From: Eubacteriales bacterium
GTDB taxonomy: Bacteria > Bacillota > Clostridia > Oscillospirales > CAG-272
Direction: 5' to 3'
NCBI GenBank assembly: GCA_045661325.1
Contig: JAZRFK010000066.1
Span: forward strand, 6,484 to 70,483
DNA length: 64,000 nt
The notes below the pieces were generated by a model. The model had not been told where the DNA came from. It ran no database searches and worked only from the letters and a program-made list of their open reading frames with translations. This document shows, piece after piece, positions 1 through 64,000 of this stretch (the first letter of the stretch is position 1; every line of letters begins with the position of its first letter). The translations under genes and the position numbers were made by a program.

Positions 1-163
1 AGGTATTGGTGTCTGCCACGAGCAAAATATGTGCGTAGTCCTTGGCAAGCGCGGTCAGCGCCGAGATGGCCCCCTTTTGTATCACAACGCTCTCAATAGG
101 GCAGGCGTGAGACTTGCCGCAAGGACAGTCGGTTTTTCCTTGTAAAAGCTCTTGCATTGTCAT
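1..163 (-). CDS. N-terminal fragment of an iron-containing alcohol dehydrogenase / sn-glycerol-1-phosphate dehydrogenase-like protein (continues past window start)
   Basis: Own minus-strand translation from ATG 163: MTMQELLQGKTDCPCGKSHACPIESVVIQKGAISALTALAKDYAHILLVADTNT, open to position 1. GAAAGGA lies 9 nt upstream. The CxCGxxH start resembles the G1PDH/AraM-type family from memory. Below the ORF-track size cutoff. Confidence 0.4.
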   Translation of the reverse strand, partial: MTMQELLQGKTDCPCGKSHACPIESVVIQKGAISALTALAKDYAHILLVADTNT

Positions 164-280
164 AGTGCGTATTCCTTTCACAAAAAATCGTGATTTTTTA
201 TACGGTAATAGTATACAACAAAAAAGGCCTGCTGTCAAGGCGAACGCTTGCAGCAGGCGGGAAACGGCAGATGATGGGGC

Positions 281-1480
281 TCACGCGGCCTCTTCCTTCT
301 TTTCCTTTTCACTCGCTCGTGCCACGAAGAAATAGGAAAGACAGCAGAACATCTGGAAGAGGGCGATAAGAAGAAAGATAATGGGATAGGGAAGCCTTCC
401 CTCCGTCAAGAGCAAAAAGAGGGAGGCGGCGGCTTGCCCCAGGGTAAAGACCATCATACGAATGGAGGTAAAGGCGCCGATTTGCGCGTACGGAATAAAC
501 TCCGTGACGGAAACGGGAATGGCGTTGTCCACCATTATCATAAAAAGGCGAATCAGGAAATAGAGGATAAAGAATACGATGGCCGAAGGGAAGGCCAGGG
601 AAAGCGGCAGAAGGATGCACATGGAAATGGCAGCAAAGAGGAGAATCGAACGCACCTTTCTTTTGCGCGAAAGGTGGAAAAAGAGGAAATTGCCACAGAA
701 GGTTGCCAGCTGCAAGAGAATAACGAGAGAGGCCGCCTGCTCCTTGGGGATAACCCCTGCGGAAACGGCAACCACGGCAAAAAGGGCGATAACGCCCGTG
801 GCAATGCCGCGGAAGAAATTGGGAAGCAGCAAAATCCAGGTTTTTTTGTTCTTGAAAACCGCCGTTCCGAAGCCGCGCGAGGCGGGCGCAAGAGAAACGG
901 GGCGCTTTTTCATACGAAGGACGGTTGTGCCTGCCAAAAGCAAAAAGAGAATGGCGAAGGTAAAGAAAACGGCGCTGGTTGAGGGGGCGGCACGCTTGGA
1001 AAGAACGAAGGAATAAAAAAGAGACAGGCCAAAGGTAAAGGCGCCCGAAAGCATACCGCAGGCCGCAGTTACGCGGCCGTATTGCTTCATATCAATGACC
1101 TCGTAGGGCAGGCGGTAGCACACGGTGTTGTTGACGCCCATAAAGCAATAGGAGAGTATAGCAACGGCAATCAGGGGGAAAAAGAGTATGGAGGCGTGAA
1201 GAAGCCCAAAGCCCGCCGCGGCCAGAATGGCGCATAGGGGAACCAAGGTGAAGCAGTTGGCGGCAACAAAGCGCCCCGAGGAGCGAATCCTGTCCGAAAA
1301 GAAAACGGAAAGCGCCATCAGACCCACCTGGGCAATATTGATGGCGGCGTCATAGGCGTAAATCTGGCTTTCCGCCAAGCCTACGCCCAGCAAAAAGGCC
1401 TGCAAAATGGAGCCGGAGCAGAAGGAAAGCGCAATAGCGTACAGGGTGTGGTAGAGATAATACTTTTTGGTGTTTTCCAT
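281..1480 (-). CDS. Polytopic membrane transporter, MFS-like
   Basis: 399-aa ORF that is almost entirely hydrophobic helices (about 12) with no soluble domain. The MFS call rests on size and topology only. Confidence 0.55.
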   Translation of the reverse strand: MENTKKYYLYHTLYAIALSFCSGSILQAFLLGVGLAESQIYAYDAAINIAQVGLMALSVFFSDRIRSSGRFVAANCFTLVPLCAILAAAGFGLLHASILFFPLIAVAILSYCFMGVNNTVCYRLPYEVIDMKQYGRVTAACGMLSGAFTFGLSLFYSFVLSKRAAPSTSAVFFTFAILFLLLAGTTVLRMKKRPVSLAPASRGFGTAVFKNKKTWILLLPNFFRGIATGVIALFAVVAVSAGVIPKEQAASLVILLQLATFCGNFLFFHLSRKRKVRSILLFAAISMCILLPLSLAFPSAIVFFILYFLIRLFMIMVDNAIPVSVTEFIPYAQIGAFTSIRMMVFTLGQAAASLFLLLTEGRLPYPIIFLLIALFQMFCCLSYFFVARASEKEKKEEAA

Positions 1481-1655
1481 GGCGCTTGCTCCTTTCGTCT
1501 CTTACTTTGATGCTTGCCCCTATATTGTAGCACGCGCAGGGAAGGCTTGCAACGCCTAAACGCGACAAGTTTTGGAAATGTATGGCGCGTTTTTCCATAT
1601 TTCTTTGAAAAGAAAAGCCGCTCGCGAGGGCGAGCGGCATAAAAGGCATAGGCAT

Positions 1656-2282
1656 TTATTTCTTGGTAATGCGCTTGGCAAAGGCCTGATAAACGCGGAA
1701 GATGGCAGGTGCGGCAACGAGGTTAAGGGCAAGCTCCAAAAGGAAGTTAATGCCCGCGCAGACGATAACGAGGAAGTACAACACCGTCTGCCCCTCGGCA
1801 ACGAAGTTGGCAGAGAGCGTGTCTGCCACGAAAAGACCGCCCAGAATGAAGAGCCCCGTGTTGACGATGGGGGCGGTAGCAGAGGCTATGAAGGTTGCCA
1901 CAAGGGTTTTTCCGTTGGATGCCTTGTAAACGGCGCTATATACCAATCCCGCGCAAAGACCTGCGGCGGTACCCTTGACGATGCAAATGAGTGCCGTCAT
2001 AACGGGGTGCGCTTGGAAAAGCGTGAAGGTGAAGAAATCGCCTCCGAAAACGCCGCCTGCCAGATAGGCGATAAGACCGAAGACAAAGCCCAGAAACGCG
2101 CCTGCCCTGGCGCCGAGCAGCATCGCGCCCAGAACGATAGGCACAAGCACAAGGCTAATGGAGGTGCCGAGGAAATTCAGCTTAATGGCCGTTCCCGTTA
2201 ATTGCAAAACAACGATGATAGCGGTTAAAATGGCAAGCTGCACCAAGCGAAGCGTGGCGTTTTCTTTTCTTTGAAGGGGCAT
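1656..2282 (-). CDS. ECF-type S-component-like vitamin/precursor uptake membrane protein (substrate unknown)
   Basis: 208 aa with 5-6 TM segments. The N-terminal 'TLRLVQLAILTAIIVVLQL' helix is typical of S components. RBS AAAGGAG and a strong promoter lie upstream. Confidence 0.5.
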   Translation of the reverse strand: MPLQRKENATLRLVQLAILTAIIVVLQLTGTAIKLNFLGTSISLVLVPIVLGAMLLGARAGAFLGFVFGLIAYLAGGVFGGDFFTFTLFQAHPVMTALICIVKGTAAGLCAGLVYSAVYKASNGKTLVATFIASATAPIVNTGLFILGGLFVADTLSANFVAEGQTVLYFLVIVCAGINFLLELALNLVAAPAIFRVYQAFAKRITKK

Positions 2283-2313
2283 AGCGAATCTCCTTTGCTG
2301 TTTTTTCCTGCAA

Positions 2314-2342
2314 AGTATAGCACAAAAGCGCTAAAAAGTCAA
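2314..2342 (-). promoter_or_regulatory. Sigma-A-type promoter for the S-component gene (TTGACT-17-TGcTATACT on minus strand)
   Basis: Reverse complement reads cTTGACTttttagcgcttttgtgcTATACTttgc, with a 17-nt spacer and an extended -10 TG. Confidence 0.55.
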
Positions 2343-2384
2343 GGGCAGGGGCTTATTTTCCCTTTTAAAATACGGAAAAAATAC

Positions 2385-2413
2385 TTGCATTTTACAGTAA
2401 TGCGTGGTATACT
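2385..2413 (+). promoter_or_regulatory. Sigma-A-type promoter (TTGCAT-17-TGgTATACT) driving the preQ1-like leader and yhhQ
   Basis: TTGCAT at 2385-2390, a 17-nt spacer, TATACT at 2408-2413 with an extended -10 TG. Confidence 0.6.
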
Positions 2414-2426
2414 TTATACGAATAAA

Positions 2427-2492
2427 AGACAGTTCGTAACCATCCTGTCTTGTCGGCGCGGGCTTTCGCGCTCGGCTAAAACAAAACTATGG
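2427..2492 (+). promoter_or_regulatory. preQ1 riboswitch-like leader (class I-like P1 hairpin and A-rich tail, interrupted by an extra GC hairpin)
   Basis: AGACAG-UUCGUAACCAUC-CUGUCU hairpin (2427-2450); GC hairpin GGCGCG-GGCUUU-CGCGCU (2455-2472); tail CUAAAACAAAACUAUGG ending on the ATG at 2489. Loop CCAU is complementary to AUGG. The loop and tail resemble known preQ1-I aptamers as I recall them. The downstream gene is a YhhQ-type preQ1/queuosine-precursor transporter. Confidence 0.5.
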
Positions 2493-3337
2493 AAAAGGGA
2501 TGGGTGAACAGCCGTCCTTTTTTGTTGGCTTCACCCGCCTTTCCAGCCGGAAAGGAGCTTACCTTGAAAAACAAAGCCGTTTTTTCTTTATGGAAGGAGA
2601 AGTGGGGAGAGTTCCGTTGTTTGCTTTCCTCGGTGCCCCCCGTCTTTTTCTGCTTTTTCACCTTCTCGCTTTTTGCGATGAATATGCTGGCGAACAAAAG
2701 CCTGTCGATTCCGCTTCCGTGGCTCGCGATGGACGCCGGGCTTCTGGTCTCTTGGGCGGTATTTCTCTTTATGAGCGTTGCAACGAGGCATTTCGGCCCC
2801 TCCGCCGCGACCGCGCTTTCGGTCTTTTCGTTTTTGCTCTATCTTTTAATATCGGGGCTTTTCCTTTTGGCGAGCTTGTTGCCGGGTGTCTGGTCGGCGG
2901 CGAGCGGCGAGCTTGCTCCTGCCATCAACGCGGCGCTGAACAAAACCTTCGGCGGCACCTGGTATGTCTTGCTTGGTAGTGCCGTTGCCTTTCTCGTGGC
3001 CTCTGCGGTGAATAATTTTACGCATTTTGCCCTGCTTTGCCGCTTCAAAAAAAAGGAGACCCTGGCCTTCATTTTCGCTTCGTTCGTTTCGGGCGCGCTT
3101 GGGCAGTTTGCGGATAACCTGACCTTTTCTCTTCTGGTCAGCCGTGTCTTTTTCGGGTGGTCGCTTTTGCAATGCGTCACCTCGGCTCTGGCGGGCGTTT
3201 TGATTGAGCTTGGCTTTGAGGCACTCTTCCTCGGCCTTGGCGCGAATATATGCAAGAGGTGGCGCCGACAGGGCGTTGGCGAGGCGTATTTCCGCTTGCG
3301 CGAGGAAAATGCAAAATTAAGGAGAGAAGCAAAATGA
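2489..3337 (+). CDS. yhhQ: Queuosine-precursor transporter, YhhQ/DUF165 (VUT) family
   Basis: Polytopic ORF with a first TM helix 'FSLFAMNMLANKSLSI' like the YhhQ 'LSNILAxK' helix, plus the preQ1-like leader. The start is uncertain: ATG 2489 or an internal start. Confidence 0.65.
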   Translation: MEKGWVNSRPFLLASPAFPAGKELTLKNKAVFSLWKEKWGEFRCLLSSVPPVFFCFFTFSLFAMNMLANKSLSIPLPWLAMDAGLLVSWAVFLFMSVATRHFGPSAATALSVFSFLLYLLISGLFLLASLLPGVWSAASGELAPAINAALNKTFGGTWYVLLGSAVAFLVASAVNNFTHFALLCRFKKKETLAFIFASFVSGALGQFADNLTFSLLVSRVFFGWSLLQCVTSALAGVLIELGFEALFLGLGANICKRWRRQGVGEAYFRLREENAKLRREAK

Positions 3338-3981
3338 AAATTTTGATAACGGGTACTGCCCGCGGCATCGGCAAGGCCATCGCCGAAAAGTTTTTGCAAA
3401 TGGGAGATGAGGTCTACGGGCTTGACGTATTGCCCGCCTCGCTTTCTCATTCCCGATATACCCATTATATCGCCGATATTGCCAAGGGTGAGCTGCCTGC
3501 GCTTGCGGATGTAGACATTCTCGTAAACAACGCGGGTGTGCAAAACTCGCTTGACGATATTGAGGTCAACTTGAAGGGAACTATGCGGATAACCGAGGCC
3601 TACGGCTTTGGAAAGAGCATCAAAAGCGTTCTCTTTATTGCTTCGGCAAGCGGCCGCACGGGCGCGGAATTTCCTGCGTACGCCGCCAGCAAGGGCGGAA
3701 TGATTGCCTATATGAAGAACGTCGCTTTGCGGCTTGCCCCCATGGGCGCCACGGCAAACAGCCTCTCGCCCGGCGGTGTGTTGACCGAGCTGAATGACCA
3801 CGTGATAAGCACCCCGTCTCTTTGGCAGGCCGTTTTGAAAGAGACGATGCTCGGCAAATGGGCAACGGTTGAGGAAATTGCCGAATTTGCGTACTTTATG
3901 ACGGTGGTGAACAAGTCGATGACCGCCCAGGATATATTGGTGGACAACGGCGAGGACGCCAAAAGCAATTTTATCTGGTAA
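3334..3981 (+). CDS. Short-chain dehydrogenase/reductase (SDR)
   Basis: MKILITGTARGIGKAI (TGxxxGxG), NNAG, and YAASK (YxxxK). ATG 3334 follows AAGGAGAG and overlaps the yhhQ stop (ATGA). The track ORF 3250.. carries an N-terminal over-extension. Confidence 0.75.
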   Translation: MKILITGTARGIGKAIAEKFLQMGDEVYGLDVLPASLSHSRYTHYIADIAKGELPALADVDILVNNAGVQNSLDDIEVNLKGTMRITEAYGFGKSIKSVLFIASASGRTGAEFPAYAASKGGMIAYMKNVALRLAPMGATANSLSPGGVLTELNDHVISTPSLWQAVLKETMLGKWATVEEIAEFAYFMTVVNKSMTAQDILVDNGEDAKSNFIW

Positions 3982-4040
3982 AGTAAACAACTATTTACAT
4001 ACATTTTAAAAGAAAAGCGCATAAAAAGCGAGGGAAGCAT

Positions 4041-4586
4041 ATGAAAATATTGGTGGCATCGGATATACACGGCTCGGCCTATTACGCCAAGAAAACGCTG
4101 GAGGCCTTTGAGAGAGAAAAAGCGGATAAGCTGCTTCTTTTGGGGGATATTTTGTATCACGGCCCCCGCAATGACTTGCCCAAGGATTATGCGCCAAAGG
4201 AAGTGATTGCGCTGCTTTCGCCCTTGAAGGATAGAATCCTTTGCGTGCGCGGCAACTGCGACACCGAGGTGGATCAGATGGTGCTGCCCTTTCCGATTTT
4301 GGCCGATTACTGTCTGCTTTGCTCGGGCGATACGGTGATTTTCGCCACGCACGGCCATCGTTTCAACCGCGACAGCCTGCCGCCGCTTGCCAAGGGGGAG
4401 GTTTTGCTGCACGGACATACCCACGTTTCCGCTTGTATTGAAACGGAGGCGTATCGGTATTGGAACCCCGGTTCCGTTTCTATTCCCAAGGAAAACACGC
4501 CAAACGGCTATATGATAATTGAAGACGGCTTGCCTACCTGGAAAACCTTAGAGGGCGTCGTCTACACACCCGTTCAGTCCGTCTGA
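4041..4586 (+). CDS. yfcE: YfcE/MJ0936-type metallophosphoesterase
   Basis: Motifs SDIHGS, GDILYHGPRN, GNCD and GHTH in a 181-aa protein. Confidence 0.75.
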   Translation: MKILVASDIHGSAYYAKKTLEAFEREKADKLLLLGDILYHGPRNDLPKDYAPKEVIALLSPLKDRILCVRGNCDTEVDQMVLPFPILADYCLLCSGDTVIFATHGHRFNRDSLPPLAKGEVLLHGHTHVSACIETEAYRYWNPGSVSIPKENTPNGYMIIEDGLPTWKTLEGVVYTPVQSV

Positions 4587-4619
4587 ATGCTTTGACGGCA
4601 AACAAAAAAGGAGAGAAAA

Positions 4620-6032
4620 ATGCGTAAAACCAAAATTGTATGCACCCTGGGCCCTGCCACCGAAAACGAGGAAGTTTTAACCGCCATGTGCTTGGCGGGT
4701 ATGAACGTGGCGCGCTTTAATTTTTCCCACAATACCCACGCCGACCATAAAAAACGGATTGATATGGTGAAAAAGGTCAGACGGGAATTGAATCTTCCCA
4801 TCGCTCTTTTGCTTGATACCAAGGGCCCCGAGTACCGTATCAAAACCTTCAAGGAGGGCAAGGTAACGCTGGCAACGGGCCAGATCTTTACCTTTACCAC
4901 AAATGACGTCGAGGGAGATGAAAGCCGCGTTTCCGTAAACTACGGCGGCCTTTCTCACGAGCTTGAAACGGGAGACACGATTCTTTTGAACAACGGCCTT
5001 CTCTCCTTTACCGTAGAGGATATTGAAGGGGAGGATATTCACTGCCGCGTGGTAGAAGGCGGCGAGCTTTCCGACAGAAAGAGCATGAGCTTCCCGGGCA
5101 AAGTGATGAAGCAGGTGTACCTCAGCGAGAAGGACAAGGAGGACTTGCTCTTCGGCATTGAGAACGGTATGGATTACGTGGCCTGCTCCTTCGTTTCCTG
5201 CAAGCAGGACGTTTTGGACGTCAAGCAGTTTTTGAAGGAAAACGGCGGCGGCGACATTGATCTGATTGCCAAAATTGAAAACCGCTCGGGCGTGGATAAC
5301 ATTGATGAAATCTGCGGTGTTTGCGACGGTATTATGATTGCCCGCGGTGACATGGGCGTGGAAATTCCCTTTGAGGAGCTGCCCTATATTCAAAAGAAGC
5401 TGATTACCAAGTGCCGCTTGCTTGGCAAGCGCGTTATCACCGCAACGGAAATGCTGGAAACGATGGTATACAACCCCCGTCCCACCCGTGCGGAGATTTC
5501 GGACGTTGCCAACGCCGTATACGATGGCACGAGTGCCTTGATGCTGTCGGGCGAAACGGCGGCAGGCAAGCATCCTGTATTGGCGGTGGAAACCATGGCG
5601 CGTATTGCCGAATACACCGAGCAGCAGATTCACTACGCCAAGCGCTTCGGACATACCGAGTTCCAGATAAGAAACACGGTGGACGCCATTTCTCACTCCA
5701 CCTGCGGTATGGCCATCGACATTGGCGCCAAAGCCATTGCCGTTTGCTCCATTTCGGGTATGACTGCCCGTATGGTGTCTCGCTTCCGCTCCCCTGTGGA
5801 TATTTTAGGCGTCACGACCAGCGAGTCTACCTGGTACAAGCTTTCTCTTTCCTGGGGCGTTACCCCCGTGCTTTGCGAAAAGTACGATTCCATTGACGTT
5901 CTTTTCTACCACGCCAAGCGCAAGGCCACGGAAACCTTCCATTTGGAGAAGGGCGACAGAATGATTATCACGGGCGGTATGACCAACGGAACCACGGGCA
6001 ATACCAATCTTTTGAAGATAGAAACCGTGTAA
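4620..6032 (+). CDS. pyk: Pyruvate kinase
   Basis: MRKTKIVCTLGPAT start, MNVARFNFSHN, IARGDMGVEIP; 470 aa; RBS AAGGAGAG. Confidence 0.95.
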   Translation: MRKTKIVCTLGPATENEEVLTAMCLAGMNVARFNFSHNTHADHKKRIDMVKKVRRELNLPIALLLDTKGPEYRIKTFKEGKVTLATGQIFTFTTNDVEGDESRVSVNYGGLSHELETGDTILLNNGLLSFTVEDIEGEDIHCRVVEGGELSDRKSMSFPGKVMKQVYLSEKDKEDLLFGIENGMDYVACSFVSCKQDVLDVKQFLKENGGGDIDLIAKIENRSGVDNIDEICGVCDGIMIARGDMGVEIPFEELPYIQKKLITKCRLLGKRVITATEMLETMVYNPRPTRAEISDVANAVYDGTSALMLSGETAAGKHPVLAVETMARIAEYTEQQIHYAKRFGHTEFQIRNTVDAISHSTCGMAIDIGAKAIAVCSISGMTARMVSRFRSPVDILGVTTSESTWYKLSLSWGVTPVLCEKYDSIDVLFYHAKRKATETFHLEKGDRMIITGGMTNGTTGNTNLLKIETV

Positions 6033-6039
6033 AAAAATG

Positions 6040-6068
6040 TTGACAAGTAAAAAACTTTTGTGTATAAT
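6040..6068 (+). promoter_or_regulatory. Consensus sigma-A promoter TTGACA-17-TATAAT
   Basis: TTGACA at 6040-6045, 17-nt spacer, TATAAT at 6063-6068, directly upstream of the 82-aa ORF (RBS AAAGGAGG). Confidence 0.6.
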
Positions 6069-6100
6069 ATTGTTGTAATAAAAAAAGGAGGATTGTACTT

Positions 6101-6349
6101 ATGGCAAAAAATAGCGGCTTCGCAAAATGGTTTTATAACCAGAGCTTTTTGATTCAGCTGGTTCTTCTTCTCATTCCCGTTGTGAACTGGATTGTGGAAA
6201 TCGGCATTCGCTGGTCTGCCTTTTTCAAAACGAAAAACCCCATTACCTTGGTGTTTGCCGTTGTCGTGCTCTTCTTCGGACAGATCTTCGGTTGGATTGA
6301 CTTGATTTGGTTGCTCCTGACCGGCCATCTTTTGTTCGCAAAGGCATAA
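6101..6349 (+). CDS. Small two- to three-TM membrane protein of unknown function
   Basis: 82-aa ORF with a strong RBS, a consensus promoter and a terminator. It is hydrophobic and I recognise no family. Confidence 0.5.
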   Translation: MAKNSGFAKWFYNQSFLIQLVLLLIPVVNWIVEIGIRWSAFFKTKNPITLVFAVVVLFFGQIFGWIDLIWLLLTGHLLFAKA

Positions 6350-6362
6350 AGAAAAAAGAAAA

Positions 6363-6391
6363 ATCGCCGCGTTGCTCGCGGCGATTTTTTT
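6363..6391. terminator. Bidirectional intrinsic terminator between convergent genes
   Basis: ATCGCCGCG-ttgct-CGCGGCGAT stem-loop with an A-run upstream and a T-run downstream. It sits between the stop at 6349 (+) and the acpP stop at 6396 (-). Confidence 0.75.
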
Positions 6392-6395
6392 CTTT

Positions 6396-6626
6396 TTAGT
6401 TGTTTTCCTGGGACTCCAAGTAGGTCACGATGTCCTGTACCGTTTCGAAGGTGGCAAGCTCCTCGTCGGGAATGACGATGCCGTGCTCCTCCTCGATGGT
6501 CATCAGAAGCTCCAAAATGCCCAGAGAATCGGCGCCAAGGTCCTCCTTGATGCGAGAGGTGGGCAGAATTTCGTTTTCGTTGATACGAAGCTGGTCGGCC
6601 AATATTTTTTTAACGGTTTCAAGCAT
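6396..6626 (-). CDS. acpP: Acyl carrier protein
   Basis: 76 aa, MLETVKKILADQL...LGADSLGILELLM (DSL phosphopantetheine site). RBS GGAGAAC. The track ORF 6396..6758 is over-extended at the N-terminus. Confidence 0.9.
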   Translation of the reverse strand: MLETVKKILADQLRINENEILPTSRIKEDLGADSLGILELLMTIEEEHGIVIPDEELATFETVQDIVTYLESQENN

Positions 6627-6660
6627 AAGAGTTCTCCTTTTTATATGGTGAGTGAAAATA

Positions 6661-7692
6661 TTATTCTTGGATGGGTTGCTTTGCGGGAAGAGTTTGCGCC
6701 AGCGCCTCCTCAATTTCGCTCGGCAAGGAGCCTGCTTCCATGCGGTAGGCCTGCTCAATGCACTTAAAGACAGCGGTATCGTTGCTGCTGCCGTGGCCCT
6801 TTACCACAACCTTCTTGGTGCCGAGCAGAACGCTGCCGCCGTAATTGCGGTAATCCATAAAGTCCTTTTCCTGCTTAAACATTTTCAGCATCAAAAAGGC
6901 GCCGATTTTGTAAAGCAGACGGGAGGAAATGTCTCTTTTCAGCTTTTTGAGCAGCTCCATTGCGGCGCCCTCGGTGGACTTGATAAGTACGTTGCCCGCA
7001 AAGCCGTCGCAAACCACAAGGTCGTATTTGCCGCTGAGAAGATCGCGGCTTTCCATGTTGCCCACGAAATGAATGCCGGGGGTTTCGCTCAAAAGAAGAT
7101 AGGCGTTCTTGCGAAGCTCGTCTCCCTTTTCCTTCTCGGTGCCGACGTTCAGAAGCGCAACCCGAACGTCCTTCATTCCGTACACCTTTTTCATATACAG
7201 GCTGCCCATAATGGCGTACTGCTGCAAATAATCGGGGGTGATGTCCACGTTGGCGCCACTGTCGCAAACGCCCACAACCCCACCGTTCATCGTGGGCATA
7301 ATGGGGCAGAAGGCAGGGCGGATAACGCCAGCCAAGCGCCCAACGCGCAGCGTTGCGGCGGCAACCAGGGCGCCTGTTGAGCCCGTGCTGACGATGCCCG
7401 AAACGGTCTCGTCCTCGCGCAGCAGGCGAATGGCCTTCATCATCGAGCTTTCCTTTTTCAAACGGATAGCATCGGTGGGCTTTTCATCGCATCCGATAAC
7501 ATCGGGCGCGTGCAGGATGGAAAGGCGCGCCTTATCATATTTCTTGTCGGCAAGATGCGCTTGAATCTGCGCCTCATCACCGCTTAAAATTATCGAAAGG
7601 TCGGGAAAGGCCGCAAGGGCCAGAAGGGCGCCGTCAATATTGGCGGCAGGACTGTGGTCTCCGCCAAAGCAGTCCACGGCAATCTTAATCAT
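6661..7692 (-). CDS. plsX: Phosphate acyltransferase PlsX
   Basis: MIKIAVDCFGGDHSP start, 343 aa, adjacent to acpP. Confidence 0.93.
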   Translation of the reverse strand: MIKIAVDCFGGDHSPAANIDGALLALAAFPDLSIILSGDEAQIQAHLADKKYDKARLSILHAPDVIGCDEKPTDAIRLKKESSMMKAIRLLREDETVSGIVSTGSTGALVAAATLRVGRLAGVIRPAFCPIMPTMNGGVVGVCDSGANVDITPDYLQQYAIMGSLYMKKVYGMKDVRVALLNVGTEKEKGDELRKNAYLLLSETPGIHFVGNMESRDLLSGKYDLVVCDGFAGNVLIKSTEGAAMELLKKLKRDISSRLLYKIGAFLMLKMFKQEKDFMDYRNYGGSVLLGTKKVVVKGHGSSNDTAVFKCIEQAYRMEAGSLPSEIEEALAQTLPAKQPIQE

Positions 7693-7695
7693 AGC

Positions 7696-8832
7696 TTACT
7701 TTTCTCCGCTTTCGTCCAGTTTTTTGATATAGCTGCGGCGGCGCTTGTGCTTCACCTCAACGAAACGCTTCCATTGGTTCTGAATGGAATAGTTTTCCTC
7801 AAGGTTGAGGTTGGTTTCCGCATATTCCACGCCCTTGTTTTGCAGCATACGGGAAAGGCCTGCGGAAATGATAACGCTGATGCCGCGGTTGGCGTAAACG
7901 GGGTCAACACCGACCAGCGCCAAGTCAATAATCGAGGGGTGGTTCAGCGCCCAAAGCACGCGCGCGATGGCAAGAGGAGTCAGGCGTCCTCCCGATTTCT
8001 GCACCGCCTTGGCAATGGAGGGGAAGCAGACGCCGAAGGAAACCACGTTCTCGTCCTTGTCTAAAATAACGGCCACGTATTTGGGCTTGATAATCAGCTT
8101 GAAGTTGGCAAGCAGCATCTGCTTCATACCGTCGGTAAAGGGAACGGTGCCGTAAAGCGGCTCGTAGGCCTTATCCAAAAGCGCAAAGCAGTCGTCTGCG
8201 TAGTTCTTGATGAAGTCGGAGGTGGATTTGATGTTGGCCAGATGCAGTCCGTAGCGATCCATTACGAACTTTGCCATCTGCTCTAACTTTTCGCCCTTGT
8301 CCTCGGGAGGATAGATGCGGCTTTCCGTCCAGTCAACCTCCTTGGCGTAGCCCGCCTTTTCCAAAAACTCTGCGTAGTAGGGGGCGTTGTACTGCTCTTC
8401 AAAGGTGGAAAGCTCCTCAAAGCCTTCAATTAAAAGGCCTTCTCTTTCCAAATCCGAAAAGCCGAGAGGGCCGCAAACGGTATCCATACCAAGCTCTCTT
8501 GCCCAGCTCTCCACAGCGTCGAACAGCGCCTTGGCAACCGCATAATCCTCAATGGCATCAAATCGGGTGAAGCGCACGCGGCGCTCTCCCGTTTTTTCGT
8601 TGCTGGTTTTTTGCAGAATGCCCGAAATTCTACCGACCACCTCGCCGTCGCGGTAGGCCAAATAGTACACCGCCAGGCAGGTGTCATAGTATACGTAATC
8701 CTTGCGGAAAATCTTTTTCTCGTCGCTGTAAAGGGGCGGCACGAAATAAGGGTTGTTTTTGTAAAGGCGCAAGGGAAATTCAATAAAATCCTTTTGCTGC
8801 TTTTTGGTTGTAACCTCTTGAACAGTAATCAT
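7696..8832 (-). CDS. GNAT-superfamily acyltransferase-like protein (function unknown)
   Basis: 378 aa with a 'FIEFPLRLYKNNPYFVPPL' N-terminus and GNAT-like 'GRISG...RFTRFD' and 'YANRGIS' segments. It lies between fakB and plsX with 3-nt and 41-nt gaps. Confidence 0.55.
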   Translation of the reverse strand: MITVQEVTTKKQQKDFIEFPLRLYKNNPYFVPPLYSDEKKIFRKDYVYYDTCLAVYYLAYRDGEVVGRISGILQKTSNEKTGERRVRFTRFDAIEDYAVAKALFDAVESWARELGMDTVCGPLGFSDLEREGLLIEGFEELSTFEEQYNAPYYAEFLEKAGYAKEVDWTESRIYPPEDKGEKLEQMAKFVMDRYGLHLANIKSTSDFIKNYADDCFALLDKAYEPLYGTVPFTDGMKQMLLANFKLIIKPKYVAVILDKDENVVSFGVCFPSIAKAVQKSGGRLTPLAIARVLWALNHPSIIDLALVGVDPVYANRGISVIISAGLSRMLQNKGVEYAETNLNLEENYSIQNQWKRFVEVKHKRRRSYIKKLDESGEK

Positions 8833-8873
8833 AGATGTATCCTTTTCGTTTTAGATGGGGCTTTCCTTGGTGC

Positions 8874-9752
8874 TTATCTGTGCTTGGCGTGGAAGGACAC
8901 GGCAATGCCGTCAGGGCCGCTATGCGAGCCGAGGGTGGGGTTTACCACCTGCACCATAATGGGAAGAGATGCGCCAAAGCGCTCTCTTATCATCGAGGCA
9001 AGCTCTTCGATAATCTCGGGGTCTGCGCCCGTATGGCCGATGATAACACGGTGAGAGGTTACCTCGTCACCAATCTCCTCCATCATCGAAACCAGACGGG
9101 AGAGGGCGGCGTTTCTGCCTCTTGCCTTGGCAAAGGTTTCCATCTTGCCCGCAGCGCTCATATAGATAACGGGGCGAACGCCGAGAAGCGAGCCCATAAA
9201 GGCGGAAAGACCGCCAACGCGACCGCTTCTGTGGAAGAATTTGAGGTCATCGGCAAAGAGATACATCGCGTATTTGTCAACCTCGGTCTCGGCCCAAGCC
9301 AAAATTTCCTCAACCGTCTTGCCTGCCAAAAAGAGCTCGCCGATGGCAAGGGCGATATTCAGACTGTTTGTGGTGGCAGAGCGCGTGTCAATCATATGGC
9401 AAGCTCTGTCGGGATACCGCTCCTTCAAAATAGCGAGCGCCTTGTTCAAGTTCGAGAAGGTGGCAGACATAGCCTTGGAAAAATGCACGTAGAGAATATC
9501 GTCTCCCGCCGCAAAAACAGGCTCCAAATACTCTATGTATGCGTCAGCCGAAATGGCACTTGTGGTGGGGAGAGTGCCGCCGCGCAGGGTATCGTAAAAG
9601 GCCTTGTCGTCAAAGACGTAGCCCTCGTCCTTATAGGGATAAACCGTCTCACCGTCAACGCTGTACGGCATGCTGATAAGACCGCTATAACCGTATTCCT
9701 TGGCCAATTCGGGCGTAATGTCGCAGTCGGTATCTGTAAACAAACGAATCAT
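8874..9752 (-). CDS. DegV-family fatty-acid-binding protein (FakB-like)
   Basis: 292 aa with a MIRLFTDTDCDITPELAKEYG start; DegV length and N-terminal pattern; next to the DAK2 protein. Confidence 0.85.
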   Translation of the reverse strand: MIRLFTDTDCDITPELAKEYGYSGLISMPYSVDGETVYPYKDEGYVFDDKAFYDTLRGGTLPTTSAISADAYIEYLEPVFAAGDDILYVHFSKAMSATFSNLNKALAILKERYPDRACHMIDTRSATTNSLNIALAIGELFLAGKTVEEILAWAETEVDKYAMYLFADDLKFFHRSGRVGGLSAFMGSLLGVRPVIYMSAAGKMETFAKARGRNAALSRLVSMMEEIGDEVTSHRVIIGHTGADPEIIEELASMIRERFGASLPIMVQVVNPTLGSHSGPDGIAVSFHAKHR

Positions 9753-9820
9753 TTTTATGACATTCCTTTCTTTATCGGGGGCAAGCCGCGCTTTTGCGCG
9801 TTTGCCTTGTTTGTCTTGGA

Positions 9821-11479
9821 TTATTCAAAAACAACCATGTAATCGTAAACGGGCTGGCCGCCGTCAATATAAAAAATCTCGGCGCGCTTGTATTCCTGCT
9901 TCAAATCCGAGAAGAGTGCCTCGGCCTCGGCCTTGTCGGCGCCCTCGCCCGCAATGAGAATCAGAACGTCTCGCCGCTCTGCGTGTACCGCGCGGCAGAG
10001 AACGCGCACAGCCTCGGTGCTGCTTACCTCTTCGGCGTAAATATGCTTGCCAACGAAGCCGATATAGTGGCCGCTTTTGACCTCCATACCGTCAAAGTGA
10101 GCGTCCTTGCTGGCCTTGGCGACCGTTCCCGTCAGAACGCCCTCCATAGCAAACGCGAGCTCCTCTTCTACCGCATCGGCGTTCGGCAGGGTGGTGTCGA
10201 ACATAGAAAGGGCAGCATACCCCTCGCCGATGGTGTGGCTTTCTATTACGCGCACGTCGGCCTCGCTGTAAAGGCCTGCCGCCTGGCGCGCCGCTAAAAC
10301 AATGTTGCCGTTGTTGGGGAAAACGAAAATGTGGTCTGCGTCAATCTCGGCAAAGGCGTGCAAAAAGTCGTCTGCCGAGGGATTCATGCTTTGGCCACCG
10401 CCAACCACGGCGTCTGCCCCCAAATCCAAGAAGCATTGGCGCACGCCCTCGCCTGCGGCAACGGCAACGGCCGCGTATTTCTTGTGCGGCTTCGTGTGAA
10501 GGACGAGAGGGGCTTCCTCCTTTTCCTCCGTCTCGTTGTGTTGCAGGGTCATGTTTTCAATTTTCAAGGTGAGAAATTCACCAAAGCCCTGCGCGTAATT
10601 CAATACGTCACCCGGGGTCTTGGTGTGAATATGTAATTTTACAATGGTGTCCGTTTGGAAGCAGGCAATGGAGTCGCCCATTTTGCGAAGAGGCTCCAAG
10701 AACGCGTCCACCTTAAAGGCGTCAACGTCGCATTTTGCATCCTGCAAGCGAATCAGCACCTCGGTGCAGTAGCCGTAAAGCAGGGGCGTGTCTCTTTCAA
10801 AAAGAGAAAAATCCACGGCGGCGGCCGTTTTGCCTGCCGCATCGTCCGTCGGCCTATCAAAGAGAACACCGCCAAGCGCCTCGGCCATACCCTCCATAAT
10901 GTAAAGCAGACCCGCGCCGCCGCTGTCCACCACGCCCGATTCCTTCAAAACGGGCAAAAGCTCGGGTGTGCGCGCAAGAGAGCGGCGCAGCTCCGAGAGA
11001 AAAATGTCAAAATAGTCCTTGATAGAGAGCGCGCCCTGCCAAACGGCACCTGCCTTGGCGGCCGCGTCCTTAAATACGGTCAGAATGGTGCCCTCCACGG
11101 GGGTGTCCACCGCGCCGTAGGCAAACGCAACGCCCTTTTGCATTGCGCGGTTTAAGATGCCAACGTCAACCGTTTTTTCGCCCGCAAGTCCATCGGCAAT
11201 GCCTGCGAAAATCTGGGAAAGGATAACGCCCGAGTTTCCTCTTGCGCCTATCAGCATTCCCTTGGCAACGATAGCGGCAATCTCTGCCACGCTGTCACCC
11301 GTTAAGTCGGGGCGGCAGCCGCTTGCCAGCGTCATATACATATTGTCTCCCGTATCGCCGTCGGGAATGGGAAACACGTTCAAATCGTTGACCGCTTCCT
11401 TGTTTTTTCCGAGCTTGGAAAGCCCGCCGTAAAGCATGGAGACGAAAAGCTCCTCGTTTAATACCAAAGTTTCTTCCAT
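9821..11479 (-). CDS. DAK2-domain protein YloV / fatty acid kinase FakA-like
   Basis: MEETLVLNEELF..., then 'FPIPDGDTGDNMYMTL' (DAK2); 552 aa. ATG 11479 follows GAAGGAA. The track ORF to 11590 is over-extended. Confidence 0.85.
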   Translation of the reverse strand: MEETLVLNEELFVSMLYGGLSKLGKNKEAVNDLNVFPIPDGDTGDNMYMTLASGCRPDLTGDSVAEIAAIVAKGMLIGARGNSGVILSQIFAGIADGLAGEKTVDVGILNRAMQKGVAFAYGAVDTPVEGTILTVFKDAAAKAGAVWQGALSIKDYFDIFLSELRRSLARTPELLPVLKESGVVDSGGAGLLYIMEGMAEALGGVLFDRPTDDAAGKTAAAVDFSLFERDTPLLYGYCTEVLIRLQDAKCDVDAFKVDAFLEPLRKMGDSIACFQTDTIVKLHIHTKTPGDVLNYAQGFGEFLTLKIENMTLQHNETEEKEEAPLVLHTKPHKKYAAVAVAAGEGVRQCFLDLGADAVVGGGQSMNPSADDFLHAFAEIDADHIFVFPNNGNIVLAARQAAGLYSEADVRVIESHTIGEGYAALSMFDTTLPNADAVEEELAFAMEGVLTGTVAKASKDAHFDGMEVKSGHYIGFVGKHIYAEEVSSTEAVRVLCRAVHAERRDVLILIAGEGADKAEAEALFSDLKQEYKRAEIFYIDGGQPVYDYMVVFE

Positions 11480-11597
11480 GTTAATTCCTTCGTATCGTCC
11501 TTCGTTTTCCTTGCCGTCAATGCTCAAAATGCGCTTCATCAGAGACGGTTTGTGAAAAAGAGGCGCGCTCCTGCGCCCCGAAAAAAGCAAATGCGTC

Positions 11598-11627
11598 TTG
11601 ACTTTTTTCGCACACGTATATTATAAT
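11598..11627 (+). promoter_or_regulatory. Candidate promoter TTGACT-18-TATAAT
   Basis: TTGACT at 11598-11603 and TATAAT at 11622-11627. It would give a leader of about 165 nt to the TetR gene. Confidence 0.4.
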
Positions 11628-11727
11628 AGGAATGGTCTAAAAAATGAATGGGCAACTTTTTCGCATTATGTGGTATTTTACACAAAAAGTATAAAAAGTG
11701 TGGTAAAATAAAAGGGCACAAAAAGAA

Positions 11728-11762
11728 AAATATAGGAAAAAATGTCACTTTTTTCCATATTT
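11728..11762. promoter_or_regulatory. Large AT-rich palindrome, candidate TetR operator
   Basis: AAATATAGGAAAAAA-TGTCAC-TTTTTTCCATATTT, arms complementary except for one extra A, about 35 nt upstream of the TetR start. Confidence 0.3.
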
Positions 11763-11797
11763 AAGCCAAAAAGCCAAAAAGAAAAGGAGCTTTAGGT

Positions 11798-12376
11798 ATG
11801 CAAGAGAAAAAGGATAGGCGAACGGTCAAAACCAAGAAGGCCATTCACGTGGCCTTAGCCTCCTTAATGGCAGAGAGAAGCATTGACGATATTACCATCA
11901 GCGAGATAGCCAAGCGCGCAGATATTAACCGTAAGACCTTTTATAACTATTACGGCGGCATTCATATGCTTCTGGGCGAAATTGAAGAGAGCATTCTTGC
12001 GGATTTTCGGGAGGCGCTTTCCGAGGTGGATTTTTCGCATCCGCGCCAGCTGGCGCGCGATGCCTTTAACGGCTTGCACACGGTTTTGAGCAAAAACCTC
12101 AACTTTTACCGATTTTTTCTTTTGTCGGACAAAAACACCTATTTCAGCGCCCGTATATCCGCTTCGCTTTGCGCGATGATAAAAAATATATTGCAGAGTC
12201 ACACAAGCGTGGACGATGCCAAGGCAGAGGTTATCATTCAGTATACCCTTGCCGGCATTTTCGCGGGCTATCGCTTCTGGTTCTCCTCGGATAAGCGCAC
12301 CTCGTCAGAGTCGCTGTACGCCTTAATAGAGCAGCTTTGCTTTAACGGCACCAATTCCTTCTTTTCCGAGGTGTAA
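11798..12376 (+). CDS. TetR/AcrR-family transcriptional regulator
   Basis: N-terminal HTH 'ITISEIAKRADINRKTFYNYY'; 192 aa; RBS AAAGGAG. Confidence 0.85.
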   Translation: MQEKKDRRTVKTKKAIHVALASLMAERSIDDITISEIAKRADINRKTFYNYYGGIHMLLGEIEESILADFREALSEVDFSHPRQLARDAFNGLHTVLSKNLNFYRFFLLSDKNTYFSARISASLCAMIKNILQSHTSVDDAKAEVIIQYTLAGIFAGYRFWFSSDKRTSSESLYALIEQLCFNGTNSFFSEV

Positions 12377-12414
12377 AAGGGCAGTCTCTTTCTGCAAAAA
12401 AGAGGCGAAGCTTA

Positions 12415-12443
12415 TTGACTTTTCCTTTTTCGCTATGTATAAT
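12415..12443 (+). promoter_or_regulatory. Sigma-A promoter TTGACT-17-TGTATAAT
   Basis: TTGACT at 12415-12420, 17-nt spacer ending in TG, TATAAT at 12438-12443; upstream of the 615-aa ORF. Confidence 0.6.
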
Positions 12444-12527
12444 GAAATTAAACCTTACTCTTTTCGTCAGCCTTTTGCTTGGCATAAATAAAACGGGAGT
12501 CTTTCCGTTATCTTGGAGGTATAAACC

Positions 12528-14375
12528 GTGTTTACCGCTTGCTTGATTCTGGCGCTTTCTCTCTTTATAGGCTTCAGCACCTGCGCCTTCGTGTTATCCA
12601 AAATCCCCTACAAAAGCGGAAGGGTATTAAAGCCCTTTTACGTCTTTTTTGCGGCCGTTCTCCTTTCGGCTCTGGTGATGTTTTTGCCGATTTACAGGGA
12701 GATTTTTTCGGAGGGCGCCGTGCGTCCGCTTGAAATTGTCGCCATGTCCTTACATAACACCTTCCGCCTTTTCATTATGGACGGCGAGTTCAACATCGTC
12801 ACGGAGAATATGACGGGGCTTTCTGCTATCGGCACGGAGATTTACGCGGGCTTTTTCGCGGTGCTTTACGTTTTAGCTCCCATACTCACCTTCGGCGTTG
12901 TGCTTTCCTTTTTCAAAAGCGCCTCTGCCTATAAAAAATATTTCTTCTCCTTTTTCCGTGACGTGTACGTTTTCTCGGAGCTGAATGCCAAGTCTCTTGC
13001 CCTTGCCAAGAGCTTAAAGAAGCACGAGCCGCGCCGCGTTATCGTGTTTTGTGACGTTTTTGAGCAGAACGAGGAGGAGTCCTTCGAGCTGCTGGAAAAG
13101 GCCAAGGAGTTAGACGCCATTACCTTCAAAAAGGATATATCCACCATTGATTTCCGTATCCACTCCAAAAAGCGCCTGCTTGCCTTTTTGGCTATCGGCG
13201 AGGGGGATTCGGAGAACATCAAGCAGGCCATGGAGCTTGTGGAGCGCTACGGTGACAGGGAAAAGGCCGAGCTGTACGTCTTTTCCAGAACGGTGGGAAG
13301 CGAGCTGATGCTTTCCAAGGCCTCCGTCAGAAAAATCAAGGTGCGCCGCATCAATGACGCGCGCTCGCTCGTTCTGAATCTGCTCTATACGGGCGGTGAC
13401 AAAATCTTCAGCTCTGCCTTAACGGAGTATGAGGACGTCAAATATTTCCACAACTACAAGACGGGCAAGAAGGAGCCCAAGAAGTGCATCTCTGCCGTGG
13501 TTGTCGGTATGGGTCTTTACGGCCGAGAAATGATGAAGGGCCTTACCTGGTTCTCTCAGATGGAGGGGTACACCTTCCGCTTGCACGGCTTTGAAAAGGA
13601 CAAGACCGCAGGGGCGCGCTTCGCCTCCGAGTGTCCTGAGCTGATGGAGGAAAAGTACAACAAGCAGATGGATGACGTGAACGATGCCCAGTACGATATT
13701 ACCATTCATAGCGGCATCGAAATTCTGTCGGACGAATTCTTTAAGGAATTGAAGAGGATTAAGGACATCTCTTACGTCTTTATTTCCCTTGGTGACGATG
13801 ACACCAACATCCGCATTGCCGTTGCCGTGCGCGCCGCGCTTCGCCGTATGGCGATTGAGGAGGGCAGAGAGGATACGGCCATTGTGGAAACGGTTGTATA
13901 TGACGAGAACAAGAACAAATCCCTCAACGGCGTGTTCGACTTCTCGGAGAAAAGCACGTATGACATCAATTTTGTCGGCAGCCTGCCCGATTACTATTCC
14001 GAGGGTGTGCTTCTCAATTCCGAATTGGAGAAGAAGGCCTTGGAGCGCCACATGATGTGGGGCGGCGGCGAGGAGGCTATCCGCAAATTCTGGACGTACG
14101 AGTACAACTATCGCTCCTCTATGGCTTCGGTTATGCACCGCAAGCATAAGCTTTTGATTCCGATGATGCGGGAAATTATCGAAATTCCCAAGGAAAACAG
14201 AACGGAGGAGCAGGCCTACGTGCTTCGCACCGTGGAGCATCGGCGCTGGAACGCCTATATGCGAACGGAGGGCTGGAGCCGCGGCGACATACGCAACAAT
14301 TTGGCTAAGGTGCATCCTTGTCTGCGTCCCTTCAAGGAGCTGCCCTACGAGGAGCAAATAAAGGACGACGACTGA
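12528..14375 (+). CDS. Membrane protein with Rossmann-like modules and a C-terminal RyR (ryanodine-receptor repeat) domain
   Basis: GTG start after GGAGG. About 4 N-terminal TM helices, then 'AVVVGMGLYGREM' (GxGxxG-like). C-terminus 'HRRWNAYMRTEGWSRGDIRNNLAKVHPCLRPFKELPYEEQIKD' matches the bacterial RyR-domain pattern from memory. Confidence 0.6.
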   Translation: MFTACLILALSLFIGFSTCAFVLSKIPYKSGRVLKPFYVFFAAVLLSALVMFLPIYREIFSEGAVRPLEIVAMSLHNTFRLFIMDGEFNIVTENMTGLSAIGTEIYAGFFAVLYVLAPILTFGVVLSFFKSASAYKKYFFSFFRDVYVFSELNAKSLALAKSLKKHEPRRVIVFCDVFEQNEEESFELLEKAKELDAITFKKDISTIDFRIHSKKRLLAFLAIGEGDSENIKQAMELVERYGDREKAELYVFSRTVGSELMLSKASVRKIKVRRINDARSLVLNLLYTGGDKIFSSALTEYEDVKYFHNYKTGKKEPKKCISAVVVGMGLYGREMMKGLTWFSQMEGYTFRLHGFEKDKTAGARFASECPELMEEKYNKQMDDVNDAQYDITIHSGIEILSDEFFKELKRIKDISYVFISLGDDDTNIRIAVAVRAALRRMAIEEGREDTAIVETVVYDENKNKSLNGVFDFSEKSTYDINFVGSLPDYYSEGVLLNSELEKKALERHMMWGGGEEAIRKFWTYEYNYRSSMASVMHRKHKLLIPMMREIIEIPKENRTEEQAYVLRTVEHRRWNAYMRTEGWSRGDIRNNLAKVHPCLRPFKELPYEEQIKDDD

Positions 14376-14410
14376 TAACAAAGTAGTAATAAGCTGAAAG
14401 GAAAAACGCG

Positions 14411-16561
14411 ATGGAAAACCAACATATCATTCTGGAAAACAAGAGCTTTATTCTGACAGTAGGCAGTGATTGCATCGCCAAGAGCCTTATATGCAAGGCA
14501 ACGGGCGAGGAGTGCTTGGAGCAGGGGCGCGGTATTGCCCTCTTTTCCGTCACCCAGCCCCGCCCCTTCAACAACGAGGTGAAGCTGGCGCACCCCAACA
14601 AGAGAACCACCTTCCAGGGCAATCGCCTGAGAAGAGAGGGCGACAAGCTGATTGTCGGCTTTGAAATCACGCCCTTTGAGGCAGAGGTAACGGTGAAAAT
14701 CACCGAGACCTATATGGTCTTTACCCTCTCGGACTTTATCGTTGGCGAGAAGGATTACGAGGGGCTGATGATGGCGACGCCCCCCGTTGCCGAGTTCCGT
14801 CTTTTGCAGCTTCCCGTGCGAAACAGAGAGCATTTTGGTGAATGGCTCAACGTATCCTGGGACGACAAGACGGCTATCAACGTCCTTGCCAACAACCCCT
14901 ATCCCCGCATTGACTCCGAGCGTCGCGACGGCTACCGTCTGATGACGGCGGACGCGGTCAAGGGCATTCGCCTGAAGGGCTGTGAGGCCGCGCTTATCGT
15001 CAGCCCCACCGAGAAGCTTTTAGACGCCATTGACACCCTGGAGGAGGATTACGGGCTCCCCCATGGCGTCAAGAGCCGCAGAAGCGACAGCATCAACGTA
15101 TCTGCCCTTTGGTCGTCCAACGTGACTCCTAAAACGGTGGACACCTATATTGCCTACGCCAAGCAGGGCGGCTTCCGTCATATGCTGCTGTATTTCCCCT
15201 CCATCTTTAAAGCGTACGGGTATAGCTTTTGCGGCGACTACGATTTCCGCGACGAGTACCCGAATGGCGTTGCCGATCTGAAGGCGATGCTGGATAAAAT
15301 CAAGGCGGCGGGCATCACCCCCGGCATTCATTTCCTGCAAACCCATATCGGCGTTAAGAGCCGCTACGTGACCCCCTCGGTTGACCCCCGCGTGCGTAGA
15401 ACCCGTCTTTTCACTCTTGCCAAGAATGTAAGCGAGGAGGATACAGAGCTTTTCGTTCTGCAAAACCCCGAGGATACGGTGATGCACGAGAAGTGCCGTG
15501 TGCTGTGCTTTGACGGGGAGGCTATTCATTACGAGGGCTATACCACCGAGCCGCCCTATCGCTTCTACGGCTGTAAGCGCGGGCATTATGATACCACCGT
15601 TCTGCCCCATAAGGCAGGGACGGTCGGCGGCATTCTCGACGTCAGCGAATACGGCGCGACAAGCCTTTACATTGACCAGGACACCGACCTGCAGGACGAG
15701 GTGGCAGAGAAGCTTGCCGTTGCCTATAACGCGGGCTTTGCGTTCATCTATTTTGACGGCTCCGAGGGCACCAACGAGCCCTACGGCTTCCACGTGCCCA
15801 ACGCCCAGTACCGTGTTCTGAAGAAGTTAGATAGCGAGCCCCTCTTTACCGAGGGCGCCGCGAAGGCGCATTTCAGCTGGCACTTCCTTGGCGGCGGCAA
15901 CGCCTTTGATGTTTTCCCTGCCAACGTATTCAAGCAGAAAATCGCCGAGTTCCCTGCGGAAGAGGCGCCCCGTATGCGCGACGACTTTACCCGCCTGAAC
16001 TTTGGCTGGTGGGGCTATTTCAAGGACATCCAGCCCGATATGTACGAGTACGGCACCAGCCGCGCCGCCGCCTGGGATTGCCCCGTTACCCTCATCAGTA
16101 ATCTTGATAATATGGCATCCAACCCCCGTACCGCCGATAACCTTGAGGTTATCCGCCGTTGGGAGGAGGCGAGAAGAACGGGCTTCCTTACGGACGATAT
16201 GAAGGAAGCACTGAAAAACTTGGAGCAGGAGCACATTCTTCTTATCAACGAGGATGGGGAATTTGAGCTTGTGCCTTATAACGCCATCGCCGTAGGCGAC
16301 AGCAGCATCTCCGCCTTTGTCTTTGAAAGAAAAGAGAAGTGCTATGCGGTGCTGTGGCATAAAACGGGAGAGGGCAAGCTTTGCCTGCCTCTGTCCGCCG
16401 AGGGCCTTTGCTACGAAAGCGACCTTGGCCGCGCCGACCTTACCGTTACCAAAACGGAAAACGGCGTCCTTCTTGACGCTGCGGGTCGCCGCTATCTCTC
16501 GGGCGACTTCTCGAAGGAGGCGCTTGCCGCGGCCTTTGCCAAGGCAACCGTATCCGAATAA
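14411..16561 (+). CDS. Large cytoplasmic protein of unknown function, possibly a TIM-barrel glycoside-hydrolase-like fold
   Basis: 716-aa ORF with no TM helices or signal peptide. Segments 'GITPGIHFLQTHIG' and 'FIYFDGSEG' are only suggestive of a GH-like barrel. The coding call is strong; the function is weak. Confidence 0.4.
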   Translation: MENQHIILENKSFILTVGSDCIAKSLICKATGEECLEQGRGIALFSVTQPRPFNNEVKLAHPNKRTTFQGNRLRREGDKLIVGFEITPFEAEVTVKITETYMVFTLSDFIVGEKDYEGLMMATPPVAEFRLLQLPVRNREHFGEWLNVSWDDKTAINVLANNPYPRIDSERRDGYRLMTADAVKGIRLKGCEAALIVSPTEKLLDAIDTLEEDYGLPHGVKSRRSDSINVSALWSSNVTPKTVDTYIAYAKQGGFRHMLLYFPSIFKAYGYSFCGDYDFRDEYPNGVADLKAMLDKIKAAGITPGIHFLQTHIGVKSRYVTPSVDPRVRRTRLFTLAKNVSEEDTELFVLQNPEDTVMHEKCRVLCFDGEAIHYEGYTTEPPYRFYGCKRGHYDTTVLPHKAGTVGGILDVSEYGATSLYIDQDTDLQDEVAEKLAVAYNAGFAFIYFDGSEGTNEPYGFHVPNAQYRVLKKLDSEPLFTEGAAKAHFSWHFLGGGNAFDVFPANVFKQKIAEFPAEEAPRMRDDFTRLNFGWWGYFKDIQPDMYEYGTSRAAAWDCPVTLISNLDNMASNPRTADNLEVIRRWEEARRTGFLTDDMKEALKNLEQEHILLINEDGEFELVPYNAIAVGDSSISAFVFERKEKCYAVLWHKTGEGKLCLPLSAEGLCYESDLGRADLTVTKTENGVLLDAAGRRYLSGDFSKEALAAAFAKATVSE

Positions 16562-16570
16562 TTTGCCCAA

Positions 16571-16602
16571 AGGGGCCGCGACACCGTCGCGGCTCCTTTT
16601 TT
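16571..16602 (+). terminator. Intrinsic terminator
   Basis: AGGGGCCGCGAC-acc-GTCGCGGCTCCT followed by TTTTTT, 10 nt after the stop at 16561. Confidence 0.75.
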
Positions 16603-16641
16603 GCGATGAATAAAAAGCTTGCAAAAATTCGGCGAAAGGGA

Positions 16642-16670
16642 TTGCAATTTTCGCCATTTTGTGATACAAT
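16642..16670 (+). promoter_or_regulatory. Sigma-A promoter TTGCAA-17-TGaTACAAT for typA
   Basis: TTGCAA at 16642-16647, 17-nt spacer, TACAAT at 16665-16670 with an extended -10 TG. Confidence 0.6.
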
Positions 16671-16722
16671 AGCGAGGTTAAAGAAATCACAAGAAAAATC
16701 GTATTAAAAGAGGAAAAAAGCT

Positions 16723-18561
<1,839 letters not shown>

Positions 18562-18566
18562 GAGCT

Positions 18567-19049
18567 GTGGCGGCACTGTACGGCACCGTTCTTTGCGTTG
18601 GCTCCTTGAAGGAGGAGTATCTGGTAAAGGCGGTGGCAGAATACAAAAAGCGTATTTCTGCTTATATGCGCTTGGAGGAGATAGTCTTGAAGGAGGAAAA
18701 GCTTTCGGATGAGTCTCCTGCCTCCGTAGAGGCGGCTCTTGCCGCAGAGGGAGAACGGATTTTGGCACAGATTCCCAAGGACGCTTACGTTATTGCCCTG
18801 TGCGTTGAGGGAAAAGAAATGGATTCCGTTGCCTTGGCGGAAAAGATAGCCGAGGCGGGCAGGCTTTCGGGAAAAATCTTCTTTCTTATCGGCTCCTCCT
18901 ACGGCCTTGCGCCCAAGGTCAAGGCGCGCGCGGATTTTAAGCTCTCCGTCTCCAAGCTCACCTTTCCCCATCAGCTGATGCGGGTCATTTGGGGCGAGGC
19001 GCTTTATCGCTCCCTTACCATTCTGGCAGGGAAGAAGTACCACAAATAA
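18567..19049 (+). CDS. rlmH: 23S rRNA (pseudouridine1915-N3)-methyltransferase RlmH
   Basis: 160-aa SPOUT protein with 'EYKKRI' and 'FLIGSSYGL' motifs; GTG start. Confidence 0.88.
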   Translation: MAALYGTVLCVGSLKEEYLVKAVAEYKKRISAYMRLEEIVLKEEKLSDESPASVEAALAAEGERILAQIPKDAYVIALCVEGKEMDSVALAEKIAEAGRLSGKIFFLIGSSYGLAPKVKARADFKLSVSKLTFPHQLMRVIWGEALYRSLTILAGKKYHK

Positions 19050-19064
19050 ATTTTCTATTGTCTG

Positions 19065-19110
19065 AGAACAAAAGCACGAAACGGCAGTTTTGGTGCTTTT
19101 GTTCTTTTTT
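19065..19110 (+). terminator. Intrinsic terminator
   Basis: AGAACAAAAGCAC...GTGCTTTTGTTCT 13-bp stem followed by TTTTT. Confidence 0.75.
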
Positions 19111-19146
19111 ACGCCTCTTTATCCTGCATTTTGTTGCCTTGAAATA

Positions 19147-19175
19147 TTGACTTTGCTTTTGATTGGTGTTAAAAT
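19147..19175 (+). promoter_or_regulatory. Sigma-A promoter TTGACT-17-TGtTAAAAT for the metF operon
   Basis: TTGACT at 19147-19152 and TAAAAT at 19170-19175, with an extended -10 TG. Confidence 0.55.
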
Positions 19176-19223
19176 AAAATAAGTATAACCTTTTTTAGCA
19201 CTTGAAGCCGTGGAGGTGGGTAA

Positions 19224-20084
19224 ATGAAAATTATTGATATTATCAACGGAGCAAGGCCCAGCCTTTCCTTTGAGGTTTTTCCTCCTAAACCGGACGACGC
19301 CTTTGAGAGCGTTTTGGCGGCGGCCACCGAAATCGCGGCCCTGAAGCCCAGCTATATGAGCGTGACTTACGGCGCAGGCGGCGGTACCTCGCAGTACACC
19401 AAGGACGTTTGCACCGCTCTTTCCCGACACGGCGTTCCCTCCCTTGCACACCTGACCTGTTATTCCTCGGACAAGGCCCGCATCAAAGCGGAGCTTCAAA
19501 GCCTGCGGGAGAAGGGCATCGAGAACGTTCTGGCCCTACGGGGAGATAAGCCGCAGGGGTTTGACGAGAGTGCCGTTTCCTACCGACACGCCAGCGACTT
19601 GGCCGAGGAAATCCGCGCCTTTGGCGGCTTTTGCATTGGCGGCGCCTGCTATCCCGAGGGGCATCCTGAAAGCGAAAGCTTCAAGGCGGATATGGAGGGG
19701 CTTCGTCGCAAGGTGGCAAGCGGCTGTGAATTTCTCACCACCCAGATGTTTTGTGACAACGATATTCTCTATAATTTTCTCTATCATCTTTCCAAGGAGG
19801 GCATTGACGTGCCCGTGGTGGCAGGCATTATGCCCGTTACCAACGCCGCGCAAATCAAGCGCATCTGCGCCCTTTCCTCCTCGGCTATGCCCCGGCGCTT
19901 TATCCGTATCGTAGACAGATACGGCGACAATCCCCTTGCCATGAAGCAGGCGGGCATCGCCTTTGCCACCGAGCAGATTATAGACCTTTTTGCCAACGGC
20001 ATCAACGCCGTTCACGTCTACTCCATGAATAAGCCCGACGTGGCGGCGGCCATACAGAAAAACGTATCGGAGATAATCGCATGA
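19224..20084 (+). CDS. metF: Methylenetetrahydrofolate reductase
   Basis: 'SFEVFPPK' N-terminus, 'SVTYGAGG', 286 aa. Confidence 0.9.
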   Translation: MKIIDIINGARPSLSFEVFPPKPDDAFESVLAAATEIAALKPSYMSVTYGAGGGTSQYTKDVCTALSRHGVPSLAHLTCYSSDKARIKAELQSLREKGIENVLALRGDKPQGFDESAVSYRHASDLAEEIRAFGGFCIGGACYPEGHPESESFKADMEGLRRKVASGCEFLTTQMFCDNDILYNFLYHLSKEGIDVPVVAGIMPVTNAAQIKRICALSSSAMPRRFIRIVDRYGDNPLAMKQAGIAFATEQIIDLFANGINAVHVYSMNKPDVAAAIQKNVSEIIA

Positions 20085-20686
20085 CTCCCTCGGCGCTTTT
20101 TTACGGAAAAATCGCCCAAGAGGAGCTGACCCTCGACCCCCGTGAGCTGACCGCTCGCCTGCGGGCCAAGGGAGATGGGCAGGCGCTCCTGCCCCCTGAC
20201 TGTGAGGAAAAGCTGCGGGCCGCTTTGTCGGTTGGCTACGTGGGCCTAAAAACCGAAATTTCTCTTTTGCCCGATGGGCGTGTCGATATGGGCTTTGCTC
20301 TTTTGGAAAGCCGCGACCTTTGCCGTCATTTAGAGGGGTGCAAGGAGGCGCTGGTTTTGGCCGTGACCCTGGGCTTCGGGGTGGATAGGCTGCTTCTGCG
20401 CCTTGGCGCCGCCTCGACCTCTGCCCATTTCTTTGCCGATGCCTTGGCCTCTGCCTTAGCGGAGGCGGCCTTAAAGGCGGCCTTGGAGAGAACCAAGGGA
20501 GACGCTGCTTTAACGGCGGGCTTCAGCCCCGGCTACGGCGATTTGTCCTTGGAGGCGCAGATACCTGTTTTGAAGGCCCTTTCCGCCAAGGAGCGCTTGG
20601 GCATTTCTCTCTCGGGAGCCCTTTTGATGTCTCCCGCCAAATCCATCAGCGCCATTTACGGCTTACGAAACCAAAGGAAAGGATAA
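20081..20686 (+). CDS. Stand-alone methionine synthase activation (reactivation) domain protein
   Basis: 201 aa with 'FSPGYGDLSLEAQ' and 'LMSPAKSISAIYG', typical of the MetH activation domain. ATGA overlap with metF. Confidence 0.8.
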   Translation: MTPSALFYGKIAQEELTLDPRELTARLRAKGDGQALLPPDCEEKLRAALSVGYVGLKTEISLLPDGRVDMGFALLESRDLCRHLEGCKEALVLAVTLGFGVDRLLLRLGAASTSAHFFADALASALAEAALKAALERTKGDAALTAGFSPGYGDLSLEAQIPVLKALSAKERLGISLSGALLMSPAKSISAIYGLRNQRKG

Positions 20687-20690
20687 CGCT

Positions 20691-23060
20691 ATGAAGGACG
20701 TTTTGTCTCATATCAGAGAAAAGCGCACCTATTTTGACGGGGGCTTCGGCACGCTTTTACAGGGCGCGGGGCTTCCTGCGGGAGCGCCCCCTGAAATTTG
20801 GAATTTGACGAACCCCGAGGCCGTCATTGAAGCGCACCGCGCGTATCTGGCGGCGGGAAGTCATATCGTCACAACCAATACCTTTGGCATCAACCGCGAT
20901 AAATACGACAATTACGAGGAAATGATTGCCGCGGCCATCGTCTGCGCCAAGGAGGCCATCGGAGAGAGGAAGGACGCCTTCCTTGCCTTTGATATGGGCC
21001 CTACGGGCAGAATGACGGAGCCGCTTGGCGACCTCTCCTTTGAGGAGGCCGTGTCTCTGTACGCCGCCTCGGTGAAGGTGGCAGTCAAGGCGGGGGTGGA
21101 TTTGATTCTGATTGAAACCATGAACGACGCCTACGAAACCAAGGCGGCGGTTCTGGCCGCCAAGGAAAACTCCGACCTTCCCGTATTCGTCACAAACGCC
21201 TTTGATTCAAGCGGCAAGCTGTTAACGGGGGCGGATATTCCCGCTATGGTGGCTCTTTTGGAGGGCCTTGGTGTAGACGCGCTTGGCATCAACTGCTCCT
21301 TTGGGCCTGACGTGATGCTTTCCCACGTGGAAGCGCTCGCTCGGTATACCTCCTTGCCCATTATCGCCAATCCCAACGCAGGCCTGCCCAAGATCAAGGG
21401 GGGCAGAACGGTTTACGATATTTCCCCCGATGCCTTTGCCGCCTATATGGTGGCCTTGGTCGAGCGGGGCGCCACGGTGCTTGGCGGCTGCTGTGGCACC
21501 ACACCCTCGTATATTGAAAAAACGGTGGCGGCCACCAAGGGCCTCCCCTATACCTTACCCACCTACAAGGAGGACACCCTCGTTTCCTCCTATACCCACG
21601 CCGTTGTAGCCGATGGGCGCCCCATTCTCATTGGGGAGCGCATCAACCCCACGGGAAAGCCCCGCTTGAAAGAGGCTCTTCGGGGCGGTGACCTTGGCTA
21701 CGTGCTTTCCGAGGCCATTGGCCAGACGGAGAAGGGTGCAAAGATTCTGGACGTCAACGTGGGCCTGCCCGATATTGACGAGGCGGCGCTGATGCGTGCG
21801 CTCGTGAAGGAGCTGCAAGCCGTCACCGACGCGCCCTTACAGCTGGACTCCACCTCTCCTGCCGTTTTGGAGGGGGCTATGCGGGTCTACAACGGCAAGC
21901 CACTTATCAATTCCGTCAACGGCGAGGAGGCTCATATGCGGGCCATCTTCCCCCTGGTTCAAAAATACGGCGGCGCCGTTATCGCGCTGACGATGGACGA
22001 GAAGGGCATTCCCGCCTCTGCTGAGGCGCGGGTGGCAATCGCGGAGAAAATCGCCGCCGTTGCCGCGGAATACGGCATCGGCAAAAAGGATTTGGTGGTG
22101 GACCCTCTGTGCCTCACCGTGTCCTCTGATACGGGAGCGGCGCTTGCTACTCTACGGGCGGTGTCTCTTTTGAAGGAAAAGGGCTTCCGCGTCAGCCTGG
22201 GAGTTTCCAACGTATCCTTCGGGCTTCCCGCCCGTGAGAAGCTCAACGCCTGCTTCTTCGCCTCGGCCTTGGAGAAGGGGCTGGACTTTGCCATTATGAA
22301 TCCCTTTTCCGAGGGAATGATGGATACCTATTACGCCTTTTGCGCCTTGCACGGTATGGACGAGGCCTGCCTTTCCTATATTGCCTACGCCGCAGGCGGC
22401 GAGGAGAAAAAGGCAGAGAGCAAGGCGGAAAGCAAGACCGCCCTTTCCTGTCGGGAGGCGGTTATCCGTGGCTTGAAGGCGCAAGCGGTAGAGGCGGCTC
22501 TTGCCTTGGTGAAGAACGCCCCGCCCCTTTCCGTGATTGACGGAGAGATAATCCCCGCCTTGAACGAGGTAGGGAAGCGCTTTGAGGAAAAGACCCTGTA
22601 CCTGCCCCAGCTTTTGATGAGCGCCGAGGCGGCAAGCGCCGTCTTTGAGGCCTTGAAGGCCCATATGCCCAAGGAAAAGACCGAGGAGGGCTGCGGCGTC
22701 ATTCTCGCCACGGTGAAGGGCGATATACACGATATTGGTAAAAACATCGTCAAGGTGATACTGGAAAGCTATGGCTTTGCCGTTTATGATTTGGGCAAGG
22801 ACGTGGCCGCCGAGGCGGTTTTGGAGGCAACCTTGGCCACGGGCTATACCCTTGTGGGCCTTTCTGCCCTGATGACCACTACCCTCCCCGCCATGGAGCA
22901 GACCGTGGCGCTTTTGCGGGCAAGAGCCCCCGGCGTTGCGGTGATGGTAGGGGGCGCCGTTCTTACCGAGGAATACGCCAAGGGCATTGCGGCAGACGCC
23001 TACTGTGCCGACGCGATGGCGGCGGTGCGCTTTGCCAAGGCACATTATGAGAAAGAATAA
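20691..23060 (+). CDS. metH: Cobalamin-dependent methionine synthase core (Hcy-binding, pterin-binding and B12-binding domains)
   Basis: 789 aa. Hcy-S-methyltransferase N-terminus (GGCCGTTP), pterin module, B12 motif 'GDIHDIGKNIV' (DxHxxG). Confidence 0.9.
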   Translation: MKDVLSHIREKRTYFDGGFGTLLQGAGLPAGAPPEIWNLTNPEAVIEAHRAYLAAGSHIVTTNTFGINRDKYDNYEEMIAAAIVCAKEAIGERKDAFLAFDMGPTGRMTEPLGDLSFEEAVSLYAASVKVAVKAGVDLILIETMNDAYETKAAVLAAKENSDLPVFVTNAFDSSGKLLTGADIPAMVALLEGLGVDALGINCSFGPDVMLSHVEALARYTSLPIIANPNAGLPKIKGGRTVYDISPDAFAAYMVALVERGATVLGGCCGTTPSYIEKTVAATKGLPYTLPTYKEDTLVSSYTHAVVADGRPILIGERINPTGKPRLKEALRGGDLGYVLSEAIGQTEKGAKILDVNVGLPDIDEAALMRALVKELQAVTDAPLQLDSTSPAVLEGAMRVYNGKPLINSVNGEEAHMRAIFPLVQKYGGAVIALTMDEKGIPASAEARVAIAEKIAAVAAEYGIGKKDLVVDPLCLTVSSDTGAALATLRAVSLLKEKGFRVSLGVSNVSFGLPAREKLNACFFASALEKGLDFAIMNPFSEGMMDTYYAFCALHGMDEACLSYIAYAAGGEEKKAESKAESKTALSCREAVIRGLKAQAVEAALALVKNAPPLSVIDGEIIPALNEVGKRFEEKTLYLPQLLMSAEAASAVFEALKAHMPKEKTEEGCGVILATVKGDIHDIGKNIVKVILESYGFAVYDLGKDVAAEAVLEATLATGYTLVGLSALMTTTLPAMEQTVALLRARAPGVAVMVGGAVLTEEYAKGIAADAYCADAMAAVRFAKAHYEKE

Positions 23061-23073
23061 AAAAGAGGTAATT

Positions 23074-23928
23074 ATGTACCAGATTGTCAGAAAAAAGGAA
23101 TTGAATCCCACCGTGGTTCAAATGGAAATTGCCGCTCCCCTCGTTGCCAATAAGGCAAAGGCAGGGCAGTTTATCATTTTGCGCGTGGATGAGGAGGGGG
23201 AGAGAATTCCCTTAACGGTAGCAGGCGTTTCTGCTACGGACGGAACGGTTAAAATCATCTTCCAGCTGGTCGGCGCGACAACCGCGCTGCTCGGCGCGAA
23301 GAAAGAAGGGGAGTATATTGCTGACTTTGTCGGCCCTCTTGGCGTGCCGACCGAAACGGAGGGGATTTCCCGCGTTTGCGTGGTTGGCGGCGGCGTTGGC
23401 TGTGCCATTGCTCTTCCTATTGCCGAGGAGCTTCATCGCCTCGGCGCCGAGGTCACGAGCATCGTTGGCTTCCGCAACCGTGACCTTTTGATTTTGGAAG
23501 AGGAGTTTTCCGCCGTCTCGGACAGTCTGACGGTGATGACGGATGACGGCAGCTACGGTGAAAAGGGCAACGTCACGATGCCCTTGAAGGCACTTTTGGA
23601 AAAGGGCGAGAGGTTTGACCGCATTATCGCCATCGGGCCGCTGATTATGATGAAATTCGTGGTGGAAACGGCGCGCCCCTTTGGCGTTCCCGTCACCGTT
23701 TCGATGAACCCCATTATGATAGACGGAACGGGTATGTGCGGCGGCTGCCGCCTGACCCTTTGCCAAAACGGCAAGAAAATCACCAAATTCGCCTGTGTGG
23801 ACGGCCCCGATTTTGACGGCTACGAGGTGGATTTTGACGATGCGATGTCCAGAAGCGCGATGTACCGCTCCTTTGAGCGCCACGCCTATGAGGACACCTG
23901 CCATTTATTGAAGAAGGGAGACGCGTGA
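23074..23928 (+). CDS. nfnA: NfnA-like FAD/NAD(P)-binding subunit (ferredoxin-NADP reductase small subunit)
   Basis: MYQIVRKKELNPTVVQMEI start. C-terminal 'MCGGCRL...CVDGP' 2Fe-2S motif; 284 aa. ATG 23074 follows AAAGAGG. Confidence 0.78.
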   Translation: MYQIVRKKELNPTVVQMEIAAPLVANKAKAGQFIILRVDEEGERIPLTVAGVSATDGTVKIIFQLVGATTALLGAKKEGEYIADFVGPLGVPTETEGISRVCVVGGGVGCAIALPIAEELHRLGAEVTSIVGFRNRDLLILEEEFSAVSDSLTVMTDDGSYGEKGNVTMPLKALLEKGERFDRIIAIGPLIMMKFVVETARPFGVPVTVSMNPIMIDGTGMCGGCRLTLCQNGKKITKFACVDGPDFDGYEVDFDDAMSRSAMYRSFERHAYEDTCHLLKKGDA

Positions 23929-23929
23929 T

Positions 23930-25351
23930 ATGGCCATTATTCCAAAAAAGCACGAAATGCCCACCCAAGATCCGCTTCTTCGCGCCCATAATTTTGACGA
24001 GGTTGCCTTGGGTTACACCGAAAAGGCGGCTATTGCCGAGGCCTCGCGCTGCTTGAACTGCAAAAATGCGCCCTGCGTGTCGGGGTGTCCTGTCAACGTA
24101 CAGATTCCGCAGTTTCTTTCTGCGGTCAAGGAAGGGAATTTTGAAGAGGCGTATCGTGTGATAAGCCTTTCCTCCTCTCTGCCTGCCGTTTGCGGCCGCG
24201 TTTGCCCCCAGGAAACCCAGTGCGAGTCCAAATGCACCCTGGGTATCAAGTTTGAGCCCGTTGCCATCGGCCGCGTGGAGCGGTATGTAGCCGACAGGCA
24301 CAACGAAATGAATACGGAAGCCCAAGAGAAGCCTGCATCCAACGGTCATAGAGTTGCCGTGGTCGGCTCCGGCCCTGCCGGTCTTACCTGTGCAGGTGAT
24401 TTGGCACGGCTTGGCTATGAGGTCACCGTTTATGAGGCCTTACATACCGCAGGCGGTGTGCTGGTTTACGGCATTCCCGAATTTCGCTTGCCCAAGGCCA
24501 TCGTGGCCAAGGAGGTGGCGGGATTGCGAGCGCTCGGCGTTTCGGTCGAGACCAACGTTGTTATCGGCAAGACTCTTCTGATTGACGAGCTGTTTGATAT
24601 GGGCTTTGAGGCAGTCTTTATCGATTCGGGCGCAGGGCGACCCAACTTTATGTATATTCCCGGCGTGTCCTACAAGCGCGTGTACACTCCAAACAAGTTT
24701 TTAACCCGAAGCAATCTGATGAAGGCCTATCGCGAAAATGCCGCAACCCCCATTATGAAGGGCGGCAGGGTTGCCGTTGTTGGCGGCGGAAACGTGGCGA
24801 TGGACGCCGCAAGAACCGCTTTGCGCTTGGGCGCCGAGAAGGTGTATATTGTCTACCGTCGCTCTATGGATGAGCTTCCTGCCAGACGCGAGGAGGTTGA
24901 GCACGCAGAGGAAGAGGGAATCGAATTCCGTCTGCTTTGCAACCCCGTTGAAATTCTCGGCTATCACAACCCTGAAAATCCGCGCGATGAGAGAAACGGC
25001 TTCGTGACGGGTATGAAATGCGTCAAAATGGCGCTTGGCGAGCCCGATGAAAAGGGTCGCCGTCGCCCCGTGGTGATTGAGGGCAGCGAGTTTCTCTTGG
25101 AGGTTGATACGGTGATTATGGCCATCGGCACCTCGCCCAACCCCCTTATCAAGAACACAACCGCAGGCTTGGAAACAAAGAGCTGGGGCGGTATTGTGGT
25201 GGAAGAGGAAACGGGCTTAACCACCCGTCCTGCCGTTTTCGCGGGAGGAGACGCCGTGACGGGCGCCGCCACCGTTATCTCGGCTATGGGCGCGGGCAAG
25301 GTGGCCGCCAAGTCCATCGATGCGCTTTTAAGCAAGACCCCCGAAAATTAA
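23930..25351 (+). CDS. nfnB: NfnB / GltD-like NADPH-dependent oxidoreductase subunit
   Basis: 'CLNCKNAPCVSGCP' and 'CGRVCPQETQCESKC' Fe-S motifs, 'VVGSGPAGL' and 'VVGGGNVAMD' dinucleotide folds; 473 aa. Confidence 0.8.
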   Translation: MAIIPKKHEMPTQDPLLRAHNFDEVALGYTEKAAIAEASRCLNCKNAPCVSGCPVNVQIPQFLSAVKEGNFEEAYRVISLSSSLPAVCGRVCPQETQCESKCTLGIKFEPVAIGRVERYVADRHNEMNTEAQEKPASNGHRVAVVGSGPAGLTCAGDLARLGYEVTVYEALHTAGGVLVYGIPEFRLPKAIVAKEVAGLRALGVSVETNVVIGKTLLIDELFDMGFEAVFIDSGAGRPNFMYIPGVSYKRVYTPNKFLTRSNLMKAYRENAATPIMKGGRVAVVGGGNVAMDAARTALRLGAEKVYIVYRRSMDELPARREEVEHAEEEGIEFRLLCNPVEILGYHNPENPRDERNGFVTGMKCVKMALGEPDEKGRRRPVVIEGSEFLLEVDTVIMAIGTSPNPLIKNTTAGLETKSWGGIVVEEETGLTTRPAVFAGGDAVTGAATVISAMGAGKVAAKSIDALLSKTPEN

Positions 25352-25357
25352 AAAAAC

Positions 25358-25420
25358 AAAGGGCTTTTTAAGACGGCGGCGCAGAAATGTGCGCTTTGTC
25401 AAAAAAGCCCTTTTGAATTT
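25358..25420 (+). terminator. Long stem-loop terminator after nfnB
   Basis: AAAGGGCTTTTT...AAAAAGCCCTTT outer stem with an inner GCGCA/TGCGC pairing, followed by a T-rich tract. Confidence 0.55.
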
Positions 25421-25472
25421 GTGCAAAATGCCAAGAACAAGCAAAAAATCTTTGTTTTTTTCTGTTTTTGGG

Positions 25473-25501
25473 TTGACTTTTTGGGTTTCCTATGCTACAC
25501 T
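25473..25501 (+). promoter_or_regulatory. Sigma-A promoter TTGACT-17-TGcTACACT
   Basis: TTGACT at 25473-25478 and TACACT at 25496-25501, with an extended -10 TG. Confidence 0.5.
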
Positions 25502-25570
25502 CGCCGTGAGGGGAAAAACCCTCTGTCATAACAAATATTTGCGGTTTTTTGTTTGCAAAGGAGAAGAGCT

Positions 25571-27529
25571 ATGAGCAAGCAGGCAGAAGCACAAGCAACG
25601 GCAAAGGCAACGAAGGCAGAAGAAAAAGCAAAGAGCAAACGGCCGAAAAAGGAGAAAATTCACTTTTGGTCGCTTCTTTGGCGCTATGTAAAGCCCGAAA
25701 AGAAGAGGCTCTTGGTAGCGGTTATTTTTTCCTTTTTGACGGGCGTTTTTGTTGCCATTCAGCCTCTCGTTGTCAAGTACATCATTGACACGGGCGTGGG
25801 CGGTGAGTCCATTGCCTTTTTCGGCAAGGTGTTTTACGCGGGTCCGCAAGGCGATAGAGAAAAAATAATCTTTGTCGTTTGCGCCTGCTGTGCGTACGTT
25901 TTCATTTGCCTGATGCGGCTCCTTTTTTGGACGATTGGGTACACCAGCGCCCAAAAGGCCTTAGCCTCAACGCTGTTTAATCTGCGTTCGCAGTTCTTTG
26001 GCCACGTGCAGCATCTTTGTATGCACTTTCACGATAGAAATTCCTCGGGTGAGCTGTATAACTACATTATGGGCTCTCCGATGAACAACATAAAGACCTT
26101 CTTGGCCTCCATGACCCAGACCTTTCCCTTCCAAGCGGTCTCGCTCTTTATTTCGCTTATCGCCCTGACCTCTTATAGCATCAAGCTAACGGGATTGATT
26201 CTGGTTATCAGCGTTATTATGGCCCTCTTCTATCGCTTCTCGCGCCAGAAGATGCGTAAGGCGTCTAAGGAATATCTTTCCTCGGAGAACCGCGCCTCCC
26301 AGTATATCGCAGACGTTTTGCACGGCTCGGAGGCCGTCAAGATGTACGCCATTGAGGAGGACACCATTCAGCAGTTCAACGAAAAGGTGGACGACTTGAA
26401 GGAAACCAGCCTGCGCTACACGATGCGAAACTACATTGAGGCGGTTAAGCCCGAGTATACCCATTATTTCGGTATTGCGGTGGTTTACCTTGTGGGATCC
26501 ATTCTTTGCATTCGCGGTGAAATCACCATCGGTGTGTTTTACGCCTTCTTATCCAGCATGGGTACCATTTTGTCCACCCTCAGCTCCTGGCTTAACGTGG
26601 CTATGACGCAGCCTATGGCGGCGGAGGCGTTGGAGCGGGTTAACCGCATCATTGACGAAAACAGTACCACCCCCGAGGTTCGTGAGGAGGCGCGCCGCTC
26701 GCTTGCCATTGAGCGCGCACACGCGCAGAATGAAAACGAGCCCTGTATCGCCTTTAACGACATCACCTTCGGGTATGACGAAAAGCCCGTTTTCCAGAAC
26801 TTCTCCTGTAAAATCGGTTATTGCGAGAGTATTGGTCTTGTGGGAAGCTCGGGCTCGGGAAAATCCACCTTTACCAAGCTTGTTATGCGCCTTTATGACG
26901 TGCAGAAGGGAAGCGTTACCCTGCACGGCAGAAACGTCAAGGATTACGCCACGCATGAGCTGCGCGCCTCCTTTGGCGTTGTGCCGCAGAATCCCTTTAT
27001 CTTTGCGGGCACTATCTGGGATAATATCCGCATCGCCGCGCCCGAGGCCAGCAATTATGAAATCATCAGAGCCATGGAGCTTGCCCGTGTGCACGAGTTC
27101 GTGAACGAGCTGCCGATGGGCTGGGCCACCGTTATCGGTGACGGAGCTTTGGCGCTGTCGGGCGGTCAGAAGCAGAGAATTGCCATTGCGCGCGCCATTT
27201 TGAAGAAGCCCGACATCTTTATCTTCGACGAGGCAACCTCCGCGCTTGACAATATTTCCGAGCGCCTGATTCAGCAGGCAATGGAGGAGCTGATGCAGAC
27301 GCACACGGTGATTTTCGTGGCGCACAGACTTTCCACTATTCGCAACGTCAATCGTATTATGGTGTTTGACCGCGGTGCCGTTATCCAAGAGGGTACCTAC
27401 GATGAGCTGGCCGCACAGAGTGGCGAATTCCGCCGTCTGCTTGACGCGGCAGAGGCCAAGGACGATTACCTGCGCGCCGACAAGAGAACCGTTGATGAGC
27501 GGCTTGGCAAAAAGCCCAAAAAGCAATAA
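25571..27529 (+). CDS. ABC exporter, fused permease/ATPase half-transporter
   Basis: Six TM helices plus an NBD: Walker A GSSGSGKST, signature LSGGQKQR, Walker B IFIFDEATS. ATG 25571 follows AAGGAGAAG. Lys/Ala-rich N-terminal tail. Confidence 0.88.
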   Translation: MSKQAEAQATAKATKAEEKAKSKRPKKEKIHFWSLLWRYVKPEKKRLLVAVIFSFLTGVFVAIQPLVVKYIIDTGVGGESIAFFGKVFYAGPQGDREKIIFVVCACCAYVFICLMRLLFWTIGYTSAQKALASTLFNLRSQFFGHVQHLCMHFHDRNSSGELYNYIMGSPMNNIKTFLASMTQTFPFQAVSLFISLIALTSYSIKLTGLILVISVIMALFYRFSRQKMRKASKEYLSSENRASQYIADVLHGSEAVKMYAIEEDTIQQFNEKVDDLKETSLRYTMRNYIEAVKPEYTHYFGIAVVYLVGSILCIRGEITIGVFYAFLSSMGTILSTLSSWLNVAMTQPMAAEALERVNRIIDENSTTPEVREEARRSLAIERAHAQNENEPCIAFNDITFGYDEKPVFQNFSCKIGYCESIGLVGSSGSGKSTFTKLVMRLYDVQKGSVTLHGRNVKDYATHELRASFGVVPQNPFIFAGTIWDNIRIAAPEASNYEIIRAMELARVHEFVNELPMGWATVIGDGALALSGGQKQRIAIARAILKKPDIFIFDEATSALDNISERLIQQAMEELMQTHTVIFVAHRLSTIRNVNRIMVFDRGAVIQEGTYDELAAQSGEFRRLLDAAEAKDDYLRADKRTVDERLGKKPKKQ

Positions 27530-27552
27530 ATCCACTCGAAAAAGAGAAAACA

Positions 27553-28218
27553 ATGAAAAAAACGAAAATCTGCATCTTTGATTTGGACGGAACGCTGCTG
27601 AATACCCTTCCTGCCATTGCCTATTTTGGCAATACCGCCCTTGCCCACTTTGGTCTTGCAACCTATCCTACGGACAACTATCGGTATTATGCGGGGCGGG
27701 GCGCCAAAAACCTGGTAACGAATATGCTGACGGCGCAGGGGGCCTATACCGAGCCTCTTTTTGAGGAGGTATATACCTACTACAACGCGATATACAACGC
27801 CAATCCCACCAAGGATACCGCCCCCTATCCCGAAATCCCCGATCTGCTTCGGGCTCTGCGTGAAAAGGACGTTGCCTTAGCCGTTTTTTCCAACAAGCCG
27901 CATTACGCCGTTTGCGAAACGGTGAAGGGCTTTTTTCCCGATATTTCTTTTGCCACTGTCCAAGGGCAAACGGAGGACCTGCCCTTAAAGCCCTCCCCGG
28001 AGGGAATTTTCCGTATTTTGTCCGCCGTGGGCGCGGAAAAGGATGAGTGCTTGTATATCGGTGACAGCGACGTGGATATGTATACCGGTACAGCGGCCGA
28101 CGTCTTTTCCATTGGCGCCGCTTGGGGCTTCCGCGGAGAGAAGGAATTGATGGCGGCGGGCGCCTCTGCCGTTGCCCAAAGCCCGATAGAAATTTTGCGA
28201 TATCTGTGTGAAGAGTAA
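27553..28218 (+). CDS. HAD-family phosphatase (phosphoglycolate phosphatase-like)
   Basis: Motif I 'FDLDGTLLNT', 'SNKP', 'GDSDVD'; 221 aa. Confidence 0.8.
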   Translation: MKKTKICIFDLDGTLLNTLPAIAYFGNTALAHFGLATYPTDNYRYYAGRGAKNLVTNMLTAQGAYTEPLFEEVYTYYNAIYNANPTKDTAPYPEIPDLLRALREKDVALAVFSNKPHYAVCETVKGFFPDISFATVQGQTEDLPLKPSPEGIFRILSAVGAEKDECLYIGDSDVDMYTGTAADVFSIGAAWGFRGEKELMAAGASAVAQSPIEILRYLCEE

Positions 28219-28293
28219 GGGAATTTTTCATAAAATTTACAGAAATTGCTTTACAAATGGATTGTCTTGATATACAATAGAATAGTAAACGAG

Positions 28294-28324
28294 GAGAACC
28301 GCTTGTTTGCGGTTCTCTTTTTTT
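28294..28324 (+). terminator. Intrinsic terminator (or leader attenuator) between the HAD gene and galT
   Basis: GAGAACCGC-ttgttt-GCGGTTCTC followed by TTTTTTT. Confidence 0.7.
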
Positions 28325-28360
28325 AGAAATGAGAAAACAGAAAGAGGAAAACGGAAAAGA

Positions 28361-29857
28361 ATGACAGAAGTGTGCGCCCATATTGCCGCCTTGGCGGATT
28401 ACGGAATCAGAGAGGGTCTTTGTGCCGAGGAGGACAGAGCATACGTTATCAATGCGATTTTATCTATTTTGAAGCTTGACGCCTATGAGGAGCCAGCAGA
28501 AAAGAAAACGCTTCCCTTGGAGGAGTTGCTTTCTGCCCTTTGTGACGAGGCCTTTGCGCGCGGCGTGATAGAGGCAAACTCTGTTGTCTACCGTGATTTG
28601 TTCGATACCGCCTTAATGGGCGCGCTCATGCCGCGTCCTTCTGAGGTTTCCCGCCGCTTCTTCGCGCTTTTGGCCGAAAGCCCCGAGGCTGCCACGGATT
28701 ATTTTTACGATCTTTGCCGCAAGAGCGATTACATACGCACCTATCGCGTTGCACGGGATATGAAATGGACGTATGACTCGCCCTATGGCGAGCTTGACAT
28801 CACCATTAACCTTTCCAAGCCCGAAAAGGACGTTAAGGCCATCGCCGCGGCCAAGAAGCTGGCGCAAAGCGGCTATCCCAAATGCTTGCTCTGCCACGAG
28901 AACGTCGGCTATGCGGGAAGCCTGCGCTCGCCCGCCCGTCAGAATCTGCGCCAGATTTCGCTTTCCTTGGCAGAGGAAGCCTGGTATATGCAATATTCTC
29001 CATACGTATACTACAATGAGCACTGCATCGTGCTTGCCGGCGCGCATACGCCCATGCGTATTTCTGAGGAAACCTTCCGTCGCGCCTTGGATTTCGTCAC
29101 CCTCTTGCCCCATTATTTCGTTGGCTCGAACGCTGACCTTCCCATCGTGGGCGGTTCGATTCTGACGCATGATCATATGCAGGGCGGCCGTTACACCTTT
29201 GCCATGGAAAAGGCGCCCATCGAAAAGCGCGTTTCCTTTTCGGGCTTTGAGGACGTAGAGGCAGGCATCGTCAAATGGCCGATGTCCGTTATCCGCATTT
29301 CCTCGCTTGACAAGGAGCGTCTGGTTGCGTTGGCAAGCAAGATTTTGGCGGCCTGGCGCGGCTATACGGATGAAGCCGCCTTCGTCTTTGCCGAAACGGA
29401 CGGAGAACCGCACAACACCATCACCCCCATCGCGCGCAGACGCGGTGAGTATTACGAGCTTGACCTTGTGCTTCGCAACAACATCACAACAAAGGAGCAT
29501 CCTATCGGTCTTTACCATCCGCACGAGGAGCTGCACCATATTAAAAAGGAAAACATCGGTCTTATCGAGGTAATGGGCCTTGCCGTTCTTCCTGCGCGCT
29601 TGAAAACGGAAATGCAGGCAGTGGCAGAAGCCTTGCTTTCGGGCAAGGACTTGTATGCAAGTGAGGCAACAGCCGCGCACGCGCCCTTTGCGCTGGACAT
29701 TCAGTCGCGCTATACGCTGACCGAGGAAAACGTTGACGAAATTCTTAAAAAGGAAATCGGCGCGGTCTTTACCCGTGTGTTAGAGGACGCGGGCGTTTAC
29801 AAATGCACCAAGGAGGGCAGAGAAGCGATGCTTCGCTTTATCGCCTCCGTAAAATAA
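28361..29857 (+). CDS. galT: UDP-glucose--hexose-1-phosphate uridylyltransferase (type 2 GalT)
   Basis: 498 aa, 'ILTHDHMQGG' (HxHxQ), typical long Firmicute GalT. ATG 28361; the track start at 28307 lies inside the terminator hairpin. Confidence 0.88.
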   Translation: MTEVCAHIAALADYGIREGLCAEEDRAYVINAILSILKLDAYEEPAEKKTLPLEELLSALCDEAFARGVIEANSVVYRDLFDTALMGALMPRPSEVSRRFFALLAESPEAATDYFYDLCRKSDYIRTYRVARDMKWTYDSPYGELDITINLSKPEKDVKAIAAAKKLAQSGYPKCLLCHENVGYAGSLRSPARQNLRQISLSLAEEAWYMQYSPYVYYNEHCIVLAGAHTPMRISEETFRRALDFVTLLPHYFVGSNADLPIVGGSILTHDHMQGGRYTFAMEKAPIEKRVSFSGFEDVEAGIVKWPMSVIRISSLDKERLVALASKILAAWRGYTDEAAFVFAETDGEPHNTITPIARRRGEYYELDLVLRNNITTKEHPIGLYHPHEELHHIKKENIGLIEVMGLAVLPARLKTEMQAVAEALLSGKDLYASEATAAHAPFALDIQSRYTLTEENVDEILKKEIGAVFTRVLEDAGVYKCTKEGREAMLRFIASVK

Positions 29858-29881
29858 GTATGTAAGGAAAGGGGAAAGCGT

Positions 29882-30865
29882 ATGTTTTCACGGCTTGAAG
29901 CCCCTCTGTTTATCAGGGAAGCCATCGAACAAAAAAAGCCGCGTGCGCTCTGGCTGGAGCTTATCATCTTCGGGCTTGTTTTTTGGATTGCGGGTATGGT
30001 GGAGTCGATTATTATCGTTCCCTTTACCGTTATCGCAATGCTGGGTCACACCGAGGAGCTGCAAGCTCTTTTGAACGGCGGCGATATGGGCTCGGACGCA
30101 ATGCTCGCCTTTGTAGAGAAGCTGTACGGCTCGCCTGTTCTGATTATCGGCTCTCTTTTTGCAACGGCAGGTATGATTGCCACCGTTATCGTCTATTGCC
30201 GCTTTCTTGAAAAGCGTCGCCTTAGCACCCTGGGCCTTTCCCGCCCCTTTGCCAAGGAATACGGCATCGGTGCGATTTTGGGGCTTCTGCTTTTTGGTGT
30301 CTATCTTGTCTTTTCGATGGTTTTTGGAAAAATCACCTTTCTCGGCATCAGCGAAAGCTTTAACCTTCCCACCGTTCTCTTCTTGCTGCTCGGCTATCTC
30401 GTGCAGGGCTTTTCGGAGGAAATCCTTTGCCGCGGCTATTTTATGACCTCCCTTTGCCGCACCCTGCCCTTGCCCGTTGCCTTGGTTATCAGCTCTCTCT
30501 TTTTCTCGCTTTTGCATCTGGGAAATCCGGGCGTTGATTTTCTCGCCCTGCTCAACATCTTCCTTTTCGGTATTCTGATGGGGCTGTACGTCATTCGGCG
30601 CGGAAGCCTTTGGGGCGCTTGCGCTCTGCACGCGCTCTGGAACTTCGCAGAGGGCGTCTTGACGGACTTCACCGTTAGCGGCCTTACTATGCCAAGCTCC
30701 GTATTTTCCTTTGGCACGGAGGGCGCCTCCTCCTTCATCATCGGCGGTGCCTTCGGCCCCGAGGGCGGCTTCGCCGTCACCTTCGTTCTGACAATTACGG
30801 TGGCAATACTGCTGATGACGCCGAACAAAAACGCAAACAATTCTTTACAAAGCGACACGCTGTAA
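29882..30865 (+). CDS. CPBP-family intramembrane glutamic endopeptidase (CAAX protease-like)
   Basis: Motifs 'FSEEILCRGYF', 'FFSLLHLGN' and 'CALHALWNF' in a polytopic 327-aa protein. Confidence 0.85.
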   Translation: MFSRLEAPLFIREAIEQKKPRALWLELIIFGLVFWIAGMVESIIIVPFTVIAMLGHTEELQALLNGGDMGSDAMLAFVEKLYGSPVLIIGSLFATAGMIATVIVYCRFLEKRRLSTLGLSRPFAKEYGIGAILGLLLFGVYLVFSMVFGKITFLGISESFNLPTVLFLLLGYLVQGFSEEILCRGYFMTSLCRTLPLPVALVISSLFFSLLHLGNPGVDFLALLNIFLFGILMGLYVIRRGSLWGACALHALWNFAEGVLTDFTVSGLTMPSSVFSFGTEGASSFIIGGAFGPEGGFAVTFVLTITVAILLMTPNKNANNSLQSDTL

Positions 30866-30930
30866 GGCTTGCCGCTAAAGACAAAGAGCAGCGCCAAGCA
30901 CCCTCTTTCAAGCGCGCGTCTCCCATAAAG

Positions 30931-30960
30931 AAAAAAACCGCCGTCGGCGGGTTTTTCTTT
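30931..30960 (+). terminator. Intrinsic terminator
   Basis: A-run, CCGCC-gtc-GGCGG GC stem extended by A:U pairs, then TTTTTCTTT. Confidence 0.55.
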
Positions 30961-31034
30961 TCAAAAAATTGTAAACAATTCGTTTTTCTGTTTTGCACAA
31001 AAAACGCAATATGTAGTAGGCACAAATGACGAAA

Positions 31035-31086
31035 AAACAAAATGTTGTGTTTTGGTATTGACAGACACTATATGTTGTGATATAAT
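31035..31086 (+). promoter_or_regulatory. Consensus promoter TTGACA-17-TATAAT overlapped by two NrdR-box-like palindromes
   Basis: TTGACA at 31058-31063 and TATAAT at 31081-31086. ACACTATATGTTGTGA (31065-31080) fills the spacer; AAACAAAATGTTGTGT (31035-31050) lies 30 bp upstream. Both resemble the NrdR box acaCwAtATaTwGtgt as recalled. Confidence 0.6.
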
Positions 31087-31146
31087 CTTTGCAGTCGGCT
31101 TCGCGTTGGGATTTTGCGCCTTGCGAAGCGCTTTTGAGGTGAAAAA

Positions 31147-31833
31147 ATGAGGCTGAGAGGATTGCAAAAAACCACGCTTTTGGATTTTCCGGGGCGCGTT
31201 GCTTGTACGGTGTTTACGGGCGGCTGTAATTTTCGCTGTCCCTTTTGTCATAATGCCTCCTTGCTCAAAGAAGGGCCTGCCGATATAACGGAGGAGGCCT
31301 TCTTCTCCTTCTTGGAAAAGCGCCGCGGCATACTTGACGGTGTTTGTATCACGGGCGGCGAGCCGCTTTTACATCGCGATATTGCGCCCTTCCTTTCTCG
31401 CATCAAGGAGCTTGGGTATCTTGTCAAGCTGGACACGAATGGGAGCTTTCCCGAGCGTTTGTCTGCCTTGATAGAGGGCGGCGTTGTGGATTACGTTGCG
31501 ATGGATATTAAGAATTCTCCCGAAAAATATCCGCTCACCACAGGGACGGACAGCGGCTTTTTGGAAGCGGTTAAGGAAAGCGTTTCCCTTTTGTTACAGG
31601 GAAGCCTGCCCTTTGAATTTCGCACCACGCTGGTGAAGGGAATGCATACCGAGGAGGATATGCAAAAAATCGGCGCCTGGATTGCGGGCGCGCCTCTCTA
31701 TTATTTGCAGCAGTTCACCGATTCGGGTGACGTGTTGGAGGCAGGGCTTTCCGCCTTCACCAAGGAAGAGTCGGAGGAGCTTTTACGGGCCGTTTTGCCC
31801 TTCGTTCCCACAGCTGCGCTTCGCGGCGTTTGA
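31147..31833 (+). CDS. nrdG: Anaerobic ribonucleotide reductase activating enzyme (radical SAM)
   Basis: 'TTLLDFPGRVACTVFTGGCNFRCPFCHN' N-terminus; 228 aa. Confidence 0.9.
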   Translation: MRLRGLQKTTLLDFPGRVACTVFTGGCNFRCPFCHNASLLKEGPADITEEAFFSFLEKRRGILDGVCITGGEPLLHRDIAPFLSRIKELGYLVKLDTNGSFPERLSALIEGGVVDYVAMDIKNSPEKYPLTTGTDSGFLEAVKESVSLLLQGSLPFEFRTTLVKGMHTEEDMQKIGAWIAGAPLYYLQQFTDSGDVLEAGLSAFTKEESEELLRAVLPFVPTAALRGV

Positions 31834-31892
31834 TTTCAGGTATTTCATTCGTTATCATTTACGGCATTGACCGATAAAATAAGGAGTATCAT

Positions 31893-34298
31893 ATGTATCA
31901 GGTTTTAAAGAGAGACGGTAAGATTGTAGACTTTACCTTAGACAAGATCTCTGCCGCCATTCGTATGGCGTTTGAGGCGCAGGAAAAGCAGTATCACCCC
32001 AGCGTGATTGATTTCCTTGCCTTGAAGGTAACGGCAGAATTTGAGCCCAAGGTGAAGGAGGGCTTGATTGCCGTTGAGGACATTCAGGACTCTGTTGAGT
32101 CTGTTTTGGTGCAGGCCGGCTACGCAGACGTGGCAAAGGCTTACATTCTGTACCGCCGTCAGCGTGAAAAGCTTCGTAACGTGGAAAGCACCACGCTTGA
32201 CTATAAGAAATTGGTTGACAGCTATTTGAAGGTTATGGACTGGCGCGTGAAGGAAAACTCCACCGTTACCTATTCCGTTGGTGGCTTGATTCTGTCTAAC
32301 TCGGGTGCTATCACCGCTAACTACTGGCTTTCCGAGGTGTATGACGATGAAATCGCCAACGCCCACAGAAACGCCGATATTCACCTGCATGACCTTTCTA
32401 TGCTGACGGGCTACTGTGCAGGCTGGTCGTTGAAGCAGCTTATCAAGGAGGGCCTTGGCGGCGTTCCCGGTAAGATTACCTCCGCTCCCGCGTCTCACCT
32501 TGCCACCCTTTGCAACCAGATGGTTAACTTCCTCGGTATCATGCAGAACGAGTGGGCAGGCGCACAGGCCTTCTCCTCCTTCGATACCTACCTTGCTCCC
32601 TTCGTTAAGGTGGACAACCTCAGCTATGATCAGGTAAAGAAGTGCATTGAGTCCTTCATTTACGGCGTGAACACCCCTTCCCGTTGGGGCACGCAGGCAC
32701 CCTTCTCCAACATCACGCTGGACTGGACGGTGCCGGATGACTTGGCAGAGCTTCCCGCTATCGTTGGCGGCAAGGAAATGGACTTCAAGTATAAGGATTG
32801 CGCTGCCGAAATGGATATGGTTAACCGCGCCTTCATCGAAACGATGATCGAGGGTGACGCCAATGGCCGTGGCTTCCAGTACCCCATTCCCACCTATTCC
32901 ATCACCCGTGACTTTGACTGGTCGGAGACCGAGAACAACAAGCTTCTCTTTGAGATGACCGCCAAGTACGGTACCCCCTATTTCTCCAACTATATCAACA
33001 GCGATATGGCTCCCTCCGACGTGCGCTCTATGTGCTGCCGTCTGCGTCTTGACCTGCGCGAGCTTCGCAAGAAGTCGGGCGGTTACTTCGGTAGCGGTGA
33101 GTCCACGGGCTCCATTGGCGTTGTTACCATCAATATGCCCAGAATCGCTTACCTCTCCAAGACTCCCGAGGAGTTCTACCGCCGCCTTGATCATATGATG
33201 GACGTGGCTGCTCGCTCCTTGAAGGTAAAGAGAGGCGTTATCTCCAAGCTGTTGGAGGAGGGTCTGTATCCCTACACCCGCCGTTACCTTGGCGGCTTCG
33301 ACAACCACTTCTCCACCATCGGTCTTGTTGGTATGAACGAGGTTGGTCTGAACGCACCTTGGCTCAAGGCCGATATGACCAACGAGGCAGTACAGGAATT
33401 CTCCAAGGAGGTTCTTGACCACATGAGAGATCGCCTGTCCGACTATCAGGAAAAGTACGGCGACCTCTACAACCTGGAAGCAACCCCTGCCGAGTCCACC
33501 TCTTACCGCTTCGCCAAGCACGACAAGAAGCGCTTCCCCGACATCGTTACCGCCTCCGAGGGCAAGACTCCCTATTACACCAACTCCTCTCACCTGCCCG
33601 TTGGCTTTACCGAGGACGTGTTCGAGGCGCTTGACATTCAGGACGAGCTGCAAACCCGTTACACCTCGGGTACGGTATTCCACGCCTTCTTGGGCGAGAA
33701 GCTTCCCGACTGGAAGGCCGCTGCAACTCTGGTAAAGAAGATTGCCGAGAACTATAAGCTGCCTTACTACACCCTCTCTCCCACCTACTCCGTATGTAAG
33801 AACCACGGATACCTGCCCGGCGAGCAGTTTACCTGCCCCGAGTGCGGCGAGAAGACGGTGGTTTACAGCCGTATCACCCGTTACTACCGTCCTGTTCAGA
33901 ACTGGAATGACGGTAAGTCTCAGGAATACAGAGATCGCCGTGTATACGACATCGCAGGCTCCTTTGGCAAGCACGCAGGCGAGAAGAACTTTGAAACGCC
34001 CCTTTCCGAAAGAACCGAGGACATCGGTGCTGCGGCACCTGTCGAGGAGGTAAAGGGCGAGGACAGAATCATTCTCTTCGGAACGAGAACCTGCCCCAAC
34101 TGCAAGATGGCTATCACCTTCTTGAACAATGCAGGCATCGCCTTTGAGCACGTCATTGCCGACGAGAACAGAGAATTGACCGAGCAGTTCGATATCCATC
34201 AGGCGCCCACGCTCGTGGTTGTCAGAAACGGAAAAATGGAGCAGTTCGTCAACCTTTCCAACATTCGCAAATACATTGATTCTGCCGCCAAAGCGTAA
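31893..34298 (+). CDS. nrdD: Class III (anaerobic) ribonucleoside-triphosphate reductase with a C-terminal thioredoxin/NrdH-like domain
   Basis: N-terminal ATP-cone-like region, 'MCCRLRLD', 'EATPAEST', Zn site 'C..HG...CPECG', tail 'SRITRYYRPVQNWNDGK'. An extra ~80-aa C-terminal module 'ILFGTRTCPNCKMA...QAPTLVV' has a CxxC Trx fold. Confidence 0.9.
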   Translation: MYQVLKRDGKIVDFTLDKISAAIRMAFEAQEKQYHPSVIDFLALKVTAEFEPKVKEGLIAVEDIQDSVESVLVQAGYADVAKAYILYRRQREKLRNVESTTLDYKKLVDSYLKVMDWRVKENSTVTYSVGGLILSNSGAITANYWLSEVYDDEIANAHRNADIHLHDLSMLTGYCAGWSLKQLIKEGLGGVPGKITSAPASHLATLCNQMVNFLGIMQNEWAGAQAFSSFDTYLAPFVKVDNLSYDQVKKCIESFIYGVNTPSRWGTQAPFSNITLDWTVPDDLAELPAIVGGKEMDFKYKDCAAEMDMVNRAFIETMIEGDANGRGFQYPIPTYSITRDFDWSETENNKLLFEMTAKYGTPYFSNYINSDMAPSDVRSMCCRLRLDLRELRKKSGGYFGSGESTGSIGVVTINMPRIAYLSKTPEEFYRRLDHMMDVAARSLKVKRGVISKLLEEGLYPYTRRYLGGFDNHFSTIGLVGMNEVGLNAPWLKADMTNEAVQEFSKEVLDHMRDRLSDYQEKYGDLYNLEATPAESTSYRFAKHDKKRFPDIVTASEGKTPYYTNSSHLPVGFTEDVFEALDIQDELQTRYTSGTVFHAFLGEKLPDWKAAATLVKKIAENYKLPYYTLSPTYSVCKNHGYLPGEQFTCPECGEKTVVYSRITRYYRPVQNWNDGKSQEYRDRRVYDIAGSFGKHAGEKNFETPLSERTEDIGAAAPVEEVKGEDRIILFGTRTCPNCKMAITFLNNAGIAFEHVIADENRELTEQFDIHQAPTLVVVRNGKMEQFVNLSNIRKYIDSAAKA

Positions 34299-34308
34299 GG
34301 GCGGTAGC

Positions 34309-34363
34309 GGGGGTGTCCTGCAAGGCAAGACACCCCCATCTTTATCTCCCGACTAATCGGGAG
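34309..34363 (+). terminator. Two stem-loops between nrdD and trxB (possible partial terminator or processing site)
   Basis: GGGGGTGTC-11nt-GACACCCCC followed by aTCTTTaT; then CTCCCGA-ctaa-TCGGGAG. The T-tract is weak. Confidence 0.3.
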
Positions 34364-34414
34364 TGCTTTGGGGAAAAATAATCCTGCCTGACGGCTAATG
34401 AAAGGAAAGAGAAT

Positions 34415-35323
34415 ATGATATACGATATCGTCATTGTGGGCGCAGGCCCTGCGGGCTTAACCGCCGCCATTTACGCCTGCCGCGCAGATAAGCGGGTTTT
34501 GGTTTTGGAAAAGGCCACCTTCGGCGGCCAGATTACCTCCTCGCCTTGTGTAGAAAACTATCCCGGTTACGTCAAAATGAGCGGCAACGAGTTTGCCGAT
34601 AAGCTGCTTGAACAGGCAATGGCACTCGGCACGGACATTGAAATGGCAGAGGCCACTGCGATTGAAGATAAGGATGGGCTTCGTCTGGTGCGTACCGACA
34701 GAGGCGATTTTACCGCCCGCGCCGTTATTCTGGCAACGGGTGCCAAGCATCGCCCCTTGGGCATCGCCAACGAGGAAAAATTCGTTGGCCGCGGCATTTC
34801 CTATTGCGCGGTTTGTGACGGTGCCTTTTATCGCGGAAAGGACGTTTTGATGATAGGCGGCGGCAACTCCGCCTTGCAGGAGACCGTTCTTTTGGCTGAT
34901 ATGTGCAAGAGTGTTACCGTTGTGCAAAATCTTTCCTTCCTGACGGGTGAGCCCAGGCTTGTTCGCAAGCTCGAAGAAAAGGATAACGTTAAAATTATTC
35001 TTTCTCACGTGGTGGACTCCTTGGAGGGAGACACCGATTTGCGCCGCGTCATCATTCGGCATGCCGAAACGGGCGAGAAGAAAATTCTTACCACGGACGG
35101 TATGTTCGTCTGCATCGGTCAGATGCCCGAAAATGCCGCCTTTGCGAATCGCGTGGAGGTCAACGAGGCGGGCTATATCGCCGCAGGCGAGGATTGCTTA
35201 ACGCGAGACAAGGCTATCTTCGTGGCAGGCGATTGCCGCACCAAGCGCGTGCGTCAGATAACCACAGCCGCGGCAGACGGAAGCGTTGCGGCGGTTGCGG
35301 CCTGTCGCTATCTGGATAATTAA
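34415..35323 (+). CDS. trxB: Thioredoxin-disulfide reductase
   Basis: 'VIVGAGPAGLTAAIY', redox 'CAVCDG', 'GGGNSA'; 302 aa. Confidence 0.9.
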   Translation: MIYDIVIVGAGPAGLTAAIYACRADKRVLVLEKATFGGQITSSPCVENYPGYVKMSGNEFADKLLEQAMALGTDIEMAEATAIEDKDGLRLVRTDRGDFTARAVILATGAKHRPLGIANEEKFVGRGISYCAVCDGAFYRGKDVLMIGGGNSALQETVLLADMCKSVTVVQNLSFLTGEPRLVRKLEEKDNVKIILSHVVDSLEGDTDLRRVIIRHAETGEKKILTTDGMFVCIGQMPENAAFANRVEVNEAGYIAAGEDCLTRDKAIFVAGDCRTKRVRQITTAAADGSVAAVAACRYLDN

Positions 35324-35346
35324 AGCGGTTGTCCCCTCATACAATC

Positions 35347-35394
35347 AAAAGAGCAAGCACACAAGAAAAATCTTGTATACTTGCTCTTTTTTTA
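35347..35394. terminator. Bidirectional terminator at the boundary between trxB and the phage-like block
   Basis: AAAAGAGCAAG...CTTGCTCTTTT 11-bp stem with an inner ACAAG/CTTGT pairing, and T-runs on both strands. It abuts the stop at 35392. Confidence 0.7.
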
Positions 35395-36300
35395 TGCCTC
35401 GTTTGTAGCGAGTGTGGGAGAAGGGGGCGCGTCTGCCTCCGAGAGAGAAATCGGTTGGGCATTTGCAAGGGAGGGCAGGAAATCCTTGAAATATTCCTCT
35501 AACAAATCGCTCTGCTCCTCCAAATAGAGAACCGTGTCCTTGGCAATATTGCAATACCCGGCCCTATACCCCTTGATGCCGTTAAAAACCAGGGTGAAAA
35601 CCTTGGAAAGATAGCCGACCAAGAGGGCAGGGTTGGGCGCAACGATGATCTGGCAAAGCACCGAAACCGAGAAAAAGGCGGTAAACAGAGAGGCAAAAAG
35701 ATAGGGAAGGAAGCGGCGGCGCTTGGCGGCGGCAGGGGTCTTGGAAAGAGGAGGGCGGTAGCCGCCCTCCTCCCTGCTAAACAGAAGCATAGAGGGGCTA
35801 ATGCGTACCTGCCGCATCCGCCTTACGCGCACAAGCCCTCTTTTTTGTGCGGGGGAGAGATGAGCCTCGTTCCCCTTGTCCGTCAAATCCTTCTCCGATA
35901 AGCCGTAAAAGGAAAGCAGAGCGCTTCGCTTGCTTTCGGTTTCGCGTCGGCTCACTCTTTCGCAAAAAAGAAGGAGCGAGCGCATATCGCCCTTTTCTCG
36001 AAAGGAGAGGCGAAGGATGCTTGCGCGGTCTCTTGCCTCGCCGTATTCCTTTTCCTGCTTGGCGCGATCTGCGCCTGTCTCGGACAGGGAAAAATACATC
36101 ACGTAGGAGGCAAAGAGCAAAACGAGAAACTGTAAGGAAAAGGATAAAGAGGTTTGCAGGCTGATGGAGATATCCGTGAAAAAGAGGGCGGATACCGATA
36201 AAAAGGTGAAAACGGCGCACACGATGCCGAGATGAGAAAGCACGCCGCGCAAAGCGCCGCGCCCCTCCGAAAGCGGCGCCTCGGAAAACGGATTAGACAT
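35392..36300 (-). CDS. Membrane protein of unknown function (last gene of the phage-like block)
   Basis: 302 aa: 2 TM helices, a basic ~110-aa cytoplasmic segment (RRETESKR, VRVRRMRQVR), 2 more TM helices, and an acidic tail. Confidence 0.45.
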   Translation of the reverse strand: MSNPFSEAPLSEGRGALRGVLSHLGIVCAVFTFLSVSALFFTDISISLQTSLSFSLQFLVLLFASYVMYFSLSETGADRAKQEKEYGEARDRASILRLSFREKGDMRSLLLFCERVSRRETESKRSALLSFYGLSEKDLTDKGNEAHLSPAQKRGLVRVRRMRQVRISPSMLLFSREEGGYRPPLSKTPAAAKRRRFLPYLFASLFTAFFSVSVLCQIIVAPNPALLVGYLSKVFTLVFNGIKGYRAGYCNIAKDTVLYLEEQSDLLEEYFKDFLPSLANAQPISLSEADAPPSPTLATNEA

Positions 36301-36308
36301 AAAACCTC

Positions 36309-36656
36309 CTATTTGTGTTCCTTTCTCTCATAGCGTCGGGCAAGCGCAAAGCACAAGGCGCCGAGCATACTGAAGGGAAAGGCAACGAGGGAAACGGCAA
36401 TTAAGCCGTCGATTATGTTGCGGAAAAGGGATAAGAAAAGCCAGAGCAAAAACCAAAGCATCCAGGCAGACGGGCTTTTCAGCGCCTTTTTGATGGCCTT
36501 GACGAAGGGCAAGGCCACCAGCACCAAAAGCAGAATGCCCAAAAAGGAAAGGGCGGATTTTCCGTCTGAAAGCCAGATGGGAAAATACTCTAAAGAGGAA
36601 AAGAGGGCGGGGAGAACGCAAAAGCCAAAGCCCGCGATTTTAAAACAAGTGATCAT
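36309..36656 (-). CDS. Holin-like small membrane protein
   Basis: 115 aa with about 4 TM helices and a highly charged C-terminus, 'RRYERKEHK'. Its position follows the tail-fibre and XkdX genes. Confidence 0.4.
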   Translation of the reverse strand: MITCFKIAGFGFCVLPALFSSLEYFPIWLSDGKSALSFLGILLLVLVALPFVKAIKKALKSPSAWMLWFLLWLFLSLFRNIIDGLIAVSLVAFPFSMLGALCFALARRYERKEHK

Positions 36657-36702
36657 AAAAGCTCCATTCTGCCGCAGTGGCGGCTAAGACGAGAGGCGTC
36701 CT

Positions 36703-37329
36703 TTAATTTTCCTCCAAGGTCTTTTGAAGCGCCAAGTAACGCTCGCTCATCAAATCCTTCTGCGCCTGGGGAAGATTGACGCATTGCAGCATACGGAAGA
36801 GCAGCTCCGTTTCGGTTTGCAGGGCGGCAGTCGTTTTTTTCTTATCCCTGACGCTTTCGTTAAGGGCGCTCTCTAAGGCGGCCAGGCGTTTTTCCGTTTC
36901 GCTCAGAACGGTAAGGGCGCTTTGGGAGGCCAAAACGGCGGCCTCGGCTCCCTCCTTTAAGGCGGCAAGCTTTTCTTCTGCCAAGGCAGAGAATTCCTCG
37001 GCCTTTTGGCTCGTTTTACCGCTTACGTCGGAAAGGGCGGAAATACCTGCGCGCAGTAGGGGCAAAAGCCCCGTTTTGTAAAGCAAGGTTGGCACGAGAG
37101 AGGCAAGACAAGCCAGCACGCAAAGGATTTTTTCGGCGTGCTTGCTCAAAAAGTCTCCAACGGCATTGGTGAAAACGGCGTTCTCTGTGTTTGCCGTCTC
37201 GCTTTCGGGGCTTGCGGTGTCGGCAAGCGGAGCAGAGGTCGTGCTATCGGCAGTCTCGGCGCTCGCGCAAAGAGCGAAAATGACGGAGAAGAGCAGAAGA
37301 AAAAGCAAAAGATATAAAGTTTTTTTCAT
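36703..37329 (-). CDS. Secreted or membrane-anchored coiled-coil protein
   Basis: MKKTLYLLLFLLLFSVIFALCASA signal peptide, an internal TM helix, then a Leu/Ala/Glu-rich coiled-coil. ATG 37329 follows GGAGGAA. The track ORF to 37440 is over-extended. Confidence 0.5.
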   Translation of the reverse strand: MKKTLYLLLFLLLFSVIFALCASAETADSTTSAPLADTASPESETANTENAVFTNAVGDFLSKHAEKILCVLACLASLVPTLLYKTGLLPLLRAGISALSDVSGKTSQKAEEFSALAEEKLAALKEGAEAAVLASQSALTVLSETEKRLAALESALNESVRDKKKTTAALQTETELLFRMLQCVNLPQAQKDLMSERYLALQKTLEEN

Positions 37330-37348
37330 AAGGGTTCCTCCAAAAATA

Positions 37349-37741
37349 TCAAATATCAAACAGCGAGGGGCCAAGAAAACGCGCGGAAAGGTCAGAAATC
37401 GCCTCCTCTGCCCTTTGTAAGCGCAGAGCCATTTCCTCAACCTGCTGTAAAAGGGAAAGAATGACCTTTTCGGTGGGGAAGGCGAGGGGCATAACCAAAG
37501 CGCCGTGCCGATAGAGGCTCTGGCAGGGCAGTCTTTTTCCCTCTACCTTGATAGAGACGGTGCTTTCCCCCTCCAAGAGATCCGAGGGAGAAATGCGGAA
37601 AAAGGCCCTCTTTTCGCCGTTTTCAAGGGGCGCGCCGTTGATATAGAGAGCCCCCTCCTTCTCCAAGCAAATATAGAAGGGGCCCTTTTGCTCCTTTCCA
37701 TCGGTAAAGATGCCAAAGCCGTCAAGAATTTTTAAATTCAT
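37349..37741 (-). CDS. Hypothetical phage-block protein (130 aa)
   Basis: ORF with RBS AAAGGAG and an ATGA overlap with the XkdX-like ORF. I recognise no family. Confidence 0.45.
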   Translation of the reverse strand: MNLKILDGFGIFTDGKEQKGPFYICLEKEGALYINGAPLENGEKRAFFRISPSDLLEGESTVSIKVEGKRLPCQSLYRHGALVMPLAFPTEKVILSLLQQVEEMALRLQRAEEAISDLSARFLGPSLFDI

Positions 37742-37875
37742 TTTTGACTCCTTTCGCGCAAAAGGGCGTCCCTTTCCGCTTGGGTGATAAGGCCCTTTTT
37801 AACGGCGTCATCCAGTCTTTGCAGGGACCAGAGCCCCGATAAGAAAAAGGTGCGGATTTTTTCAAGCCTCGTCAT
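37738..37875 (-). CDS. XkdX-like small phage protein (45 aa; below the ORF-track cutoff)
   Basis: Own translation: MTRLEKIRTFFLSGLWSLQRLDDAVKKGLITQAERDALLRERSQK. The 'W...V.kG.IT..e...l' pattern matches the XkdX family as recalled. It overlaps both neighbours. Confidence 0.5.
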   Translation of the reverse strand: MTRLEKIRTFFLSGLWSLQRLDDAVKKGLITQAERDALLRERSQK

Positions 37876-38020
37876 CCTTCTTGTCCTCCTCAAGCGAAAT
37901 GCTTGCCATCATGGCAAGGTAGTAAAGGTCTGCTTCAAGCTTGGCATTTTGAGCGGCAAGGGCAGCGCAGACCTCTTGCGCCTCGTGTAAGGCGCGGTGA
38001 ACGTTTTTGTAAATCAGCAT
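37862..38020 (-). CDS. Small hypothetical phage-block protein (52 aa; below the ORF-track cutoff)
   Basis: Own translation: MLIYKNVHRALHEAQEVCAALAAQNAKLEADLYYLAMMASISLEEDKKDDEA. RBS GAAAGGA lies 6 nt upstream, and the ORF starts 21 nt after the fibre gene stop. Confidence 0.35.
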   Translation of the reverse strand: MLIYKNVHRALHEAQEVCAALAAQNAKLEADLYYLAMMASISLEEDKKDDEA

Positions 38021-38041
38021 AACGGTTCCTTTCTTTTTTCA

Positions 38042-39214
38042 TCAGGCAACCACGCACATAGGCGCGATGCCCGCAGCTACGTTGGCGGCAATTTCGGAAA
38101 CCTCGCCCGTTTTCGTTACCACGCGGCACAAGCAAAGAGAATCCTCGTTTACCGAGCGTAAAAACCAAGCGGTCGGCACGCCGTTTTGGTACTTGATGCG
38201 CGCCTTATCCGCTTCGTTTGAGGCCGCGGTGTTATCCGAAAAATAGCGGTAATAGGCGTAGCTCTTGCCCTCGTTTTCCGCCGCCTCGTTATAGGGCTCG
38301 GCATAAATCTCGCTCTCGGAGGGCAAGAAGAAAAGGTCCTCGGTTGCGGTATAGCTGCCGCTGAAAAAAATATTGTTGTTTCGGCTCGCCTTTGGGGCAG
38401 GATACAGCACCGCCAGAAAATCCTCGTCGAGTCCGTACATAAAGCCGTTTACATCGTAGTTCCAGGAGGCGTAATGCTCGTGGGCGGTGGGAACGCCCTT
38501 AAAAATACTGCCCTTCGGGGCGTTGCTGTTGAGATAGGTGCGAACCAAGGAATAAGACCAATAGTTATAGCCGTAACGAATGCGCTCAGCAGAGGCAAGC
38601 TTGCTTGTGGGAAGAAGCGTTCCGCGTTCTCCCGCGTATACCGTCACCGTTTCAATGGGAGAGGTGGCAAAGGCAGAGGTGAAGGTGGAAAGAGGGGTGT
38701 TTAAGGCCGTTTTTCCAACAGTCCAGGGGAAGAACAGGTGGCCGCCCGCCGGCACGTCCTTTTCGAGAGTGAAATGGTAATACGCATCTGCGCCCTCCAA
38801 GACATCCGTGGTGGAAAGGGAGGCCTTTCCGTACAGATGAAAGCAATAGGTGCCTGCCGGCAGAGCCGAGGCGCAAAAGTACAGGGCGTGAGATAAGGCA
38901 AAGGGAAGAAGCGCGATGGGGTTATGCAGCTGCAACGTGAGCGAGTGCTTGGGCGATCCCTCGCCGCGCGTTATCTTCTCCTCGTCAAGACCGACAACGT
39001 CCCAAATCAGATTTTTTCCTTCCTTTTGGCAAATCAACTGATCGCCCACCGAAAGCATTTCCTTGGCAACGCCCGTTCGAACCAGCGCCTGCAAATTTGC
39101 CCAGGAGTCCAGTTCTATCGTTTCCTTTCGCGCCAAAATGCGTAAAAGCGCGTTTTGCGTGTCCATTTTTTCGGCAAAGGTACTGTCGGACAAAATGTTA
39201 ATAAAGGTTGACAT
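38042..39214 (-). CDS. Tail fibre / receptor-binding protein with a DUF6273-like C-terminal domain
   Basis: 390 aa. C-terminal 'TAWFLRSV...GEVSEIAANVAAGIAPMCVV' resembles the 'WWLRS...G..P' prophage fibre domain from memory. It precedes the XkdX-like ORF, as in PBSX-type tail ends. Confidence 0.5.
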   Translation of the reverse strand: MSTFINILSDSTFAEKMDTQNALLRILARKETIELDSWANLQALVRTGVAKEMLSVGDQLICQKEGKNLIWDVVGLDEEKITRGEGSPKHSLTLQLHNPIALLPFALSHALYFCASALPAGTYCFHLYGKASLSTTDVLEGADAYYHFTLEKDVPAGGHLFFPWTVGKTALNTPLSTFTSAFATSPIETVTVYAGERGTLLPTSKLASAERIRYGYNYWSYSLVRTYLNSNAPKGSIFKGVPTAHEHYASWNYDVNGFMYGLDEDFLAVLYPAPKASRNNNIFFSGSYTATEDLFFLPSESEIYAEPYNEAAENEGKSYAYYRYFSDNTAASNEADKARIKYQNGVPTAWFLRSVNEDSLCLCRVVTKTGEVSEIAANVAAGIAPMCVVA

Positions 39215-39236
39215 TTTAGTTTCCTTTCTGAATTTT

Positions 39237-40340
39237 TTAAGCCTTTTCGGTCAAAAGAATGCCGGGCATTCCGTCCTGCAAGGCGAGAGAATAGAGATAA
39301 ACGCGTCCCGTTTTTTCATCGGTCAGCGTGTGGGGCGGCAGAGCGGCAAGCTGCTCTTTCATGGCCTCCGTTTCTGCCTTTTTGGCAAAATCGGCAGAGG
39401 AAAGCCCCTTATGCAGCGTCAGACTGTTGCCAACGGCCGTAATCCCCGTAACAACGTCGCCCTTTCCCTCGGCGTGAATAATGGTGGTTTTCACAAGGTC
39501 GCCAACGCGGATATAAATGTGGTCGGCATTTTCCGAGGAAAGCGTTAGGTCGATATAGGCCTCTCCCACCTCATAGGTGGAAACGGGAACGCCCGCCACC
39601 TCGCAGGTGCAAAGCTTGCCGCTTTTAACCACCAGGTCGCGCGGAATATTGATGTCGACCGAGGCGGCAACGGGGGCGTAGCTTGCTTCCCCTGTCTCTC
39701 TTTCTCCTTCGCAGTATTCAAGGCGGTACACCTTGGCGTAATCGCTTGAAGGAACCTCGGCAATGCGAAAGCCGTGGGGAAGCGCGCTTCGTAAAGAAAG
39801 AATGGCCTCGCGGCTTTCCTTTTCAATGGCGTCGGCACGGGCGCTCTGTGCGGCGGTTGCTTCGGCTTGGGCCTTTTCCTGTGCCGTAAGGCGCGCAAGA
39901 AGGGCCTCCTTTCCCTCGCGAAGCGATGTCAGCGCCTCTTCGAAGGCCGTAAGCTCGGCCTTGCACGCCCCGAAAACCTCGGCAAGCGATCCCTCGCCGT
40001 CAAGGGAAAGATAGGTGGAAAAGCGCCCCGAGGTAACGTCGGCAAAAAGCTCGGCCAGGGAATGCCCCTCGGCAATGCCCGTGGCAACGAGGGCGGCAAG
40101 GGAGGCGCCCTTCTTTTCGTCCGTATAAAGCCCCAAGGCGTCGATTAAGGCATTGAAGCGCTCGGCAAGCAAAATCGGAAGCTTGTCGAAGGCGGCGCGC
40201 AGCTCCTTCGCGGAAAGCACCCGACCTCCGTAAAGGGAGGGGGAGGAGGGGCGCGTCGATAACGAGGAAACGGCGTTTTCTTCAATCTCTGTGTTTAAAA
40301 TTTTGGATATACTCATATACGTTAACGCCCTCGCCCCCAA
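39237..40340 (-). CDS. Fibre/needle-like structural protein with a central coiled-coil
   Basis: The Ala/Glu-rich central segment (LTAQEKAQAEATAAQSARADAIEKE) suggests a trimeric coiled-coil. The start is ambiguous: TTG 40340 lies 10 nt after AAGGAGG, while ATG 40316 has no SD. Confidence 0.45.
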   Translation of the reverse strand: MGARALTYMSISKILNTEIEENAVSSLSTRPSSPSLYGGRVLSAKELRAAFDKLPILLAERFNALIDALGLYTDEKKGASLAALVATGIAEGHSLAELFADVTSGRFSTYLSLDGEGSLAEVFGACKAELTAFEEALTSLREGKEALLARLTAQEKAQAEATAAQSARADAIEKESREAILSLRSALPHGFRIAEVPSSDYAKVYRLEYCEGERETGEASYAPVAASVDINIPRDLVVKSGKLCTCEVAGVPVSTYEVGEAYIDLTLSSENADHIYIRVGDLVKTTIIHAEGKGDVVTGITAVGNSLTLHKGLSSADFAKKAETEAMKEQLAALPPHTLTDEKTGRVYLYSLALQDGMPGILLTEKA

Positions 40341-40380
40341 AGGAGCGAGGGCCTCCTTTTTATTGGATTTTTTGCGCCCG

Positions 40381-43299
40381 TCAAAGCTTGCCTGCGGGGG
40401 TATAGCAGTAGGCGAGGCTGTAAATACCGAAGGGAGAACGGAAAACCTCCTCAAAGAAGGCAAGCTGTTTTTCGCACCAGCCACGCTCCTTTTCCCGAAT
40501 GGGAAGAGTTACAGCCGTGTCTGACGAAAAGGAAAAGGCAGAGAAGTCGGCGCCTTCAAAATCGGCCGCATCCGTGGCAGAGACGTCAACGGTATGCCAT
40601 GCGCGCTTGTCCGTGCGCGCCTCAACGGTGAGGCGGGTGGGGCCAAGAAGCTTTAAGCGCAGGGCAAGTGTGCCGGACAGGGTGTTTTTACGCAAGTGCG
40701 GCAGTCCGCCGTCATCCTTGGCCGTTGCACAGCCCACAGGATACCGATGGCCGTTAAAGGTGTAATAAAAGGAAGGAATACGACCCGCCTTTCCTTCTTC
40801 AAGCAGCTCGGCAAGATAGAACGCATCGCCGTTTTGGTATACGGGGAAAAGGCCCACCTCCCGATACGTGCCGTTCTCTTCGGCGTAAAGGGGCATATTG
40901 ACGATGCCCTCTTCGCTTTGTATCTCGCCGCCTTTTTGGGAGAGAGGACGGTATACCCCCTCCTTTAAGCAGTATAGAGAGCAGGGAAGCGTGCGGTAAA
41001 GGGCCTTTCCGCGTTTGTCGGTGTTGAAGCAGCCTAAGCTGCCGTTTTCCGTTGCAAAAAAGAGCGCGTTCTTGCCTGCGGCCAAAAGGGTTGCGGGGGA
41101 AAGAAAACCGCCCGTCCGTTCGCCGTCTGTATCCACAGCGTAGCGCACGCCCTGCTTTTCAACATAGTAAAGCAGCTCTCCCTCCTCGCCAAGAAGGGAA
41201 TAGACCGTACCCTCGGCCACCTCGCCGCCCTTTTCAAAGAGGCAAATATGGGCGGCCTCGGCGCCCTTGGGCAAGACCTCGGCGTAGCGATAAAGGGGCG
41301 CGTCATTTTCGAAATCGCCTATTCCCGACAGGAAATACCATTCATATTGCAGGTCGCCCGACGGATGACGGTAGGTTTCCCGACTGTCTGCCAAATACAG
41401 ATTTCCGTTTGCAAGAAGGAATAAATATCCCTCAAAAACGGCCATTTTGGCGCGCGAAAGATCCTCGCGACAAAGGCGAAGGTTGACAGAGCAAGAGCGA
41501 TTGGCAAGCGAGCGCTCCAAATTTACCGTCTGGCGCGAGACGGCCAAAAGGCCGCTTCCCGTCAGAAAAACGGGGTCATCCCGAAAGCTGACGGCCGCCC
41601 CCACGGCCCCAACGCCCGCAACGCCCGATTTGGCAGGATAAATGCGCGGTGCAAGGGCGCTCGTTGTGCTTTCGGCGGAGTGATAATAGATGCCGCTTTC
41701 CGAGGCGCCGTCCTCCTTGATAACCATTAAAACGTCTCCCGTGCCCAAGAGGGCGCGGTTGGGAACGGAGGAAAGTCCGTCGTTGAAATAGTTGAGGTTG
41801 CCGATGTAAAGGGGGTTGTTGTAGCCCGTTTCATCGGGCGCAGAGAAGAAAACGGTGTTGGGCAGACGGGGATTTCCCGTAAAGAAAATTCTCCCATCGT
41901 ATTCTCCCGTGGTGCGACAGCCGAGAACGGCCTCTCTGCCCGTCAAGGAAACACCGCCCTCGCCAAAGGCCTTGAAGCCGTCGGGCGTGGAAAAGAGGGT
42001 CGGGGAGGCAGAAAGGTGCAAGGTCAGTCTGCGGCCTGAAAGAATAGCGGGGTCGGAAACCAAAAGGCCAAGAGAGGAAACAAGCCCGTCCTTCAAAAGC
42101 GGAACGTAGCGCACGAAGGCACCGTCCAAAAGCGTACCCGATTCGGCAATTTTTTCGCTTCCCAGCCAAACCTCCCCAACAGAGAGGGAAGGGGTATACA
42201 CGGGGCAAATGAAAAGCGCCGTTTCCCGCGAAATCGGGGTTGATTCGAAATACACCGTCGTTTCCTCCGAAAACGCGGGGGAGTCCGCAAAGGAAATGCC
42301 GCGAAAGGCGGCTTCGGTGTAAGGAAAATATACGCTTGTCAGGTGATAGTCTCCCATAAAAGCCCCCTCGCCCACGGAAACGAGGCTTTCGCTGAGTGTC
42401 ACGGTGCTTAGAAAGGGACAAAAGGCAAAGGCGTGATTCCAGATGAAGCGCACGGAGCTTGGCAGGGTGATTTCGGAAAGGGATAAGCATCCTGCAAAGG
42501 CGTAGGCGCCGATTTCGGTAACGGTGTCGGGAATGGAAACGGAAACGAGGTTGGAAAGCCCCGAAAAGCCGTTTCCTGCAATGCCCGTGACGGTGTAGGT
42601 TTCCCCGTTGATTTCCGCAAAGCGCGGAATTTTGACGGCGGTGGGCGAAGCCATACTGCCGCCTGCCTTGACCGCACAGCAGCCGGGGGAGTTTGCCAGC
42701 GGAATAAAGACGAGATTGTCATAAGGCGCGGCCTTTTCCTCTTCCAAGGCCTCCGCACTTAATACCTCTCGTACCTCGTCTGTCAAAAGATTGCGCTGCT
42801 CGTAGTATTCTCCGTTGTAAAAGACGATAGGGGCATAGGGCAAATCGGCTTCATCGGGAAGCGCGCGGCAGATGCCCTTTTCGTCAATACGGTAAAGCCC
42901 TCCGCCAATCAGAAGATAGAAATACTCGCCCGACTGAAAGCCGCAGCCCTCCGCTTCGGGCAAAGCGGAGAAGATGGGCGAAAGCATAGATAAGGCGGCG
43001 GGTTGATGGCGCAGGGCGGTAGAAAAGCGAAAGAGTTGCTTGTCTGCGTGCACAAGCAGGTATTCCTCGCCCCCCGCCCTTTGCAAATAAATGCCATAGA
43101 TATGCTTGCCGAAGGAGGCAAGGATGCGATAGCCGGGAAAGGCCTCAACGGCAGGGCCATCGTCGCTTTGCCAGTCCTTCCACATATTTTTCAGGTTGGC
43201 AAAGCGCTCAAAGGACAAGGAAGTGTCATCCACCGAAAAATCAACGCCGCGAAAGCGAGAGACGCTTCGGGTATAAACGCGAGAGGAGCTGTTGTTCAT
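40381..43299 (-). CDS. 972-aa virion-module protein with an internal BspA-type leucine-rich-repeat segment (putative tail, adhesin or nozzle protein)
   Basis: 'IPDTVTEIGAYAFAGCLSLSEITLPSSVRFIWNHAFAFCPFLSTVTLSESLVSVGEGAF' is the LRR_5/BspA pattern. The rest looks beta-rich and I recognise no family. ATGA overlap with the upstream gene. Confidence 0.55.
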   Translation of the reverse strand: MNNSSSRVYTRSVSRFRGVDFSVDDTSLSFERFANLKNMWKDWQSDDGPAVEAFPGYRILASFGKHIYGIYLQRAGGEEYLLVHADKQLFRFSTALRHQPAALSMLSPIFSALPEAEGCGFQSGEYFYLLIGGGLYRIDEKGICRALPDEADLPYAPIVFYNGEYYEQRNLLTDEVREVLSAEALEEEKAAPYDNLVFIPLANSPGCCAVKAGGSMASPTAVKIPRFAEINGETYTVTGIAGNGFSGLSNLVSVSIPDTVTEIGAYAFAGCLSLSEITLPSSVRFIWNHAFAFCPFLSTVTLSESLVSVGEGAFMGDYHLTSVYFPYTEAAFRGISFADSPAFSEETTVYFESTPISRETALFICPVYTPSLSVGEVWLGSEKIAESGTLLDGAFVRYVPLLKDGLVSSLGLLVSDPAILSGRRLTLHLSASPTLFSTPDGFKAFGEGGVSLTGREAVLGCRTTGEYDGRIFFTGNPRLPNTVFFSAPDETGYNNPLYIGNLNYFNDGLSSVPNRALLGTGDVLMVIKEDGASESGIYYHSAESTTSALAPRIYPAKSGVAGVGAVGAAVSFRDDPVFLTGSGLLAVSRQTVNLERSLANRSCSVNLRLCREDLSRAKMAVFEGYLFLLANGNLYLADSRETYRHPSGDLQYEWYFLSGIGDFENDAPLYRYAEVLPKGAEAAHICLFEKGGEVAEGTVYSLLGEEGELLYYVEKQGVRYAVDTDGERTGGFLSPATLLAAGKNALFFATENGSLGCFNTDKRGKALYRTLPCSLYCLKEGVYRPLSQKGGEIQSEEGIVNMPLYAEENGTYREVGLFPVYQNGDAFYLAELLEEGKAGRIPSFYYTFNGHRYPVGCATAKDDGGLPHLRKNTLSGTLALRLKLLGPTRLTVEARTDKRAWHTVDVSATDAADFEGADFSAFSFSSDTAVTLPIREKERGWCEKQLAFFEEVFRSPFGIYSLAYCYTPAGKL

Positions 43300-43868
43300 A
43301 GGCTATCCCATCCGTTTCTGCTTTGATAGGAGGCCGCGGTATGCTCGCGCCGCTCGCGCTTCATTTCGGCAAGCTCCGAGCGGAAAAGCCCCAGATAGTG
43401 CGAGGCAAGCTCCGCCCTGTCATCTGCCCAGAGATACGAGGCAACAAGCAGCGGAAGCAGGTGCAGCGCCTCCGGCTGAATATCAAGCTCCTTATCCATA
43501 TTGTCGGCGTGAAGGCGCTTGGGACAGCGCAGATAGCGAATCTCCAAGCTGCCCTCGTGGCCCTTGGCAAGACGAACGCGGCTTCCCTCTAACAGAAAGT
43601 CGCGCCCCTCTTGCAGAAGGAGAGAGCCAAGACGCAGGGGCTGTTCGGGAAAAGAACGAAAGTCATCGCATAAGGCGCCGATGTCGTACTCGGTGTAGTA
43701 GGAATCGCCGTCAATGTGTTTGAGGGTGATTTTTTGTATCAAGGGGAAATGGCGGGAGATTTGCAAAAGAGAAAGGCTGGTAATCTGATAAAAATAGGGC
43801 TCGTTCTCGTCAAGGCTTTTGGAAAAGCCCATACGGGCGACTAAGGCCATCAGTTCTTTTCCTGTCAT
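43296..43868 (-). CDS. Hypothetical head-completion or adaptor-position protein (190 aa)
   Basis: Sits directly after the capsid gene and overlaps the 972-aa gene. The function is inferred from position only. Confidence 0.35.
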   Translation of the reverse strand: MTGKELMALVARMGFSKSLDENEPYFYQITSLSLLQISRHFPLIQKITLKHIDGDSYYTEYDIGALCDDFRSFPEQPLRLGSLLLQEGRDFLLEGSRVRLAKGHEGSLEIRYLRCPKRLHADNMDKELDIQPEALHLLPLLVASYLWADDRAELASHYLGLFRSELAEMKRERREHTAASYQSRNGWDSL

Positions 43869-43886
43869 AGCGTCTCCTTTTTTCTT

Positions 43887-44948
43887 TTAAAGCTTGGTGC
43901 TGTTTTCCACCTCGGAGGTGGAATCAACGGCCAAGAGAATGTGCTTGTAGGAGCCAAAGCCCACGCCAAAGCGGCATCTGCCGTTCCAGATGTAGTTGCC
44001 CGTGTGGTTGTCTACCCAGTTGGAGACGGTCAAGGGCACGCGGTTGAAGAACATATTGCCGCAAAGATTTTTGTTGGCTTCGGAGGACATAATCATCACG
44101 CGGTCATCCTCGGTCTGCCAGTCGGGCATCACAACAACGTTCCAGTTGCCGAATTGCAGGTTGATGTCGTTGTAGCCGTTGCCCAGAGCGCCCTCAGAGC
44201 CGCAAACCTTCTTGGCAATGGCCTCTGCGGCGGGACGGTTACCGGGAAGAATGATGGTGTCGGGGGTGTAGCCGAGAATTTCGCCGTTTTCGTCCTTCAT
44301 GTTGCGAAGCTTGGAGGCAAGCTCGTTCAGCGCCTCCTCAAAGGCGGCGGTGGAGTAGGCGCGCTCGCCTTCCTTACCGCTCTTGAAAATATCGCCGAAG
44401 AAATAGTTGCTCTGCAAGCCGGTGTTGTCACCGCCGCCCCACTTGTGCGCGGTATGGAACAGGGGCAGACCGTCAGGTGCGGTCAGGTCAAGGTTGGCTC
44501 TGGCAAAAACGCCCGAGTCCTTGGTGCCGTTAGCCAAGGCGTACTCACAAATCTTGTGCATCGTCTTGTAATAGGCACGGGTGAAGTTCTCCGCGCGGCG
44601 CTCGGCGTCGGCCGCAACGCCGGAGTTGGCGTCCTCCATCATCTGTGCAGTGGTGGTAAACTCCTTCATAAACTGGATGTGCTCGATGAACTTGCGATAG
44701 GTTTCGCGGATTTCATCGTTTTCGGCGCCTGCGCCCTCCTCGGTTGCGGCAAAAACGCCAAATTCGTTCTGGCCGACCACCGTTTCGCCAAAGCGCGTCG
44801 AGCGCTCCACGTTAAACAGCCAGTCGCAAATGCCGCCCCTTTTGGTTTGCAAGTCACTTTCGTGCTCGATTATCATTTTCAAGGGCGTTTCCAGCTTGCC
44901 GATTGCGGCGTTGTTCAAGCCGCTGTTTTCAGAATAGATGATTGACAT
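43887..44948 (-). CDS. Major capsid protein (probable HK97 fold)
   Basis: 353 aa, downstream of the scaffold-like protein, with a strong RBS. Size and position are canonical; no motif-level proof. Confidence 0.65.
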   Translation of the reverse strand: MSIIYSENSGLNNAAIGKLETPLKMIIEHESDLQTKRGGICDWLFNVERSTRFGETVVGQNEFGVFAATEEGAGAENDEIRETYRKFIEHIQFMKEFTTTAQMMEDANSGVAADAERRAENFTRAYYKTMHKICEYALANGTKDSGVFARANLDLTAPDGLPLFHTAHKWGGGDNTGLQSNYFFGDIFKSGKEGERAYSTAAFEEALNELASKLRNMKDENGEILGYTPDTIILPGNRPAAEAIAKKVCGSEGALGNGYNDINLQFGNWNVVVMPDWQTEDDRVMIMSSEANKNLCGNMFFNRVPLTVSNWVDNHTGNYIWNGRCRFGVGFGSYKHILLAVDSTSEVENSTKL

Positions 44949-44972
44949 TGTAAAATACCTTTCTTTTTTTAT

Positions 44973-45386
44973 TTACGCGCGGGGAAAACGGACGAGAACG
45001 GCGTCACCTGTCGCAAGCGCGCCGCGCTTGTCCATCAACACGGCGCCGTGAAGAGCGCCCGTTGCTTTAACGGAGGAAAGTGCCTTGCCGTCGGCAGAGA
45101 AGAGATATTCCTCTCCAAAGGACAGCGCGTTGGGGTCTTCGGCAGTCGGCACGGAAAAGACCATATCCTCGGTAATGCGATAGACAAGAGGAGAGAGGGT
45201 CTCTTCCTCGCTTGCCAGCGCAACGTATGCGGGCAAGGCGGATAAGGTGTCGGAGGCGGGAATGAGCGCGCCGTTCTCGTAGGCGTAGGCCAAGCCCTCC
45301 TCAACCCTCGTCTTCTCCTTGAGTGTAAGATGCTCAGGCTCGGGCACGTTAGGGCCGCGGCCAATGATTTTTATAAGCGTCAGCAT
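44973..45386 (-). CDS. Small head-module protein (decoration or auxiliary, 137 aa)
   Basis: ATG 45386 follows GAAAGGA. It lies between the scaffold and capsid genes. The track ORF to 45452 is over-extended. Confidence 0.4.
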   Translation of the reverse strand: MLTLIKIIGRGPNVPEPEHLTLKEKTRVEEGLAYAYENGALIPASDTLSALPAYVALASEEETLSPLVYRITEDMVFSVPTAEDPNALSFGEEYLFSADGKALSSVKATGALHGAVLMDKRGALATGDAVLVRFPRA

Positions 45387-45402
45387 ACAAAATCCTTTCG
45401 TT

Positions 45403-45894
45403 TTAATAGGAATAGGGGGATTTGACGCGGCGATAGAGCTTTTGTATTTCACCGTCGCTCAAATCCGAAAAAAGCTCTTTGGCGTGGCGCATATCCTCAC
45501 CCGACAGCGTTCCCGCAGGGGAAGCGGCACCCTTGCCGGCGCTGGGCAAAAGATGCGCCTTGCCGTTTTCCTTGGGAAAACGGGGGTTGGAGGCGGCCAA
45601 GGCCTCCGCAACGGAAAGGCCCATATCGCGCAAGGCGGCAAAGCGGCGCGCAAAGGGAAGCTGGCTCAGATGGGTCAAGGGGAGATAGGAGGCGTCAAGC
45701 CGCTTGATTTCTGCCAAATCCTCCTCGGCCAAACGGGCATAATCCCGTTCCTCTGCAATAGGGGCGCTCGGTGGCTCTTCCTCTGCCGAGGGAGTTTCTT
45801 CCGACTCGGTATCGAGCGCCTCCGTTTCCTCTTCCATGGGTGCTTCTTCGAGCACGGGGGTTGCTTCCTCTTCTAAAACGTGCAAGTCTTCCAT
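45403..45894 (-). CDS. Scaffolding-like protein
   Basis: 163 aa with a very acidic N-terminus (EEEATPVLEEAPMEEETEALDTESEE) and a helical C-terminus, located before the capsid gene. Confidence 0.5.
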   Translation of the reverse strand: MEDLHVLEEEATPVLEEAPMEEETEALDTESEETPSAEEEPPSAPIAEERDYARLAEEDLAEIKRLDASYLPLTHLSQLPFARRFAALRDMGLSVAEALAASNPRFPKENGKAHLLPSAGKGAASPAGTLSGEDMRHAKELFSDLSDGEIQKLYRRVKSPYSY

Positions 45895-45918
45895 ATCGTT
45901 TTCCTTTCTTCGCTTTTT

Positions 45919-46059
45919 TTATCTGCTCTTGCTTTTCGTTCGCAGGTCGTCGCCCTTCTGAACGGTCGCCTTAGGCTCCTTTTCGTTCTTGTGCGGGGCG
46001 GCAATGGGCTGCAAGCCGTTGCTTGCATAGGGGTTGACCCTCTTGATTTGCTTTTTCAT
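45919..46059 (-). CDS. Small basic protein (46 aa; below the ORF-track cutoff)
   Basis: Own translation: MKKQIKRVNPYASNGLQPIAAPHKNEKEPKATVQKGDDLRTKSKSR. RBS GAAAGGAA lies 7 nt upstream. Confidence 0.35.
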   Translation of the reverse strand: MKKQIKRVNPYASNGLQPIAAPHKNEKEPKATVQKGDDLRTKSKSR

Positions 46060-46091
46060 CGTGGGATTCCTTTCGTTTTACAATACTCGTT

Positions 46092-46796
46092 TTAAAAATA
46101 ATCGTCGGGATTGAAGGTTGCGTTCATGATGCTGTGGGCGGTCTTGGCAATTTCCTCGGCAAGCGCAGGGGAAAGCCCGTAGGAAATCGCGTAGTTATAG
46201 GCATCGGTATAGGACATATAGTTCTTCAAGACGGTGCTCAAAACCGCTTTTTTGGCGGAGGTGGAGTTTTTCACCATCGAGACGCTTTCCTTGGCCATAC
46301 GGGCGGCCGTTTCACCGTCAAGCCCGTTTTCCGTCAAAAAGGCCGCAGCACTTGCCTCATCCTCTACGTTTTGAGAAAGAAGAGAAAGAAACAGGCTCGT
46401 TCTTTTCTCGGAGCTTTCCTTGGCGGCCTTGGTCGCCTCGCTTCTCTCCTTATCGAGATAAGCGGCGTATGCCGTGCGGCTTTCTGCCTCGCCCTTTGCC
46501 CTTGCCTGCTTGGCATTTGCAACGGCTCTTTGTCTTTCGGTGTAGGCAAGGCCGTCCAAATAATCGCCGTAGCCGCTTCCCGTCAGACCGCGCTCTAAAA
46601 GAGCTTCGGCGCGTACACCGTGCGTGGCCTTGGCCTCGGCATAGGCCGTATCGGCCTGCTTCACGGCGGCCTTGTAGCTATCCTCGGTGTCTTTGCCGTA
46701 TTTGTCGAGCCAGCTTTCGTAGTCTTCAATTTTCTTGTTTTTTAAATACTGTTTGATAAAATCCTCAAGCGTTGCCATAAGTGTCCGTTTTTTCAC
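46092..46796 (-). CDS. Hypothetical head-module protein (possibly a minor head or ejection protein)
   Basis: 228-234 aa, Ala/Lys/Glu-rich. It overlaps the end of the portal gene. The start is ambiguous (GTG 46796 or ATG 46778). Confidence 0.45.
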   Translation of the reverse strand: MKKRTLMATLEDFIKQYLKNKKIEDYESWLDKYGKDTEDSYKAAVKQADTAYAEAKATHGVRAEALLERGLTGSGYGDYLDGLAYTERQRAVANAKQARAKGEAESRTAYAAYLDKERSEATKAAKESSEKRTSLFLSLLSQNVEDEASAAAFLTENGLDGETAARMAKESVSMVKNSTSAKKAVLSTVLKNYMSYTDAYNYAISYGLSPALAEEIAKTAHSIMNATFNPDDYF

Positions 46797-48561
46797 TCCT
46801 TTCGGTAGAGAAGAGATGGGCAGTCTCCTCCTTTTCTGTCAGGGCGCGGAAATATTCCACGTTTTCTCTGGCATACGGGTAATGGGCGCGCTCCTGGCAT
46901 TGCCAGTAGTGCAGGAGCGTTGCGTTGCTCTTGGGGTCGCCAAGTGTGCCTGCTTGCAGGTTTTCAAGGTTTTTCTGCCAAAGCGCATCTCTTTGCTGCT
47001 CCAAGGCGCCGTTCTGATCCACCGAGAAAAGAAAGCCATCGTCATAGGTGTAACAGCCGTTTTCCTCGTCATACAAAAGAAAGTCATAGCGGTTGAAGGC
47101 GGTGTGATGCTGCTTGCCGAAGGCGTCGCGATAGGAAAGGGGGCGCGGCTCGTCGGCATAGGCAAGGAAAAACTCAAACAGGATTCTGTCGAGGTCTGCA
47201 TAAGCGGCCTGCTTCATCTTGCGCTTGGAGTCCAAGCGGCCTGCCGCCTGCTCCACCTGAATGCGCTTGGCGTAGCCCGACTGCGCGCTGGCATCGTTCA
47301 TGCCTAAATAGGAATCGGTGATACCGAGAATCCGCTTGGCGTGCTGGTATAAGCGCTCCGATTGCTCAACGTCCTGGGCGATGATGGGGGTGGTGTCCAA
47401 AACGCCGTAGCGCTCGCGCTCGTCTCCCGAGCGAAGCTTGATGACCTGACCGAAAATGGAGTTGTCAAGGGTCAGCTCCGCATCATCGGGCAGAATAGGG
47501 GTTATGCCTGAACGCATCAGCTTTTGCAGAATACGGCTCTCAATTTTGTTGATTTGCTGCTGCTGGGGGCGAATAAAGGCGCAGTCCGATTGACCCAAAA
47601 GAGATTTTTCCTCCGAGGTGTTTTTCCGAATAACGATGGGAAAGCACCGCGGTCTGTAATAAGGCAGACGGGTGGGGCGCAGGGTCTTCTGACATATGCC
47701 GTTTTCAATTTCGGGCGACAGAGCGGGGATAACCCTTCCATCGTCAAGCACAATATCCTCGGACAAAACCTCCTCCTCGTCAGAGCCTAAATAGAATGAA
47801 GGTTTTTCGCAGGTGCAAAGCGCACGCTTTTTATGGCAGCACCGGCATTTTTCCGTTTTTCTCGCATAATAATCCTCAAGGTCGGAAAGAACCACGTCGC
47901 CGCAGTAAATAAACTGCGAAACGTGGCCGTCATCGTTGCGCCAGAAGCAGACTATCATTTCAAGAACGTCGTCCTCGTCATCGCCCTCGCCAAGCGCGGC
48001 GGCCTCCTCATCCTTCAAGGAAAAGCGACGAATTATCGCGTTTTTCGTGGTGTCAAAGCGCAAAAAGCAGTATTCCATATCCGCAACGTCGTAAACCTCG
48101 GCCTCGGGAATAAAATCCATAGGCGAAAGACAGCTGATACGAACGCCGCCCACAATGCCTCTGTAAAGGAGCGAGTCATCCCATTCCACAAGCCAGACGC
48201 TTCCGCCGTAAATATAGGTATAGCGCTCGTCAAGATCATTCAGTCTTTCAAAGGGCAGCTCATTGCGAAGCTGGGTGCAAAGACGCTCAATGGCCTTGGC
48301 GTTTCGGTCATTCTGCTCGGTGTAGTGCTTGGCCTCGGCACAGGGCGCGGGGATTTGCGTGGAAACCTGGGATTCAATCAGCTCGTAGGTGATATTTCGC
48401 ACGACGGACGCCGCCTCGGCAGAGCCGTCTATCTCTCTTGCGCCCTTGTACTGCGCTAAATGCCGTTCAAGGTGCAAAAGCAGGGCGGCTTGCTTGTCGC
48501 GATTTTTTTGATACAGACTCTTGAAAAAGGAGAGTCTGTTGTCAACGTGGGAAAGATTCAT
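46765..48561 (-). CDS. Portal protein
   Basis: 598 aa immediately after terL (ATGA overlap). Segments 'NITYELIESQVSTQIP' and 'SGYAKRIQVEQAAGRLDSKR' are portal-like. The track ORF to 48813 is over-extended. Confidence 0.75.
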   Translation of the reverse strand: MNLSHVDNRLSFFKSLYQKNRDKQAALLLHLERHLAQYKGAREIDGSAEAASVVRNITYELIESQVSTQIPAPCAEAKHYTEQNDRNAKAIERLCTQLRNELPFERLNDLDERYTYIYGGSVWLVEWDDSLLYRGIVGGVRISCLSPMDFIPEAEVYDVADMEYCFLRFDTTKNAIIRRFSLKDEEAAALGEGDDEDDVLEMIVCFWRNDDGHVSQFIYCGDVVLSDLEDYYARKTEKCRCCHKKRALCTCEKPSFYLGSDEEEVLSEDIVLDDGRVIPALSPEIENGICQKTLRPTRLPYYRPRCFPIVIRKNTSEEKSLLGQSDCAFIRPQQQQINKIESRILQKLMRSGITPILPDDAELTLDNSIFGQVIKLRSGDERERYGVLDTTPIIAQDVEQSERLYQHAKRILGITDSYLGMNDASAQSGYAKRIQVEQAAGRLDSKRKMKQAAYADLDRILFEFFLAYADEPRPLSYRDAFGKQHHTAFNRYDFLLYDEENGCYTYDDGFLFSVDQNGALEQQRDALWQKNLENLQAGTLGDPKSNATLLHYWQCQERAHYPYARENVEYFRALTEKEETAHLFSTERSEKTDTYGNA

Positions 48562-49928
48562 AATGGTTCTCCGTATTTTTCTTTTAAATATCGCTTTTGC
48601 TCGTCGGAGGCGTGGCGGTAATCCTCCCACAAGTCGCTGTTCCACGCGCGCCGCCTTGCCGCTTTTTCTTCCTTGGCGGCGTGTGTAAAGGTGATGGCAA
48701 AGCCGCGCAAGGCATCGGGCGCGTGGGTAATGGCGTGGGGCTCGGTTAAGATGTCGCTTGGCGCGTTTGGATCGATTTGAAGCATCGGTAAGCATCGGCA
48801 AATCTCGCGACACTGTCTGAAAATACGCAGGCGCGGCGTTCCGTCTTCACGAATTTTAAGCAATTCTTTCAAGGCAAGCCAACCGGTCTCGCGGTTGTTG
48901 CCGGAACGGGTGAAGGAAACGCCGTGCTCGGCGAAGAGAATAGCCTTGCTCTTTCCCGTTTCTTGCGAACGGCTCCATAAATCAGGGGGTGCCAAGGTGG
49001 CGTAAATTTTGTCCTCTCCGTTCCGCTTTCGTATGGCGGCGGCCGCCTCCGAGATAATCAGATTTGACTCGCAAAGCTCTTTGTAAACGTACACGTCCTC
49101 GTTTGGTGCAATAGCCACCCATAAGCAAGCCAGTCGGTCAAGTCCGTAGTCAAGTGTGCGGTAGCGGCGCCAATCGGGCGGAATGGGAAAGGGGTCAACC
49201 ACGTGCAGTGCCTCGGAAAATTCGGGGAAATACTGTCCCTCAAAAATGTTCCAGTCACCGTACAGCAGGGCTTTCCGTTGGGCCTCGGGAAGCTCAAGCA
49301 GGCGCTTTTTATAATCGGGGTCGCCCTCTGTCAAGAAGAGGTTATCGTCGATATAGGAGGGGAGAAAAATGCGGGTGTTCTTTCCCTCTGAAAAAAGCGT
49401 GTTGGGAGGAGAAGGGTCGATAAACCGTTCCTTAACCCAGGCGTGCCCAATACCGCCGGGGTTGGTGGAGGATTTTACCTGCTTCGGATATCCGTTGGCC
49501 CCACGCAAACGGGAAATCAGATACAGGTATTGGAACTCGGTAAAGTGGGTCAGCTCGTCAAAGCGAATAACGTCATATTCAGCAGATTGATACTGAAAAA
49601 CATCGTTTTCCACGGCGCAGTAACCAAAATCAATCACGCTGCCGTTCTTAAACTTCCCCGTGTGATTGGAGGAATTGTAACGGTAGATTTCATTTGGATA
49701 GAGCCCCAAGGAAACGCGGATGAGCGATTTTTCCAGCTCCGCGTAGGTGCGCCGCAGAATCAGCTGCTTGGATGCGGGATAACGCAGGGCGTACACCAAA
49801 GCGTCCACCAGCTGCCCGTAGGATTTTCCACCGCCTGCCGCCCCGCCAAACAGAACCTCTGTGGCAGAGGAGGTAAGAAAATCGTATTGTCGCCTTGTGA
49901 CCGATAAAGAAAGCTCGGAGGTTTTCAT
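48558..49928 (-). CDS. terL: Terminase large subunit
   Basis: Walker A 'FGGAAGGGKSYG', Walker B-like 'YDVIRFDELT', C-terminal nuclease-size domain; 456 aa. ATGA overlap with terS. Confidence 0.85.
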   Translation of the reverse strand: MKTSELSLSVTRRQYDFLTSSATEVLFGGAAGGGKSYGQLVDALVYALRYPASKQLILRRTYAELEKSLIRVSLGLYPNEIYRYNSSNHTGKFKNGSVIDFGYCAVENDVFQYQSAEYDVIRFDELTHFTEFQYLYLISRLRGANGYPKQVKSSTNPGGIGHAWVKERFIDPSPPNTLFSEGKNTRIFLPSYIDDNLFLTEGDPDYKKRLLELPEAQRKALLYGDWNIFEGQYFPEFSEALHVVDPFPIPPDWRRYRTLDYGLDRLACLWVAIAPNEDVYVYKELCESNLIISEAAAAIRKRNGEDKIYATLAPPDLWSRSQETGKSKAILFAEHGVSFTRSGNNRETGWLALKELLKIREDGTPRLRIFRQCREICRCLPMLQIDPNAPSDILTEPHAITHAPDALRGFAITFTHAAKEEKAARRRAWNSDLWEDYRHASDEQKRYLKEKYGEPL

Positions 49929-50302
49929 TTCGTTGGCTCCTTCACCGTCACGGAGAGCGAGAAGGCCTCGCTTCCTCCGTCCTCCTCCTTGTCGGAGTAG
50001 CCGTAACGCGCCGAGAGAAGAAACTTGGCAAAGGAGGAATCCAAGCGGCGACAAAGCGCGCCGTCCGTGATTCTGTCCTTCAATATTTCCTCGCATTCCT
50101 CGTAGGCCTCCCGAAAGGGCGCGCTCTCCTCTCGCATCGCCGAAAGCGCCTTGACCGAAAGATTTTCTCTGTGGGCAAAGCGAACAAAGGAGGGAAGCAG
50201 CTCCTTATATTCACTGCCCTCGCAGCCCGCCGTTTCAAAATAACGGATCATTTTTTGCGCCAAGACTGCCTCGGCGCTTTGGTGCGCGGCTTCCTTTTCC
50301 AT
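49925..50302 (-). CDS. terS: Terminase small subunit-like protein
   Basis: 125 aa. 'LPSFVRFAHRENLSVKAL' is HTH-like, and 'DSSFAKFLLSARYGY' resembles the TerS C-terminal motif. It is the first gene of the block. Confidence 0.6.
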   Translation of the reverse strand: MEKEAAHQSAEAVLAQKMIRYFETAGCEGSEYKELLPSFVRFAHRENLSVKALSAMREESAPFREAYEECEEILKDRITDGALCRRLDSSFAKFLLSARYGYSDKEEDGGSEAFSLSVTVKEPTK

Positions 50303-50476
50303 AGGTGCGTCTCCCTTCCTTTTTTATTTCGGATTTGCGGGAAGAAGAGGCCGTCTTTCGCTTGGCCGCCTTCTCGGCTTTCTCCTCCCGTATGTATTGT
50401 ATAGCAAGGCGAGCTTTAAAGGGGGATAAGAGTTCGGGGGTTTTTTTGACCTTTTTTGGTTTTTTGGCTTCTCCCC

Positions 50477-50505
50477 TTGCAATATGAAAAAAACTGTGCT
50501 ACAAT
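50477..50505 (+). promoter_or_regulatory. Sigma-A promoter TTGCAA-17-TGcTACAAT for the DUF554 gene
   Basis: TTGCAA at 50477-50482 and TACAAT at 50500-50505, with an extended -10 TG. Confidence 0.55.
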
Positions 50506-50535
50506 AGGAAAAAATCATCAGGAACGGACGAAAAA

Positions 50536-51324
50536 ATGTTTTTGCTTGGCAGTATCGTGAATTTTGCCACCGTCCTTGTCGGCGGCGTTTTGGGTGCGCT
50601 TTTGCACAAGGGAATCCCCGAGCGCATCAGTAAGGCCATCTTGCAGGGCGTTGGGCTTTGCGTTGTGTACCTGGGGCTCTCGGACTTGATTTCCTATGCC
50701 ACGGAGTATTCCAAAACAGAGGGGCTTTCCTCTTATCATATTCTGATTCCCATCTTGTCTATGGCGCTCGGCGTTGCGCTTGGTGAGTGGATAAACATTG
50801 AGCGCCGTATGCAAGCGCTTGGCGACTTCGTGCAGAGAAAGCTGACGCCGAAGCAATCGCCAACGGGCGAAGAAAAAGCCCCACCGCGCTTGGCGGAGGG
50901 GTTCGTGACGGCGTCTGTTATCTTTTGCGTTGGCGCGATGGCCATTATCGGTTCCTTGCGCGATGGGCTTTTTGGCGATTCGCAGGTGTTGGTTGCCAAG
51001 GCCGTGCTTGACGGTATTACGGGCTTCGTTCTGGCGACCTCTCTTGGCATCGGTGTTTCGCTTTCCGCCTTTCCCGTCTTTATTTATCAAGGGCTTTTAA
51101 GCACGGTCGCTTTTCTTATCGGCAAGCTGATTGCGGGTAATATGGGTGCGGCGGCAGACGTCTCTGCGATGCTCTCGGCGCTTCCTGCCATCAATGAGAT
51201 GACCTGCGTTGGCGGCCTGATTATCATCGCTATCGGCCTTAATCTGATGGGCTGCGCCAAGCTTCGCGTGGCCAATATGATTCCTGCATTGGCCTTGCCC
51301 TTCCTTTTCTGCCTTTTTATTTGA
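50536..51324 (+). CDS. DUF554-family membrane protein
   Basis: MFLLGSIVNFATVLVGGVLGALL start, a polytopic 262-aa protein; family recalled from the N-terminal pattern. Confidence 0.7.
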   Translation: MFLLGSIVNFATVLVGGVLGALLHKGIPERISKAILQGVGLCVVYLGLSDLISYATEYSKTEGLSSYHILIPILSMALGVALGEWINIERRMQALGDFVQRKLTPKQSPTGEEKAPPRLAEGFVTASVIFCVGAMAIIGSLRDGLFGDSQVLVAKAVLDGITGFVLATSLGIGVSLSAFPVFIYQGLLSTVAFLIGKLIAGNMGAAADVSAMLSALPAINEMTCVGGLIIIAIGLNLMGCAKLRVANMIPALALPFLFCLFI

Positions 51325-51335
51325 TGGACAAAATA

Positions 51336-51366
51336 AAAAGCCGCGTGTGATACACGCGGCTTTTTT
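51336..51366. terminator. Bidirectional intrinsic terminator
   Basis: AAAAGCCGCGTGT-gat-ACACGCGGCTTTT between convergent DUF554 (+) and pgsA (-). Confidence 0.8.
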
Positions 51367-51381
51367 GCGTTAGAGAAGCGC

Positions 51382-51975
51382 TTATTCGTTTGTGTCGATG
51401 AGAGGGAAAAGGGCAATCGCGTAATCCACGCCCGAAAAGACGGTTGTGACGGTCATCATTCCCATCGCAATGTAGGAAACCAGTCGGTTTTGCAGGAAGG
51501 GGAAAAGCTCGCCTAAAACGGGGTCGATAAAGATCAGAATGAAGCCGATAACCTGCGAAACCGTTTTGAGCTTTCCAAAGAAGGAGGCGGCAACCACCTT
51601 GCCGCTTTTGCCTGCCACAACGAGACGAAGCGAAGTAACGGCAAGCTCGCGGAATATGATAACGGCGGCAACCCACACCAAAGTGGGCGCAATTTTAAGA
51701 TCAGTCACCAAAAGGGCAATCAAGGCGCCGAAAACCATAAACTTGTCGGCCAAGGGATCAATCAGCTTGCCGAAATCCGTTACAAGATTGTGTTTTCTGG
51801 CAATGCGGCCGTCCAAAAAGTCGGTAAAGGAGGCAAGGCAGAAAATCAGAAGGGGAACGATTCTGCCCCAGATAGCAATCTCTTGCATAAACAGAAGGGT
51901 TGCCATAAAGGCGGGCACCATTGCCACGCGAATCAAGGAAAGCACGTTGGGAAGATTCAAGCTTTTGTTTTTCAT
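51382..51975 (-). CDS. pgsA: CDP-diacylglycerol--glycerol-3-phosphate 3-phosphatidyltransferase
   Basis: CDP-alcohol phosphotransferase motif 'DFLDGRIARKHNLVTDFGKLIDPLADK'; 197 aa. Confidence 0.9.
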   Translation of the reverse strand: MKNKSLNLPNVLSLIRVAMVPAFMATLLFMQEIAIWGRIVPLLIFCLASFTDFLDGRIARKHNLVTDFGKLIDPLADKFMVFGALIALLVTDLKIAPTLVWVAAVIIFRELAVTSLRLVVAGKSGKVVAASFFGKLKTVSQVIGFILIFIDPVLGELFPFLQNRLVSYIAMGMMTVTTVFSGVDYAIALFPLIDTNE

Positions 51976-51976
51976 T

Positions 51977-53317
51977 TTAAACCTCTTTTGCTTTTTCTAC
52001 GGCAAAGCCAATCAAATCGTAATCCAAGGCCTCCGTGATTTGAACGAAAACAAACTCGCCCTCTTGCAGCTTCTTCTTGGAGGAAAAATAAATTTTTCCG
52101 TCAACGTCGGGTGCATCTGCCTCAGAGCGACCGAAATATACCTTGGCAACGGCGTCATACCCTTCGCAAAGCACGGATATTACCGAGCCGATTTTTTCCT
52201 CCTGCAAGGCGGCAGAAATATCAAGCTGCAGCTGCATTAAGGCGTCATAGCGTTCCTGCTTGACCTTTTCGTCTATCTGGTTATCCAGCAGTGCCGCCTC
52301 TGTACCCTCCTCGGCCGAATAGGTAAAGGCGCCGAAGCGATCAAAGCGCGTTTGCTTGACGAAGGTGGCAAGGGCCTCAAAATCCTCGTCTGTCTCGCCG
52401 GGGAAGCCCACCATTGCGGTGGTGCGAAGGGTGATACCGGGAACGCCCTCGCGCAAGCGCTTGACTGTGTCGGCAATGAGGGCGGCGTCTCCGTGACGGT
52501 TCATTGCCTTCAAAATGGGGTCAGCGTAATGCTGAATGGGAATGTCCATATATTTAACGAGGCGCGGGTTATCGCGCAGCTCGTCTATCAGCTCATCGGT
52601 AATCTTGTCGGGATAGCAGTACAAAAGGCGGATCCAAGGAATGTTGGTCTCGGCCGAGATAGCGCGCACCAAGCGTACAAGCGCGTATTCTCCATACAAA
52701 TCAAGGCCGTAGCGCGTGGTGTCCTGGGCGATAAGGTTCAATTCCTTCACACCGAGCGCCTCCAAATCCTTGGCCTCGCTTACGATGTCCTCAATGGTGC
52801 GCGAGCGAAAGCCGCCGCGAATGAGGGGAATGGCACAATAGGTGCAGCGGTTGTCGCACCCCTCGGCCACCTTTAAGTAGGCCGTATAGGAGGGGGTCGT
52901 CAAGACGCGCTCACCGCCAAGCTTTGCCGTTTCCTTGTCAAGAAAATAGGAAACACCGCGCTCACCATTTTCCAAGCGCCGAACGGCATCGGCAACCTCC
53001 GAAAGAGAGCCAACGCCAAGCACACCGTCCACCTCGGGTAGCTGGGCCAAAATTTCCTCGCGATAGCGCTCGGCAAGACAACCAACGCACAAAATGGCCT
53101 TCAAGCTGCCTTCCTTTTTTAACTCTGCCATTTCCAGAATGGTGTCGATAGACTCCTGCTTGGCCGTGGCAATAAAGCCGCAGGTGTTGATGATGAGGAT
53201 GTCTGCCTCGGCCTCGTCGGGCGTGATTTCATAGCCCGCATCCACGAGATTATGTAGCATAACCTCGGTGTCCACGAGGTTTTTGGAGCATCCGAGTGAA
53301 ATAAAACCGATTTTCAT
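51977..53317 (-). CDS. rimO: Ribosomal protein S12 methylthiotransferase
   Basis: 'ISLGCSKNLVDTE', radical-SAM 'CDNRCTYCAIP', C-terminal TRAM domain; 446 aa. Confidence 0.9.
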   Translation of the reverse strand: MKIGFISLGCSKNLVDTEVMLHNLVDAGYEITPDEAEADILIINTCGFIATAKQESIDTILEMAELKKEGSLKAILCVGCLAERYREEILAQLPEVDGVLGVGSLSEVADAVRRLENGERGVSYFLDKETAKLGGERVLTTPSYTAYLKVAEGCDNRCTYCAIPLIRGGFRSRTIEDIVSEAKDLEALGVKELNLIAQDTTRYGLDLYGEYALVRLVRAISAETNIPWIRLLYCYPDKITDELIDELRDNPRLVKYMDIPIQHYADPILKAMNRHGDAALIADTVKRLREGVPGITLRTTAMVGFPGETDEDFEALATFVKQTRFDRFGAFTYSAEEGTEAALLDNQIDEKVKQERYDALMQLQLDISAALQEEKIGSVISVLCEGYDAVAKVYFGRSEADAPDVDGKIYFSSKKKLQEGEFVFVQITEALDYDLIGFAVEKAKEV

Positions 53318-53339
53318 AAAAGTTCCTTATCAATATGGA

Positions 53340-53900
53340 TTATTGTAAAAATTTGGCGATTCTCGGCCGAATTTTAAAGGCGTAAAAGCCAATCAGGCGA
53401 GAAAGGGCCAGGTCGTAAAGAACAAACACAAGCATAACGCCGCCGTTCAGCACCCAAAAGAGCCAAGAGGTCGGCATCATCGGGTCGGGCAGCATAAAAA
53501 CGAAGGAGCCGAGCAGGAAGTAAAGCCAGAAGGAGAGCTGACAAAAGGCAAGCTTCAATATCCATTCGGCAATGCGCGGCAGCGTTTCAAACGCCGTTTT
53601 CAAAATGGGGTAAAAGCCGAAGAAGACGGCGTAAAGAAGTGCTGCGGTTTTGGGCGAAACCAAAAGCAAGGACAAAAGCGAGGTGACGGCCCAAAGCAGC
53701 CAAGGGTATGATTTGCGGAATTCCAAATGCGCGAAAAGAACAGGAAGGGAGGCAATGGCGGCCATAGATAAATCCAACACGTTAAAGAGGGCCCCAATCG
53801 CCAATAGCACCACCGAACAGGCGGCAAGCATCGCGCAAACGGTTATTTTTTTCGTTTCTTTCACGGTTCTTTCCTCGTAAACAGGCTTGCGCCCGTGCAA
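53340..53900 (-). CDS. Polytopic membrane protein of unknown function
   Basis: 174-186 aa with about 5 TM helices. The start is uncertain: TTG 53900, or GTG 53864 after GAGGAAAG. Confidence 0.5.
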   Translation of the reverse strand: MHGRKPVYEERTVKETKKITVCAMLAACSVVLLAIGALFNVLDLSMAAIASLPVLFAHLEFRKSYPWLLWAVTSLLSLLLVSPKTAALLYAVFFGFYPILKTAFETLPRIAEWILKLAFCQLSFWLYFLLGSFVFMLPDPMMPTSWLFWVLNGGVMLVFVLYDLALSRLIGFYAFKIRPRIAKFLQ

Positions 53901-53928
53901 ACGGACGCGAATTTAAGGAAAAGGCGGA

Positions 53929-54534
53929 TTAGCAGCAGGGAATCAAGTCACCGCCAAGGCACTCGCAGCAGCAGTCTGCCCAAAGCAGACCGAAGCAAAG
54001 ATCACAGTTGTCGTTCTGGCGGCGGGTGGTGTAGCCCGTCTGCTGATAGTAGCTCTGCCCAAAGCCTGCGTTTCCTTGATTGAACATCTGCTTGGCCTGC
54101 TGGTATTCCTGGTTGCCGGGATCCATCGTGCAGGCGATTTCAAGCTCGCGCGCGGCGTCATTCACAAAGCCCTTTTGCATCAAAACGATGCTTTGCAAAT
54201 AGTGCCAGTCTGCCGTGCGATCCTCGGCGGGAATGGCGGAAAGGGCCGCGGCGGCCTCGCGGAAGCGGCGCGCGCTGACCATTGCGCGAATGTCGGCATA
54301 GGAGTAAGAGCTGCCGTTTGCGCCCTGATGACGCGCGCCTGCGGCTCTTTCTCTCTGGATTTGCTCGTAGGCCTCGTTGATTTCCTTCATCTTCTCGGTG
54401 GCTAAATCAGCCAAGGGGTTGTCGGCCGTATAGTTGTCGGGATGATATTTTCTTGCCAAGGCGCGATAGGCGTTCTTGACCTCGGTATCGGTGGCGTTGG
54501 GAGAGATGCCCAAAACCTTATAGGGATTGCTCAT
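53929..54534 (-). CDS. J-domain protein with TPR-like middle region and a C-terminal cysteine string
   Basis: [34 protein letters not shown] (HPD motif). C-terminus [31 protein letters not shown] 54534; the track ORF to 54597 is over-extended. Confidence 0.8.
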
Positions 54535-55402
54535 AAGAAGCTCCTTCCTTCTTGGTTTCCTCGGGCATAACGAAGCGAATGCGCTCCCGAAGCCCAAGAT
54601 AAACGGTGTTCTTGATAATATGCTCTGCCGCTGTCTTTTGACCGAAGGGCAGCTTTTCTATATTGTCTGCCAGATGCTGTAATTCAAACAGCAGGGCAGA
54701 ATAAATATTTCGGTTGGTGCTTTCTTGATTATATTCGTCACCGTACAGTAAAAGAAAGGGATTGTAATTTTTCTTCTTTTTATCCTTTTCTCTGTCCTCA
54801 GCGGCGTCTGCAATATAAATATAGCGCCCCAGATGAAAGCCGATTTTGTAGTAGGTTTCCTGCCAAGTCTCCGAGACGCCCTCCTTGAAAATGGCGCCGA
54901 GCAGCTCGCCAAAGGCCTGTGCGGGCATATCAACCGAGGCGGCCTTTTCCTTTTCCATCGCATATAGCTCGTTTAAGTGAAGGCGAATTTCCTCGGCAAG
55001 CGCGGGAAGCTTTGCGCGCCGCTTGGCCAAGCGGAAATAGGGAAGCAAGAGAAGGGCAAGACACTTTTTGAAAAAGCCGCCGTCATGAAGGGAATCGCGC
55101 AGCTTCTCGTAGGAAAGAATTGCGTAAACCCTTGCGGCGTAGGAAAGGTCAGGGTCGTTGCATAGGCAGGCGCGCTTGCGAAAGGGGTGGGCGATGCAGG
55201 CCTTCTTTTTGCAGGTTAAGGCGTTGTCCTTTAAAAGCATACGGCAGAGCGCCAAAAAAACGGTGTCATACGACAAAAAGACAGAGGAGAAAATTCCCGT
55301 TTCCTTGCGAAGCGAGCGGCAAACGCCGCAGTAGATTGCGCGATAGAGCTCGTATTCGCGAACGAGAAGCTCGCTTTCCATGGGCTTTACGTATCCGAAC
55401 AA
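54518..55402 (-). CDS. DUF5685-family protein
   Basis: '[31 protein letters not shown]' N-terminus as recalled for DUF5685. TTG start after an AGGGGGG SD. 17-nt overlap with the J-domain gene. Confidence 0.65.
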
Positions 55403-55437
55403 GCAAGTCCCCCCCTTTCTTTAAAATGACGTGGAAT

Positions 55438-55466
55438 ATTGTAGCACGAAAGTGTGAAGAAATCAA
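55438..55466 (-). promoter_or_regulatory. Sigma-A promoter TTGATT-17-TGcTACAAT (minus strand) for the DUF5685/J-domain/rimO/pgsA operon
   Basis: Reverse complement reads cTTGATTtcttcacactttcgtgcTACAATattcc. Confidence 0.55.
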
Positions 55467-55524
55467 GCAAAGAGAGATTTCTTGCCCTTCGGCCAAGTGT
55501 GCGCGGATAAAACGGCAAAAGAGG

Positions 55525-56997
55525 TTAGCCTCTTCTTGTCAGCTTATCCCGCATTTTTTGCAGAAGGCTAATAGCCAAGGCATCGCGTAGCAGAAGAATC
55601 GTCATTCCGTAAACGCCGACTCCCACCAAAACCAAAAGAACGGTGTGCAAAATAGAGGGAGAAAGCGCTCTTGCTATCGGCGTGCCGATGATGAGCATAA
55701 GCCCTGCGGAAAACAGAGGCTTCCATATGGGCGCGAAGATGGCACGGAAGGACAGATCTTTCTTGACGAAAAAGAGCATCACGAGCGTTACAACGGCCTC
55801 TGAAACCACCGAGGCTATCACCGCGCCCGTTGCCTTGTAAAAGTAAATTAAGGGAATGTTTAAAACGAGATTTGTCAGGGCGCCCGAAAGAATGGCCGCG
55901 GTAAAAAGCTTGTCCTTCTTGCAAGGCACGAGATATTGCAGGCCGAAAACGTTGCTAAGGCCAATGATGAAAACCAGAGGCGCAAAGAGCTGTAAAAGGC
56001 CAATGCTCTCCATATAGGCGTCTCCCAAAAACCAGGGAATGAGATTTTCCGCAACCATAACGAAGCCTGCCGTCAGGGGAATGCCGAGAAGATACACGAA
56101 ATGGGTGGATTTGTAAATATTTCTTTTCACGGCGTCCACGTTGCCCGTTGCAAACTCGCGGGAGTTGCGGGGAATCATCACGGTGCCGAGCGCCGTTACC
56201 ACGGTCATCGCACATTTGACAATTTTTTCGGCCTCCTCGTAATAGCCGTTTTGCGCGCTGTCCTGGGTGATAACACCGATAAGCGTTTTGTCAAGAACGG
56301 TATAGAGGCTGATGGCGATGTTGGGAATAAAGAGGCGCAAGGAGGGGAAAAGATGCGTCAGCGGTCGAAGGCACAAGGGCGCAGGCTTGCCGCCCTCCCC
56401 CCTTTGTCTTTTGAGGCGCGGAATGGCAAAGGGCCAGAGCGCCAGATTGCTGACAATCAAAACCAGAGAGTTTAACAGGGTGTAAAGCCAAACGTCATCG
56501 GGCGTTTTGACAAACAGGAAAATCCCCGTAACGCCGAGAAGCTTCACGGCAATGTTAATAAGCGTGGTTTTTCCAAACTCCTCGTTCCCCTGAAAGAAGA
56601 AAACGATGTCAACGGCGGTGGCAACGATGTTGACGTTCAAAACGCGCATCAAGGGCGCAATGTCGCCGTAAAGACCGAGGTGAATAAAGAGGTTGTTGAG
56701 CAAAAGGCTTGCCGCTATGGGAATCAGGCGGCAAAGAAAAACCTCCCAGAAAACACGGGTCTGCTCGTTTGGCTCGTCTTGCCATTTGGCAATTTCTCTT
56801 TGGGCGTAGTAGCCGAAGCCCAGGGAGCCCAAAAGGGTGAAATAGGTGATAAAGGAAAAGGCAAGGCTGTAATCGCCAACGCCCGCGGGCAAAAGCGCGC
56901 GCGAAACGTAGGGCGCTGTGACGATAGGTAGAAGTATCAGAAGAATCTGATAGGCCAGGTTGTAAATATAATTGAGCTTTGCGCTTTTATTTTTCAT
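55525..56997 (-). CDS. wzx: Polysaccharide flippase (Wzx / MOP superfamily)
   Basis: 490 aa, about 12-14 TM helices, 'LLILLPIVTAPYVSRALLPAGVGDYS' N-terminus typical of oligosaccharide flippases. Confidence 0.8.
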   Translation of the reverse strand: MKNKSAKLNYIYNLAYQILLILLPIVTAPYVSRALLPAGVGDYSLAFSFITYFTLLGSLGFGYYAQREIAKWQDEPNEQTRVFWEVFLCRLIPIAASLLLNNLFIHLGLYGDIAPLMRVLNVNIVATAVDIVFFFQGNEEFGKTTLINIAVKLLGVTGIFLFVKTPDDVWLYTLLNSLVLIVSNLALWPFAIPRLKRQRGEGGKPAPLCLRPLTHLFPSLRLFIPNIAISLYTVLDKTLIGVITQDSAQNGYYEEAEKIVKCAMTVVTALGTVMIPRNSREFATGNVDAVKRNIYKSTHFVYLLGIPLTAGFVMVAENLIPWFLGDAYMESIGLLQLFAPLVFIIGLSNVFGLQYLVPCKKDKLFTAAILSGALTNLVLNIPLIYFYKATGAVIASVVSEAVVTLVMLFFVKKDLSFRAIFAPIWKPLFSAGLMLIIGTPIARALSPSILHTVLLVLVGVGVYGMTILLLRDALAISLLQKMRDKLTRRG

Positions 56998-58096
56998 TGG
57001 TCAACGCCGCCACCGTCTTTAATGCCTCGGCAATTACCACGTGCATATCGTAATACTTGTATGCGCCAAGTCTGCCGCCGAAGGTTACGTTTTCCTCGTT
57101 CTCACAGAGGGCCTTGTACTTATCGTAAAGCAGGGTGTTCTTGGCATCGTTGACAGGGTAATAAGGCTCCTCGCCCAAAACCCATTCGGACGAATATTCG
57201 CGGCTGATAACCGTTTTCTTTTGCGTGCCGAACTCAAAATGCTTGTGCTCGATAATGCGCGTATAGGGAACGGAGGCCTCGGTATAGTTGACAACGGCGT
57301 TGCCCTGATAGGATTCCATATCCAGTATTTCGGTCTCAAAGCGCACGCTTCTGTATTCCAAGGCGCCAAAGGCGAAATTGAAATAGCGGTCGATGGGGCC
57401 TGTATAAATCACGTGAGAGGCTAACTTGTCAAGCTCCTCCTTGCGTTCGAAATAGTCGCAGTCAGTTATGACATCGGAGCCACTTAACATTTTTTCGATG
57501 ATGGGGGTATAGCCGCCGATGGGAATGCCTTGATAGCGGTCATTGAAATAGTTGTTATCAAAGGTAAAGCGAACAGGCAGGCGCTTGATGATAAAGGCGG
57601 GAAGCTCCTCGCACTTTTTGCCCCATTGCTTTTCGGTGTAGCCTTCAATAAGCTTTTTGTAAATGGTTTCGCCAATGAGGGAAATCGCCTGCTCCTTCAG
57701 GTTGGTGGGCTTTTCGCAAAAGCCCTTTTTCTTTTCCTCATCAATGCGGCGCTTGGCGTCCTCGGGCGTGAAAACGTCGGGCCAGAGCTTCGTAAAGGTG
57801 TTCATGTTGAAGGGAAGGTTATAAAGCTCGTTGCGATAACGGGCAACGGGAGAGTTAACGTAGTTGTTAAACTCCGCAAAGCCGTTGATGTAGTCCCATA
57901 TTTTTTTGTCAGAGGTATGGAAAATGTGGGCGCCGTACTTATGCACGTTGATGCCCTCAATTTCCTCGGTGTAAATATTGCCGCCGATATGGCTTCTCTT
58001 TTCTACCACCAGGCAACGAAAGCCCCGCTTCGTCAGCTCGTGGGCGCAAACGGCGCCAAAAAGGCCCGAGCCAACAATCAGATAATCGTATGTCAT
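56987..58096 (-). CDS. glf: UDP-galactopyranose mutase
   Basis: 'YDYLIVGSGLFGAVCAHEL' FAD fold, 'HIGGNIYTEE', 'GAHIFHT'; 369 aa. Confidence 0.92.
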   Translation of the reverse strand: MTYDYLIVGSGLFGAVCAHELTKRGFRCLVVEKRSHIGGNIYTEEIEGINVHKYGAHIFHTSDKKIWDYINGFAEFNNYVNSPVARYRNELYNLPFNMNTFTKLWPDVFTPEDAKRRIDEEKKKGFCEKPTNLKEQAISLIGETIYKKLIEGYTEKQWGKKCEELPAFIIKRLPVRFTFDNNYFNDRYQGIPIGGYTPIIEKMLSGSDVITDCDYFERKEELDKLASHVIYTGPIDRYFNFAFGALEYRSVRFETEILDMESYQGNAVVNYTEASVPYTRIIEHKHFEFGTQKKTVISREYSSEWVLGEEPYYPVNDAKNTLLYDKYKALCENEENVTFGGRLGAYKYYDMHVVIAEALKTVAALTNEK

Positions 58097-58166
58097 GTTT
58101 CAAACCGCACCTTCGCCGAGGCAAAGGCTCCTTTCTTTTGTTGAGGTCAAGAAAAATCGCCGTCTA

Positions 58167-59153
58167 TCAGGAAATAGTCTTTAAATAGAGCTTGCGCGCC
58201 AAGGGATAGAGGAGGAAGGCGGAATAGAGCAAAAGCTTGCATTTTTTGCCCTCCAAAAAGCGTTCGTATACCTCTTGGTCGCGGTTTTTGACGAAGGCGA
58301 AAAATTCCTTGATGCGTGCCTTCGCCTCGCGGCTTTTGTCAAAGCTCAGAAGCACCCCAAGCTCAACGTCTGCCATTACGGCAATGCGCTTGGCCATAAA
58401 GCTGCGCTGGCCATCGGTAAGCGCCTCTCTCTTTTCCTTGTAAAGCGAGAAAAGACGCTCCAAAACCAAGTGATGCTGGGGAAGGTTCTTCCGCATACTC
58501 GCGGGGTTGACGCTCTGCGTTGCCTGCGCTACGCGGTACATATACACCGTCTTATCGAAATAAGCCACCGTTTTTACGCTCGGAATGGGAAAAAGGGTGT
58601 ACTCGGTATCGGTGTAAAAGCAGTTGTCAAGCGGCTCTGCCTGCTTGAAAAGGAGCGTTTTGTAGGTCAAGGCGTGCATCTGGTAGGGAACCTTGGTATA
58701 TGCTTGCTCAAAGGAAAGCGTTTCCTCTGCCGTAAGAGAGGCGCGCTCCACCGAAATGACCTTTTTCTCGCTGTTGTCATAAACCTCGTAGTCGGAGACC
58801 ACAAGGTCAGCGTCCGTCTGCTCCAAGAAGGCGATAAAGGCCGCAAGGTTTTCCGTTTTCACCCAGTCATCGCCGTCCACCATCTTGAAATATTTTCCTG
58901 TGGCGTTGGCAATGCCGCTGTTGACGGTAGAGCCGGGGCCCTCGTTTTTCTTGCGGATAAGCTTGACGGTGTCGGGGTAACGGGCGGCGTACTCCTCTAC
59001 GATGTCGGGCGTGTTGTCGCGGCTGCCGTCATCGGTCACGATAAGCTCAATTTTGTTTCTTGCCTCAGAGTCGCAAAAGGAAACGAGGTTTTCCAAAATC
59101 ATCTCGCCTAAGTTGTAGGAGGCAACGCTGACGGATAAAACTTTCTCACTCAT
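58167..59153 (-). CDS. Family 2 glycosyltransferase
   Basis: 'SVSVASYN', 'LIVTDDGSRDNT', 'DGDDW' (DxD); 328 aa. Confidence 0.8.
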   Translation of the reverse strand: MSEKVLSVSVASYNLGEMILENLVSFCDSEARNKIELIVTDDGSRDNTPDIVEEYAARYPDTVKLIRKKNEGPGSTVNSGIANATGKYFKMVDGDDWVKTENLAAFIAFLEQTDADLVVSDYEVYDNSEKKVISVERASLTAEETLSFEQAYTKVPYQMHALTYKTLLFKQAEPLDNCFYTDTEYTLFPIPSVKTVAYFDKTVYMYRVAQATQSVNPASMRKNLPQHHLVLERLFSLYKEKREALTDGQRSFMAKRIAVMADVELGVLLSFDKSREAKARIKEFFAFVKNRDQEVYERFLEGKKCKLLLYSAFLLYPLARKLYLKTIS

Positions 59154-61179
59154 AATCCACCTGTCCTGTCAGATAAATTTTTTCTAAAAGTGCCGCAGAC
59201 TCCTTGGCATCAAAATGTCCCTTTGCCAGCTCCTTGGCATACTCCTCACGGGGAAGCGGTGCGCTTCGCGCCTGCAAAACGGCATCGGCCCAAAGAGCAG
59301 GGCTTGCAATATCCACGAAGGAAACGAGATCCGTAAAGGCAACCTCGCGCGTGATGGTGGAGGCACAGACGGTGGGAAGGCCCGTTCCCTGTGCTTCAAC
59401 AGCGGAGATGGGGAGACCCTCAAACAAAGAGGGCAAAAGAAAGATGTCGCTTGCCATTAAAAGCGCGGGTACATCGTCGCGCAGGCCAAGGAAGGAAACG
59501 CAGCCCGAAAGCCCCGTTTTCTCGACCTTCTCGACAATCTCCTGCTTCAAGGGGCCGTCTCCAATCAACAGAAGATGGAAGGATTTTCCCTTTTCGGCAA
59601 GAAGCTGGGCGGTTTCTATGAGGAAGGTGTGATTCTTTTCGGGAGCAAAGCGCCCGATGTGGCAAAGCGTCAGCTCATCCGTCAGGCCAAGCTCTTGTCT
59701 GTACGCCTTGCGCGTTTCTTCCGAGAAAATATACCGTTCGCTGTCGATGCCGTTGTTGATAACGGCGTAGCGCTTCTTTTCCATCACGGCGGCGGGAAAT
59801 TTTCTCTTGGCCGCCTTTTCGGAGCAGGCCAAAAAGCCGTCTGCGTATTTTTCAATACGCTTGTCCGAATAGGACTTGATGAGCCTGTACTTGAAGGAGG
59901 CGGAGCTTCCTGCCGCGTGCGAATGCACGTATACGCGCTTAACCCCGAATTTCTTGGCGATGCGCGCGGCGTGACAAAGGGCGTAAAGACTGCCTGACTG
60001 AATGTGAATCACATCAAAGCTCTCGGTCTTTAAGATGCGCTTTAATCCGTGCGTGGTGTAAAACTTCCGCAAGGGCGTTTGGAAGGGATAGTCCAAGTGA
60101 ATAAGCCCGTAGCCGCGCTCCTTGATGAGTGAAAGCAGGGCCTCGTTGTCAGCGGTATAGGGGGTGGCAAAGGTGTAGGCGATGCCTTCACCCTTGAAGG
60201 CGCGCGCCATATTCAGCATAAATGCCTCCTGACCGCCGTAGGAAAGGGGCTCACAGAAAAATTCCAGCACCTTGACCTTGGAATTTTGTCTGAAAACGTA
60301 TTCCTTGGTGGGCTTGAAGGTTTTGACCGCACGGGCGCCTTGGCGCAGAATGGCGAGCTTTTCCTTTTTCATCGGGGTTTTGGAGAAGCGGATCTTGATG
60401 CGGTGATAAAGCTTCTTGATGAAATAATAAAGCTTGCCGCGAAGACCCTCCTTGGCGTAGAAATAGCCCTCGTTCCGATAGGCGTAAAAATATCTGTCCA
60501 AGCGGTCGCCTGTGTCAGATACGATGTCTGCGCCAATGTTGTTCTTGGATTTATGAACGGCAATACTGTCTGCCACGAGATAGCAGGGGTATTCCTTGGA
60601 AATGCGGGAGGTGTATTCCCAGTCGTCTCCCCAGATGAAAAACTCGCGGTAGGGAAGCCCAACCTCCTCGATAACCTTGGCGGTCAGGAAAAGGGAAACG
60701 AAGGAGGCAAGCTTCACTCTTTGGTTGCGGGTGAAGTCGGAAAGCTCCTTGGAAAGCGTTTTGCGCTGCGCGTTCATTTTGCAAATGCTTCCGTCCGTCC
60801 AGCGAACGACACCCGACAAAAAGCCAAAGTTGTCGTTAAGCGCTTCGGCACAGCGCAAAAAGCCTTCAAGCGCCGTTTCTGTGACGATGCAATCGTCATC
60901 CATTAACCAAACGTAATAGGCACCGAGCGTGACGGCGCGGCGAATACCGTAGGCGAAGCCGCCGGCACCGCCCAAGTTCTTGCCCGTATTCTCATAAATA
61001 ACGGCGGGGTTTTCCAAAAGGTCGGCAATATACTCCTTGGTGCCGTCAGTACCTGCGTTGTCCACCACTAAAATACGCAGATTTTCGTTTTCGGATGCTA
61101 AAAGGGCCAAAATGCCTTCTCGAAGCAGCACCTTACGGTTGTAGGTTACCACAACCGCAAAAATCGTTTTCTCACTCAA
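59146..61179 (-). CDS. Two-domain glycosyltransferase (N-terminal GT2-like, C-terminal GT4-like)
   Basis: N-terminus 'FAVVVTYNR...VVDNAGTDGT...LMDDDC'. C-terminus 'GRFAPEKNH...LIGDGP...PSLFEGLPISAVEAQGTGLP'. TTG 61179 follows GAGGAAAC and abuts the upstream stop. The track ORF to 61320 is over-extended. Confidence 0.75.
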   Translation of the reverse strand: MSEKTIFAVVVTYNRKVLLREGILALLASENENLRILVVDNAGTDGTKEYIADLLENPAVIYENTGKNLGGAGGFAYGIRRAVTLGAYYVWLMDDDCIVTETALEGFLRCAEALNDNFGFLSGVVRWTDGSICKMNAQRKTLSKELSDFTRNQRVKLASFVSLFLTAKVIEEVGLPYREFFIWGDDWEYTSRISKEYPCYLVADSIAVHKSKNNIGADIVSDTGDRLDRYFYAYRNEGYFYAKEGLRGKLYYFIKKLYHRIKIRFSKTPMKKEKLAILRQGARAVKTFKPTKEYVFRQNSKVKVLEFFCEPLSYGGQEAFMLNMARAFKGEGIAYTFATPYTADNEALLSLIKERGYGLIHLDYPFQTPLRKFYTTHGLKRILKTESFDVIHIQSGSLYALCHAARIAKKFGVKRVYVHSHAAGSSASFKYRLIKSYSDKRIEKYADGFLACSEKAAKRKFPAAVMEKKRYAVINNGIDSERYIFSEETRKAYRQELGLTDELTLCHIGRFAPEKNHTFLIETAQLLAEKGKSFHLLLIGDGPLKQEIVEKVEKTGLSGCVSFLGLRDDVPALLMASDIFLLPSLFEGLPISAVEAQGTGLPTVCASTITREVAFTDLVSFVDIASPALWADAVLQARSAPLPREEYAKELAKGHFDAKESAALLEKIYLTGQVDYE

Positions 61180-62393
61180 AGCGATGTTTCCTCGTTTCTT
61201 TCTTTTCGTTTGGGGAAGGAGAAAAGCGCCTCTCCGTTTGCTATATAGGAAAGGGAAAGCGCAAAGACGTTGTAGCGAATGTCGCAAAGATAGGATTCGA
61301 AAAATCCGTTGATAAAGCAAATAAACAAGGCAAAGACCAGCCAGTAGTTGCGGCTCTTCAAGGCATGACGCATAGAAAGAACGTCGATAATCATCACCAT
61401 CAGAAAGCCGAAGATGCCCGTGTTAAAGAGGTAAAAATACCAGGCCGCGTCCACACCGATATATTCGTCAAACGGCATCCAGTTGATGCGCTGACCGAAA
61501 AGGGTAAGCTTTTGCTCGGCAAAGGCGCGCGCGGTATATAGGAGCCTGTTGGAGAAGAAGCCGTTGATGCGAATGGCAAGCGGTACCTCCAAGGCATAAA
61601 GCAACACCAAAAGCCCGAAAAGCAGAAAAAGGAAAAGCGGAAAGAAGCAGAGAACGTTGTAGACCTTCGGCTTTTGCAGAGCGGGGAAGGAGAGGGCAAA
61701 ATCCTTTTTAAAATGCTTGATGAGCTTATAAGCCAGCGTGACGAAAACGATAAGAAGCGTCAGCCCGAAGCCCGTGCGTGTGTCCGTTTTCCAATAGATG
61801 AAGCAGGAGAGGGCAACCTCAAGCGCCAGAAGCCAATAGGGCGTTTTCTCCCGAAAGCCGTAGTTCAGGGTGAGCGCAACGAACATCATCAGGGTTTGCG
61901 AGAGGGTTGCATAGGTGAAGCCCAGGGTGTATCTCTCGGTTTCGCCGCGCAGAGAAAAAACCTCGTTGGGCAGAACGCCAATAAGGGCAAGCAGTATCAC
62001 CAAAAGAAGCGCCCCACCGATAAAGCAAGCGGCCTTCTTGGTAAAATCGCGAAAATCGTGACGGCGCAATGCGTACATAAAAACGGGTAGAACGACGAAA
62101 AGCGTTCTGTCGTTTTTCGTTTTTATCAGAATGCAAAGCCCCAAAAACAGAAAAGCAAGCAAGAGAAGCGTACCGCCGTTCAAAGCGGCGTTTCCCTTGA
62201 AAGCGGAAATCACAACCGAAAGCAAAACGGCCAAGAACAAAACCGTGTTGATGGTGAAAAGTATGTTGCCGAGAATGGCGTTGTTCGGAATGGTGGAGGC
62301 TCTGAACACCTCCGTCATGCACCAGGTGCAAATGAGCCACGGAATGTTCTTTTCAAGCAGGGCAAAAGCGCGCAGGTTAAAAACTCTTTCCAT
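61176..62393 (-). CDS. Polysaccharide polymerase / O-antigen-ligase-like membrane protein (Wzy-like)
   Basis: 405 aa, about 10-12 TM helices, inside the glycan operon. The call rests on context and topology. Confidence 0.5.
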   Translation of the reverse strand: MERVFNLRAFALLEKNIPWLICTWCMTEVFRASTIPNNAILGNILFTINTVLFLAVLLSVVISAFKGNAALNGGTLLLLAFLFLGLCILIKTKNDRTLFVVLPVFMYALRRHDFRDFTKKAACFIGGALLLVILLALIGVLPNEVFSLRGETERYTLGFTYATLSQTLMMFVALTLNYGFREKTPYWLLALEVALSCFIYWKTDTRTGFGLTLLIVFVTLAYKLIKHFKKDFALSFPALQKPKVYNVLCFFPLFLFLLFGLLVLLYALEVPLAIRINGFFSNRLLYTARAFAEQKLTLFGQRINWMPFDEYIGVDAAWYFYLFNTGIFGFLMVMIIDVLSMRHALKSRNYWLVFALFICFINGFFESYLCDIRYNVFALSLSYIANGEALFSFPKRKERNEETSL

Positions 62394-63159
62394 ATTTCTC
62401 CTTTTTGAACTTGGCCTTCAAGAAGCTCGTCCCCTTTTTCCACCAGTTGACGCGCTCAATGTTTTCAAGGCCAACCTCCGTATACGAAATGCCGTTCGTT
62501 TTGATATATACATCCAAGAGAAGCTCACTGACGCGGCCGAAGAAGCGAGCGTGGAAGGGGGTGTACTGCGAAGCGTCGATTCGCTTTTCAAGCTCGAAAA
62601 GTATGGGGAAAAGCCAGGCGCAGTAGGCGTCAACGGCCGTCTTCTTTGCCACGAACATATTGAACATATGGCCGCTTCTGCGCTTTTTCAGTCCCTCAAA
62701 GGCGGGGGAATAGAGAGGGCAAAGCTCGGCAATGATTTTTCCCGCCTCGTCCAAGGGCTCCACGTACATCGTGTGGGCGTAGTGGGAATAGAGCGTTTCA
62801 ATATAGTAGTTGCGCTTTTTGGGCAGAATGAAATCGTACTTTTCTAAAAGCTGCTCTGCCTGCTCGCAAGACAGCACGCGGTTTTTGCGCTTGCCCACGG
62901 GAAAGGGCGCCTTTCCGTGCAAATGCCGCCTGTAATGGACAAGACCCAGGTTGTCCGCCTCCACGTTCTTCCAAGCAAAATACAAGGCGGTCAATTCACA
63001 AAAGAAGGGGTTTTTGGCGGCAATGTTGTCGCCTGTATTATCGCGTATATATCCCTCGGGCAATTCGGGCGCTCCGCCAACCAGAATCGGCAGGTATGCG
63101 CTTGCCGCGGGCATCGGATATTCCTTATGGGTAACAACGAGTATTTTCGTGTTGGCCAT
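62377..63159 (-). CDS. DUF4422-family exopolysaccharide biosynthesis protein (putative glycosyltransferase)
   Basis: 'KILVVTHKEYPMP...YLPILVG...NIAAKNPFFCELTALYFAWKN' matches the DUF4422 pattern as recalled. It is the first gene of the operon. Confidence 0.7.
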   Translation of the reverse strand: MANTKILVVTHKEYPMPAASAYLPILVGGAPELPEGYIRDNTGDNIAAKNPFFCELTALYFAWKNVEADNLGLVHYRRHLHGKAPFPVGKRKNRVLSCEQAEQLLEKYDFILPKKRNYYIETLYSHYAHTMYVEPLDEAGKIIAELCPLYSPAFEGLKKRRSGHMFNMFVAKKTAVDAYCAWLFPILFELEKRIDASQYTPFHARFFGRVSELLLDVYIKTNGISYTEVGLENIERVNWWKKGTSFLKAKFKKEKYGKSF

Positions 63160-63490
63160 CGTAAAGTCCTCCTTCTGTGCTATAAATAAATTAAGGTAAT
63201 AAAGATAAAGTTATACATCCTATATCATAACACATTTATTTGAAAAAATCAAGGAAATTCTTTCCTGTATGAAGAAAAATGCAAAAAAGATCGAAAAACG
63301 GATTTTTTGCCTTTAAAGCTTCGCCGCTTTCTTGCGCTTTCTTGAAAACACAAATTATTCGCCGCAGGTAAAGCAGGCGCAAAAAAACGGCCGCCGCAAG
63401 CCATCCTTACCCTGTGAGAAAGCCTGCGTCAGCCGCTTTTTTGTTGTTGCTTTTGTGTGTCAATAATTATTTGCAAATAAAGATAATATG

Positions 63491-64000
63491 CTATATTTCT
63501 GATATTCCATCCAAGATGTGCATATGGCGAAGCGCGGGGTCCTTGATGCCGTTTTGCACCGAAAAGGCGTGAGAGGAAAGCTCATTGCCTTCGGCCTCGG
63601 AGAAGCCGTTGGCTGTCAGCGCCTCGATGAAAAGACGGGCAACGGCCTCTATCACCTCGGCCTTGCCTGCGGCAACGGATTTTTCATTACCGAGCTCGCA
63701 AAGTCCCGTTAAGGTGTCAGCCAAATCGGAAAAGCGCGCAAGGCCGCGCATTCCGCGAAAGGCCCATTTATAAAAGGGCTCGTAGGCGTTGTTTAAGAGA
63801 TACACGGTGGAAATGGCGTGGCGCACAAAGGCAAAAACGGCAAGCTGCGCTGCTCCCGTTTCCTCGCGCTTGACAAGCCGCGGGTAGTTGTAAAGCCCAC
63901 TCTGTGTCATAGCCAAGGCGTGCGCCGCCAAAAGCTTTTTGCGTACGTCAATCGGATAGCCTGCCTGCAAAATTCCGCGAACACGCGAAAAGCAGCCGTC
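63491..64000 (-). CDS. C-terminal part of a DUF4037-like (nucleotidyltransferase-associated) protein; gene continues past the window end
   Basis: The frame is open from 64000 (...DGCFSRVRGILQAGYPIDVRKKLLAAHALAMTQSGLYNYPR...YEPFYKWAFRGM...). The family is recalled from this pattern only. Confidence 0.45.
   Translation of the reverse strand, partial: DGCFSRVRGILQAGYPIDVRKKLLAAHALAMTQSGLYNYPRLVKREETGAAQLAVFAFVRHAISTVYLLNNAYEPFYKWAFRGMRGLARFSDLADTLTGLCELGNEKSVAAGKAEVIEAVARLFIEALTANGFSEAEGNELSSHAFSVQNGIKDPALRHMHILDGISEI

Follow-up and report, generated by a model that had tools for sequence, protein, structure and literature searches.

An intact virion-only operon of temperate podophage ancestry in gut Clostridia, a candidate gene transfer agent

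A block of 15 kb at 35392-50302 of the window (the whole stretch of 64,000 nucleotides that was analysed) holds 18 tightly packed genes, all on the minus strand and forming a single contiguous operon. We consider it probable (at roughly 0.6) that this block is the domesticated late arm, with virion and lysis genes, of a temperate podophage lineage of P22 architecture, kept by selection as a viriform of the gene transfer agent (GTA) type. An intact 15-kb particle operon that has no self-replication or mobility functions and is fixed amid housekeeping genes and selected in well over 100 species of gut Clostridia makes a strong candidate for a new GTA family. The original prediction had proposed a GTA-like reading; what stood of it is a complete head and short tail (adaptor, nozzle and fibres) without mobility or replication genes, in a locus that is not decaying (synteny, purifying selection and co-divergence), whereas its claim of novelty did not hold. 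At the genomic level the GTA-like reading appears well supported, and GTA function is predicted.

All 18 minus-strand reading frames of that prediction are present (Table 1), its four overlapping junctions read ATGA on the minus strand (49925-49928, 48558-48561, 43296-43299 and 37738-37741), and with start codons refined the intergenic gaps do not exceed 64 nt. The claim of an intact block was borne out by full-length alignment to orthologues. The neighbours are host genes, trxB at one end and DUF554-pgsA-rimO at the other; the bidirectional terminator proposed for trxB was recovered as a hairpin and T-run after that gene, and the proposed DUF554 promoter (50477-50505) as a conserved TTGCAA-17-TACAAT site on the plus strand. 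The elements listed upstream of terS are kept in the window and in loci L001-L003, from three other species, despite saturated dS, and may act as a promoter. No regulator gene was identified in the cluster, and the window contains no tRNA gene and no Rfam match.

Table 1. Genes and putative signals of the block, in the order of transcription, with positions in the window
Feature	Position	Strand	Evidence or remarks
Putative promoter region upstream of terS	50396..50429	-	TACAAT at 50396-50401, C-run, GGTCAAAAAAA tract further upstream
Small terminase TerS, P22 gp3-like	49925..50302	-	PF16677 GP3_package 1e-5; phrog_3064 2e-8; dN/dS 0.15-0.16
Large terminase TerL	48558..49928	-	Terminase_6N 8e-12; phrog_979 1e-46
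Portal protein	46765..48561	-	phrog_156 3e-30; dN/dS 0.08-0.11
228-aa helical-repeat protein	46092..46778	-	conserved in 54 loci
46-aa basic peptide, conserved small ORF	45919..46059	-	tblastn, same position in many loci
Acidic scaffolding protein, 163 aa	45403..45894	-	position and composition; conserved in 62 loci
137-aa conserved head-module protein	44973..45386	-	phrog_24113 5e-4; in 43 loci
Major capsid protein, Mu GpT-type HK97-fold family	43887..44948	-	phrog_371 9e-7
Head-to-tail adaptor, SU10-type (earlier '190-aa protein')	43296..43868	-	PF24175 SU10_adaptor 1e-4; phrog_13046 9e-9
Tail nozzle, tubular protein B / P22 gp10 class (earlier '972-aa LRR protein')	40381..43299	-	AF2 and Foldseek
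Coiled-coil tail fibre	39237..40316	-	conserved N-terminal anchor, variable distal part
DUF6273 fibre or receptor-binding protein	38042..39214	-	DUF6273 3e-11; phrog_19280 3e-27
52-aa ORF, variable region	37862..38020	-	conserved in L001-L003
XkdX-family small protein	37738..37893	-	PF09693 24.3 bits against a cut-off of 23.5; alternative ATG at 37875
130-aa protein, beta domain and C-terminal coiled coil	37349..37741	-	conserved in L001-L003
Coiled-coil protein with signal peptide or membrane anchor, first gene of the terminal trio	36703..37329	-	conserved in 51 loci
Holin-like membrane protein	36309..36656	-	4 hydrophobic segments, basic C-terminus (sequence features)
302-aa protein, last gene of the operon	35392..36300	-	2+2 hydrophobic segments read as transmembrane helices; conserved in 50 loci
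Hairpin between A-run and T-run, bidirectional terminator-like, common to convergent trxB and operon end	35349..35396	.	read from sequence

The P22 gp3-like TerS and the Terminase_6N TerL (63-95% identical across loci, dN/dS 0.045-0.07) look like a headful-type pair, which would be compatible with random packaging of host DNA. The capsid is 73-95% identical in 80 species loci (dN/dS 0.06), the window copy has tblastn matches to annotated capsids, and the family profile matches the Mu GpT-like capsid PDB 8rkc at 3.7e-9; scaf_prot_MCP2 is matched by 31 of 76 family members, and the NCBIfam N4-gp56 capsid model by none of 76 (the window capsid and 75 diverse relatives). The 228-aa protein, possibly an internal or ejection protein, occupies the slot that a giant polyvalent protein takes in the temperate relatives; family and PDB searches with it match nothing beyond designed helical repeats, and its family HMM detected no likeness to the polyvalent proteins. 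At the position of the 46-aa peptide, L095 and L098 have an annotated 42-aa gene; the scaffold is shorter (median 165 aa) than in phage-type relatives (255-283 aa), and the PDB profile search with the 137-aa protein was uninformative. A weak precomputed P22_portal match is on record for one portal orthologue.

The SU10-type adaptor family is also recorded on orthologues, and the nozzle could be recognised from its AF2 model (pLDDT 84.8), for which Foldseek against the PDB returned the A4, SU10, T7 and P22 nozzles (9k09_U 4e-18; SU10 7z4f_G 2e-13; T7 gp12 and P22 gp10 8eap_D 4e-9) and BFVD gave tail tubular B and gp10-like proteins. A BspA-type LRR_5 insertion (4e-20) lies at about residues 200-420 of this protein. 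Downstream, tblastn matches of the coiled-coil fibre to other loci span only the first ~100-125 aa, and the DUF6273 fibre, present only in the window and L001-L003, is part of a lineage-variable region. Within the same region, the 52-aa ORF has a dN/dS of 0.13-0.32 (two comparisons with unsaturated dS), and the 130-aa protein may be a fibre-assembly or accessory protein; in 21 loci, a 139-aa protein of like build takes up the variable region.

The operon closes with three genes for membrane-associated proteins. Conservation of the holin-like protein extends to at least 54 loci and to the temperate relatives, and the sole profile match of the coiled-coil protein is weak. The 302-aa gene occupies the position expected of an endolysin; the alignment of its product contains no conserved catalytic-type residues, it has no Pfam or PDB match, and no endolysin was identified among the 18 ORFs. 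In the L098 phage, a 210-aa protein precedes the holin-like gene, in the same slot as the coiled-coil protein, and the gene in the 302-aa slot directly precedes the integrase; the similarity of both of these phage proteins to the family was detected only against the L040 copies and not against those of the window. The conserved trio, with its counterparts placed just before a phage integrase, suggests a module for lysis or release that is as yet uncharacterised.

In agreement with the original prediction, profile searches of all 18 ORFs (Pfam and PHROGs) recovered no integrase, repressor, replication gene, protease or peptidoglycan hydrolase, and the same functions were absent from the NCBIfam scan of ten ORFs and from ten further ORFs of the window. 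As had also been claimed, a repeat search found no direct or att repeats at the block edges, nor was a recombinase found among the flank ORFs of 80 related loci. A complete temperate prophage was rejected, since neither the window nor the virion-only loci contain an integrase, a lysogeny switch, replication genes or att repeats. A capsid-forming PICI or phage satellite was likewise rejected: the block lacks integrase, att sites and replication genes, and it brings an adaptor, nozzle and fibres of its own, where a satellite would depend on a helper phage for tails.

A capsid relative was found in at least 161 species-representative genomes. Intactness was judged on the 44 loci with the whole cluster inside the DNA retrieved; in all 44, the gene order from terS to m302 is kept and TerL, portal and capsid align unbroken over at least 95% of their length. 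These clusters (median span 14.3 kb) mostly sit directly between host genes, with an ABC-F ATPase gene no more than a few hundred bp ahead of terS in ~26 species, MFS, CysK or DinG genes downstream, and recA-miaA-OGG flanking the type B loci. The chromosomal context varies between clades, and the window's flanks are common only to L001-L003, in which the block is syntenic and intact while housekeeping proteins are 73-98% identical (dS 0.3 to saturated). Two of the checks suggested by the original prediction concerned the locus in relatives and the strength of selection; the first gave the same trxB / DUF554-pgsA-rimO flanks in these three species and the second gave purifying selection rather than decay, with dN/dS of 0.045-0.47 over all 18 genes. 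For TerL, capsid and portal, the values (0.045-0.11) are comparable to those of the flanking rimO, nrdD and trxB, and dS is alike in block and flanks. In addition, portal, terL and nozzle diverge in step with the adjacent ABC-F gene (pairwise distances in 18 species, r = 0.81-0.88, Mantel p <= 0.0005), and the ABC-F-context loci form one clade of the nozzle tree, with no phage-type locus inside.

There is little sign of free virus for the block family. A set of 50,697 phage records gave matches to no more than two faecal fragments, both unannotated (27-35% identity), and two scans of IMG/VR gave only 14 fragments, each of at most 21 kb. Note that all host genomes are uncultured MAGs, so that misbinning may have occurred; the length of the contigs, which reaches 393 kb for retrieved loci, argues against contamination.

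Temperate relatives of ~44 kb combine the same late module with an integrase, CI/Cro and a giant polyvalent protein, and this identifies the block as the retained late arm of that lineage. As an example, L098 (ENA scaffold TONG22-1_..._scaffold_26, 43,992 bp) shares with the window the late gene order, the capsid (72% identical), the central nozzle (353 aa, 44% identical), an SU10-like adaptor, the holin-like protein (34% identical), and coiled-coil and 4-TM proteins in the same slots. Unlike the window, it carries an integrase, a CI-like S24 repressor and a Cro-like HTH protein after the late module, presumably replication genes, a scaffold of 266 aa instead of 163 aa, and a 3021-aa polyvalent protein (ART-PolyVal, LPD38) in place of the 228-aa helical protein, whereas the window block ends in host genes on both sides. 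The original prediction had envisaged, against itself, that the same genes might belong to a complete temperate phage of which the locus is a recently truncated copy; such a phage does exist in L098 with its integrase and CI/Cro, but these relatives are diverged and the block is not a recent truncated copy. The capsid is 72-91% identical to those of the ~44 kb phage-type relatives. Moreover, in the capsid tree the phage-type capsids lie scattered between those of virion-only clusters, and L087 is a mosaic (capsid 91% identical to L043, nozzle at most 36% identical to any locus), indicating that exchange with live phages continues or that truncation took place independently several times, and not one clean domestication. 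In two MAGs (L009+L035 and L062+L040), a virion-only cluster and a phage-type relative occur together.

The same mosaicism of capsid and nozzle, together with the MAGs that hold both element types and the nesting of phage-type capsids within virion-only diversity, would be expected if the block were a selfish defective prophage that survives via related live phages. As such a helper-dependent or recombination-partner element, it would draw regulation or replication from co-resident temperate relatives and swap capsid or tail modules with them, and selection would act on the phage lineage and not on the host. We regard this as unlikely, because the cluster has no att sites or integrase to move with, co-diverges with the adjacent host gene and fills a large ABC-F clade without a phage-type member, and because a recombination reservoir would not need all 18 genes, terS and terL included, intact in 44 species. 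The existence of complete temperate phages could also fit a recently truncated, functionless prophage remnant, and decay does happen in the family, since L097 holds a partial cluster (scaffold to fibre only) among host genes. For the window, this idea is largely refuted and has a very small chance of being right: the block is syntenic and intact across the divergent species L001-L003, every gene has a dN/dS below 0.5, the boundaries are clean, host genes adjoining directly at either end in all flanks examined, and the dS values rule out that the window and the L001-L003 contigs represent one population.

A domesticated particle could also serve a use other than transfer, either as a PBSX-like killing particle or bacteriocin or as a defence that disrupts the assembly of related phages, with DNA packaging being incidental. 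The XkdX-family gene and the PBSX-like layout of the operon end are in line with this, fast-evolving fibres and the adhesin-like LRR insertion suggest cell targeting, and related phages circulate in the same hosts. However, TerS and TerL are among the best conserved proteins (dN/dS 0.05-0.16), an argument that selection acts on DNA packaging as such; podovirus particles lack any contractile or piercing device known to kill alone; and the presence of both element types in the same MAGs suggests that relatives are not strongly excluded. We consider such a use quite improbable.

Under the GTA and viriform criteria of Kogay et al. 2022 (PMC9662315), the block has virion and packaging genes in a cell genome without replication, integration or excision genes, and it shows vertical inheritance and purifying selection, next to several chromosomal contexts and signs of phage exchange. 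The original prediction had held that no such system was known in this bacterial group, which is outdated because FpGTA of Faecalibacterium prausnitzii is a podovirus-like GTA-like element (Borodovich et al., Nat Commun 2026, PMC12946183; 2024 preprint) and GTA-like packaging has been published for the related families Oscillospiraceae, Ruminococcaceae and Christensenellaceae (PMC12946183); candidate 14-kb clusters appear in a 2026 preprint (10.64898/2026.07.08.737213). FpGTA resembles the block as a podovirus-type element of a Gram-positive gut anaerobe of the Clostridia, with ~15-16 kb in total for TerS, TerL, portal, scaffold, capsid, nozzle, fibres and holin. It carries no genes for replication or integration and is nearly universal within its host genus, and its nozzle, like that of the block, matches PDB 8eap of the P22 gp10 class, a fold common to many podoviruses. 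In contrast, FpGTA is split into two operons ~125 kb apart (I, head, packaging and nozzle; II, fibres, holin and endolysin), whereas the block is one operon with no recognisable endolysin; its capsid is annotated N4-gp56 (RCH50849.1), whereas that of the block is Mu-GpT-type and does not match that NCBIfam model; and the LRR-bearing nozzle is a feature of the block. FpGTA was not detected by its authors outside Faecalibacterium, and it is backed by EM, proteomics and packaged DNA, whereas particles of the block family are predicted from its genes. By capsid family and layout, with FpGTA compared by description, the block is a family distinct from FpGTA.

Likeness to RcGTA (Rhodogtaviriformidae, Alphaproteobacteria) lies in organisation: a ~15 kb, 17-gene head-tail cluster without integrase or replication genes, vertical inheritance under purifying selection, the capsid as the most conserved gene, and an endolysin outside the main cluster. 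However, RcGTA is siphovirus-like, with tape measure, tube and prohead protease, has an unrelated protein set in a different phylum, and has a demonstrated small T=3 capsid and CtrA/GafA control. RcGTA is not known to have close free-living phage relatives, whereas the block has extant temperate ones. PBSX and PBSX-like elements of Bacillus are likewise chromosomally fixed in Firmicutes, with an XkdX-family gene and an operon ending in a membrane-protein and holin module, and PBSX packages host DNA; unlike the block, it is a contractile-tailed, myovirus-like killing particle of ~28 kb with an Xre repressor and an XlyA amidase.

In the domesticated late-arm reading, which we favour, the lineage would have lost its integrase, CI/Cro switch, replication genes and giant injected polyvalent protein, and the block would then have become chromosomally fixed, vertically inherited and functional under selection, that is, a viriform of the GTA type. 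The conserved putative promoter upstream of terS would drive one 18-gene transcript in a subpopulation of cells. Portal, 163-aa scaffold and Mu-GpT-type capsid would assemble into procapsids without a protease, and TerS and TerL would fill them by headful packaging with chromosomal DNA as the substrate, the locus being neither excised nor replicated. The SU10-like adaptor, LRR-bearing nozzle and lineage-variable fibres would complete the short tail. The terminal trio (membrane-anchored coiled-coil, holin-like and 4-TM proteins) may free the particles without a dedicated endolysin, either by making the membrane permeable and so triggering host autolysins, or in concert with a lysin encoded at another site. 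Finally, particles would attach to related cells and bring host DNA into them, where it would recombine with the help of RecA.

The capacity of such a particle may set it apart. The likeness of its capsid to those of the ~44 kb relatives would argue for a full-size head, which may hold a headful larger than the 15-kb locus and would thereby break the classical GTA hallmark of a particle unable to carry its own genes; the shorter scaffold would allow a smaller head, and the T number is not readable from sequence. Tentatively, the block may represent a second, independently domesticated podovirus-type GTA family of gut Clostridia, far more widespread, with at least 161 species of human and ruminant guts. 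If true, this family would differ from every characterised GTA in its single self-contained operon, in an endolysin-free lysis module centred on a novel 4-TM protein, in living temperate relatives with which it swaps modules, and possibly in full-size headfuls, and would account for gut-virome signals of 'generalised transduction without an induced phage'.

Altogether, GTA-like packaging was recently shown to be the commonest route of bacterial DNA into capsids in the human gut, and the genes behind it are known only for Faecalibacterium; the cluster described here offers a concrete candidate for many further Clostridia, uncultured inhabitants of the human and ruminant gut. With it, the GTAs of Gram-positives would reach beyond PBSX and FpGTA, and its extant complete temperate relatives provide a rare before-and-after pair for domestication, in which integrase, switch, replication and an injected polyvalent toxin-like protein were lost, while the scaffold became shorter and the nozzle carries an LRR.

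The virion-only block (i.e., without integrase, repressor or replication genes) embedded between housekeeping operons, as originally predicted, was confirmed by the gene and flank analysis. Indeed, the minus-strand ORFs, estimated at about 18, were found to number 18, the four ATGA overlap junctions were all recovered in place, and intergenic gaps did not exceed 64 nt after start-codon refinement. The block is flanked by nrdG-nrdD-trxB on one side, where the proposed terminator was recognized as a hairpin and T-run common to the block end and the convergent trxB, and by DUF554-pgsA-rimO-DnaJ-DUF5685 on the other, where a 233-nt intergenic region separates it from the divergent DUF554 gene and the expected DUF554 promoter matches a promoter-like sequence. 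The repeat scan found neither an att site nor direct repeats bracketing the block, in line with the repeat-free edges first described; in addition, no tRNA gene was detected in the window and the Rfam scan of the region gave no match and no riboswitch, and the GC content of the block is that of its surroundings. In an empty-site comparison, the next DUF554 homologues (46–58% identity) were located in unrelated contexts. The elements upstream of terS are kept in four species although synonymous divergence is saturated, and on this conservation the region looks like a candidate regulated promoter; no regulator gene was found in the cluster. Note that the long ORFs antisense to the capsid gene and nrdD are probably not genes but a side effect of codon usage combined with strong conservation.

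Features of the window and of related loci (L-numbers, from other genomes), with assignments of virion proteins from profile searches
Feature	Position (strand)	Observation
Virion gene block	35392-50302 (-)	
Promoter-like sequence, DUF554	50477-50505	TTGCAA-17-TACAAT
Region upstream of terS	50396-50470 (-)	GGTCAAAAAAA tract, C-run, TACAAT box
TerS		P22 gp3-type; GP3_package, phrog_3064
TerL		Terminase_6N; phrog_979 (1e-46)
Portal		phrog_156 (3e-30)
Capsid		phrog_371
Adaptor, 190 aa		SU10_adaptor; phrog_13046
972-aa protein		BspA-type LRR_5 segment
Fibre protein, 390 aa		DUF6273
Small protein		XkdX
ORF, 334 aa	43941-44945 (+)	Antisense to nearly the whole capsid gene; likewise in 26 related loci (median 431 aa)
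ORF, 796 aa	31938-34328 (-)	Antisense to nrdD
ORF, 615 aa	12528-14375	RyR-domain as sole Pfam match
ORF, 716 aa	14411-16561 (+)	No Pfam match
ORF, 676 aa	16738-18768 (-)	No Pfam match
Permuted cluster	L020:8928-21032	
Permuted cluster	L025:9509-21035	
Permuted cluster	L027:9506-21035	
Partial cluster	L097:6661-12900	GCA_900198705.1, 3.35-Mb contig
ClpP/NfeD-like protease gene	L043:3050-3910	Directly upstream of terS
Polyvalent protein, 3021 aa	L098:1-6621	ART-PolyVal, LPD38
Polyvalent protein	L035:365-8185	
Polyvalent protein	L040:86-4618	
Distant relative	L093 (MT836833.1):44-10774	Tyrosine integrase directly after fibre gene

The model of the 972-aa protein (pLDDT 84.8, from a 65-sequence alignment) found its best structural matches among podovirus tail nozzles (cyanophage A4, HRP29, E1004, Kp9, SU10, T7 gp12 and P22 gp10) and matched ‘tail tubular protein B’ and gp10-like proteins in the viral structure library, its LRR being an insertion at about residues 200–420. 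A profile of diverse capsid relatives matched PDB 8rkc, a Mu GpT-type capsid, at 3.7e-9; the AF2 capsid model reached a pLDDT of only 33, its input alignment being shallow (sequences at least 79% identical), and PDB profile searches with the 4-TM, 137-aa and 228-aa proteins returned nothing informative. With a packaging motor, portal and scaffold, a capsid and adaptor, and a nozzle with fibres, the operon encodes a complete short-tailed virion, an architecture in which tube, sheath, tape measure and protease are normally absent. The protease gene seen in one virion-only lineage (L043) may belong to the host or may encode a head-maturation protease absent from the other clusters.

On a large genomic scale, 1,544 capsid relatives were found at E ≤ 1e-5 in a large protein collection, the best 120 of which showed 78–95% identity on contigs of up to 359 kb. 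When a single genome per species was scanned, 161 genomes proved to carry a capsid relative; the best 80 of these (73–95% capsid identity) were without exception MAGs of uncultured Clostridia, Eubacteriales or Oscillospiraceae from ruminant and human guts. Gene order was the same in 44 of the 44 loci with the whole cluster visible: terS-terL-portal-228aa-(46aa)-scaffold-137aa-capsid-adaptor-nozzle-fibre, a variable part of 0.5–3.5 kb, then coiled coil-holin-like-4TM (median span 14.3 kb). In the same 44 loci, TerL, portal and capsid each aligned without a break across 95% or more of the protein. When the insertion locus was compared, as had been proposed, only three other species (L001–L003) had the window's own flanks; elsewhere, other housekeeping genes border the cluster. 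As an example, terS of about 26 species lies a few hundred bp downstream of the end of an ABC-F ATPase gene, with an amino-acid ABC transporter further out; neighbours downstream of the cluster are MFS, CysK, DinG-like or MTA-nucleosidase genes. No flank ORF matched tyrosine or serine recombinase seeds at E ≤ 1 with phmmer, a search of limited sensitivity, and no such recombinase was among the 25 top families listed in a Pfam scan of 148 flank representatives. In three species, the cluster is permuted, running from scaffold to 4TM and then directly into terS-terL-portal, with recX-recA-galK-miaA-OGG-glycosyltransferase host genes upstream, an arrangement compatible with a tandem duplication and subsequent loss or with a domestication event of its own. 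The partial cluster L097 (scaffold, 137-aa protein, capsid with 47% identity, adaptor, nozzle and fibre start) is surrounded by host metabolic genes and has neither terminase nor portal in its vicinity; it represents a locus that has been split or a copy that has decayed.

A search with the C-terminal half of the nozzle recovered many contigs of 38–47 kb, among them L098 (43,992 bp). Following its polyvalent protein, L098 encodes ORFs of 58 and 42 aa (the latter resembling the window's 46-aa peptide), a 266-aa scaffold, capsid, SU10-like adaptor, nozzle and fibres, and at the operon end a 210-aa, a holin-like and a 296-aa protein, immediately followed on the opposite strand by a tyrosine integrase, a CI-like HTH-S24 repressor and a Cro-like gene. 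Identity to the window proteins is 72% for its capsid and 44% for the central part of its nozzle (353 aa). L035, L040 and L087 are also phage-type, with polyvalent proteins upstream of the scaffold; such proteins (1511–3021 aa in L098, L035 and L040, just upstream of scaffold-capsid) carry ART-PolyVal, LPD38 and PBECR3 nuclease domains among the relatives. Because L098 and the phage-type loci carry matching late genes, the window block matches the late arm of a prophage of this kind, while left arm and polyvalent protein are absent. In virion-only clusters, the polyvalent slot is taken by a 228-aa helical-repeat protein; its reading as a polyvalent remnant was rejected, as the family HMM gave no match to polyvalent proteins. 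Phage sequence collections held almost nothing similar: two IMG/VR scans gave 14 relatives on fragments of 21 kb or less, and the unannotated GenBank ‘Bacteriophage sp.’ fragments L093 and L094 (MT837280.1), from human faeces, are distant relatives (portal 35%, capsid 27% identical) that keep the order and have a 621-aa nozzle without LRR.

A recently truncated prophage copy under relaxed selection was the outcome that would have spoken against a domesticated locus. The part of this reading that held is the late module shared with a temperate phage; the recent decay did not. All 18 genes showed dN/dS of 0.045–0.47 between the window and L001–L003, with capsid (0.06), TerL (0.045–0.07) and portal (0.08–0.11) in the range of the neighbours nrdD, trxB, rimO and pgsA (0.03–0.13), and block dS equals flank dS (0.3–1.3 for the closest species, saturated for L003). 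In addition, portal, TerL and nozzle distances track the adjacent ABC-F gene across 18 ABC-F-context species (r = 0.81–0.88, Mantel p ≤ 0.0005), and one clade of the nozzle tree contains all ABC-F-context loci. A recent decaying remnant is therefore excluded, and these sequence comparisons fit a long vertical descent of the cluster. A single origin is a simpler picture than the trees give. Phage-type and virion-only capsids are interspersed; as an example, the L087 capsid is 91% identical to virion-only L043, L047 and L052, and its nozzle at most 36% to any locus. In the nozzle tree, the phage-type loci group together outside the ABC-F clade, and the window clade (with L004, L005, L010, L011 and L015) forms a separate branch. 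Together with two MAGs in which a virion-only cluster coexists with a phage-type relative, and with the permuted and partial clusters, this mosaicism suggests that the family probably underwent more than one truncation or continuing recombination with live phages. A satellite or cf-PICI was ruled out, as the block has its own tail genes and no integrase or replication module.

Concerning release, the operon ends with three genes, for a coiled-coil protein anchored in the membrane, a holin-like protein and a 302-aa protein whose 2+2 hydrophobic segments were read as transmembrane helices. These proteins had no database match, the 302-aa family showed no conserved catalytic-type residues and, as anticipated, neither the block nor ten further ORFs of the window yielded a peptidoglycan hydrolase. 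Because the counterpart slots in L098 directly precede the integrase, i.e., the classical lysis position, the trio may be the release module of the whole lineage, slot position in this temperate relative being the best available argument.

The original statement that no such system had been described for this bacterial group is outdated, because both the GTA-like element of Faecalibacterium prausnitzii (FpGTA; Borodovich et al., PMC12946183) and candidate clusters of ~14 kb in murine gut Clostridia (2026 preprint, 10.64898/2026.07.08.737213) have been reported. FpGTA forms 40-nm tailless-looking particles with random host fragments of 8.4–8.9 kb, from a 10.5-kb operon (TerS, TerL, portal, scaffold, N4-gp56-family capsid and P22-gp10-like nozzle) and a 5.5-kb operon (fibres, holin and endolysin) (PMC12946183). 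In contrast, the window family has a single operon without recognisable endolysin, and none of 76 diverse members matched the N4-gp56 model; capsid family and locus architecture, set against the published description, rule out membership in FpGTA. GTA-like packaging, with genes not identified, also occurs in Oscillospiraceae, Christensenellaceae and other Ruminococcaceae, and Oscillospiraceae F23-B02 packages its entire genome uniformly as 34.9-kb fragments with no induced prophage (PMC12946183). As a lead only, this signal is what a domesticated particle like the window's would give with a full-size headful. The particle may take such a headful, given how closely its capsid protein resembles those of 44-kb phages; more speculatively, the shorter scaffold (median 165 aa in clusters versus 255–283 aa in phage-type relatives) would leave room for a smaller head.

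Altogether, at the level of sequence the block is strongly supported as a domesticated particle locus, and we put the probability that it functions as a GTA at roughly 0.6. The cluster adds a new and widespread member to the podovirus-type GTA-like elements recently recognised in gut Clostridia, and its extant temperate relatives and its putative, previously unrecognised release module add to its interest.
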